Below, piece after piece: positions 1 to 64,000 of a stretch of DNA of 64,000 bases. A program made the translations under genes and the position numbers. The stretch lies in contig OZ024744.1 of assembly GCA_964016885.1 (NCBI GenBank), positions 10,230,001-10,294,000 on the forward strand. The letters run 5' to 3'. A model generated the notes under the pieces. It was given only the letters and a program-made list of their open reading frames with translations. It was not told the origin of the DNA and did no database searches. Source of the DNA: Eledone cirrhosa (taxonomy: Eukaryota). The first letter of the stretch is position 1. Every line of letters begins with the position of its first letter.

Positions 1-1430
1 TCCAATATGCTGTGCTGTTGTACTCCAATATGTTGTGTTGTACTCCAATATGTTGTGTTGTTGTACTCCAATATATCATGTTGTCGTACTCCAATATGTC
101 ATGTTATACTCCAATATGTCGTTGTTATACTCCAATATGTCATGTTGCTGTACTCCAATATGTCGTGTTGTTGTACTCCAATATGTTTTGATGTTGTACT
201 CCAATATGTTGTGTTGTTGTACTCCAATATGTTGTGTTGTTATACTCCAATATGTTGTGCTGTTGTACTCCAATATGTCAGGTTGTTGTACTCCGATATT
301 TCGTGTTGTTCTACTCCAATATTTCATGTTGTTTTACTCCAATATGTCGTGGTGTTGTACTCCAATATGTTTTGATGTTGTACTCCAATATGTCGTGTTG
401 TTGTACTCCAATATGTTGTGTTGTTGAACTCCAATATGCTGTGTTGTTATACTCCTATATGTTGTGTTGTTGTACTCCAATATGTTGTGTTGTACTCCAA
501 TATGTTGTGTTGTTATACTCCACAATGTTGTGTTGTTATACTCCACAATGTTGTGTTGTTGTACTCCAATAGGTTATGTTGTTGTACTCCAATATGTGAT
601 GTTGTTGTACTCCAATATGTTGTGTTGCTGTACTCCAATATGTTGTGTTGTTGTTCTCCAATATGTCGTGTTGTTATACTCCAATATGTTGTGTTATGAT
701 ACTCCAATATGTTGTGCTGTTGTACTCCAATATGTTGTGTTGTTGTACTCCAATATGTTGTGTTGTTATACTCCAATATGTTGTGTTGTTATACTCCAAT
801 ATGTAGTGTTGTTATACTCCAATATGTTGTGTTGTTGTACTCCAATCTGTTGTGTTGTTATACTCCAATATGTTGTGTTGTTATACCCCAATATGTTGTG
901 TTGTTTTACTCCAATATGTTGTGTTGCCATACTCCAATATGTTGTGTTGTTGTACTCCAATATGTTGTGCTGCTGTACTCCAATATATTGTGTTATACTC
1001 CAATATGTTGTGTTGTTGTACTCCAATATGTTGTGTTGTTGTAATCCAAAATGTGTTGTTATACTCCAATATGTTGTGTTGTAATACTCCAATATGTTGT
1101 GCTCCAATATGTTGTGTTATACTCCAATGTGTTGTGTTCTTGTACTCCAATATGAAGTGTTGTAATACTCCAATATGTAGTGCTGTTGTTATACTCCAAT
1201 ATGTTGTGTTATAATCCAATGTGTTGTGTTGTTGTACTCCAATCTGTTGTGTTGTTATACTCCAATCTGTTGTGTTGTTATACTGCAATATGTTGTGTTG
1301 TTATACTCCAATATGTTGTGTTGTTATACTCCAAGATGTTGTGCTGTGATACTCTAATATGTTGTGTTTTTGTACTCCAATATGTTGTGTTGTTGTACTC
1401 CAATATGCTGTGTTGTTGTAATCCAATATC

Positions 1431-4400
1431 TTGTGCTGTTATACTCCAATATGTTGTGTTGTTGTACTCCAATATGTTGTGTTGTTATACTCCAATATGT
1501 TGTGTTGTGATACTCCAAAGTGTTGTGCTGTTGTACTCCAATATGTTGTGTTGTTTTACTCCAATAGGTTGCGTTGTTGTACTCCAATCTGTTGTGTTGT
1601 TATACTCCAATATGTTGTGTTGTTATACTCCAATATGGTGTGTTGTTTTACTCCAATATGTTGTGTTGTTGCAATCCAATATGTTTGTGTTGTTTTACTC
1701 CAATATGTTGTGTTGTTATACTCAAATATGTTGTGTTGTTGTACTCCAATATGGTGTGTTGTTGTACTCCAATATGTTGTGTTGTTGTACTCCAATATGT
1801 TGTGTTGTTATACTCCAATATGTTGTGTTGGTGTACTCCAATATGTTGTGCTGTTGAACTCCAAATCTCGTGTTGTTATACTCCAATGTGTTGTGTTGTT
1901 ATACTCCAATATGTTTTGTTGTTGTACTCCAATATGTTGTGTTGTTGTACTCCAATATGTTGTGTTGTTGTACTCCAATATGTCATGTTATACTCCAATA
2001 TGTCATGTTGTTTTACTCCAATATGTTGTGTTGTTGCACTCCAATATGTCGTGTTGTTGTACTCCAATATGTTGTGTTGTTGTACTGCAATATGTTGTGT
2101 TGTTATACTCCAATATGCTGTGCTGTTGTACTCCAATATGTTGTGTTGTACTCCAATATGTTGTGTTGTTGTACTCCAATATATCATGTTGTCGTACTCC
2201 AATATGTCATGTTATACTCCAATATGTCGTTGTTATACTCCAATATGTCATGTTGCTGTACTCCAATATGTCGTGTTGTTGTACTCCAATATGTTTTGAT
2301 GTTGTACTCCAATATGTTGTGTTGTTGTACTCCAATATGTTGTGTTGTTATACTCCAATATGTTGTGCTGTTGTACTCCAATATGTCAGGTTGTTGTACT
2401 CCGATATTTCGTGTTGTTCTACTCCAATATTTCATGTTGTTTTACTCCAATATGTCGTGGTGTTGTACTCCAATATGTTTTGATGTTGTACTCCAATATG
2501 TCGTGTTGTTGTACTCCAATATGTTGTGTTGTTCAACTCCAATATGCTGTGTTGTTATACTCCTATATGTTGTGTTGTTGTACTCCAATATGTTGTGTTG
2601 TACTCCAATATGTTGTGTTGTTATACTCCACAATGTTGTGTTGTTGTACTCCAATAGGTTGTGTTGTTGTACTCCAATATGTGATGTTGTTGTACTCCAA
2701 TATGTCGTATTGTTGTACTCCAATATGTTGTGTTGTTATACTCCAATATTTCGTGTTGTTTTACTCCAATATGTCATGTTGTTGTACTCCAATATCTCGT
2801 GTTGTTGTACTCCAATATGTCATGGTGTTCTACTTCAATATGTCGTATTGTTGTACTCCAATATGTTGTATTGTTGTTCTCCAATATGTCGTGTTGTTAT
2901 ACTCCAATATGTTATGATGTTGTACTCCAATATATTGTGTTGTTGTACTCCAATATGTTGTGTTGTTGTATTCAATACGCTGTGTTGTTGTACTCCAATA
3001 TGTTGTGTTGTTGTACTCCAATATGTAGTTGTACTCCAATATGTTGTGTTGTTGTACTCCAATATGTTGTGTTGTTATACTCCAATATGTATTGTTGTTG
3101 TAATCCAATATGTTGTGTTGTACTCCAATATATAATGTTGTTGTACTCCAATATGTTGTGTTGTTGTACTCCGATATGTTGTGCTGTTGTACTCCAATAT
3201 GTTGTGTTATTGTACTCCAATATGTTGTGTTGTTGTACTCCAATACGTTATGTTGTTGTACTCCAATATTTAGTGCTGTTATACTCCAATATGTTGTGTT
3301 GTTATACTCCAAAAAGTTGTGTTGTTTTACTCCAATATGTTGTGTTGTTATACTCCAGTATGTTGTGTTGTTGTACTACAATATGTTGTGCTGTTGTACT
3401 CCAATATGTCAGGTTGTTGTACTCCGATATTTCGTGTTGTTCTACTCCAATATTTCGTGTTGTTTTACTCCAATATGTCGTGGTGTTGTACTCCAATATG
3501 TTTTGATGTTGTACTCCAATATGTCGTGTTGTTGTACTCCAATATGTTGTGTTGTTGAACTCCAATATGCTGTGTTGTTATACTCCTAAATGTTGTGTTG
3601 TTGTACTCCAATATGTTGTGTTGTACTCCAATATGTAGTGTTGTTACACTCCACAATGTTGTGTTGTTGTACTCCAAAATGTGATGTTGCTGTACTCCAA
3701 TATGTCGTATTGTTGTACTCCAATATGTTGTGTTGTTATACTCCAATATTTCGTGTTGTTTTACTCCAATGTCATGTTGTTGTACTCCAATATTTCGTGT
3801 TGTTGTACTCTAATATGTCATGTTGTTGTACTCCAATATTTCGTGTTGTTGTACTCCAATATGTCATGGTGTTGTACTTCAATATGTCGTATTGTTGTAC
3901 TCCAGTATGTTGTGTTGTTGTACTCCAATATGTGTTGTTGTTGTACTCCAATATGTTGCGTTGTTGTACTCCAATATATCATGTTGTCGTACTCCAATAT
4001 GTCATGTTATACTCCAATATGTTTTGATGCTGTACTCCAATATGTTGTGTTGTTGTACTACAATATCTTGTGTTGTTGTACTCCAATATGTTGTTTTTTG
4101 TACTCCAATATGTCGTGTTGTTATACTCCAATATGTTATGATGTTGTACTCCAATATATTGTGTTGTTGTACTCCAATATGTTGTGTTGTTATACTCCAA
4201 TATGTTGTGTTATTTTACTCCAATATGTTGTGTTGTTGTACTCCAATATGTTGTGTTGTTGTACTCCAATATGTTGTGTTGTTGTAATCCAATATCTTGT
4301 GTTGTTGTACTCCAATATGTTGTGTTGTTGTTCTCCAATATGTTGTGTTGTGATACTCCAATATGTTGTGCTGTTGTACTCCAATATGTGTTGTTGTTGT

Positions 4401-7400
4401 ACTCCAATATGTTGCGTTGTTGTACTCCAATATATCATGTTGTCGTACTCCAATATGTCATGTTATACTCCAATATGTTTTGATGCTGTACTCCAATATG
4501 TTGTGTTGTTGTACTACAATATCTTGTGTTGTTGTACTCCAATATGTTGTTTTTTGTACTCCAATATGTCATGTTGTTGTACTCCAGTATGTCTTGTTAT
4601 ACTCCAATATGTCGTGTTGCTGTACTCCAATATGTCATGATGTTGTACTCCAATATGTTTTGCTGTTGTACTCCAATATGTTGTGTTGCTGTACTCCAAT
4701 ATGTTGTGTTGTTGTAATCCAATATCTTGTGTTGTTATACTCCAATATGTTGTGTTGTTATACTCCAATATGTTGTGTTGTGATACTCCAATATGTTGTG
4801 CTGTTGTACTCCAATATGTTGAGTTGTTATACTCCAATATGTAGTGTTGTTATACTCCAATATGTTGTGTTGTTGTACTCCAATCTGTTGTGTTATACTC
4901 CAATATGTTGTGTTGTTATACTCCAATATGTTGTGTTGTTATACTCCAATATGTTGTGTTGTTTTACTCCAATATGTTGTGTTGTTGTACTCCAATATGT
5001 TGTATTGTTGATCTCCAATAAGTTGTGTTCTTGTACTCCAATATATTGTGTTGTTTTACTCCAATATGTTGTGTTTTTGTAATCCAATATTTAATGTTGT
5101 TGTACTCCAATATGTCTTGTTATATTCCAATATGTCGTGTTGTTGTACTCCAATATGTCATGTTGTTGTACTCCAATATTTCTTGTTGTTGTACCCCAAT
5201 ATGTCGTGTTGATTATACTCCAATTTTTGTTGCTGTTGTACTCCAATATGTTGTGTTGTTGTACTCCAATATGTTGTGTTGTACTCCAATATGTTGTGTT
5301 GTTATTCTCCAATATGTTGTGCTGTTGTACTCCAATGTGTTATGTTGTTATACTCCAATATGTTGTGCTGTGATACTCCAATATGTTGTGTTGTTGTACT
5401 CCAATCTGTTGTGTTGTTATACTCCAATATGTTGTGTTGTTATACTCCAATATGTTATGTTGTTTTACTCCAATATGTTGTGTTGTTGTACTCCAATATG
5501 TTGTGTTGTTGTACTCCAATATGTTGTGTTGTTGTAATCCAATATCTTGTGTTGTTATACTCCAATATGTTGTGTTGTTGTACTCCAATATGTTGTGTTG
5601 TTGTTCTCCAATATGTCGTGTTGTTATACTCCAATATGTTGTTATGATACTCCAATATGTTGTGCTGTTGTACTCCAATATGTTGTGTTGTTATACTCCA
5701 AGATGTAGTGTTGTTATACTCCAATATGTTGTGTTGTTGTACTCCAATATGTTGTGTTGTTATACTCCAATATGTTGTGTTGTTATACTCCAATATGTAG
5801 TGTTGTTATACTCCAATATGTTGAGTTGTTGTACTCCAATCTGTTGTGTTGTTATACTCCAATATGTTGTGTTGTTATACCCCAATATGTTGTGTTGTTT
5901 TACTCCAATATGTTGTGTTGTCATACTCCAATATGTTGTGTTGTTGTACTCCAATATGTTGTGCTGCTGTACTCCAATATATTGTGTTATACTCCAATAT
6001 GTTGTGTTGTTGTACTCCAATATGTTGTGTTGTTGTAATCCAAAATGTTGTGTTGTTATACTCCAATATGTTGTGTTGTAATACTCCAATATGTTGTGCT
6101 CCAATATGTTGTGTTATACTCCAATGTGTTGTGTTCTTGTACTCCAATATGAAGTGTTGTAATACTCCAATATGTAGTGCTGTTGTTATACTCCAATATG
6201 TTGTGTTATAATCCAATGTGTTGTGTTGTTGTACTCCAATCTGTTGTGTTGTTATACTCCAATATGTTGTGTTGTTATACTGCAATAAGTTGTGTTGTTA
6301 TACTCCAATATGTTGTGTTGTTATACTCCAAGATGTTGTGCTGTGATACTCTAATATGTTGTGTTTTTGTACTCCAATATGTTGTGTTGTTGTACTCCAA
6401 TATGTTGTGTTGTTGTAATCCAATATCTTGTGCTGTTATACTCCAATATGTTGTGTTGTTGTACTCCAATATGTTGTGTTGTTATACTCCAATATGTTGT
6501 GTTGTGATACTCCAAAGTGTTGTGCTGTTGTACTCCAATATGTTGTGTTGTTTTACTCCAATAGGTTGCGTTGTTGTACTCCAATCTGTTGTGTTGTTAT
6601 ACTCCAATATGTTGTGTTGTTATACTCCAATATGTTGTGTTGTTGTACTCCAATATGTTGTGTTGTTGTACTCCAATATGTTGTGTTGTTGTAATCCAAT
6701 ATCTTGTGTTGTTATACTCCAATATGTTGTGTTGTTGTACTCCAATATGTTGTATTGTTGTTCTCCAATATGTCATGTTATACTCCAATATGTTGTGTTC
6801 GTGTACTCCAATATTTTGTGATATTGTACGCCAATATGTTGTGTTGTTGTACTCCAATATGTTGTGTTGTTATACTCCAATATGTTGTGTTGTTGTACTC
6901 CAATATGTTGTTGTACTCCAACATGTTGTGTTGTTGTACTCCAATATGTAGTGTTGTTGTAATCCAATATGTTGTGTTGTTATACTCCAATATGTTGTGT
7001 TGTTGTACTCCAATATGTTGTGCTGTTGTACTCCAATATGTTGTGTTGTTATACTCCAATATGTTGTGTTATATTACTCCAATATGTTGTGTTGTTGTAC
7101 TCCAATATGTTGTGTTGTTGTACTCCAATATGTTGTGTTGTTGTAATCCAATATCTTGTGTTGTTATACTCCAATATGTTGTGTTGTTGTACTCCAATAT
7201 GTTGTGTTGTTGTTCTCCAATATGTTGTGTTGTTATACTCCAATATGTTGTGTTGTGATATTCCAATATGTGGTGCTGTTGTACTCCAATATTTTGAGTT
7301 GTTATACTCCAATATGTAGTGTTGTTATACGCCAATATGTTGTGTTGTTGTACTCCAATCTGTTGTGTTATACTCCAATATCTTGTGCTGTTATACTCCA

Positions 7401-10400
7401 ATATGTTGTGTTGTTGTACTCCAATATGTTGTGTTGTTATACTCCAATATGTTGTGTTGTGATACTCCAAAGTGTTGTGCTGTTGTACTCCAATATGTTG
7501 TGTTGTTGTAATCCAATATCTTGTGTTGTTATACTCCAATATGTTGTGTTGTTATACTCCAATATGTTGTGTTGTGATACTCCAATATGTTGTGCTGTTG
7601 TACTCCAATATGTTGTGTTGTTATACTCCAATATTTCGTGTTGTTTTACTCCAATATGTCATGTTGTTGTACTCCAATATTTCGTGTTGTTGTACTCCAA
7701 TATGTCATGGTGTTGTACTTCAATATGTCGTATTGTTGTACTCCAGTATGTTGTGTTGTTGTTCTCCAATATGTCGTGTTGTTATACTCCAATATGTTAT
7801 GATGTTGTACTCCAATATATTGTGTTGTTGTACTCCAATATGTTGTGTTGTTATACTCCAATATGTTGTGTTATTTTACTCCAATATGTTGTGTTGTTGT
7901 ACTCCAATATGTTGTGTTGTTGTACTCCAATATGTTGTGTTGTTGTAATCCAATATCTTGTGTTGTTGTACTCCAATATGTTGTGTTGTTGTTCTCCAAT
8001 ATGTTGTGTTGTTATACTCCAATATGTTGTGTTCTGATACTCCAATATGTTGTGCTGTTGTACTCCAATATGTGTTGTTGTTGTACTCCAATATGTTGCG
8101 TTGTTGTACTCCAATATATCATGTTGTCGTACTCCAATATGTCATGTTATACTCCAATATGTTTTGATGCTGTACTCCAATATGTTGTGTTGTTGTACTA
8201 CAATATGTTGTGTTGTTGAACTCCAATATGTTGTTTTTTGTACTCCAATATGTCATGTTGTTGTACTCCAGTATGTCTTGTTATACTCCAATATGTCGTG
8301 TTGCTGTACCTCAATATGTCATGATGTTGTACTCCAATATGTTTCGCTGTTGTACTCCAATATGTTGTGTTGCTGTACTCCAATATGTTGTGTTGTTGTA
8401 CTCCAATATGTTGTGTTGTTGTAATCCAATATGTTGTGTTGTTATACTCCAATATGTTGTGTTGTGATACTCCAATATGTTGTGCTGTTGTACTCCAATA
8501 TGTTGAGTTGTTATACTCCAATATGTAGTGTTGTTATACTCCAATATGTTGTGTTGTTGTACTCCAATCTGTTGTGTTATACTCCAATATGTTGTGTTGT
8601 TATACTCCAATATGTTGTGTTGTTATACTCCAATATGTTGTGTTGTTTTACTCCAATATGTTGTGTTGTTGTACTCCAATATGTTGTATTGTTGATCTCC
8701 AATAAGTTGTGTTCTTGTACTCCAATATATTGTGTTGTTGTACTCCAATATGTTGTGTTTTTGCAATCCAATATTTAATGTTGTTGTACTCCAATATGTC
8801 TTGTTATATTCCAATATGTCGTGTTGTTGTACTCCAATATGTCATGTTGTTGTACTCCAATATTTCTTGTTGTTGTACCCCAATATGTCGTGTTGATTAT
8901 ACTCCAATTTTTGTTGCTGTTGTACTCCAATATGTTGTGTTGTTGTACTCCAATATGTTGTGTTGTTGTACTCCAATATGTTGTGTTGTTATTCTCCAAT
9001 ATGTTGTGCTGTTGTACTCCAATGTGTTATGTTGTTATACTCCAATATGTTGTGCTGTGATACTCCAATATGTTGTGTTGTTGTACTCCAATCTGTTGTG
9101 TTGTTATACTCCAATATGTTGTGTTGTTATATTCCAATATGTTATGTTGTTTTACTCCAATATGTTGTGTTGTTGTACTCCAATATGTTGTGTTGTTGTA
9201 CTCCAATATGTTGTGTTGTTGTAATCCAATATCTTGTGTTGTTATACTCCAATATGTTGTGTTGTTGTACTCCAATATGTTGTGTTGTTGTTCTCCAATA
9301 TGTCGTGTTGTTATACTCCAATATGTTGTGTTATGATACTCCAATATGTTGTGCTGTTGTACTCCAATATGTTGTGTTGTTATACTCCAAGATGTAGTGT
9401 TGTTATACTCCAATATGTTGTGTTGTTATACTCCAATATGTAGTGTTGTTATACTCCAATATGTTGTGTTGTTGTACTCCAATCTGTTGTGTTGTTATAC
9501 TCCAATATGTTGTGTTGTTATACCCCAATATGTTGTGTTGTTTTACTCCAATATGTTGTGTTGCCATACTCCAATATGTTGTGTTGTTGTACTCCAATAT
9601 GTTGTGCTGCTGTACTCCAATATATTGTGTTATACTCCAATATGTTGTGTTGTTGTACTCCAATATGTTGTGTTGTTGTAATCCAAAATGTTGTGTTGTT
9701 ATACTCCAATATGTTGTGTTATACTCCAATGTGTTGTGTTCTTGTACTCCAATATGAAGTGTTGTAATACTCCAATATGTAGTGCTGTTGTTATACTCCA
9801 ATATGTTGTGTTATAATCCAATGTGTTGTGTTGTTGTACTCCAATCTGTTGTGTTGTTATACTCCAATCTGTTGTGTTGTTATACTGCAATATGTTGTGT
9901 TGTTATACTCCAATATGTTGTGTTGTTATACTCCAAGATGTTGTGCTGTGATACTCTAATATGTTGTGTTTTTGTACTCCAATATGTTGTGTTGTACTCC
10001 AATATGTTGTGTTGTTATACTCCAATATGCTGTGCTGTTGTACTCCAATATGTTGTGTTGTACTCCAATATGTTGTGTTGTTGTACTCCAATATATCATG
10101 TTGTCGTACTCCAATATGTCATGTTATACTCCAATATGTCGTTGTTATACTCCAATATGTCATGTTGCTGTACTCCAATATGTCGTGTTGTTGTACTCCA
10201 ATATGTTTTGATGTTGTACTCCAATATGTTGTGTTGTTGTACTCCAATATGTTGTGTTGTTATACTCCAATATGTTGTGCTGTTGTACTCCAATATGTCA
10301 GGTTGTTGTACTCCGATATTTCGTGTTGTTCTACTCCAATATTTCATGTTGTTTTACTCCAATATGTCGTGGTGTTGTACTCCAATATGTTTTGATGTTG

Positions 10401-11453
10401 TACTCCAATATGTCGTGTTGTTGTACTCCAATATGTTGTGTTGTTGAACTCCAATATGCTGTGTTGTTATACTCCTATATGTTGTGTTGTTGTACTCCAA
10501 TATGTTGTGTTGTACTCCAATATGTTGTGTTGTTATACTCCACAATGTTGTGTTGTTATACTCCACAATGTTGTGTTGTTGTACTCCAATAGGTTATGTT
10601 GTTGTACTCCAATATGTGATGTTGTTGTACTCCAATATGTTGTGTTGCTGTACTCCAATATGTTGTGTTGTTGTTCTCCAATATGTCGTGTTGTTATACT
10701 CCAATATGTTGTGTTATGATACTCCAATATGTTGTGCTGTTGTACTCCAATATGTTGTGTTGTTGTACTCCAATATGTTGTGTTGTTATACTCCAATATG
10801 TTGTGTTGTTATACTCCAATATGTAGTGTTGTTATACTCCAATATGTTGTGTTGTTGTACTCCAATCTGTTGTGTTGTTATACTCCAATATGTTGTGTTG
10901 TTATACCCCAATATGTTGTGTTGTTTTACTCCAATATGTTGTGTTGCCATACTCCAATATGTTGTGTTGTTGTACTCCAATATGTTGTGCTGCTGTACTC
11001 CAATATATTGTGTTATACTCCAATATGTTGTGTTGTTGTACTCCAATATGTTGTGTTGTTGTAATCCAAAATGTTGTGTTGTTATACTCCAATATGTTGT
11101 GTTGTAATACTCCAATATGTTGTGCTCCAATATGTTGTGTTATACTCCAATGTGTTGTGTTCTTGTACTCCAATATGAAGTGTTGTAATACTCCAATATG
11201 TAGTGCTGTTGTTATACTCCAATATGTTGTGTTATAATCCAATGTGTTGTGTTGTTGTACTCCAATCTGTTGTGTTGTTATACTCCAATCTGTTGTGTTG
11301 TTATACTGCAATATGTTGTGTTGTTATACTCCAATATGTTGTGTTGTTATACTCCAAGATGTTGTGCTGTGATACTCTAATATGTTGTGTTTTTGTACTC
11401 CAATATGTTGTGTTGTTGTACTCCAATATGCTGTGTTGTTGTAATCCAATATC
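1431..11453 (+). repeat. Left-domain long higher-order unit 1 (10,023 bp between equivalent anchors)
   Basis: Identical ORF translations recur at offsets of 10,020-10,046 (76..327 vs 10096..10347; 1180..1857 vs 11203..11880; 2184 vs 12230). The rare marker ACTCAAATATG lies at ~1720 and ~11743. The boundary is an arbitrary phase anchor. Confidence 0.85.
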
Positions 11454-14400
11454 TTGTGCTGTTATACTCCAATATGTTGTGTTGTTGTACTCCAATATGT
11501 TGTGTTGTTATACTCCAATATGTTGTGTTGTGATACTCCAAAGTGTTGTGCTGTTGTACTCCAATATGTTGTGTTGTTTTACTCCAATAGGTTGCGTTGT
11601 TGTACTCCAATCTGTTGTGTTGTTATACTCCAATATGTTGTGTTGTTATACTCCAATATGGTGTGTTGTTTTACTCCAATATGTTGTGTTGTTGCAATCC
11701 AATATGTTTGTGTTGTTTTACTCCAATATGTTGTGTTGTTATACTCAAATATGTTGTGTTGTTGTACTCCAATATGGTGTGTTGTTGTACTCCAATATGT
11801 TGTGTTGTTGTACTCCAATATGTTGTGTTGTTATACTCCAATATGTTGTGTTGGTGTACTCCAATATGTTGTGCTGTTGAACTCCAAATCTCGTGTTGTT
11901 ATACTCCAATGTGTTGTGTTGTTATACTCCAATATGTTGTGTTGTTGTACTCCAATATGTTGTGTTGTTGTACTCCAATATGTTGTGTTGTTGTACTCCA
12001 ATATGTTGTGTTGTTGTACTCCAATATGTCATGTTATACTCCAATATGTCATGTTGTTTTACTCCAATATGTTGTGTTGTTGCACTCCAATATGTCGTGT
12101 TGTTGTACTCCAATATGTTGTGTTGTTGTACTGCAATATGTTGTGTTGTTATACTCCAATATGCTGTGCTGTTGTACTCCAATATGTTGTGTTGTACTCC
12201 AATATGTTGTGTTGTTGTACTCCAATATATCATGTTGTCGTACTCCAATATGTCATGTTATACTCCAATATGTCGTTGTTATACTCCAATATGTCATGTT
12301 GCTGTACTCCAATATGTCGTGTTGTTGTACTCCAATATGTTTTGATGTTGTACTCCAATATGTTGTGTTGTTGTACTCCAATATGTTGTGTTGTTATACT
12401 CCAATATGTTGTGCTGTTGTACTCCAATATGTCAGGTTGTTGTACTCCGATATTTCGTGTTGTTCTACTCCAATATTTCATGTTGTTTTACTCCAATATG
12501 TCGTGGTGTTGTACTCCAATATGTTTTGATGTTGTACTCCAATATGTCGTGTTGTTGTACTCCAATATGTTGTGTTGTTCAACTCCAATATGCTGTGTTG
12601 TTATACTCCTATATGTTGTGTTGTTGTACTCCAATATGTTGTGTTGTACTCCAATATGTTGTGTTGTTATACTCCACAATGTTGTGTTGTTGTACTCCAA
12701 TAGGTTGTGTTGTTGTACTCCAATATGTGATGTTGTTGTACTCCAATATGTCGTATTGTTGTACTCCAATATGTTGTGTTGTTATACTCCAATATTTCGT
12801 GTTGTTTTACTCCAATATGTCATGTTGTTGTACTCCAATATCTCGTGTTGTTGTACTCCAATATGTAATGGTGTTCTACTTCAATATGTCGTATTGTTGT
12901 ACTCCAATATGTTGTATTGTTGTTCTCCAATATGTCGTGTTGTTATACTCCAATATGTTATGATGTTGTACTCCAATATATTGTGTTGTTGTACTCCAAT
13001 ATGTTGTGTTGTTGTATTCAATACGCTGTGTTGTTGTACTCCAATATGTTGTGTTGTTGTACTCCAATATGTAGTTGTACTCCAATATGTTGTGTTGTTG
13101 TACTCCAATATGTTGTGTTGTTATACTCCAATATGTATTGTTGTTGTAATCCAATATGTTGTGTTGTACTCCAATATATAATGTTGTTGTACTCCAATAT
13201 GTTGTGTTGTTGTACTCCGATATGTTGTGCTGTTGTACTCCAATATGTTGTGTTATTGTACTCCAATATGTTGTGTTGTTGTACTCCAATACGTTATGTT
13301 GTTGTACTCCAATATTTAGTGCTGTTATACTCCAATATGTTGTGTTGTTATACTCCAAAAAGTTGTGTTGTTTTACTCCAATATGTTGTGTTGTTATACT
13401 CCAGTATGTTGTGTTGTTGTACTCCAATATGTTGTGCTGTTGTACTCCAATATGTCAGGTTGTTGTACTCCGATATTTCGTGTTGTTCTACTCCAATATT
13501 TCGTGTTGTTTTACTCCAATATGTCGTGGTGTTGTACTCCAATATGTTTTGATGTTGTACTCCAATATGTCGTGTTGTTGTACTCCAATATGTTGTGTTG
13601 TTGAACTCCAATATGCTGTGTTGTTATACTCCTAAATGTTGTGTTGTTGTACTCCAATATGTTGTGTTGTACTCCAATATGTTGTGTTGTTACACTCCAC
13701 AATGTTGTGTTGTTGTACTCCAAAATGTGATGTTGCTGTACTCCAATATGTCGTATTGTTGTACTCCAATATGTTGTGTTGTTATACTCCAATATTTCGT
13801 GTTGTTTTACTCCAATGTCATGTTGTTGTACTCCAATATTTCGTGTTGTTGTACTCTAATATGTCATGTTGTTGTACTCCAATATTTCGTGTTGTTGTAC
13901 TCCAATATGTCATGGTGTTGTACTTCAATATGTCGTATTGTTGTACTCCAGTATGTTGTGTTGTTGTTCTCCAATATGTCGTGTTGTTATACTCCAATAT
14001 GTTATGATGTTGTACTCCAATATATTGTGTTGTTGTACTCCAATATGTTGTGTTGTTATACTCCAATATGTTGTGTTATTTTACTCCAATATGTTGTGTT
14101 GTTGTACTCCAATATGTTGTGTTGTTGTACTCCAATATGTTGTGTTGTTGTAATCCAATATCTTGTGTTGTTGTACTCCAATATGTTGTGTTGTTGTTCT
14201 CCAATATGTTGTGTTGTTATACTCCAATATGTTGTGTTGTGATACTCCAATATGTTGTGCTGTTGTACTCCAATATGTGTTGTTGTTGTACTCCAATATG
14301 TTGCGTTGCTGTACTCCAATATATCATGTTGTCGTACTCCAATATGTCATGTTATACTCCAATATGTTTTGATGCTGTACTCCAATATGTTGTGTTGTTG

Positions 14401-17400
14401 TACTACAATATCTTGTGTTGTTGTACTCCAATATGTTGTTTTTTGTACTACAATATGTCATGTTGTTGTACTCCAGTATGTCTTGTTATACTCCAATATG
14501 TCGTGCTGCTGTACTCCAATATGTCATGATGTTGTACTCCAATATGTTTTGCTGTTGTACTCCAATATGTTGTGTTGCTGTACTCCAATATGTTGTGTTG
14601 TTGTACTCCAATATGTTGTGTTGTTGTAATCCAATATCTTGTGTTGTTATACTCCAATATGTTGTGTTGTTATACTCCAATATGTTGTGTTGTGATACTC
14701 CAATATGTTGTGCTGTTGTACTCCAATATGTTGAGTTGTTATACTCCAATATGTAGTGTTGTTATACTCCAATATGTTGTGTTGTTGTACTCCAATCTGT
14801 TGTGTTGTTGTACTCCAATATGTTGTGTTGTTGTAATCCAATATCTTGTGCTGTTATACTCCAATATGTTGTGTTGTTGTACTCCAATATGTTGTGTTGT
14901 TATACTCCAATATGTTGTGTTGTGATACTCCAAAGTGTTGTGCTGTTGTACTCCAATATGTTGTGTTGTTTTACTCCAATAGGTTGCGTTGTTGTACTCC
15001 AATCTGTTGTGTTGTTATACTCCAATATGTTGTGTTGTTATACTCCAATATGTTGTGTTGTTGTACTCCAATATGTTGTGTTGTTGTACTCCAATATGTT
15101 GTGTTGTTGTAATCCAATATCTTGTGTTGTTATACTCCAATATGTTGTGTTGTTGTACTCCAATATGTTGTATTGTTGTTCTCCAATATGTCATGTTATA
15201 CTCCAATATGTTGTGTTCGTGTACTCCAATATTTTGTGATATTGTACGCCAATATGTTGTGTTGTTGTACTCCAATATGTTGTGTTGTTATACTCCAATA
15301 TGTTGTGTTGTTGTACTCCAATATGTTCTTGTACTCCAACATGTTGTGTTGTTGTACTCCAATATGTAGTGTTGTTGTAATCCAATATGTTGTGTTGTTG
15401 TACTCCAATATGTTGTGTTGTTGTACTCCAATATGTTGTGCTGTTGTACTCCAATATGTTGTGTTGTTATACTCCAATATGTTGTGTTATATTACTCCAA
15501 TATGTTGTGTTGTTGTACTCCAATATGTTGTGTTGTTGTACTCCAATATGTTGTGTTGTTGTAATCCAATATCTTGTGTTGTTATACTCCAATATGTTGT
15601 GTTGTTGTACTCCAATATGTTGTGTTGTTGTTCTCCAATATGTTGTGTTGTTATACTCCAATATGTTGTGTTGTGATATTCCAATATGTGGTGCTGTTGT
15701 ATACCAATATTTTGAGTTGTTATACTCCAATATGTAGTGTTGTTATACGCCAATATGTTGTGTTGTTGTACTCCAATCTGTTGTGTTATACTCCAATATC
15801 TTGTGCTGTTATACTCCAATATGTTGTGTTGTTGTACTCCAATATGTTGTGTTGTTATACTCCAATATGTTGTGTTGTGATACTCCAAAGTGTTGTGCTG
15901 TTGTACTCCAATATGTTGTGTTGTTGTAATCCAATATCTTGTGTTGTTATACTCCAATATGTTGTGTTGTTATACTCCAATATGTTGTGTTGTGATACTC
16001 CAATATGTTGTGCTGTTGTACTCCAATATGTTGTGTTGTTATACTCCAATATTTCGTGTTGTTTTACTCCAATATGTCATGTTGTTGTACTCCAATATTT
16101 CGTGTTGTTGTACTCCAATATGTCATGGTGTTGTACTTCAATATGTCGTATTGTTGTACTCCAGTATGTTGTGTTGTTGTTCTCCAATATGTCGTGTTGT
16201 TATACTCCAATATGTTATGATGTTGTACTCCAATATATTGTGTTGTTGTACTCCAATATGTTGTGTTGTTATACTCCAATATGTTGTGTTATTTTACTCC
16301 AATATGTTGTGTTGTTGTACTCCAATATGTTGTGTTGTTGTACTCCAATATGTTGTGTTGTTGTAATCCAATATCTTGTGTTGTTGTACTCCAATATGTT
16401 GTGTTGTTGTTCTCCAATATGTTGTGTTGTTATACTCCAATATGTTGTGTTCTGATACTCCAATATGTTGTGCTGTTGTACTCCAATATGTGTTGTTGTT
16501 GTACTCCAATATGTTGCGTTGTTGTACTCCAATATATCATGTTGTCGTACTCCAATATGTCATGTTATACTCCAATATGTTTTGATGCTGTACTCCAATA
16601 TGTTGTGTTGTTGTACTACTATATGTTGTGTTGTTGAACTCCAATATGTTGTTTTTTGTACTCCAATATGTCATGTTGTTGTACTCCAGTATGTCTTGTT
16701 ATACTCCAATATGTCGTGTTGCTGTACCTCAATATGTCATGATATTGTACTCCAATATGTTTCGCTGTTGTACTCCAATATGTTGTGTTGCTGTACTCCA
16801 ATATGTTGTGTTGTTGTACTCCAATATGTTGTGTTGTTGTAATCCAATATCTTGTGTTGTTATACTCCAATATGTTGTGTTGTTATACTCCAATATGTTG
16901 TGTTGTGATACTCCAATATGTTGTGCTGTTGTACTCCAATATGTTGAGTTGTTATACTCCAATATGTAGTGTTGTTATACTCCAATATGTTGTGTTGTTG
17001 TACTCCAATCTGTTGTGTTATACTCCAATATGTTGTGTTGTTATACTCCAATATGTTGTGTTGTTATACTCCAATATGTTGTGTTGTTTTACTCCAATAT
17101 GTTGTGTTGTTGTACTCCAATATGTTGTATTGTTGATCTCCAATAAGTTGTGTTCTTGTACTCCAATATATTGTGTTGTTGTACTCCAATATGTTGTGTT
17201 TTTGCAATCCAATATTTAATGTTGTTGTACTCCAATATGTCTTGTTATATTCCAATATGTCGTGTTGTTGTACTCCAATATGTCATGTTGTTGTACTCCA
17301 ATATTTCTTGTTGTTGTACCCCAATATGTCGTGTTGATTATACTCCAATTTTTGTTGCTGTTGTACTCCAATATGTTGTGTTGTTGTACTCCAATATGTT

Positions 17401-20400
17401 GTGTTGTTGTACTCCAATATGTTGTGTTGTTATTCTCCAATATGTTGTGCTGTTGTACTCCAATGTGTTATGTTGTTATACTCCAATATGTTGTGCTGTG
17501 ATACTCCAATATGTTGTGTTGTTGTACTCCAATCTGTTGTGTTGTTATACTCCAATATGTTGTGTTGTTATATTCCAATATGTTATGTTGTTTTACTCCA
17601 ATATGTTGTGTTGTTGTACTCCAATATGTTGTGTTGTTGTACTCCAATATGTTGTGTTGTTGTAATCCAATATCTTGTGTTGTTATACTCCAATATGTTG
17701 TGTTGTTGTACTCCAATATGTTGTGTTGTTGTTCTCCAATATGTCGTGTTGTTATACTCCAATATGTTGTGTTATGATACTCCAATATGTTGTGCTGTTG
17801 TACTCCAATATGTTGTGTTGTTATACTCCAAGATGTAGTGTTGTTATACTCCAATATGTTGTGTTGTTATACTCCAATATGTAGTGTTGTTATACTCCAA
17901 TATGTTGTGTTGTTGTACTCCAATCTGTTGTGTTGTTATACTCCAATATGTTGTGTTGTTATACCCCAATATGTTGTGTTGTTTTACTCCAATATGTTGT
18001 GTTGCCATACTCCAATATGTTGTGTTGTTGTACTCCAATATGTTGTGCTGCTGTACTCCAATATATTGTGTTATACTCCAATATGTTGTGTTGTTGTACT
18101 CCAATATGTTGTGTTGTTGTAATCCAAAATGTTGTGTTGTTATACTCCAATATGTTGTGTTATACTCCAATGTGTTGTGTTCTTGTACTCCAATATGAAG
18201 TGTTGTAATACTCCAATATGTAGTGCTGTTGTTATACTCCAATATGTTGTGTTATAATCCAATGTGTTGTGTTGTTGTACTCCAATCTGTTGTGTTGTTA
18301 TACTCCAATCTGTTGTGTTGTTATACTGCAATATGTTGTGTTGTTATACTCCAATATGTTGTGTTGTTATACTCCAAGATGTTGTGCTGTGATATTCTAA
18401 TATGTTGTGTTTTTGTACTCCAATATGTTGTGTTGTACTCCAATATGTTGTGTTGTTATACTCCAATATGCTGTGCTGTTGTACTCCAATATGTTGTGTT
18501 GTACTCCAATATGTTGTGTTGTTGTACTCCAATATATCATGTTGTCGTACTCCAATATGTCATGTTATACTCCAATATGTCGTTGTTATACTCCAATATG
18601 TCATGTTGCTGTACTCCAATATGTCGTGTTGTTGTACTCCAATATGTTTTGATGTTGTACTCCAATATGTTGTGTTGTTGTACTCCAATATGTTGTGTTG
18701 TTATACTCCAATATGTTGTGCTGTTGTACTCCAATATGTCAGGTTGTTGTACTCCGATATTTCGTGTTGTTCTACTCCAATATTTCATGTTGTTTTACTC
18801 CAATATGTCGTGGTGTTGTACTCCAATATGTTTTGATGTTGTACTCCAATATGTCGTGTTGTTGTACTCCAATATGTTGTGTTGTTGAACTCCAATATGC
18901 TGTGTTGTTATACTCCTATATGTTGTGTTGTTGTACTCCAATATGTTGTGTTGTTGTTCTCCAATATGTTGTGTTGTTATACTCCAATATGTTGTGTTGT
19001 GATATTCCAATATGTGGTGCTGTTGTACTCCAATATTTTGAGTTGTTATACTCCAATATGTAGTGTTGTTATACGCCAATATGTTGTGTTGTTGTACTCC
19101 AATCTGTTGTGTTATACTCCAATATCTTGTGCTGTTATACTCCAATATGTTGTGTTGTTGTACTCCAATATGTTGTGTTGTTATACTCCAATATGTTGTG
19201 TTGTGATACTCCAAAGTGTTGTGCTGTTGTACTCCAATATGTTGTGTTGTTGTAATCCAATATCTTGTGTTGTTATACTCCAATATGTTGTGTTGTTATA
19301 CTCCAATATGTTGTGTTGTGATACTCCAATATGTTGTGCTGTTGTACTCCAATATGTTGTGTTGTTATACTCCAATATTTCGTGTTGTTTTACTCCAATA
19401 TGTCATGTTGTTGTACTCCAATATTTCGTGTTGTTGTACTCCAATATGTCATGGTGTTGTACTTCAATATGTCGTATTGTTGTACTCCAGTATGTTGTGT
19501 TGTTGTTCTCCAATATGTCGTGTTGTTATACTCCAATATGTTATGATGTTGTACTCCAATATATTGTGTTGTTGTACTCCAATATGTTGTGTTGTTATAC
19601 TCCAATATGTTGTGTTATTTTACTCCAATATGTTGTGTTGTTGTACTCCAATATGTTGTGTTGTTGTACTCCAATATGTTGTGTTGTTGTAATCCAATAT
19701 CTTGTGTTGTTGTACTCCAATATGTTGTGTTGTTGTTCTCCAATATGTTGTGTTGTTATACTCCAATATGTTGTGTTCTGATACTCCAATATGTTGTGCT
19801 GTTGTACTCCAATATGTGTTGTTGTTGTACTCCAATATGTTGCATTGTTGTACTCCAATATATCATGTTGTCGTACTCCAATATGTCATGTTATACTCCA
19901 ATATGTTTTGATGCTGTACTCCAATATGTTGTGTTGTTGTACTACAATATGTTGTGTTGTTGAACTCCAATATGTTGTTTTTTGTACTCCAATATGTCAT
20001 GTTGTTGTACTCCAGTATGTCTTGTTATACTCCAATATGTCGTGTTGCTGTACCTCAATATGTCATGATATTGTACTCCAATATGTTTCGCTGTTGTACT
20101 CCAATATGTTGTGTTGCTGTACTCCAATATGTTGTGTTGTTGTACTCCAATATGTTGTGTTGTTGTAATCCAATATCTTGTGTTGTTATACTCCAATATG
20201 TTGTGTTGTTATACTCCAATATGTTGTGTTGTGATACTCCAATATGTTGTGCTGTTGTACTCCAATATGTTGAGTTGTTATACTCCAATATGTAGTGTTG
20301 TTATACTCCAATATGTTGTGTTGTTGTACTCCAATCTGTTGTGTTATACTCCAATATGTTGTGTTGTTATACTCCAATATGTTGTGTTGTTTTACTCCAA

Positions 20401-23197
20401 TATGTTGTGTTGTTGTACTCCAATATGTTGTATTGTTGATCTCCAATAAGTTGTGTTCTTGTACTCCAATATATTGTGTTGTTGTACTCCAATATGTTGT
20501 GTTTTTGCAATCCAATATTTAATGTTGTTGTACTCCAATATGTCTTGTTATATTCCAATATGTCGTGTTGTTGTACTCCAATATGTCATGTTGTTGTACT
20601 CCAATATTTCTTGTTGTTGTACCCCAATATGTCGTGTTGATTATACTCCAATTTTTGTTGCTGTTGTACTCCAATATGTTGTGTTGTTGTACTCCAATAT
20701 GTTGTGTTGTTGTACTCCAATATGTTGTGTTGTTATTCTCCAATATGTTGTGCTGTTGTACTCCAATGTGTTATGTTGTTATACTCCAATATGTTGTGCT
20801 GTGATACTCCAATATGTTGTGTTGTTGTACTCCAATCTGTTGTGTTGTTATACTCCAATATGTTGTGTTGTTATATTCCAATATGTTATGTTGTTTTACT
20901 CCAATATGTTGTGTTGTTGTACTCCAATATGTTGTGTTGTTGTACTCCAATATGTTGTGTTGTTGTAATCCAATATCTTGTGTTGTTATACTCCAATATG
21001 TTGTGTTGTTGTACTCCAATATGTTGTGTTGTTGTTCTCCAATATGTCGTGTTGTTATACTCCAATATGTTGTGTTATGATACTCCAATATGTTGTGCTG
21101 TTGTACTCCAATATGTTGTGTTGTTATACTCCAAGATGTAGTGTTGTTATACTCCAATATGTTGTGTTGTTATACTCCAATATGTAGTGTTGTTATACTC
21201 CAATATGTTGTGTTGTTGTACTCCAATCTGTTGTGTTGTTATACTCCAATATGTTGTGTTGTTATACCCCAATATGTTGTGTTGTTTTACTCCAATATGT
21301 TGTGTTGCCATACTCCAATATGTTGTGTTGTTGTACTCCAATATGTTGTGCTGCTGTACTCCAATATATTGTGTTATACTCCAATATGTTGTGTTGTTGT
21401 ACTCCAATATGTTGTGTTGTTGTAATCCAAAATGTTGTGTTGTTATACTCCAATATGTTGTGTTATACTCCAATGTGTTGTGTTCTTGTACTCCAATATG
21501 AAGTGTTGTAATACTCCAATATGTAGTGCTGTTGTTATACTCCAATATGTTGTGTTATAATCCAATGTGTTGTGTTGTTGTACTCCAATCTGTTGTGTTG
21601 TTATACTCCAATCTGTTGTGTTGTTATACTGCAATATGTTGTGTTGTTATACTCCAATATGTTGTGTTGTTATACTCCAAGATGTTGTGCTGTGATACTC
21701 TAATATGTTGTGTTTTTGTACTCCAATATGTTGTGTTGTACTCCAATATGTTGTGTTGTTATACTCCAATATGCTGTGCTGTTGTACTCCAATATGTTGT
21801 GTTGTACTCCAATATGTTGTGTTGTTGTACTCCAATATATCATGTTGTCGTACTCCAATATGTCATGTTATACTCCAATATGTCGTTGTTATACTCCAAT
21901 ATGTCATGTTGCTGTACTCCAATATGTCGTGTTGTTGTACTCCAATATGTTTTGATGTTGTACTCCAATATGTTGTGTTGTTGTACTCCAATATGTTGTG
22001 TTGTTATACTCCAATATGTTGTGCTGTTGTACTCCAATATGTCAGGTTGTTGTACTCCGATATTTCGTGTTGTTCTACTCCAATATTTCATGTTGTTTTA
22101 CTCCAATATGTCGTGGTGTTGTACTCCAATATGTTTTGATGTTGTACTCCAATATGTCGTGTTGTTGTACTCCAATATGTTGTGTTGTTGAACTCCAATA
22201 TGCTGTGTTGTTATACTCCTATATGTTGTGTTGTTGTACTCCAATATGTTGTGTTGTACTCCAATATGTTGTGTTGTTATACTCCACAATGTTGTGTTGT
22301 TGTACTCCAATAGGTTATGTTGTTGTACTCCAATAGGTTATGTTGTTGTACTCCAATATGTGATGTTGTTGTACTCCAATATGTTGTGTTGCTGTACTCC
22401 AATATGTTGTGTTGTTGTTCTCCAATATGTCGTGTTGTTATACTCCAATATGTTGTGTTATGATACTCCAATATGTTGTGCTGTTGTACTCCAATATGTT
22501 GTGTTGTTGTACTCCAATATGTTGTGTTGTTATACTCCAATATGTTGTGTTGTTATACTCCAATATGTAGTGTTGTTATACTCCAATATGTTGTGTTGTT
22601 GTACTCCAATCTGTTGTGTTGTTATACTCCAATATGTTGTGTTGTTATACCCCAATATGTTGTGTTGTTTTACTCCAATATGTTGTGTTGCCATACTCCA
22701 ATATGTTGTGTTGTTGTACTCCAATATGTTGTGCTGCTGTACTCCAATATATTGTGTTATACTCCAATATGTTGTGTTGTTGTACTCCAATATGTTGTGT
22801 TGTTGTAATCCAAAATGTTGTGTTGTTATACTCCAATATGTTGTGTTGTAATACTCCAATATGTTGTGCTCCAATATGTTGTGTTATACTCCAATGTGTT
22901 GTGTTCTTGTACTCCAATATGAAGTGTTGTAATACTCCAATATGTAGTGCTGTTGTTATACTCCAATATGTTGTGTTATAATCCAATGTGTTGTGTTGTT
23001 GTACTCCAATCTGTTGTGTTGTTATACTCCAATCTGTTGTGTTGTTATACTGCAATATGTTGTGTTGTTATACTCCAATATGTTGTGTTGTTATACTCCA
23101 AGATGTTGTGCTGTGATACTCTAATATGTTGTGTTTTTGTACTCCAATATGTTGTGTTGTTGTACTCCAATATGCTGTGTTGTTGTAATCCAATATC
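11454..23197 (+). repeat. Left-domain long higher-order unit 2 (11,744 bp = 8,441-bp unit + 3,303-bp internal duplication)
   Basis: Equivalent ORFs start at 11454 and 23198. Offsets 8709->17150 and 10096->18537 are 8,441; 18537->21840 is 3,303. Confidence 0.85.
15595..22225 (+). repeat. ~3.3-kb direct tandem duplication (about 15,595-18,920 and 18,921-22,225)
   Basis: Matching ORFs are offset by 3,326 (15855->19181) and then 3,303 (17150->20453). At ~18,920 the sequence jumps from the CCTATATG monomer back to the GTTCTCC...GATATTCCAATATGTGGTGC block of ~15,630. Confidence 0.85.
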
Positions 23198-26100
23198 TTG
23201 TGCTGTTATACTCCAATATGTTGTGTTGTTGTACTCCAATATGTTGTGTTGTTATACTCCAATATGTTGTGTTGTGATACTCCAAAGTGTTGTGCTATTG
23301 TACTCCAATATGTTGTGTTGTTTTACTCCAATAGGTTGCGTTGTTGTACTCCAATCTGTTGTGTTGTTATACTCCAATATGTTGTGTTGTTATACTCCAA
23401 TATGGTGTGTTGTTTTACTCCAATATGTTGTGTTGTTGCAATCCAATATGTTTGTGTTGTTTTACTCCAATATGTTGTGTTGTTATACTCAAATATGTTG
23501 TGTTGTTGTACTCCAATATGGTGTGTTGTTGTACTCCAATATGTTGTGTTGTTGTACTCCAATATGTTGTGTTGTTATACTCCAATATGTTGTGTTGGTG
23601 TACTCCAATATGTTGTGCTGTTGAACTCCAAATCTCGTGTTGTTATACTCCAATGTGTTGTGTTGTTATACTCCAATATGTTGTGTTGTTGTACTCCAAT
23701 ATGTTGTGTTGTTGTACTCCAATATGTTGTGTTGTTGTACTCCAATATGTTGTGTTGTTGTACTCCAATATGTCATGTTATACTCCAATATGTCATGTTG
23801 TTTTACTCCAATATGTTGTGTTGTTGCACTCCAATATGTCGTGTTGTTGTACTCCAATATGTTGTGTTGTTGTACTGCAATATGTTGTGTTGTTATACTC
23901 CAATATGCTGTGCTGTTGTACTCCAATATGTTGTGTTGTACTCCAATATGTTGTGTTGTTGTACTCCAATATATCATGTTGTCGTACTCCAATATGTCAT
24001 GTTATACTCCAATATGTCGTTGTTATACTCCAATATGTCATGTTGCTGTACTCCAATATGTCGTGTTGTTGTACTCCAATATGTTTTGATGTTGTACTCC
24101 AATATGTTGTGTTGTTGTACTCCAATATGTTGTGTTGTTATACTCCAATATGTTGTGCTGTTGTACTCCAATATGTCAGGTTGTTGTACTCCGATATTTC
24201 GTGTTGTTCTACTCCAATATTTCATGTTGTTTTACTCCAATATGTCGTGGTGTTGTACTCCAATATGTTTTGATGTTGTACTCCAATATGTCGTGTTGTT
24301 GTACTCCAATATGTTGTGTTGTTCAACTCCAATATGCTGTGTTGTTATACTCCTATATGTTGTGTTGTTGTACTCCAATATGTTGTGTTGTACTCCAATA
24401 TGTTGTGTTGTTATACTCCACAATGTTGTGTTGTTGTACTCCAATAGGTTGTGTTGTTGTACTCCAATATGTGATGTTGTTGTACTCCAATATGTCGTAT
24501 TGTTGTACTCCAATATGTTGTGTTGTTATACTCCAATATTTCGTGTTGTTTTACTCCAATATGTCATGTTGTTGTACTCCAATATCTCGTGTTGTTGTAC
24601 TCCAATATGTAATGGTGTTCTACTTCAATATGTCGTATTGTTGTACTCCAATATGTTGTATTGTTGTTCTCCAATATGTCGTGTTGTTATACTCCAATAT
24701 GTTATGATGTTGTACTCCAATATATTGTGTTGTTGTACTCCAATATGTTGTGTTGTTGTATTCAATACGCTGTGTTGTTGTACTCCAATATGTTGTGTTG
24801 TTGTACTCCAATATGTAGTTGTACTCCAATATGTTGTGTTGTTGTACTCCAATATGTTGTGTTGTTATACTCCAATATGTATTGTTGTTGTAATCCAATA
24901 TGTTGTGTTGTACTCCAATATATAATGTTGTTGTACTCCAATATGTTGTGTTGTTGTACTCCGATATGTTGTGCTGTTGTACTCCAATATGTTGTGTTAT
25001 TGTACTCCAATATGTTGTGTTGTTGTACTCCAATACGTTATGTTGTTGTACTCCAATATTTAGTGCTGTTATACTCCAATATGTTGTGTTGTTATACTCC
25101 AAAAAGTTGTGTTGTTTTACTCCAATATGTTGTGTTGTTATACTCCAGTATGTTGTGTTGTTGTACTCCAATATGTTGTGCTGTTGTACTCCAATATGTC
25201 AGGTTGTTGTACTCCGATATTTCGTGTTGTTCTACTCCAATATTTCGTGTTGTTTTACTCCAATATGTCGTGGTGTTGTACTCCAATATGTTTTGATGTT
25301 GTACTCCAATATGTCGTGTTGTTGTACTCCAATATGTTGTGTTGTTGAACTCCAATATGCTGTGTTGTTATACTCCTAAATGTTGTGTTGTTGTACTCCA
25401 ATATGTTGTGTTGTACTCCAATATGTTGTGTTGTTACACTCCACAATGTTGTGTTGTTGTACTCCAAAATGTGATGTTGCTGTACTCCAATATGTCGTAT
25501 TGTTGTACTCCAATATGTTGTGTTGTTATACTCCAATATTTCGTGTTGTTTTACTCCAATGTCATGTTGTTGTACTCCAATATTTCGTGTTGTTGTACTC
25601 TAATATGTCATGTTGTTGTACTCCAATATTTCGTGTTGTTGTGCTCCAATATGTCATGGTGTTGTACTTCAATATGTCGTATTGTTGTACTCCAGTATGT
25701 TATGATGTTGTACTCCAATATATTGTGTTGTTGTACTCCAATATGTTGTGTTGTTATACTCCAATATGTTGTGTTATTTTACTCCAATATGTTGTGTTGT
25801 TGTACTCCAATATGTTGTGTTGTTGTACTCCAATATGTTGTGTTGTTGTAATCCAATATCTTGTGTTGTTGTACTCCAATATGTTGTGTTGTTGTTCTCC
25901 AATATGTTGTGTTGTTATACTCCAATATGTTGTGTTGTGATACTCCAATATGTTGTGCTGTTGTACTCCAATATGTGTTGTTGTTGTACTCCAATATGTT
26001 GCGTTGCTGTACTCCAATATATCATGTTGTCGTACTCCAATATGTCATGTTATACTCCAATATGTTTTGATGCTGTACTCCAATATGTCGTGTTGTTGTA

Positions 26101-27961
26101 CTACAATATCTTGTGTTGTTGTACTCCAATATGTTGTTTTTTGTACTCCAATATGTCATGTTGTTGTACTCCAGTATGTCTTGTTATACTCCAATATGTC
26201 GTGCTGCTGTACTCCAATATGTCATGATGTTGTACTCCAATATGTTTTGCTGTTGTACTCCAATATGTTGTGTTGCTGTACTCCAATATGTTGTGTTGTT
26301 GTACTCCAATATGTTGTGTTGTTGTAATCCAATATCTTGTGTTGTTATACTCCAATATGTTGTGTTGTTATACTCCAATATGTTGTGTTGTGATACTCCA
26401 ATATGTTGTGCTGTTGTACTCCAATATGTTGAGTTGTTATACTCCAATATGTAGTGTTGTTATACTCCAATATGTTGTGTTGTTGTACTCCAATCTGTTG
26501 TGTTATACTCCAATATTTTGTGTTGTTATACTGCAATATGTTGTGTTGTTATACTCCAATATGTTGTGTTGTTATACTCCAAGATGTTGTGCTGTGATAC
26601 TCTAATATGTTGTGTTTTTGTACTCCAATATGTTGTGTTGTACTCCAATATGTTGTGTTGTTATACTCCAATATGCTGTGCTGTTGTACTCCAATATGTT
26701 GTGTTGTACTCCAATATGTTGTGTTGTTGTACTCCAATATATCATGTTGTCGTACTCCAATATGTCATGTTATACTCCAATATGTCGTTGTTATACTCCA
26801 ATATGTCATGTTGCTGTACTCCAATATGTCGTGTTGTTGTACTCCAATATGTTTTGATGTTGTACTCCAATATGTTGTGTTGTTGTACTCCAATATGTTG
26901 TGTTGTTATACTCCAATATGTTGTGCTGTTGTACTCCAATATGTCAGGTTGTTGTACTCCGATATTTCGTGTTGTTCTACTCCAATATTTCATGTTGTTT
27001 TACTCCAATATGTCGTGGTGTTGTACTCCAATATGTTTTGATGTTGTACTCCAATATGTCGTGTTGTTGTACTCCAATATGTTGTGTTGTTGAACTCCAA
27101 TATGCTGTGTTGTTATACTCCTATATGTTGTGTTGTTGTACTCCAATATGTTGTGTTGTACTCCAATATGTTGTGTTGTTATACTCCACAATGTTGTGTT
27201 GTTGTACTCCAATAGGTTATGTTGTTGTACTCCAATATGTGATGTTGTTGTACTCCAATATGTTGTGTTGCTGTACTCCAATATGTTGTGTTGTTGTTCT
27301 CCAATATGTCGTGTTGTTATACTCCAATATGTTGTGTTATGATACTCCAATATGTTGTGCTGTTGTACTCCAATATGTTGTGTTGTTGTACTCCAATATG
27401 TTGTGTTGTTATACTCCAATATGTTGTGTTGTTATACTCCAATATGTAGTGTTGTTATACTCCAATATGTTGTGTTGTTGTACTCCAATCTGTTGTGCTG
27501 CTGTACTCCAATATATTGTGTTATACTCCAATATGTTGTGTTGTTGTACTCCAATATGTTGTGTTGTTGTAATCCAAAATGTTGTGTTGTTATACTCCAA
27601 TATGTTGTGTTGTAATACTCCAATATGTTGTGCTCCAATATGTTGTCTTATACTCCAATGTGTTGTGTTCTTGTACTCCAATATGAAGTGTTGTAATACT
27701 CCAATATGTAGTGCTGTTGTTATACTCCAATATGTTGTGTTATAATCCAATGTGTTGTGTTGTTGTACTCCAATCTGTTGTGTTGTTATACTCCAATCTG
27801 TTGTGTTGTTATACTGCAATATGTTGTGTTGTTATACTCCAATATGTTGTGTTGTTATACTCCAAGATGTTGTGCTGTGATACTCTAATATGTTGTGTTT
27901 TTGTACTCCAATATGTTGTGTTGTTGTACTCCAATATGCTGTGTTGTTGTAATCCAATATC
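23198..27961 (+). repeat. HOR type A, copy 1 (4,764 bp)
   Basis: Anchored on the recurring MCCYTPICC...DTPKCC ORF start; carries the 575-codon ORF form. Confidence 0.9.
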
Positions 27962-30900
27962 TTGTGCTGTTATACTCCAATATGTTGTGTTGTTGTACTC
28001 CAATATGTTGTGTTGTTATACTCCAATATGTTGTGTTGTGATACTCCAAAGTGTTGTGCTATTGTACTCCAATATGTTGTGTTGTTTTACTCCAATAGGT
28101 TGCGTTGTTGTACTCCAATCTGTTGTGTTGTTATACTCCAATATGTTGTGTTGTTATACTCCAATATGGTGTGTTGTTTTACTCCAATATGTTGTGTTGT
28201 TGCAATCCAATATGTTTGTGTTGTTTTACTCCAATATGTTGTGTTGTTATACTCAAATATGTTGTGTTGTTGTACTCCAATATGGTGTGTTGTTGTACTC
28301 CAATATGTTGTGTTGTTGTACTCCAATATGTTGTGTTGTTATACTCCAATATGTTGTGTTGGTGTACTCCAATATGTTGTGCTGTTGAACTCCAAATCTC
28401 GTGTTGTTATACTCCAATGTGTTGTGTTGTTATACTCCAATATGTTGTGTTGTTGTACTCCAATATGTTGTGTTGTTGTACTCCAATATGTTGTGTTGTT
28501 GTACTCCAATATGTTGTGTTGTTGTACTCCAATATGTCATGTTATACTCCAATATGTCATGTTGTTTTACTCCAATATGTTGTGTTGTTGCACTCCAATA
28601 TGTCGTGTTGTTGTACTCCAATATGTTGTGTTGTTGTACTGCAATATGTTGTGTTGTTATACTCCAATATGCTGTGCTGTTGTACTCCAATATGTTGTGT
28701 TGTACTCCAATATGTTGTGTTGTTGTACTCCAATATATCATGTTGTCGTACTCCAATATGTCATGTTATACTCCAATATGTCGTTGTTATACTCCAATAT
28801 GTCATGTTGCTGTACTCCAATATGTCGTGTTGTTGTACTCCAATATGTTTTGATGTTGTACTCCAATATGTTGTGTTGTTGTACTCCAATATGTTGTGTT
28901 GTTATACTCCAATATGTTGTGCTGTTGTACTCCAATATGTCAGGTTGTTGTACTCCGATATTTCGTGTTGTTCTACTCCAATATTTCATGTTGTTTTACT
29001 CCAATATGTCGTGGTGTTGTACTCCAATATGTTTTGATGTTGTACTCCAATATGTCGTGTTGTTGTACTCCAATATGTTGTGTTGTTCAACTCCAAAATG
29101 CTGTGTTGTTATACTCCTATATGTTGTGTTGTTGTACTCCAATATGTTGTGTTGTACTCCAATATGTTGTGTTGTTATACTCCACAATGTTGTGTTGTTG
29201 TACTCCAATAGGTTGTGTTGTTGTACTCCAATATCTCGTGTTGTTGTACTCCAATATGTAATGGTGTTCTACTTCAATATGTCGTATTGTTGTACTCCAA
29301 TATGTTGTATTGTTGTTCTCCAATATGTCGTGTTGTTATACTCCAATATGTTATGATGTTGTACTCCAATATATTGTGTTGTTGTACTCCAATATGTTGT
29401 GTTGTTGTATTCAATACGCTGTGTTGTTGTACTCCAATATGTTGTGTTGTTGTACTCCAATATGTAGTTGTACTCCAATATGTTGTGTTGTTGTACTCCA
29501 ATATGTTGTGTTGTTATACTCCAATATGTATTGTTGTTGTAATCCAATATGTTGTGTTGTACTCCAATATATAATGTTGTTGTACTCCAATATGTTGTGT
29601 TGTTGTACTCCGATATGTTGTGCTGTTGTACTCCAATATGTTGTGTTATTGTACTCCAATATGTTGTGTTGTTATACTCCAATACGTTATGTTGTTGTAC
29701 TCCAATATTTAGTGCTGTTATACTCCAATATGTTGTGTTGTTATACTCCAAAAAGTTGTGTTGTTTTACTCCAATATGTTGTGTTGTTATACTCCAGTAT
29801 GTTGTGTTGTTGTACTCCAATATGTTGTGCTGTTGTACTCCAATATGTCAGGTTGTTGTACTCCGATATTTCGTGTTGTTCTACTCCAATATTTCGTGTT
29901 GTTTTACTCCAATATGTCGTGGTGTTGTACTCCAATATGTTTTGATGTTGTACTCCAATATGTCGTGTTGTTGTACTCCAATATGTTGTGTTATTGTACT
30001 CCAATATGCTGTGTTGTTATACTCCTAAATGTTGTGTTGTTGTACTCCAATATGTTGTGTTGTACTCCAATATGTTGTGTTGTTACACTCCACAATGTTG
30101 TGTTGTTGTACTCCAAAATGTGATGTTGCTGTACTCCAATATGTCGTATTGTTGTACTCCAATATGTTGTGTTGTTATACTCCAATATTTCGTGTTGTTT
30201 TACTCCAATGTCATGTTGTTGTACTCCAATATTTCGTGTTGTTGTACTCTAATATGTCATGTTGTTGTACTCCAATATTTCGTGTTGTTGTACTCCAATA
30301 TGTCATGGTGTTGTACTTCAATATGTCGTATTGTTGTACTCCAGTATGTTATGATGTTGTACTCCAATATATTGTGTTGTTGTACTCCAATATGTTGTGT
30401 TGTTATACTCCAATATGTTGTGTTATTTTACTCCAATATGTTGTGTTGTTGTACTCCAATATGTTGTGTTGTTGTACTCCAATATGTTGTGTTGTTGTAA
30501 TCCAATATCTTGTGTTGTTGTACTCCAATATGTTGTGTTGTTGTTCTCCAATATGTTGTGTTGTTATACTCCAATATGTTGTGTTGTGATACTCCAATAT
30601 GTTGTGCTGTTGTACTCCAATATGTGTTGTTGTTGTACTCCAATATGTTGCGTTGCTGTACTCCAATATATCATGTTGTCGTACTCCAATATGTCATGTT
30701 ATACTCCAATATGTTTTGATGCTGTACTCCAATATGTCGTGTTGTTGTACTACAATATCTTGTGTTGTTGTACTCCAATATGTTGTTTTTTGTACTCCAA
30801 TATGTCATGTTGTTGTACTCCAGTATGTCTTGTTATACTCCAATATGTCGTGCTGCTGTACTCCAATATGTCATGATGTTGTACTCCAATATGTTTTGCT

Positions 30901-31327
30901 GTTGTACTCCAATATGTTGTGTTGCTGTACTCCAATATGTTGTGTTGTTGTACTCCAATATGTTGTGTTGTTGTAATCCAATATCTTGTGTTGTTATACT
31001 CCAATATGTTGTGTTGTTATACTCCAATATGTTGTGTTGTGATACTCCAATATGTTGTGCTGTTGTACTCCAATATGTTGAGTTGTTATACTCCAATATG
31101 TAGTGTTGTTATACTCCAATATGTTGTGTTGTTGTACTCCAATCTGTTGTGTTATACTCCAATATTTTGTGTTGTTATACTGCAATATGTTGTGTTGTTA
31201 TACTCCAATATGTTGTGTTGTTATACTCCAAGATGTTGTGCTGTGATACTCTAATATGTTGTGTTTTTGTACTCCAATATGTTGTGTTGTTGTACTCCAA
31301 TATGTTGTGTTGTTGTAATCCAATATC
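27962..31327 (+). repeat. HOR type B, copy 1 (3,366 bp)
   Basis: Lacks 115 bp near 29,225 and the 1,283-bp terminal sub-block; carries the diagnostic GTTATTGTACTCCAATATGCT at ~29,990. Confidence 0.9.
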
Positions 31328-34300
31328 TTGTGCTGTTATACTCCAATATGTTGTGTTGTTGTACTCCAATATGTTGTGTTGTTATACTCCAATATGTTGT
31401 GTTGTGATACTCCAAAGTGTTGTGCTGTTGTACTCCAATATGTTGTGTTGTTTTACTCCAATAGGTTGCGTTGTTGTACTCCAATCTGTTGTGTTGTTAT
31501 ACTCCAATATGTTGTGTTGTTATACTCCAATATGGTGTGTTGTTTTACTCCAATATGTTGTGTTGTTGCAATCCAATATGTTTGTGTTGTTTTACTCCAA
31601 TATGTTGTGTTGTTATACTCAAATATGTTGTGTTGTTGTACTCCAATATGGTGTGTTGTTGTACTCCAATATGTTGTGTTGTTGTACTCCAATATGTTGT
31701 GTTGTTATACTCCAATATGTTGTGTTGGTGTACTCCAATATGTTGTGCTGTTGAACTCCAAATCTCGTGTTGTTATACTCCAATGTGTTGTGTTGTTATA
31801 CTCCAATATGTTGTGTTGTTGTACTCCAATATGTTGTGTTGTTGTACTCCAATATGTTGTGTTGTTGTACTCCAATATGTTGTGTTGTTGTACTCCAATA
31901 TGTCATGTTATACTCCAATATGTCATGTTGTTTTACTCCAATATGTTGTGTTGTTGCACTCCAATATGTCGTGTTGTTGTACTCCAATATGTTGTGTTGT
32001 TGTACTGCAATATGTTGTGTTGTTATACTCCAATATGCTGTGCTGTTGTACTCCAATATGTTGTGTTGTACTCCAATATGTTGTGTTGTTGTACTCCAAT
32101 ATATCATGTTGTCGTACTCCAATATGTCATGTTATACTCCAATATGTCGTTGTTATACTCCAATATGTCATGTTGCTGTACTCCAATATGTCGTGTTGTT
32201 GTACTCCAATATGTTTTGATGTTGTACTCCAATATGTTGTGTTGTTGTACTCCAATATGTTGTGTTGTTATACTCCAATATGTTGTGCTGTTGTACTCCA
32301 ATATGTCAGGTTGTTGTACTCCGATATTTCGTGTTGTTCTACTCCAATATTTCATGTTGTTTTACTCCAATATGTCGTGGTGTTGTACTCCAATATGTTT
32401 TGATGTTGTACTCCAATATGTCGTGTTGTTGTACTCCAATATGTTGTGTTGTTCAACTCCAAAATGCTGTGTTGTTATACTCCTATATGTTGTGTTGTTG
32501 TACTCCAATATGTTGTGTTGTACTCCAATATGTTGTGTTGTTATACTCCACAATGTTGTGTTGTTGTACTCCAATAGGTTGTGTTGTTGTACTCCAATAT
32601 CTCGTGTTGTTGTACTCCAATATGTAATGGTGTTCTACTTCAATATGTCGTATTGTTGTACTCCAATATGTTGTATTGTTGTTCTCCAATATGTCGTGTT
32701 GTTATACTCCAATATGTTATGATGTTGTACTCCAATATATTGTGTTGTTGTACTCCAATATGTTGTGTTGTTGTATTCAATACGCTGTGTTGTTGTACTC
32801 CAATATGTTGTGTTGTTGTACTCCAATATGTAGTTGTACTCCAATATGTTGTGTTGTTGTACTCCAATATGTTGTGTTGTTATACTCCAATATGTATTGT
32901 TGTTGTAATCCAATATGTTGTGTTGTACTCCAATATATAATGTTGTTGTACTCCAATATGTTGTGTTGTTGTACTCCGATATGTTGTGCTGTTGTACTCC
33001 AATATGTTGTGTTATTGTACTCCAATATGTTGTGTTGTTGTACTCCAATACGTTATGTTGTTGTACTCCAATATTTAGTGCTGTTATACTCCAATATGTT
33101 GTGTTGTTATACTCCAAAAAGTTGTGTTGTTTTACTCCAATATGTTGTGTTGTTATACTCCAGTATGTTGTGTTGTTGTACTCCAATATGTTGTGCTGTT
33201 GTACTCCAATATGTCAGGTTGTTGTACTCCGATATTTCGTGTTGTTCTACTCCAATATTTCGTGTTGTTTTACTCCAATATGTCGTGGTGTTGTACTCCA
33301 ATATGTTTTGATGTTGTACTCCAATATGTCGTGTTGTTGTACTCCAATATGTTGTGTTGTTGAACTCCAATATGCTGTGTTGTTATACTCCTAAATGTTG
33401 TGTTGTTGTACTCCAATATGTTGTGTTGTACTCCAATATGTTGTGTTGTTACACTCCACAATGTTGTGTTGTTGTACTCCAAAATGTGATGTTGCTGTAC
33501 TCCAATATGTCGTATTGTTGTACTCCAATATGTTGTGTTGTTATACTCCAATATTTCGTGTTGTTTTACTCCAATGTCATGTTGTTGTACTCCAATATTT
33601 CGTGTTGTTGTACTCTAATATGTCATGTTGTTGTACTCCAATATTTCGTGTTGTTGTACTCCAATATGTCATGGTGTTGTACTTCAATATGTCGTATTGT
33701 TGTACTCCAGTATGTTATGATGTTGTACTCCAATATATTGTGTTGTTGTACTCCAATATGTTGTGTTGTTATACTCCAATATGTTGTGTTATTTTACTCC
33801 AATATGTTGTGTTGTTGTACTCCAATATGTTGTGTTGTTGTACTCCAATATGTTGTGTTGTTGTAATCCAATATCTTGTGTTGTTGTACTCCAATATGTT
33901 GTGTTGTTGTTCTCCAATATGTTGTGTTGTTATACTCCAATATGTTGTGTTGTGATACTCCAATATGTTGTGCTGTTGTACTCCAATATGTGTTGTTGTT
34001 GTACTCCAATATGTTGCGTTGCTGTACTCCAATATATCATGTTGTCGTACTCCAATATGTCATGTTATACTCCAATATGTTTTGATGTTATACTCCAATA
34101 TGTTTTGATGCTGTACTCCAATATGTCGTGTTGTTGTACTACAATATCTTGTGTTGTTGTACTCCAATATGTTGTTTTTTGTACTCCAATATGTCATGTT
34201 GTTGTACTCCAGTATGTCTTGTTATACTCCAATATGTCGTGCTGCTGTACTCCAATATGTCATGATGTTGTACTCCAATATGTTTTGCTGTTGTACTCCA

Positions 34301-35999
34301 ATATGTTGTGTTGCTGTACTCCAATATGTTGTGTTGTTGTACTCCAATATGTTGTGTTGTTGTAATCCAATATCTTGTGTTGTTATACTCCAATATGTTG
34401 TGTTGTTATACTCCAATATGTTGTGTTGTGATACTCCAATATGTTGTGCTGTTGTACTCCAATATGTTGAGTTGTTATACTCCAATATGTAGTGTTGTTA
34501 TACTCCAATATGTTGTGTTGTTGTACTCCAATCTGTTGTGTTATACTCCAATATTTTGTGTTGTTATACTGCAATATGTTGTGTTGTTATACTCCAATAT
34601 GTTGTGTTGTTATACTCCAAGATGTTGTGCTGTGATACTCTAATATGTTGTGTTTTTGTACTCCAATATGTTGTGTTGTACTCCAATATGTTGTGTTGTT
34701 ATACTCCAATATGCTGTGCTGTTGTACTCCAATATGTTGTGTTGTACTCCAATATGTTGTGTTGTTGTACTCCAATATATCATGTTGTCGTACTCCAATA
34801 TGTCATGTTATACTCCAATATGTCGTTGTTATACTCCAATATGTCATGTTGCTGTACTCCAATATGTCGTGTTGTTGTACTCCAATATGTTTTGATGTTG
34901 TACTCCAATATGTTGTGTTGTTGTACTCCAATATGTTGTGTTGTTATACTCCAATATGTTGTGCTGTTGTACTCCAATATGTCAGGTTGTTGTACTCCGA
35001 TATTTCGTGTTGTTCTACTCCAATATTTCATGTTGTTTTACTCCAATATGTCGTGGTGTTGTACTCCAATATGTTTTGATGTTGTACTCCAATATGTCGT
35101 GTTGTTGTACTCCAATATGTTGTGTTGTTGAACTCCAATATGCTGTGTTGTTATACTCCTATATGTTGTGTTGTTGTACTCCAATATGTTGTGTTGTACT
35201 CCAATATGTTGTGTTGTTATACTCCACAATGTTGTGTTGTTGTACTCCAATAGGTTATGTTGTTGTACTCCAATATGTGATGTTGTTGTACTCCAATATG
35301 TTGTGTTGCTGTACTCCAATATGTTGTGTTGTTGTTCTCCAATATGTCGTGTTGTTATACTCCAATATGTTGTGTTATGATACTCCAATATGTTGTGCTG
35401 TTGTACTCCAATATGTTGTGTTGTTGTACTCCAATATGTTGTGTTGTTATACTCCAATATGTTGTGTTGTTATACTCCAATATGTAGTGTTGTTATACTC
35501 CAATATGTTGTGTTGTTGTACTCCAATCTGTTGTGCTGCTGTACTCCAATATATTGTGTTATACTCCAATATGTTGTGTTGTTGTACTCCAATATGTTGT
35601 GTTGTTGTAATCCAAAATGTTGTGTTGTTATACTCCAATATGTTGTGTTGTAATACTCCAATATGTTGTGCTCCAATATGTTGTGTTATACTCCAATGTG
35701 TTGTGTTCTTGTACTCCAATATGAAGTGTTGTAATACTCCAATATGTAGTGCTGTTGTTATACTCCAATATGTTGTGTTATAATCCAATGTGTTGTGTTG
35801 TTGTACTCCAATCTGTTGTGTTGTTATACTCCAATCTGTTGTGTTGTTATACTGCAATATGTTGTGTTGTTATACTCCAATATGTTGTGTTGTTATACTC
35901 CAAGATGTTGTGCTGTGATACTCTAATATGTTGTGTTTTTGTACTCCAATATGTTGTGTTGTTGTACTCCAATATGCTGTGTTGTTGTAATCCAATATC
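31328..35999 (+). repeat. HOR type C, copy 1 (4,672 bp = 4,649 + 23)
   Basis: Has the 115-bp deletion, the GCTGTTG allele at ~31,424 and one extra monomer at ~34,080. Confidence 0.9.
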
Positions 36000-38900
36000 T
36001 TGTGCTGTTATACTCCAATATGTTGTGTTGTTGTACTCCAATATGTTGTGTTGTTATACTCCAATATGTTGTGTTGTGATACTCCAAAGTGTTGTGCTAT
36101 TGTACTCCAATATGTTGTGTTGTTTTACTCCAATAGGTTGCGTTGTTGTACTCCAATCTGTTGTGTTGTTATACTCCAATATGTTGTGTTGTTATACTCC
36201 AATATGGTGTGTTGTTTTACTCCAATATGTTGTGTTGTTGCAATCCAATATGTTTGTGTTGTTTTACTCCAATATGTTGTGTTGTTATACTCAAATATGT
36301 TGTGTTGTTGTACTCCAATATGGTGTGTTGTTGTACTCCAATATGTTGTGTTGTTGTACTCCAATATGTTGTGTTGTTATACTCCAATATGTTGTGTTGG
36401 TGTACTCCAATATGTTGTGCTGTTGAATTCCAAATCTCGTGTTGTTATACTCCAATGTGTTGTGTTGTTATACTCCAATATGTTGTGTTGTTGTACTCCA
36501 ATATGTTGTGTTGTTGTACTCCAATATGTTGTGTTGTTGTACTCCAATATGTTGTGTTGTTGTACTCCAATATGTCATGTTATACTCCAATATGTCATGT
36601 TGTTTTACTCCAATATGTTGTGTTGTTGCACTCCAATATGTCGTGTTGTTGTACTCCAATATGTTGTGTTGTTGTACTGCAATATGTTGTGTTGTTATAC
36701 TCCAATATGCTGTGCTGTTGTACTCCAATATGTTGTGTTGTACTCCAATATGTTGTGTTGTTGTACTCCAATATATCATGTTGTCGTACTCCAATATGTC
36801 ATGTTATACTCCAATATGTCGTTGTTATACTCCAATATGTCATGTTGCTGTACTCCAATATGTCGTGTTGTTGTACTCCAATATGTTTTGATGTTGTACT
36901 CCAATATGTTGTGTTGTTGTACTCCAATATGTTGTGTTGTTATACTCCAATATGTTGTGCTGTTGTACTCCAATATGTCAGGTTGTTGTACTCCGATATT
37001 TCGTGTTGTTCTACTCCAATATTTCATGTTGTTTTACTCCAATATGTCGTGGTGTTGTACTCCAATATGTTTTGATGTTGTACTCCAATATGTCGTGTTG
37101 TTGTACTCCAATATGTTGTGTTGTTCAACTCCAAAATGCTGTGTTGTTATACTCCTATATGTTGTGTTGTTGTACTCCAATATGTTGTGTTGTACTCCAA
37201 TATGTTGTGTTGTTATACTCCACAATGTTGTGTTGTTGTACTCCAATAGGTTGTGTTGTTGTACTCCAATATGTGATGTTGTTGTACTCCAATATGTCGT
37301 ATTGTTGTACTCCAATATGTTGTGTTGTTATACTCCAATATTTCGTGTTGTTTTACTCCAATATGTCATGTTGTTGTACTCCAATATCTCGTGTTGTTGT
37401 ACTCCAATATGTAATGGTGTTCTACTTCAATATGTCGTATTGTTGTACTCCAATATGTTGTATTGTTGTTCTCCAATATGTCGTGTTGTTATACTCCAAT
37501 ATGTTATGATGTTGTACTCCAATATATTGTGTTGTTGTACTCCAATATGTTGTGTTGTTGTATTCAATACGCTGTGTTGTTGTACTCCAATATGTTGTGT
37601 TGTTGTACTCCAATATGTAGTTGTACTCCAATATGTTGTGTTGTTGTACTCCAATATGTTGTGTTGTTATACTCCAATATGTATTGTTGTTGTAATCCAA
37701 TATGTTGTGTTGTACTCCAATATATAATGTTGTTGTACTCCAATATGTTGTGTTGTTGTACTCCGATATGTTGTGCTGTTGTACTCCAATATGTTGTGTT
37801 ATTGTACTCCAATATGTTGTGTTGTTGTACTCCAATACGTTATGTTGTTGTACTCCAATATTTAGTGCTGTTATACTCCAATATGTTGTGTTGTTATACT
37901 CCAAAAAGTTGTGTTGTTTTACTCCAATATGTTGTGTTGTTATACTCCAGTATGTTGTGTTGTTGTACTCCAATATGTTGTGCTGTTGTACTCCAATATG
38001 TCAGGTTGTTGTACTCCGATATTTCGTGTTGTTCTACTCCAATATTTCGTGTTGTTTTACTCCAATATGTCGTGGTGTTGTACTCCAATATGTTTTGATG
38101 TTGTACTCCAATATGTCGTGTTGTTGTACTCCAATATGTTGTGTTGTTGAACTCCAATATGCTGTGTTGTTATACTCCTAAATGTTGTGTTGTTGTACTC
38201 CAATATGTTGTGTTGTACTCCAATATGTTGTGTTGTTACACTCCACAATGTTGTGTTGTTGTACTCCAAAATGTGATGTTGCTGTACTCCAATATGTCGT
38301 ATTGTTGTACTCCAATATGTTGTGTTGTTATACTCCAATATTTCGTGTTGTTTTACTCCAATGTCATGTTGTTGTACTCCAATATTTCGTGTTGTTGTAC
38401 TCTAATATGTCATGTTGTTGTACTCCAATATTTCGTGTTGTTGTACTCCAATATGTCATGGTGTTGTACTTCAATATGTCGTATTGTTGTACTCCAGTAT
38501 GTTATGATGTTGTACTCCAATATATTGTGTTGTTGTACTCCAATATGTTGTGTTGTTATACTCCAATATGTTGTGTTATTTTACTCCAATATGTTGTGTT
38601 GTTGTACTCCAATATGTTGTGTTGTTGTACTCCAATATGTTGTGTTGTTGTAATCCAATATCTTGTGTTGTTGTACTCCAATATGTTGTGTTGTTGTTCT
38701 CCAATATGTTGTGTTGTTATACTCCAATATGTTGTGTTGTGATACTCCAATATGTTGTGCTGTTGTACTCCAATATGTGTTGTTGTTGTACTCCAATATG
38801 TTGCGTTGCTGTACTCCAATATATCATGTTGTCGTACTCCAATATGTCATGTTATACTCCAATATGTTTTGATGCTGTACTCCAATATGTCGTGTTGTTG

Positions 38901-40763
38901 TACTACAATATCTTGTGTTGTTGTACTCCAATATGTTGTTTTTTGTACTCCAATATGTCATGTTGTTGTACTCCAGTATGTCTTGTTATACTCCAATATG
39001 TCGTGCTGCTGTACTCCAATATGTCATGATGTTGTACTCCAATATGTTTTGCTGTTGTACTCCAATATGTTGTGTTGCTGTACTCCAATATGTTGTGTTG
39101 TTGTACTCCAATATGTTGTGTTGTTGTAATCCAATATCTTGTGTTGTTATACTCCAATATGTTGTGTTGTTATACTCCAATATGTTGTGTTGTGATACTC
39201 CAATATGTTGTGCTGTTGTACTCCAATATGTTGAGTTGTTATACTCCAATATGTAGTGTTGTTATACTCCAATATGTTGTGTTGTTGTACTCCAATCTGT
39301 TGTGTTATACTCCAATATTTTGTGTTGTTATACTGCAATATGTTGTGTTGTTATACTCCAATATGTTGTGTTGTTATACTCCAAGATGTTGTGCTGTGAT
39401 ACTCTAATATGTTGTGTTTTTGTACTCCAATATGTTGTGTTGTACTCCAATATGTTGTGTTGTTATACTCCAATATGCTGTGCTGTTGTACTCCAATATG
39501 TTGTGTTGTACTCCAATATGTTGTGTTGTTGTACTCCAATATATCATGTTGTCGTACTCCAATATGTCATGTTATACTCCAATATGTCGTTGTTATACTC
39601 CAATATGTCATGTTGCTGTACTCCAATATGTCGTGTTGTTGTACTCCAATATGTTTTGATGTTGTACTCCAATATGTTGTGTTGTTGTACTCCAATATGT
39701 TGTGTTGTTATACTCCAATATGTTGTGCTGTTGTACTCCAATATGTCAGGTTGTTGTACTCCGATATTTCGTGTTGTTCTACTCCAATATTTCATGTTGT
39801 TTTACTCCAATATGTCGTGGTGTTGTACTCCAATATGTTTTGATGTTGTACTCCAATATGTCGTGTTGTTGTACTCCAATATGTTGTGTTGTTGAACTCC
39901 AATATGCTGTGTTGTTATACTCCTATATGTTGTGTTGTTGTACTCCAATATGTTGTGTTGTACTCCAATATGTTGTGTTGTTATACTCCACAATGTTGTG
40001 TTGTTGTACTCCAATAGGTTATGTTGTTGTACTCCAATATGTGATGTTGTTGTACTCCAATATGTTGTGTTGCTGTACTCCAATATGTTGTGTTGTTGTT
40101 CTCCAATATGTCGTGTTGTTATACTCCAATATGTTGTGTTATGATACTCCAATATGTTGTGCTGTTGTACTCCAATATGTTGTGTTGTTGTACTCCAATA
40201 TGTTGTGTTGTTATACTCCAATATGTTGTGTTGTTATACTCCAATATGTAGTGTTGTTATACTCCAATATGTTGTGTTGTTGTACTCCAATCTGTTGTGC
40301 TGCTGTACTCCAATATATTGTGTTATACTCCAATATGTTGTGTTGTTGTACTCCAATATGTTGTGTTGTTGTAATCCAAAATGTTGTGTTGTTATACTCC
40401 AATATGTTGTGTTGTAATACTCCAATATGTTGTGCTCCAATATGTTGTGTTATACTCCAATGTGTTGTGTTCTTGTACTCCAATATGAAGTGTTGTAATA
40501 CTCCAATATGTAGTGCTGTTGTTATACTCCAATATGTTGTGTTATAATCCAATGTGTTGTGTTGTTGTACTCCAATCTGTTGTGTTGTTATACTCCAATC
40601 TGTTGTGTTGTTATACTGCAATATGTTGTGTTGTTATACTCCAATATGTTGTGTTGTTATACTCCAAGATGTTGTGCTGTGATACTCTAATATGTTGTGT
40701 TTTTGTACTCCAATATGTTGTGTTGTTGTACTCCAATATGCTGTGTTGTTGTAATCCAATATC
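36000..40763 (+). repeat. HOR type A, copy 2 (4,764 bp)
   Basis: 575-codon ORF form; 12,802 bp from A1. Confidence 0.9.
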
Positions 40764-43700
40764 TTGTGCTGTTATACTCCAATATGTTGTGTTGTTGTAC
40801 TCCAATATGTTGTGTTGTTATACTCCAATATGTTGTGTTGTGATACTCCAAAGTGTTGTGCTATTGTACTCCAATATGTTGTGTTGTTTTACTCCAATAG
40901 GTTGCGTTGTTGTACTCCAATCTGTTGTGTTGTTATACTCCAATATGTTGTGTTGTTATACTCCAATATGGTGTGTTGTTTTACTCCAATATGTTGTGTT
41001 GTTGCAATCCAATATGTTTGTGTTGTTTTACTCCAATATGTTGTGTTGTTATACTCAAATATGTTGTGTTGTTGTACTCCAATATGGTGTGTTGTTGTAC
41101 TCCAATATGTTGTGTTGTTGTACTCCAATATGTTGTGTTGTTATACTCCAATATGTTGTGTTGGTGTACTCCAATATGTTGTGCTGTTGAACTCCAAATC
41201 TCGTGTTGTTATACTCCAATGTGTTGTGTTGTTATACTCCAATATGTTGTGTTGTTGTACTCCAATATGTTGTGTTGTTGTACTCCAATATGTTGTGTTG
41301 TTGTACTCCAATATGTTGTGTTGTTGTACTCCAATATGTCATGTTATACTCCAATATGTCATGTTGTTTTACTCCAATATGTTGTGTTGTTGCACTCCAA
41401 TATGTCGTGTTGTTGTACTCCAATATGTTGTTTTGTTGTACTGCAATATGTTGTGTTGTTATACTCCAATATGCTGTGCTGTTGTACTCCAATATGTTGT
41501 GTTGTACTCCAATATGTTGTGTTGTTGTACTCCAATATATCATGTTGTCGTACTCCAATATGTCATGTTATACTCCAATATGTCGTTGTTATACTCCAAT
41601 ATGTCATGTTGCTGTACTCCAATATGTCGTGTTGTTGTACTCCAATATGTTTTGATGTTGTACTCCAATATGTTGTGTTGTTGTACTCCAATATGTTGTG
41701 TTGTTATACTCCAATATGTTGTGCTGTTGTACTCCAATATGTCAGGTTGTTGTACTCCGATATTTCGTGTTGTTCTACTCCAATATTTCATGTTGTTTTA
41801 CTCCAATATGTCGTGGTGTTGTACTCCAATATGTTTTGATGTTGTACTCCAATATGTCGTGTTGTTGTACTCCAATATGTTGTGTTGTTCAACTCCAAAA
41901 TGCTGTGTTGTTATACTCCTATATGTTGTGTTGTTGTACTCCAATATGTTGTGTTGTACTCCAATATGTTGTGTTGTTATACTCCACAATGTTGTGTTGT
42001 TGTACTCCAATAGGTTGTGTTGTTGTACTCCAATATCTCGTGTTGTTGTACTCCAATATGTAATGGTGTTCTACTTCAATATGTCGTATTGTTGTACTCC
42101 AATATGTTGTATTGTTGTTCTCCAATATGTCGTGTTGTTATACTCCAATATGTTATGATGTTGTACTCCAATATATTGTGTTGTTGTACTCCAATATGTT
42201 GTGTTGTTGTATTCAATACGCTGTGTTGTTGTACTCCAATATGTTGTGTTGTTGTACTCCAATATGTAGTTGTACTCCAATATGTTGTGTTGTTGTACTC
42301 CAATATGTTGTGTTGTTATACTCCAATATGTATTGTTGTTGTAATCCAATATGTTGTGTTGTACTCCAATATATAATGTTGTTGTACTCCAATATGTTGT
42401 GTTGTTGTACTCCGATATGTTGTGCTGTTGTACTCCAATATGTTGTGTTATTGTACTCCAATATGTTGTGTTGTTATACTCCAATACGTTATGTTGTTGT
42501 ACTCCAATATTTAGTGCTGTTATACTCCAATATGTTGTGTTGTTATACTCCAAAAAGTTGTGTTGTTTTACTCCAATATGTTGTGTTGTTATACTCCAGT
42601 ATGTTGTGTTGTTGTACTCCAATATGTTGTGCTGTTGTACTCCAATATGTCAGGTTGTTGTACTCCGATATTTCGTGTTGTTCTACTCCAATATTTCGTG
42701 TTGTTTTACTCCAATATGTCGTGGTGTTGTACTCCAATATGTTTTGATGTTGTACTCCAATATGTCGTGTTGTTGTACTCCAATATGTTGTGTTATTGTA
42801 CTCCAATATGCTGTGTTGTTATACTCCTAAATGTTGTGTTGTTGTACTCCAATATGTTGTGTTGTACTCCAATATGTTGTGTTGTTACACTCCACAATGT
42901 TGTGTTGTTGTACTCCAAAATGTGATGTTGCTGTACTCCAATATGTCGTATTGTTGTACTCCAATATGTTGTGTTGTTATACTCCAATATTTCGTGTTGT
43001 TTTACTCCAATGTCATGTTGTTGTACTCCAATATTTCGTGTTGTTGTACTCTAATATGTCATGTTGTTGTACTCCAATATTTCGTGTTGTTGTACTCCAA
43101 TATGTCATGGTGTTGTACTTCAATATGTCGTATTGTTGTACTCCAGTATGTTATGATGTTGTACTCCAATATATTGTGTTGTTGTACTCCAATATGTTGT
43201 GTTGTTATACTCCAATATGTTGTGTTATTTTACTCCAATATGTTGTGTTGTTGTACTCCAATATGTTGTGTTGTTGTACTCCAATATGTTGTGTTGTTGT
43301 AATCCAATATCTTGTGTTGTTGTACTCCAATATGTTGTGTTGTTGTTCTCCAATATGTTGTGTTGTTATACTCCAATATGTTGTGTTGTGATACTCCAAT
43401 ATGTTGTGCTGTTGTACTCCAATATGTGTTGTTGTTGTACTCCAATATGTTGCGTTGCTGTACTCCAATATATCATGTTGTCGTACTCCAATATGTCATG
43501 TTATACTCCAATATGTTTTGATGCTGTACTCCAATATGTCGTGTTGTTGTACTACAATATCTTGTGTTGTTGTACTCCAATATGTTGTTTTTTGTACTCC
43601 AATATGTCATGTTGTTGTACTCCAGTATGTCTTGTTATACTCCAATATGTCGTGCTGCTGTACTCCAATATGTCATGATGTTGTACTCCAATATGTTTTG

Positions 43701-44129
43701 CTGTTGTACTCCAATATGTTGTGTTGCTGTACTCCAATATGTTGTGTTGTTGTACTCCAATATGTTGTGTTGTTGTAATCCAATATCTTGTGTTGTTATA
43801 CTCCAATATGTTGTGTTGTTATACTCCAATATGTTGTGTTGTGATACTCCAATATGTTGTGCTGTTGTACTCCAATATGTTGAGTTGTTATACTCCAATA
43901 TGTAGTGTTGTTATACTCCAATATGTTGTGTTGTTGTACTCCAATCTGTTGTGTTATACTCCAATATTTTGTGTTGTTATACTGCAATATGTTGTGTTGT
44001 TATACTCCAATATGTTGTGTTGTTATACTCCAAGATGTTGTGCTGTGATACTCTAATATGTTGTGTTTTTGTACTCCAATATGTTGTGTTGTTGTACTCC
44101 AATATGTTGTGTTGTTGTAATCCAATATC
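40764..44129 (+). repeat. HOR type B, copy 2 (3,366 bp)
   Basis: Same B diagnostics at ~42,790; 12,802 bp from B1. Confidence 0.9.
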
Positions 44130-47100
44130 TTGTGCTGTTATACTCCAATATGTTGTGTTGTTGTACTCCAATATGTTGTGTTGTTATACTCCAATATGTT
44201 GTGTTGTGATACTCCAAAGTGTTGTGCTGTTGTACTCCAATATGTTGTGTTGTTTTACTCCAATAGGTTGCGTTGTTGTACTCCAATCTGTTGTGTTGTT
44301 ATACTCCAATATGGTGTGTTGTTTTACTCCAATATGTTGTGTTGTTGCAATCCAATATGTTTGTGTTGTTTTACTCCAATATGTTGTGTTGTTATACTCA
44401 AATATGTTGTGTTGTTGTACTCCAATATGGTGTGTTGTTGTACTCCAATATGTTGTGTTGTTGTACTCCAATATGTTGTGTTGTTATACTCCAATATGTT
44501 GTGTTGGTGTACTCCAATATGTTGTGCTGTTGAACTCCAAATCTCGTGTTGTTATACTCCAATGTGTTGTGTTGTTATACTCCAATATGTTGTGTTGTTG
44601 TACTCCAATATGTTGTGTTGTTGTACTCCAATATGTTGTGTTGTTGTACTCCAATATGTTGTGTTGTTGTACTCCAATATGTCATGTTATACTCCAATAT
44701 GTCATGTTGTTTTACTCCAATATGTTGTGTTGTTGCACTCCAATATGTCGTGTTGTTGTACTCCAATATGTTGTGTTGTTGTACTGCAATATGTTGTGTT
44801 GTTATACTCCAATATGCTGTGCTGTTGTACTCCAATATGTTGTGTTGTACTCCAATATGTTGTGTTGTTGTACTCCAATATATCATGTTGTCGTACTCCA
44901 ATATGTCATGTTATACTCCAATATGTCGTTGTTATACTCCAATATGTCATGTTGCTGTACTCCAATATGTCGTGTTGTTGTACTCCAATATGTTTTGATG
45001 TTGTACTCCAATATGTTGTGTTGTTGTACTCCAATATGTTGTGTTGTTATACTCCAATATGTTGTGCTGTTGTACTCCAATATGTCAGGTTGTTGTACTC
45101 CGATATTTCGTGTTGTTCTACTCCAATATTTCATGTTGTTTTACTCCAATATGTCGTGGTGTTGTACTCCAATATGTTTTGATGTTGTACTCCAATATGT
45201 CGTGTTGTTGTACTCCAATATGTTGTGTTGTTCAACTCCAAAATGCTGTGTTGTTATACTCCTATATGTTGTGTTGTTGTACTCCAATATGTTGTGTTGT
45301 ACTCCAATATGTTGTGTTGTTATACTCCACAATGTTGTGTTGTTGTACTCCAATAGGTTGTGTTGTTGTACTCCAATATCTCGTGTTGTTGTACTCCAAT
45401 ATGTAATGGTGTTCTACTTCAATATGTCGTATTGTTGTACTCCAATATGTTGTATTGTTGTTCTCCAATATGTCGTGTTGTTATACTCCAATATGTTATG
45501 ATGTTGTACTCCAATATATTGTGTTGTTGTACTCCAATATGTTGTGCTGTTGTACTCCAATATGTCAGGTTGTTGTACTCCGATATTTCGTGTTGTTCTA
45601 CTCCAATATTTCGTGTTGTTTTACTCCAATATGTCGTGGTGTTGTACTCCAATATGTTTTGATGTTGTACTCCAATATGTCGTGTTGTTGTACTCCAATA
45701 TGTTGTGTTGTTGAACTCCAATATGCTGTGTTGTTATACTCCTAAATGTTGTGTTGTTGTACTCCAATATGTTGTGTTGTACTCCAATATGTTGTGTTGT
45801 TACACTCCACAATGTTGTGTTGTTGTACTCCAAAATGTGATGTTGCTGTACTCCAATATGTCGTATTGTTGTACTCCAATATGTTGTGTTGTTATACTCC
45901 AATATTTCGTGTTGTTTTACTCCAATGTCATGTTGTTGTACTCCAATATTTCGTGTTGTTGTACTCTAATATGTCATGTTGTTGTACTCCAATATTTCGT
46001 GTTGTTGTACTCCAATATGTCATGGTGTTGTACTTCAATATGTCGTATTGTTGTACTCCAGTATGTTATGATGTTGTACTCCAATATATTGTGTTGTTGT
46101 ACTCCAATATGTTGTGTTGTTATACTCCAATATGTTGTGTTATTTTACTCCAATATGTTGTGTTGTTGTACTCCAATATGTTGTGTTGTTGTACTCCAAT
46201 ATGTTGTGTTGTTGTAATCCAATATCTTGTGTTGTTGTACTCCAATATGTTGTGTTGTTGTTCTCCAATATGTTGTGTTGTTATACTCCAATATGTTGTG
46301 TTGTGATACTCCAATATGTTGTGCTGTTGTACTCCAATATGTGTTGTTGTTGTACTCCAATATGTTGCGTTGCTGTACTCCAATATATCATGTTGTCGTA
46401 CTCCAATATGTCATGTTATACTCCAATATGTTTTGATGCTGTACTCCAATATGTCGTGTTGTTGTACTACAATATCTTGTGTTGTTGTACTCCAATATGT
46501 TGTTTTTTGTACTCCAATATGTCATGTTGTTGTACTCCAGTATGTCTTGTTATACTCCAATATGTCGTGCTGCTGTACTCCAATATGTCATGATGTTGTA
46601 CTCCAATATGTTTTGCTGTTGTACTCCAATATGTTGTGTTGCTGTACTCCAATATGTTGTGTTGTTGTACTCCAATATGTTGTGTTGTTGTAATCCAATA
46701 TCTTGTGTTGTTATACTCCAATATGTTGTGTTGTTATACTCCAATATGTTGTGTTGTGATACTCCAATATGTTGTGCTGTTGTACTCCAATATGTTGAGT
46801 TGTTATACTCCAATATGTAGTGTTGTTATACTCCAATATGTTGTGTTGTTGTACTCCAATCTGTTGTGTTATACTCCAATATTTTGTGTTGTTATACTGC
46901 AATATGTTGTGTTGTTATACTCCAATATGTTGTGTTGTTATACTCCAAGATGTTGTGCTGTGATACTCTAATATGTTGTGTTTTTGTACTCCAATATGTT
47001 GTGTTGTACTCCAATATGTTGTGTTGTTATACTCCAATATGCTGTGCTGTTGTACTCCAATATGTTGTGTTGTACTCCAATATGTTGTGTTGTTGTACTC

Positions 47101-48327
47101 CAATATATCATGTTGTCGTACTCCAATATGTCATGTTATACTCCAATATGTCGTTGTTATACTCCAATATGTCATGTTGCTGTACTCCAATATGTCGTGT
47201 TGTTGTACTCCAATATGTTTTGATGTTGTACTCCAATATGTTGTGTTGTTGTACTCCAATATGTTGTGTTGTTATACTCCAATATGTTGTGCTGTTGTAC
47301 TCCAATATGTCAGGTTGTTGTACTCCGATATTTCGTGTTGTTCTACTCCAATATTTCATGTTGTTTTACTCCAATATGTCGTGGTGTTGTACTCCAATAT
47401 GTTTTGATGTTGTACTCCAATATGTCGTGTTGTTGTACTCCAATATGTTGTGTTGTTGAACTCCAATATGCTGTGTTGTTATACTCCTATATGTTGTGTT
47501 GTTGTACTCCAATATGTTGTGTTGTACTCCAATATGTTGTGTTGTTATACTCCACAATGTTGTGTTGTTGTACTCCAATAGGTTATGTTGTTGTACTCCA
47601 ATATGTGATGTTGTTGTACTCCAATATGTTGTGTTGCTGTACTCCAATATGTTGTGTTGTTGTTCTCCAATATGTCGTGTTGTTATACTCCAATATGTTG
47701 TGTTATGATACTCCAATATGTTGTGCTGTTGTACTCCAATATGTTGTGTTGTTGTACTCCAATATGTTGTGTTGTTATACTCCAATATGTTGTGTTGTTA
47801 TACTCCAATATGTAGTGTTGTTATACTCCAATATGTTGTGTTGTTGTACTCCAATCTGTTGTGCTGCTGTACTCCAATATATTGTGTTATACTCCAATAT
47901 GTTGTGTTGTTGTACTCCAATATGTTGTGTTGTTGTAATCCAAAATGTTGTGTTGTTATACTCCAATATGTTGTGTTGTAATACTCCAATATGTTGTGCT
48001 CCAATATGTTGTGTTATACTCCAATGTGTTGTGTTCTTGTACTCCAATATGAAGTGTTGTAATACTCCAATATGTAGTGCTGTTGTTATACTCCAATATG
48101 TTGTGTTATAATCCAATGTGTTGTGTTGTTGTACTCCAATCTGTTGTGTTGTTATACTCCAATCTGTTGTGTTGTTATACTGCAATATGTTGTGTTGTTA
48201 TACTCCAATATGTTGTGTTGTTATACTCCAAGATGTTGTGCTGTGATACTCTAATATGTTGTGTTTTTGTACTCCAATATGTTGTGTTGTTGTACTCCAA
48301 TATGCTGTGTTGTTGTAATCCAATATC
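44130..48327 (+). repeat. HOR type C, copy 2 (4,198 bp = 4,649 - 23 - 428)
   Basis: One monomer lost at ~44,300 and a 428-bp deletion at ~45,545. Confidence 0.9.
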
Positions 48328-51300
48328 TTGTGCTGTTATACTCCAATATGTTGTGTTGTTGTACTCCAATATGTTGTGTTGTTATACTCCAATATGTTGT
48401 GTTGTGATACTCCAAAGTGTTGTGCTATTGTACTCCAATATGTTGTGTTGTTTTACTCCAATAGGTTGCGTTGTTGTACTCCAATCTGTTGTGTTGTTAT
48501 ACTCCAATATGTTGTGTTGTTATACTCCAATATGGTGTGTTGTTTTACTCCAATATGTTGTGTTGTTGCAATCCAATATGTTTGTGTTGTTTTACTCCAA
48601 TATGTTGTGTTGTTATACTCAAATATGTTGTGTTGTTGTACTCCAATATGGTGTGTTGTTGTACTCCAATATGTTGTGTTGTTGTACTCCAATATGTTGT
48701 GTTGTTATACTCCAATATGTTGTGTTGGTGTACTCCAATATGTTGTGCTGTTGAACTCCAAATCTCGTGTTGTTATACTCCAATGTGTTGCGTTGTTATA
48801 CTCCAATATGTTGTGTTGTTGTACTCCAATATGTTGTGTTGTTGTACTCCAATATGTTGTGTTGTTGTACTCCAATATGTTGTGTTGTTGTACTCCAATA
48901 TGTCATGTTATACTCCAATATGTCATGTTGTTTTACTCCAATATGTTGTGTTGTTGCACTCCAATATGTCGTGTTGTTGTACTCCAATATGTTGTGTTGT
49001 TGTACTGCAATATGTTGTGTTGTTATACTCCAATATGCTGTGCTGTTGTACTCCAATATGTTGTGTTGTACTCCAATATGTTGTGTTGTTGTACTCCAAT
49101 ATATCATGTTGTCGTACTCCAATATGTCATGTTATACTCCAATATGTCGTTGTTATACTCCAATATGTCATGTTGCTGTACTCCAATATGTCGTGTTGTT
49201 GTACTCCAATATGTTTTGATGTTGTACTCCAATATGTTGTGTTGTTGTACTCCAATATGTTGTGTTGTTATACTCCAATATGTTGTGCTGTTGTACTCCA
49301 ATATGTCAGGTTGTTGTACTCCGATATTTCGTGTTGTTCTACTCCAATATTTCATGTTGTTTTACTCCAATATGTCGTGGTGTTGTACTCCAATATGTTT
49401 TGATGTTGTACTCCAATATGTCGTGTTGTTGTACTCCAATATGTTGTGTTGTTCAACTCCAAAATGCTGTGTTGTTATACTCCTATATGTTGTGTTGTTG
49501 TACTCCAATATGTTGTGTTGTACTCCAATATGTTGTGTTGTTATACTCCACAATGTTGTGTTGTTGTACTCCAATAGGTTGTGTTGTTGTACTCCAATAT
49601 GTGATGTTGTTGTACTCCAATATGTCGTATTGTTGTACTCCAATATGTTGTGTTGTTATACTCCAATATTTCGTGTTGTTTTACTCCAATATGTCATGTT
49701 GTTGTACTCCAATATCTCGTGTTGTTGTACTCCAATATGTAATGGTGTTCTACTTCAATATGTCGTATTGTTGTACTCCAATATGTTGTATTGTTGTTCT
49801 CCAATATGTCGTGTTGTTATACTCCAATATGTTATGATGTTGTACTCCAATATATTGTGTTGTTGTACTCCAATATGTTGTGTTGTTGTATTCAATACGC
49901 TGTGTTGTTGTACTCCAATATGTTGTGTTGTTGTACTCCAATATGTAGTTGTACTCCAATATGTTGTGTTGTTGTACTCCAATATGTTGTGTTGTTATAC
50001 TCCAATATGTATTGTTGTTGTAATCCAATATGTTGTGTTGTACTCCAATATATAATGTTGTTGTACTCCAATATGTTGTGTTGTTGTACTCCGATATGTT
50101 GTGCTGTTGTACTCCAATATGTTGTGTTATTGTACTCCAATATGTTGTGTTGTTGTACTCCAATACGTTATGTTGTTGTACTCCAATATTTAGTGCTGTT
50201 ATACTCCAATATGTTGTGTTGTTATACTCCAAAAAGTTGTGTTGTTTTACTCCAATATGTTGTGTTGTTATACTCCAGTATGTTGTGTTGTTGTACTCCA
50301 ATATGTTGTGCTGTTGTACTCCAATATGTCAGGTTGTTGTACTCCGATATTTCGTGTTGTTCTACTCCAATATTTCGTGTTGTTTTACTCCAATATGTCG
50401 TGGTGTTGTACTCCAATATGTTTTGATGTTGTACTCCAATATGTCGTGTTGTTGTACTCCAATATGTTGTGTTGTTGAACTCCAATATGCTGTGTTGTTA
50501 TACTCCTAAATGTTGTGTTGTTGTACTCCAATATGTTGTGTTGTACTCCAATATGTTGTGTTGTTACACTCCACAATGTTGTGTTGTTGTACTCCAAAAT
50601 GTGATGTTGCTGTACTCCAATATGTCGTATTGTTGTACTCCAATATGTTGTGTTGTTATACTCCAATATTTCGTGTTGTTTTACTCCAATGTCATGTTGT
50701 TGTACTCCAATATTTCGTGTTGTTGTACTCTAATATGTCATGTTGTTGTACTCCAATATTTCGTGTTGTTGTACTCCAATATGTCATGGTGTTGTACTTC
50801 AATATGTCGTATTGTTGTACTCCAGTATGTTATGATGTTGTACTCCAATATATTGTGTTGTTGTACTCCAATATGTTGTGTTGTTATACTCCAATATGTT
50901 GTGTTATTTTACTCCAATATGTTGTGTTGTTGTACTCCAATATGTTGTGTTGTTGTACTCCAATATGTTGTGTTGTTGTAATCCAATATCTTGTGTTGTT
51001 GTACTCCAATATGTTGTGTTGTTGTTCTCCAATATGTTGTGTTGTTATACTCCAATATGTTGTGTTGTGATACTCCAATATGTTGTGCTGTTGTACTCCA
51101 ATATGTGTTGTTGTTGTACTCCAATATGTTGCGTTGCTGTACTCCAATATATCATGTTGTCGTACTCCAATATGTCATGTTATACTCCAATATGTTTTGA
51201 TGCTGTACTCCAATATGTCGTGTTGTTGTACTACAATATCTTGTGTTGTTGTACTCCAATATGTTGTTTTTTGTACTCCAATATGTCATGTTGTTGTACT

Positions 51301-53091
51301 CCAGTATGTCTTGTTATACTCCAATATGTCGTGCTGCTGTACTCCAATATGTCATGATGTTGTACTCCAATATGTTTTGCTGTTGTACTCCAATATGTTG
51401 TGTTGCTGTACTCCAATATGTTGTGTTGTTGTACTCCAATATGTTGTGTTGTTGTAATCCAATATCTTGTGTTGTTATACTCCAATATGTTGTGTTGTTA
51501 TACTCCAATATGTTGTGTTGTGATACTCCAATATGTTGTGCTGTTGTACTCCAATATGTTGAGTTGTTATACTCCAATATGTAGTGTTGTTATACTCCAA
51601 TATGTTGTGTTGTTGTACTCCAATCTGTTGTGTTATACTCCAATATTTTGTGTTGTTATACTGCAATATGTTGTGTTGTTATACTCCAATATGTTGTGTT
51701 GTTATACTCCAAGATGTTGTGCTGTGATACTCTAATATGTTGTGTTTTTGTACTCCAATATGTTGTGTTGTACTCCAATATGTTGTGTTGTTATACTCCA
51801 ATATGCTGTGCTGTTGTACTCCAATATGTTGTGTTGTACTCCAATATGTTGTGTTGTTGTACTCCAATATATCATGTTGTCGTACTCCAATATGTCATGT
51901 TATACTCCAATATGTCGTTGTTATACTCCAATATGTCATGTTGCTGTACTCCAATATGTCGTGTTGTTGTACTCCAATATGTTTTGATGTTGTACTCCAA
52001 TATGTTGTGTTGTTGTACTCCAATATGTTGTGTTGTTATACTCCAATATGTTGTGCTGTTGTACTCCAATATGTCAGGTTGTTGTACTCCGATATTTCGT
52101 GTTGTTCTACTCCAATATTTCATGTTGTTTTACTCCAATATGTCGTGGTGTTGTACTCCAATATGTTTTGATGTTGTACTCCAATATGTCGTGTTGTTGT
52201 ACTCCAATATGTTGTGTTGTTGAACTCCAATATGCTGTGTTGTTATACTCCTATATGTTGTGTTGTTGTACTCCAATATGTTGTGTTGTACTCCAATATG
52301 TTGTGTTGTTATACTCCACAATGTTGTGTTGTTGTACTCCAATAGGTTATGTTGTTGTACTCCAATATGTGATGTTGTTGTACTCCAATATGTTGTGTTG
52401 CTGTACTCCAATATGTTGTGTTGTTGTTCTCCAATATGTCGTGTTGTTATACTCCAATATGTTGTGTTATGATACTCCAATATGTTGTGCTGTTGTACTC
52501 CAATATGTTGTGTTGTTGTACTCCAATATGTTGTGTTGTTATACTCCAATATGTTGTGTTGTTATACTCCAATATGTAGTGTTGTTATACTCCAATATGT
52601 TGTGTTGTTGTACTCCAATCTGTTGTGCTGCTGTACTCCAATATATTGTGTTATACTCCAATATGTTGTGTTGTTGTACTCCAATATGTTGTGTTGTTGT
52701 AATCCAAAATGTTGTGTTGTTATACTCCAATATGTTGTGTTGTAATACTCCAATATGTTGTGCTCCAATATGTTGTGTTATACTCCAATGTGTTGTGTTC
52801 TTGTACTCCAATATGAAGTGTTGTAATACTCCAATATGTAGTGCTGTTGTTATACTCCAATATGTTGTGTTATAATCCAATGTGTTGTGTTGTTGTACTC
52901 CAATCTGTTGTGTTGTTATACTCCAATCTGTTGTGTTGTTATACTGCAATATGTTGTGTTGTTATACTCCAATATGTTGTGTTGTTATACTCCAAGATGT
53001 TGTGCTGTGATACTCTAATATGTTGTGTTTTTGTACTCCAATATGTTGTGTTGTTGTACTCCAATATGCTGTGTTGTTGTAATCCAATATC
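48328..53091 (+). repeat. HOR type A, copy 3 (4,764 bp)
   Basis: 575-codon ORF form; 12,328 bp from A2. Confidence 0.9.
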
Positions 53092-56000
53092 TTGTGCTGT
53101 TATACTCCAATATGTTGTGTTGTTGTACTCCAATATGTTGTGTTGTTATACTCCAATATGTTGTGTTGTGATACTCCAAAGTGTTGTGCTATTGTACTCC
53201 AATATGTTGTGTTGTTTTACTCCAATAGGTTGCGTTGTTGTACTCCAATCTGTTGTGTTGTTATACTCCAATATGTTGTGTTGTTATACTCCAATATGGT
53301 GTGTTGTTTTACTCCAATATGTTGTGTTGTTGCAATCCAATATGTTTGTGTTGTTTTACTCCAATATGTTGTGTTGTTATACTCAAATATGTTGTGTTGT
53401 TGTACTCCAATATGGTGTGTTGTTGTACTCCAATATGTTGTGTTGTTGTACTCCAATATGTTGTGTTGTTATACTCCAATATGTTGTGTTGGTGTACTCC
53501 AATATGTTGTGCTGTTGAACTCCAAATCTCGTGTTGTTATACTCCAATGTGTTGTGTTGTTATACTCCAATATGTTGTGTTGTTGTACTCCAATATGTTG
53601 TGTTGTTGTACTCCAATATGTTGTGTTGTTGTACTCCAATATGTTGTGTTGTTGTACTCCAATATGTCATGTTATACTCCAATATGTCATGTTGTTTTAC
53701 TCCAATATGTTGTGTTGTTGCACTCCAATATGTCGTGTTGTTGTACTCCAATATGTTGTTTTGTTGTACTGCAATATGTTGTGTTGTTATACTCCAATAT
53801 GCTGTGCTGTTGTACTCCAATATGTTGTGTTGTACTCCAATATGTTGTGTTGTTGTACTCCAATATATCATGTTGTCGTACTCCAATATGTCATGTTATA
53901 CTCCAATATGTCGTTGTTATACTCCAATATGTCATGTTGCTGTACTCCAATATGTCGTGTTGTTGTACTCCAATATGTTTTGATGTTGTACTCCAATATG
54001 TTGTGTTGTTGTACTCCAATATGTTGTGTTGTTATACTCCAATATGTTGTGCTGTTGTACTCCAATATGTCAGGTTGTTGTACTCCGATATTTCGTGTTG
54101 TTCTACTCCAATATTTCATGTTGTTTTACTCCAATATGTCGTGGTGTTGTACTCCAATATGTTTTGATGTTGTACTCCAATATGTCGTGTTGTTGTACTC
54201 CAATATGTTGTGTTGTTCAACTCCAAAATGCTGTGTTGTTATACTCCTATATGTTGTGTTGTTGTACTCCAATATGTTGTGTTGTACTCCAATATGTTGT
54301 GTTGTTATACTCCACAATGTTGTGTTGTTGTACTCCAATAGGTTGTGTTGTTGTACTCCAATATCTCGTGTTGTTGTACTCCAATATGTAATGGTGTTCT
54401 ACTTCAATATGTCGTATTGTTGTACTCCAATATGTTGTATTGTTGTTCTCCAATATGTCGTGTTGTTATACTCCAATATGTTATGATGTTGTACTCCAAT
54501 ATATTGTGTTGTTGTACTCCAATATGTTGTGTTGTTGTATTCAATACGCTGTGTTGTTGTACTCCAATATGTTGTGTTGTTGTACTCCAATATGTAGTTG
54601 TACTCCAATATGTTGTGTTGTTGTACTCCAATATGTTGTGTTGTTATACTCCAATATGTATTGTTGTTGTAATCCAATATGTTGTGTTGTACTCCAATAT
54701 ATAATGTTGTTGTACTCCAATATGTTGTGTTGTTGTACTCCGATATGTTGTGCTGTTGTACTCCAATATGTTGTGTTATTGTACTCCAATATGTTGTGTT
54801 GTTATACTCCAATACGTTATGTTGTTGTACTCCAATATTTAGTGCTGTTATACTCCAATATGTTGTGTTGTTATACTCCAAAAAGTTGTGTTGTTTTACT
54901 CCAATATGTTGTGTTGTTATACTCCAGTATGTTGTGTTGTTGTACTCCAATATGTTGTGCTGTTGTACTCCAATATGTCAGGTTGTTGTACTCCGATATT
55001 TCGTGTTGTTCTACTCCAATATTTCGTGTTGTTTTACTCCAATATGTCGTGGTGTTGTACTCCAATATGTTTTGATGTTGTACTCCAATATGTCGTGTTG
55101 TTGTACTCCAATATGTTGTGTTATTGTACTCCAATATGCTGTGTTGTTATACTCCTAAATGTTGTGTTGTTGTACTCCAATATGTTGTGTTGTACTCCAA
55201 TATGTTGTGTTGTTACACTCCACAATGTTGTGTTGTTGTACTCCAAAATGTGATGTTGCTGTACTCCAATATGTCGTATTGTTGTACTCCAATATGTTGT
55301 GTTGTTATACTCCAATATTTCGTGTTGTTTTACTCCAATGTCATGTTGTTGTACTCCAATATTTCGTGTTGTTGTACTCTAATATGTCATGTTGTTGTAC
55401 TCCAATATTTCGTGTTGTTGTACTCCAATATGTCATGGTGTTGTACTTCAATATGTCGTATTGTTGTACTCCAGTATGTTATGATGTTGTACTCCAATAT
55501 ATTGTGTTGTTGTACTCCAATATGTTGTGTTGTTATACTCCAATATGTTGTGTTATTTTACTCCAATATGTTGTGTTGTTGTACTCCAATATGTTGTGTT
55601 GTTGTACTCCAATATGTTGTGTTGTTGTAATCCAATATCTTGTGTTGTTGTACTCCAATATGTTGTGTTGTTGTTCTCCAATATGTTGTGTTGTTATACT
55701 CCAATATGTTGTGTTGTGATACTCCAATATGTTGTGCTGTTGTACTCCAATATGTGTTGTTGTTGTACTCCAATATGTTGCGTTGCTGTACTCCAATATA
55801 TCATGTTGTCGTACTCCAATATGTCATGTTATACTCCAATATGTTTTGATGCTGTACTCCAATATGTCGTGTTGTTGTACTACAATATCTTGTGTTGTTG
55901 TACTCCAATATGTTGTTTTTTGTACTCCAATATGTCATGTTGTTGTACTCCAGTATGTCTTGTTATACTCCAATATGTCGTGCTGCTGTACTCCAATATG

Positions 56001-56457
56001 TCATGATGTTGTACTCCAATATGTTTTGCTGTTGTACTCCAATATGTTGTGTTGCTGTACTCCAATATGTTGTGTTGTTGTACTCCAATATGTTGTGTTG
56101 TTGTAATCCAATATCTTGTGTTGTTATACTCCAATATGTTGTGTTGTTATACTCCAATATGTTGTGTTGTGATACTCCAATATGTTGTGCTGTTGTACTC
56201 CAATATGTTGAGTTGTTATACTCCAATATGTAGTGTTGTTATACTCCAATATGTTGTGTTGTTGTACTCCAATCTGTTGTGTTATACTCCAATATTTTGT
56301 GTTGTTATACTGCAATATGTTGTGTTGTTATACTCCAATATGTTGTGTTGTTATACTCCAAGATGTTGTGCTGTGATACTCTAATATGTTGTGTTTTTGT
56401 ACTCCAATATGTTGTGTTGTTGTACTCCAATATGTTGTGTTGTTGTAATCCAATATC
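53092..56457 (+). repeat. HOR type B, copy 3 (3,366 bp)
   Basis: B diagnostics at ~55,120; shares the GTTGTTTTGTTGTACTGC variant with B2. Confidence 0.9.
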
Positions 56458-59400
56458 TTGTGCTGTTATACTCCAATATGTTGTGTTGTTGTACTCCAAT
56501 ATGTTGTGTTGTTATACTCCAATATGTTGTGTTGTGATACTCCAAAGTGTTGTGCTGTTGTACTCCAATATGTTGTGTTGTTTTACTCCAATAGGTTGCG
56601 TTGTTGTACTCCAATCTGTTGTGTTGTTATACTCCAATATGTTGTGTTGTTATACTCCAATATGGTGTGTTGTTTTACTCCAATATGTTGTGTTGTTGCA
56701 ATCCAATATGTTTGTGTTGTTTTACTCCAATATGTTGTGTTGTTATACTCAAATATGTTGTGTTGTTGTACTCCAATATGGTGTGTTGTTGTACTCCAAT
56801 ATGTTGTGTTGTTGTACTCCAATATGTTGTGTTGTTATACTCCAATATGTTGTGTTGGTGTACTCCAATATGTTGTGCTGTTGAACTCCAAATCTCGTGT
56901 TGTTATACTCCAATGTGTTGTGTTGTTATACTCCAATATGTTGTGTTGTTGTACTCCAATATGTTGTGTTGTTGTACTCCAATATGTTGTGTTGTTGTAC
57001 TCCAATATGTTGTGTTGTTGTACTCCAATATGTCATGTTATACTCCAATATGTCATGTTGTTTTACTCCAATATGTTGTGTTGTTGCACTCCAATATGTC
57101 GTGTTGTTGTACTCCAATATGTTGTGTTGTTGTACTGCAATATGTTGTGTTGTTATACTCCAATATGCTGTGCTGTTGTACTCCAATATGTTGTGTTGTA
57201 CTCCAATATGTTGTGTTGTTGTACTCCAATATATCATGTTGTCGTACTCCAATATGTCATGTTATACTCCAATATGTCGTTGTTATACTCCAATATGTCA
57301 TGTTGCTGTACTCCAATATGTCGTGTTGTTGTACTCCAATATGTTTTGATGTTGTACTCCAATATGTTGTGTTGTTGTACTCCAATATGTTGTGTTGTTA
57401 TACTCCAATATGTTGTGCTGTTGTACTCCAATATGTCAGGTTGTTGTACTCCGATATTTCGTGTTGTTCTACTCCAATATTTCATGTTGTTTTACTCCAA
57501 TATGTCGTGGTGTTGTACTCCAATATGTTTTGATGTTGTACTCCAATATGTCGTGTTGTTGTACTCCAATATGTTGTGTTGTTCAACTCCAAAATGCTGT
57601 GTTGTTATACTCCTATATGTTGTGTTGTTGTACTCCAATATGTTGTGTTGTACTCCAATATGTTGTGTTGTTATACTCCACAATGTTGTGTTGTTGTACT
57701 CCAATAGGTTGTGTTGTTGTACTCCAATATCTCGTGTTGTTGTACTCCAATATGTAATGGTGTTCTACTTCAATATGTCGTATTGTTGTACTCCAATATG
57801 TTGTATTGTTGTTCTCCAATATGTCGTGTTGTTATACTCCAATATGTTATGATGTTGTACTCCAATATATTGTGTTGTTGTACTCCAATATGTTGTGTTG
57901 TTGTATTCAATACGCTGTGTTGTTGTACTCCAATATGTTGTGTTGTTGTACTCCAATATGTAGTTGTACTCCAATATGTTGTGTTGTTGTACTCCAATAT
58001 GTTGTGTTGTTATACTCCAATATGTATTGTTGTTGTAATCCAATATGTTGTGTTGTACTCCAATATATAATGTTGTTGTACTCCAATATGTTGTGTTGTT
58101 GTACTCCGATATGTTGTGCTGTTGTACTCCAATATGTTGTGTTATTGTACTCCAATATGTTGTGTTGTTGTACTCCAATACGTTATGTTGTTGTACTCCA
58201 ATATTTAGTGCTGTTATACTCCAATATGTTGTGTTGTTATACTCCAAAAAGTTGTGTTGTTTTACTCCAATATGTTGTGTTGTTATACTCCAGTATGTTG
58301 TGTTGTTGTACTCCAATATGTTGTGCTGTTGTACTCCAATATGTCAGGTTGTTGTACTCCGATATTTCGTGTTGTTCTACTCCAATATTTCGTGTTGTTT
58401 TACTCCAATATGTCGTGGTGTTGTACTCCAATATGTTTTGATGTTGTACTCCAATATGTCGTGTTGTTGTACTCCAATATGTTGTGTTGTTGAACTCCAA
58501 TATGCTGTGTTGTTATACTCCTAAATGTTGTGTTGTTGTACTCCAATATGTTGTGTTGTACTCCAATATGTTGTGTTGTTACACTCCACAATGTTGTGTT
58601 GTTGTACTCCAAAATGTGATGTTGCTGTACTCCAATATGTCGTATTGTTGTACTCCAATATGTTGTGTTGTTATACTCCAATATTTCGTGTTGTTTTACT
58701 CCAATGTCATGTTGTTGTACTCCAATATTTCGTGTTGTTGTACTCTAATATGTCATGTTGTTGTACTCCAATATTTCGTGTTGTTGTACTCCAATATGTC
58801 ATGGTGTTGTACTTCAATATGTCGTATTGTTGTACTCCAGTATGTTATGATGTTGTACTCCAATATATTGTGTTGTTGTACTCCAATATGTTGTGTTGTT
58901 ATACTCCAATATGTTGTGTTATTTTACTCCAATATGTTGTGTTGTTGTACTCCAATATGTTGTGTTGTTGTACTCCAATATGTTGTGTTGTTGTAATCCA
59001 ATATCTTGTGTTGTTGTACTCCAATATGTTGTGTTGTTGTTCTCCAATATGTTGTGTTGTTATACTCCAATATGTTGTGTTGTGATACTCCAATATGTTG
59101 TGCTGTTGTACTCCAATATGTGTTGTTGTTGTACTCCAATATGTTGCGTTGCTGTACTCCAATATATCATGTTGTCGTACTCCAATATGTCATGTTATAC
59201 TCCAATATGTTTTGATGCTGTACTCCAATATGTCGTGTTGTTGTACTACAATATCTTGTGTTGTTGTACTCCAATATGTTGTTTTTTGTACTCCAATATG
59301 TCATGTTGTTGTACTCCAGTATGTCTTGTTATACTCCAATATGTCGTGCTGCTGTACTCCAATATGTCATGATGTTGTACTCCAATATGTTTTGCTGTTG

Positions 59401-61514
59401 TACTCCAATATGTTGTGTTGCTGTACTCCAATATGTTGTGTTGTTGTACTCCAATATGTTGTGTTGTTGTAATCCAATATCTTGTGTTGTTATACTCCAA
59501 TATGTTGTGTTGTTATACTCCAATATGTTGTGTTGTGATACTCCAATATGTTGTGCTGTTGTACTCCAATATGTTGAGTTGTTATACTCCAATATGTAGT
59601 GTTGTTATACTCCAATATGTTGTGTTGTTGTACTCCAATCTGTTGTGTTATACTCCAATATTTTGTGTTGTTATACTGCAATATGTTGTGTTGTTATACT
59701 CCAATATGTTGTGTTGTTATACTCCAAGATGTTGTGCTGTGATACTCTAATATGTTGTGTTTTTGTACTCCAATATGTTGTGTTGTACTCCAATATGTTG
59801 TGTTGTTATACTCCAATATGCTGTGCTGTTGTACTCCAATATGTTGTGTTGTACTCCAATATGTTGTGTTGTTGTACTCCAATATATCATGTTGTCGTAC
59901 TCCAATATGTCATGTTATACTCCAATATGTCGTTGTTATACTCCAATATGTCATGTTGCTGTACTCCAATATGTCGTGTTGTTGTACTCCAATATGTTTT
60001 GATGTTGTACTCCAATATGTTGTGTTGTTGTACTCCAATATGTTGTGTTGTTATACTCCAATATGTTGTGCTGTTGTACTCCAATATGTCAGGTTGTTGT
60101 ACTCCGATATTTCGTGTTGTTCTACTCCAATATTTCATGTTGTTTTACTCCAATATGTCGTGGTGTTGTACTCCAATATGTTTTGATGTTGTACTCCAAT
60201 ATGTCGTGTTGTTGTACTCCAATATGTTGTGTTGTTGAACTCCAATATGCTGTGTTGTTATACTCCTATATGTTGTGTTGTTGTACTCCAATATGTTGTG
60301 TTGTACTCCAATATGTTGTGTTGTACTCCAATATGTTGTGTTGTTATACTCCACAATGTTGTGTTGTTGTACTCCAATAGGTTATGTTGTTGTACTCCAA
60401 TATGTGATGTTGTTGTACTCCAATATGTTGTGTTGCTGTACTCCAATATGTTGTGTTGTTGTTCTCCAATATGTCGTGTTGTTATACTCCAATATGTTGT
60501 GTTATGATACTCCAATATGTTGTGCTGTTGTACTCCAATATGTTGTGTTGTTGTACTCCAATATGTTGTGTTGTTATACTCCAATATGTTGTGTTGTTAT
60601 ACTCCAATATGTAGTGTTGTTATACTCCAATATGTTGTGTTGTTGTACTCCAATCTGTTGTGCTGCTGTACTCCAATATATTGTGTTATACTCCAATATG
60701 TTGTGTTGTTGTACTCCAATATGTTGTGTTGTTGTAATCCAAAATGTTGTGTTGTTATACTCCAATATGTTGTGTTGTAATACTCCAATATGTTGTGCTC
60801 CAATATGTTGTGTTATACTCCAATGTGTTGTGTTCTTGTACTCCAATATGAAGTGTTGTAATACTCCAATATGTAGTGCTGTTGTTATACTCCAATATGT
60901 TGTGTTATAATCCAATGTGTTGTGTTGTTGTACTCCAATCTGTTGTGTTGTTATACTCCAATCTGTTGTGTTGTTATACTGCAATATGTTGTGTTGTTAT
61001 ACTCCAATATGTTGTGTTGTTATACTCCAAGATGTTGTGCTGTGATACTCTAATATGTTGTGTTTTTGTACTCCAATATGTTGTGTTGTTGTACTCCAAT
61101 ATGCTGTGTTGTTGTAATCCAATATCTTGTGCTGTTATACTCCAATATGTTGTGTTGTTGTACTCCAATATGTTGTGTTGTTATACTCCAATATGTTGTG
61201 TTGTTATACTCCAATATGGTGTGTTGTTTTACTCCAATATGTTGCGTTGTTGTACTCCAATCTGTTGTGTTGTTATACTCCAATATGTTGTGTTATAATC
61301 CAATGTGTTGTGTTGTTGTACTCCAATCTGTTGTGTTGTTATACTCCAATCTGTTGTGTTGTTATACTGCAATATGTTGTGTTGTTATACTCCAATATGT
61401 TGTGTTGTTATACTCCAAGATGTTGTGCTGTGATACTCTAATATGTTGTGTTTTTGTACTCCAATATGTTGTGTTGTTGTACTCCAATATGCTGTGTTGT
61501 TGTAATCCAATATC
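56458..61514 (+). repeat. HOR type C, copy 3 (5,057 bp = 4,649 + 20 + 388)
   Basis: Extra 20-bp monomer at ~60,300 and a 388-bp complex duplication near 60,905-61,295. Confidence 0.9.
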
Positions 61515-64000
61515 TTGTGCTGTTATACTCCAATATGTTGTGTTGTTGTACTCCAATATGTTGTGTTGTTATACTCCAATATGTTGTGTTGTGATACTCC
61601 AAAGTGTTGTGCTATTGTACTCCAATATGTTGTGTTGTTTTACTCCAATAGGTTGCGTTGTTGTACTCCAATCTGTTGTGTTGTTATACTCCAATATGTT
61701 GTGTTGTTATACTCCAATATGGTGTGTTGTTTTACTCCAATATGTTGTGTTGTTGCAATCCAATATGTTTGTGTTGTTTTACTCCAATATGTTGTGTTGT
61801 TATACTCAAATATGTTGTGTTGTTGTACTCCAATATGGTGTGTTGTTGTACTCCAATATGTTGTGTTGTTGTACTCCAATATGTTGTGTTGTTATACTCC
61901 AATATGTTGTGTTGGTGTACTCCAATATGTTGTGCTGTTGAACTCCAAATCTCGTGTTGTTATACTCCAATGTGTTGTGTTGTTATACTCCAATATGTTG
62001 TGTTGTTGTACTCCAATATGTTGTGTTGTTGTACTCCAATATGTTGTGTTGTTGTACTCCAATATGTTGTGTTGTTGTACTCCAATATGTCATGTTATAC
62101 TCCAATATGTCATGTTGTTTTACTCCAATATGTTGTGTTGTTGCACTCCAATATGTCGTGTTGTTGTACTCCAATATGTTGTGTTGTTGTACTGCAATAT
62201 GTTGTGTTGTTATACTCCAATATGCTGTGCTGTTGTACTCCAATATGTTGTGTTGTACTCCAATATGTTGTGTTGTTGTACTCCAATATATCATGTTGTC
62301 GTACTCCAATATGTCATGTTATACTCCAATATGTCGTTGTTATACTCCAATATGTCATGTTGCTGTACTCCAATATGTCGTGTTGTTGTACTCCAATATG
62401 TTTTGATGTTGTACTCCAATATGTTGTGTTGTTGTACTCCAATATGTTGTGTTGTTATACTCCAATATGTTGTGCTGTTGTACTCCAATATGTCAGGTTG
62501 TTGTACTCCGATATTTCGTGTTGTTCTACTCCAATATTTCATGTTGTTTTACTCCAATATGTCGTGGTGTTGTACTCCAATATGTTTTGATGTTGTACTC
62601 CAATATGTCGTGTTGTTGTACTCCAATATGTTGTGTTGTTCAACTCCAAAATGCTGTGTTGTTATACTCCTATATGTTGTGTTGTTGTACTCCAATATGT
62701 TGTGTTGTACTCCAATATGTTGTGTTGTTATACTCCACAATGTTGTGTTGTTGTACTCCAATAGGTTGTGTTGTTGTACTCCAATATGTGATGTTGTTGT
62801 ACTCCAATATGTCGTATTGTTGTACTCCAATATGTTGTGTTGTTATACTCCAATATTTCGTGTTGTTTTACTCCAATATGTCATGTTGTTGTACTCCAAT
62901 ATCTCGTGTTGTTGTACTCCAATATGTAATGGTGTTCTACTTCAATATGTCGTATTGTTGTACTCCAATATGTTGTATTGTTGTTCTCCAATATGTCGTG
63001 TTGTTATACTCCAATATGTTATGATGTTGTACTCCAATATATTGTGTTGTTGTACTCCAATATGTTGTGTTGTTGTATTCAATACGCTGTGTTGTTGTAC
63101 TCCAATATGTTGTGTTGTTGTACTCCAATATGTAGTTGTACTCCAATATGTTGTGTTGTTGTACTCCAATATGTTGTGTTGTTATACTCCAATATGTATT
63201 GTTGTTGTAATCCAATATGTTGTGTTGTACTCCAATATATAATGTTGTTGTACTCCAATATGTTGTGTTGTTGTACTCCGATATGTTGTGCTGTTGTACT
63301 CCAATATGTTGTGTTATTGTACTCCAATATGTTGTGTTGTTGTACTCCAATACGTTATGTTGTTGTACTCCAATATTTAGTGCTGTTATACTCCAATATG
63401 TTGTGTTGTTATACTCCAAAAAGTTGTGTTGTTTTACTCCAATATGTTGTGTTGTTATACTCCAGTATGTTGTGTTGTTGTACTCCAATATGTTGTGCTG
63501 TTGTACTCCAATATGTCAGGTTGTTGTACTCCGATATTTCGTGTTGTTCTACTCCAATATTTCGTGTTGTTTTACTCCAATATGTCGTGGTGTTGTACTC
63601 CAATATGTTTTGATGTTGTACTCCAATATGTCGTGTTGTTGTACTCCAATATGTTGTGTTGTTGAACTCCAATATGCTGTGTTGTTATACTCCTAAATGT
63701 TGTGTTGTTGTACTCCAATATGTTGTGTTGTACTCCAATATGTTGTGTTGTTACACTCCACAATGTTGTGTTGTTGTACTCCAAAATGTGATGTTGCTGT
63801 ACTCCAATATGTCGTATTGTTGTACTCCAATATGTTGTGTTGTTATACTCCAATATTTCGTGTTGTTTTACTCCAATGTCATGTTGTTGTACTCCAATAT
63901 TTCGTGTTGTTGTACTCTAATATGTCATGTTGTTGTACTCCAATATTTCGTGTTGTTGTACTCCAATATGTCATGGTGTTGTACTTCAATATGTCGTATT
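61515..64000 (+). repeat. HOR type A, copy 4 (partial, cut by the window end)
   Basis: 575-codon ORF form at 61515..63242; 13,187 bp from A3. Confidence 0.9.

What the first reader, a model, noticed from the sequence alone, without database searches (positions are those of the whole stretch)
23198..64000. Three-tier hierarchy: 23-bp monomer -> ~4.76-kb HOR -> ABC super-HOR of 12.3-13.2 kb
Seen: spacings between equivalent anchors are 4764, 3366, 4672, 4764, 3366, 4198, 4764, 3366 and 5057 bp. Types A, B and C therefore recur in strict order, with super-unit lengths 12,802, 12,328 and 13,187 bp. Every deviation in C is accounted for by a visible indel. Knowledge: HORs characterise primate alpha-satellite, where a unit usually holds a few to a few dozen 171-bp monomers. 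Inference: a HOR of about 210 minisatellite-sized monomers, and a super-HOR of about 550, implies recent amplification of multi-kb blocks in an actively turning-over array. This would fit a centromeric or telomere-associated satellite that may be uncharacterised.
Basis: partly seen in the sequence, partly recalled or inferred. Interest (0 to 1): 0.75.

Follow-up and report, generated by a model that had tools for sequence, protein, structure and literature searches.

The report
Young nested duplications in octopod satellite
The repeating A-B-C pattern is real but repeats only six times, covering 76 kb of a 1.69-million-base array of one 23-base repeat found at a single place in a likely octopus genome, and it is likely the ordinary trace of about four recent duplications rather than a fixed centromere unit.

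Summary
All nine spacings are exact. A (210 monomers), B (148) and C (185-223) are near-identical variants of one 4,764-bp unit; every indel is whole monomers. The order is local. ABC recurs six times over 76 kb, 4.6% of a gap-free 1.69-Mb array that holds all 7,739 genome-wide copies of a 35-mer probe. Other parts of the array have their own periods of about 2.5-38 kb. Shared variants fit about four overlapping in-register duplications (inferred). The host is likely an octopod. A centromere role is untested and unlikely: the satellite sits on one chromosome only. It is not telomeric. The architecture matches published nested tandem repeats (human DYZ1), human superHORs and local plant HORs. 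The scan already reported this array 638 kb downstream (e1-10309920) with the same reading. The monomer itself was not found in print. Verdict: real, ordinary in kind, low interest.

The parts
1..64000 (+). Unbroken 23-bp satellite, about 2,800 monomers, 176 distinct monomer sequences, mean 92.4% identity to consensus. Part of the array G000:C28:10,159,654-11,849,368.
1..22726 (+). Older, more rearranged relatives of the same unit (anchor spacings 4,997, 5,026, 3,392, 8,352); not in ABC order
22727..23300 (+). Left edge of the ABC-register homology (the match at distance 12,802 starts at 22,727)
23301..28064 (+). A1, 4,764 bp, 210 monomers; three private substitutions
28065..31430 (+). B1, 3,366 bp, 148 monomers; lacks the 115-bp piece of A and a further 1,283 bp; five B-type substitutions
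31431..36102 (+). C1, 4,672 bp, 206 monomers (A minus 115, plus one monomer)
36103..48430 (+). ABC2: A2 4,764, B2 3,366, C2 4,198 (C2 has deletions of 23 and 428 bp)
48431..61617 (+). ABC3: A3 4,764, B3 3,366, C3 5,057 (C3 has insertions of 20 and 388 bp)
61618..64000 (+). Start of A4. ABC4-6 (12,328, 13,187, 12,411 bp) continue to window-equivalent 99,543.
36429..62110 (+). First copy of the fourth tier: 25,682 bp repeated with zero mismatches 25,515 bp further on; the junction lies at 61,944-62,110

Best explanation
The ABC pattern is a six-copy, 76-kb block inside a single-locus 1.69-Mb satellite of a likely octopod, and it likely records about four recent overlapping tandem duplications in ordinary heterochromatic satellite turnover rather than a functional fixed unit. 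Shown: A, B and C are one 4,764-bp unit and its deletion variants; ABC recurs six times; a perfect 25,515-bp duplication doubles two ABC copies; periods change along the array. Inferred, step 1 (seeding): out-of-register repair or template switching between any two in-phase monomers makes one-off duplications of 1.5-25 kb, needing about one monomer of homology. Inferred, step 2 (register locking): once A was triplicated and marked by deletions of 115 and 1,283 bp, the longest near-perfect homology lay at the ABC spacing (7.8-11.4 kb, against about 3-4 kb at single-unit spacing). Later homology-guided exchanges, by unequal sister or homologue exchange or by break-induced replication, therefore reused that spacing three times and its double once. 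Indels stay whole-monomer because each exchange occurs in monomer phase.
For: Variant table of 18 units: all six B units share five substitutions and one deletion, so B arose once and was copied. One substitution is shared by B2-B5, and a 20-bp insertion by C3, C5 and C6, which fits phase-shifted duplications. C2=C4, C3=C5, A3=A5 exactly. A's extra five monomers also occur in older units upstream, so A is the ancestral form. Beyond the A/B/C-defining changes the block holds 11 substitutions and 6 whole-monomer indels (counted). Whole array (73,228 monomers): 89% lie in a near-identical run of at least 40 monomers and 60% in one of at least 200. Dominant periods differ among the 27 bins of 64 kb, and shared 8-monomer words fall with distance. 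Of 34 candidate adjacent duplications 15 are complete; 8 of these 15 have junction homology of 11-25 bp, close to random in-phase pairs (median 12 bp, IQR 7-19). The 25,515-bp event has 167 bp exact, and at least 160 bp occurs in 0.24% of random pairs. Published parallels: periodicity varying 'hyper-locally' in HSat2/3, iterative tandem duplications in Yq12, local HORs unrelated to centromere position in maize.
Against: The ABC block is the most amplified part of the array: mean 10.6 and up to 16 near-identical copies of at least 100-monomer context, against means of 1.0-6.6 in 31 other bins and 3.5 and 6.5 in the two bins that overlap its edges. That could reflect selection rather than chance. 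The duplication count of four is a parsimony reading by hand; gene conversion could give the same variant sharing. The repair pathway cannot be read from one haplotype. Seven of 15 complete duplications have junction homology of 50 bp or more, and 2 of the 15 have internal indels that make the measure unreliable. No reads were examined.
Confidence: 0.8

Rival explanations
1. The ABC block is a nascent regimented HOR that carries, or was favoured by, the kinetochore of chromosome C28.
For: It is the most amplified zone of the array. In humans CENP-A commonly lies on the youngest, recently duplicated layers (passages of 10.1101/2021.07.12.452052). The array is megabase-sized and lies among other satellites sampled from 10.05 to 12.8 Mb.
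Against: The satellite is on one chromosome only: 7,739 of 7,739 35-mer and 18,733 of 18,735 16-mer matches, whereas sharing between chromosomes is a criterion of the centromere atlas. The block lies 94-170 kb from the array's edge, while HOR frequency peaks at array centres in that atlas. Identity to consensus is flat along the array (92.4-92.8%), so there is no layered decay. A later human study could not reject the null that kinetochores have no preference for young haplotypes (p = 0.092). Unchecked earlier notes place a multi-chromosome candidate centromere satellite near the other end of C28.
Confidence: 0.1
2. The top tier (the 25,515-bp duplication, hence ABC4-5) is an assembly artefact, so the true count is four ABC copies or some other number.
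For: Zero mismatches over 25,682 bp, which is longer than typical accurate long reads (recalled). Other near-perfect duplications of 16.9-21.8 kb exist in the array. No spanning reads were checked.
Against: There are no N gaps in the array. The junction joins a C carrying +388 bp to an A lacking the -388 deletion, with only 167 bp of exact overlap (843 bp with one mismatch). That is short for an assembler overlap, so the join was probably read directly (inference). ABC1, 2, 3 and 6 differ by private substitutions and indels, so the ABC tier itself cannot be a collapse or loop error.
Confidence: 0.1

Closest known systems
Human HSat2/HSat3 nested tandem repeats, including DYZ1 (10.1101/2021.07.12.452052 and 10.1101/2022.12.01.518724; passages read)
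   Same: A tiny monomer nested in a multi-kb unit (DYZ1 about 3.6 kb from a pentamer); periodicity varies along the array; iterative tandem duplications on top; heterochromatic.
   Different: Unrelated sequence and phylum. Here monomers remain discrete and countable (23 bp in 88% of cases), and the unit has under 20 near-identical copies rather than filling megabases.
Alpha-satellite superHORs (10.64898/2026.03.27.714900, passages; orangutan 58mer, PMC12428378, abstract)
   Same: Recurring combinations of 2-9 HOR variants repeated at least three times in a row; ABC x6 meets that working definition. Monomer types repeat within the unit (115 types in 210 monomers).
   Different: Monomer 23 bp rather than 171 bp; unit of 210 monomers rather than up to 84; covers 4.6% of the array rather than 33-51%; no CENP-A evidence.
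Heterogeneous, locally confined HORs of maize and Arabidopsis (PMC13011684, passages; centromere atlas 10.64898/2026.09.17.752431, abstract and passages)
   Same: Local patterns read as traces of breakage and out-of-register repair, with no link to the kinetochore position in maize.
   Different: Those patterns average about 4 monomers and 3 occurrences within about 10 kb; here units are 148-223 monomers and the block spans 76 kb.
Bovine 1.706 satellite (recalled; the search found no paper)
   Same: As recalled, a period of about 2.35 kb built from 23-bp subrepeats.
   Different: Sequence relationship not tested; that satellite is multi-chromosomal as recalled.

Membership tests
Regimented HOR array (primate alpha-satellite type) | Multi-monomer unit whose copies are far more alike than neighbouring monomers | tested here: met
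   A copies differ by 0-4 substitutions in 4,764 bp; monomers average 92.4% identity to consensus
Regimented HOR array (primate alpha-satellite type) | One unit repeated with long-range periodicity over most of the array | tested here: not met
   ABC covers 4.6% of the array; periods differ among 27 bins
SuperHOR (HG002 working definition) | An n-mer (n = 2-9) of HOR variants repeated at least three times in a row | tested here: met
   ABC x6; definition
Nested tandem repeat (HSat2/3 type) | Multi-kb period over a short ancestral repeat, varying along the array | tested here: met
Nested tandem repeat (HSat2/3 type) | Monomers no longer discrete units of similar length | tested here: not met
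   64,257 of 73,228 monomers are 23 bp; indels are whole monomers
Centromeric satellite | Long contiguous array in a repeat-rich region | tested here: met
   1.69 Mb with one 21-kb interruption; flanked by satellites and retroelement-like ORFs. Gene density was not measured.
Centromeric satellite | Shared by several chromosomes | tested here: not met
   7,739 of 7,739 and 18,733 of 18,735 exact probe matches lie in this array; diverged relatives would be missed
Centromeric satellite | Layered divergence, highest at the flanks | tested here: not met
   Identity to consensus 92.4-92.8% in all 17 bins
Centromeric satellite | CENP-A occupancy or location at the primary constriction | not testable with these tools
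   No chromatin or cytological data available
Telomere-associated satellite | Adjacent to a chromosome end or a telomeric repeat tract | tested here: not met
   10.16 Mb from the nearer scaffold end; at most 3 TTAGGG/CCCTAA per 50 kb in the array. The scaffold ends themselves lack telomere tracts in the 10 kb checked.

The most novel reading that the evidence does not exclude
The ABC block is a regimented higher-order repeat caught at birth. Homology-length register locking has made it the fastest-growing zone of a chromosome-specific array, and it holds the kinetochore of C28. That would give a sequence-defined cephalopod centromere built from a 23-bp monomer with 210-monomer units.
Probability: 0.08. 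Interest if true: 0.6.

Novelty: new member of a known kind. Interest (0 to 1): 0.22.

Why it matters
As it stands, this is a clean worked example of how higher-order structure arises in satellites. The short, variant-rich monomer lets every event be read: 11 substitutions, 6 whole-monomer indels and about 4 duplications of at least 12 kb. It also suggests two junction classes, short-homology seeding and long-homology reuse of a spacing. Differences between ABC copies (0-0.07%) are at or below within-species diversity reported for two octopus species (0.07% and 0.26%), so the block is predicted to vary between individuals, which is directly testable. It would matter more only if CENP-A sat on it: searches for cephalopod centromere satellites returned no dedicated study in their listings.

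Tried and rejected
Telomere link: rejected. Hairpin or secondary-structure role: one 100-nt stretch folds no better than shuffles (z = -0.57). Derivation of the 23-mer from neighbouring satellites: 108-bp unit P = 0.058 against 500 shuffles, 48-bp and 72-bp units P of 0.69 or more, so not shown. Rfam on 8 upstream loci: 0 matches. My interim idea that the base unit is 4,649 bp was dropped, because A's extra 115 bp is present in older units. Z-chromosome test with SPAG9-type domains was inconclusive: RH1 hits on C1 and C1420, no JIP_LZII hit. Sequencing runs: no RNA holder listed; six runs held 0.06-0.30 of the words, none was laid, and none is used as evidence. In one search, 9 of 34 rows have substitution counts inflated by internal indels and were not used for divergence. 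Literature: no paper holds the monomer motif and none was found for bovine 1.706. The centromere atlas main text has no mention of cephalopod, octopus or mollusc, but its supplementary tables could not be seen and may list this family. Dfam and Repbase were not available.

Full report
1. Observation. The window is one unbroken 23-bp satellite (about 2,807 copies). Decomposition gives 2,817 monomers of 176 sequences, 92.4% identical to consensus on average. Super-units are 12,802, 12,328 and 13,187 bp. Shuffling monomer order 100 times never gave a repeated run above 7 monomers; the real runs reach 1,160.

2. Anatomy of the block. A has 210 monomers, B 148 and C 185-223. Aligned monomer by monomer, all are one unit. 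B and C lack five monomers (115 bp) that A has. These five also occur in older units upstream, so A (4,764 bp) is ancestral. B lacks a further 1,283 bp and carries five substitutions common to all six B units. C varies only by whole-monomer indels and one substitution. A itself contains 115 monomer types and an internal 19-monomer repeat.

Beyond the window the series continues 4764, 3366, 4198, 4764, 3366, 5057, 4376, 3366, 4669 and then 4741, 4840, 5025. ABC therefore occurs six times, at C28:10,253,301-10,329,543. A fourth tier was missed: 25,682 bp match with no mismatch at a distance of 25,515 bp, so C2=C4, C3=C5 and A3=A5.

3. The whole array. The window is G000:C28:10,230,001-10,294,000, on a 136.5-Mb scaffold of a 2.996-Gb genome. 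I fetched the entire array, 10,159,654 to about 11,849,368: 73,228 monomers, no N, one 21-kb interruption. It holds 7,739 of 7,739 genome-wide matches to a 35-mer and 18,733 of 18,735 to a 16-mer, all in one orientation. Exact probes would miss diverged relatives.

ABC is 4.6% of the array. A's 6-monomer words are 95-100% present at 10.21-10.36 Mb, 34-41% in the flanking bins, and absent beyond about 10.61 Mb. The 27 bins of 64 kb have differing dominant periods from 2.5 to 37.8 kb. Young duplication is the rule: 89% of monomers lie in a near-identical run of at least 40 monomers and 60% in one of at least 200. The ABC block is, however, the most amplified zone, with a mean of 10.6 and a maximum of 16 copies. 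Identity to consensus is flat at 92.4-92.8%.

4. Host and setting. The genome has molluscan hemocyanin genes, with seven units in the two genes I counted. One unit scores 650-659 bits against 4yd9_C, 6r83 and 1js8_A, and at most 507 bits against the other entries whose single-unit scores were shown. That the top entries are cephalopod, and that seven units mark octopods, is recalled; the host is thus likely an octopod. The array abuts a 108-bp satellite, with 48-bp and 72-bp satellites further upstream, and other tandem repeats are sampled out to 12.8 Mb.

5. Mechanism (inferred). Apart from the changes that define A, B and C, the 18 units hold 11 substitutions and 6 indels (counted, leaving out two differences at the A6 deletion junction). 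One substitution is shared by B2-B5 and one 20-bp insertion by C3, C5 and C6. By hand, the shortest history is three duplications at ABC spacing with shifting end points, followed by the 25,515-bp one.

Junctions suggest two modes. Of 15 complete adjacent duplications among 34 candidates, 8 have 11-25 bp of junction homology, as random in-phase monomer pairs do (median 12 bp). These would seed new periods. The 25,515-bp event has 167 bp exact, and at least 160 bp occurs in 0.24% of random pairs, so it was homology-guided. Near-perfect matches run 7.8-11.4 kb at ABC spacing but only about 3-4 kb at single-unit spacing, which would favour reuse of the ABC spacing. A +388-bp insertion in C5 and a -388-bp deletion under 1 kb later in A6 cancel exactly, which looks like one out-of-register conversion tract. 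Unequal exchange and break-induced replication cannot be told apart from one haplotype.

Rough ages, by hand, use 2.4e-9 mutations per site per generation (passage of PMC13669787). ABC1 against ABC6 (8 substitutions in about 12.4 kb) gives about 130,000 generations, ABC2 against ABC3 (2) about 34,000, and the perfect duplication under about 24,000. Array mutation rates and assembly errors could shift these.

6. Artefact check. No reads were examined. ABC1, 2, 3 and 6 carry private variants, so that tier is sound. The perfect 25.5-kb tier is the weak point, though its junction overlap is short for an assembler join (inference).

7. Comparison with what is known. Multi-kb units over tiny monomers, with periods that vary hyper-locally, are described for HSat2/3 (10.1101/2021.07.12.452052, passages). 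DYZ1 is a 3.6-kb unit of a pentamer with iterative tandem duplications on top (10.1101/2022.12.01.518724, passages). SuperHORs are defined as 2-9 HOR variants repeated at least three times (10.64898/2026.03.27.714900, passages); ABC x6 meets that. A 58mer superHOR with repeated monomer types is known in orangutan (PMC12428378, abstract). Maize HORs are local and unrelated to kinetochore position (PMC13011684, passages). The 325-genome atlas finds both regimented and heterogeneous HORs common (10.64898/2026.09.17.752431, abstract and passages); its supplements were not visible. PMC10925132 (parts 1-2 of 5 read) was used only for the Z-chromosome lead. The monomer motif was in no searchable paper, and two searches on cephalopod centromere satellites listed no dedicated study.

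8. Verdict. It works like a nested tandem repeat or superHOR, but it is not a regimented array-wide HOR, it is not telomeric, and it is probably not this chromosome's centromere. The scan had already reported the same array further downstream with the same reading (e1-10309920); my reading was written down before I saw that note. It is a new member of a known kind; interest 0.22.

Noticed in passing
G000:C28:10,911,155-10,932,230 (L125-L127) against 11,849,368-11,878,898: The array's only interruption is a 21-kb copy of its own right flank: 7 substitutions and one 11-bp gap in 6,837 bp; its far end matches 11,877,576-11,878,898 at 99%, the downstream copy being about 8.5 kb longer. Only 27 monomers next to the two junctions match, 26 of them identical. 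Either a flank piece was copied about 0.94 Mb into the array, or a large duplication was followed by very fast turnover. Unexplained.
   Followed up: partly
window 61,199-61,587 and window-equivalent about 86,700-87,650 (L003): A +388-bp insertion in C3/C5 and a -388-bp deletion in A6 cancel exactly, suggesting one shifted gene-conversion tract that the 25.5-kb duplication junction later split.
   Followed up: partly
G000:C28:10,052,105-10,072,389 (L023-L025): Three tandem copies, about 6.2-6.4 kb each and 95-97% identical, of a retroelement-like unit with endonuclease- and reverse-transcriptase-like ORFs, each separated by tracts of a 72-bp repeat. It may be a target-specific LINE; the family label Tx1 is recalled, not tested.
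   Followed up: no
G000:C28:10,103,352-10,159,655 (L028-L033): A 108-bp AT-rich satellite abuts the 23-bp array with no spacer and holds an LTR-type element with 276-bp terminal repeats at about 10,104,730-10,109,630. Resemblance to the 23-mer is borderline (P = 0.058).
   Followed up: partly
G000:C28:10,081,941-10,103,327 and L060 (12,800,001): A 48-bp satellite occurs on both sides of the 23-bp array, 2.7 Mb apart, in the same orientation.
   Followed up: no
G000:C28:10,420,369-10,487,072; 11,268,939; 11,314,417 and 11,418,753: Other young duplications in the array: a 37,812-bp period, a perfect 21,823-bp tandem copy with 50 bp of junction homology, and 29-kb blocks repeated about 104 kb apart.
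   Followed up: partly
G000:C1:173.7-173.9 Mb, C26:21.9-22.0 Mb, C27:61-67 kb: At least five multi-unit hemocyanin gene copies, including an inverted pair on C26, plus two further units on C27.
   Followed up: no
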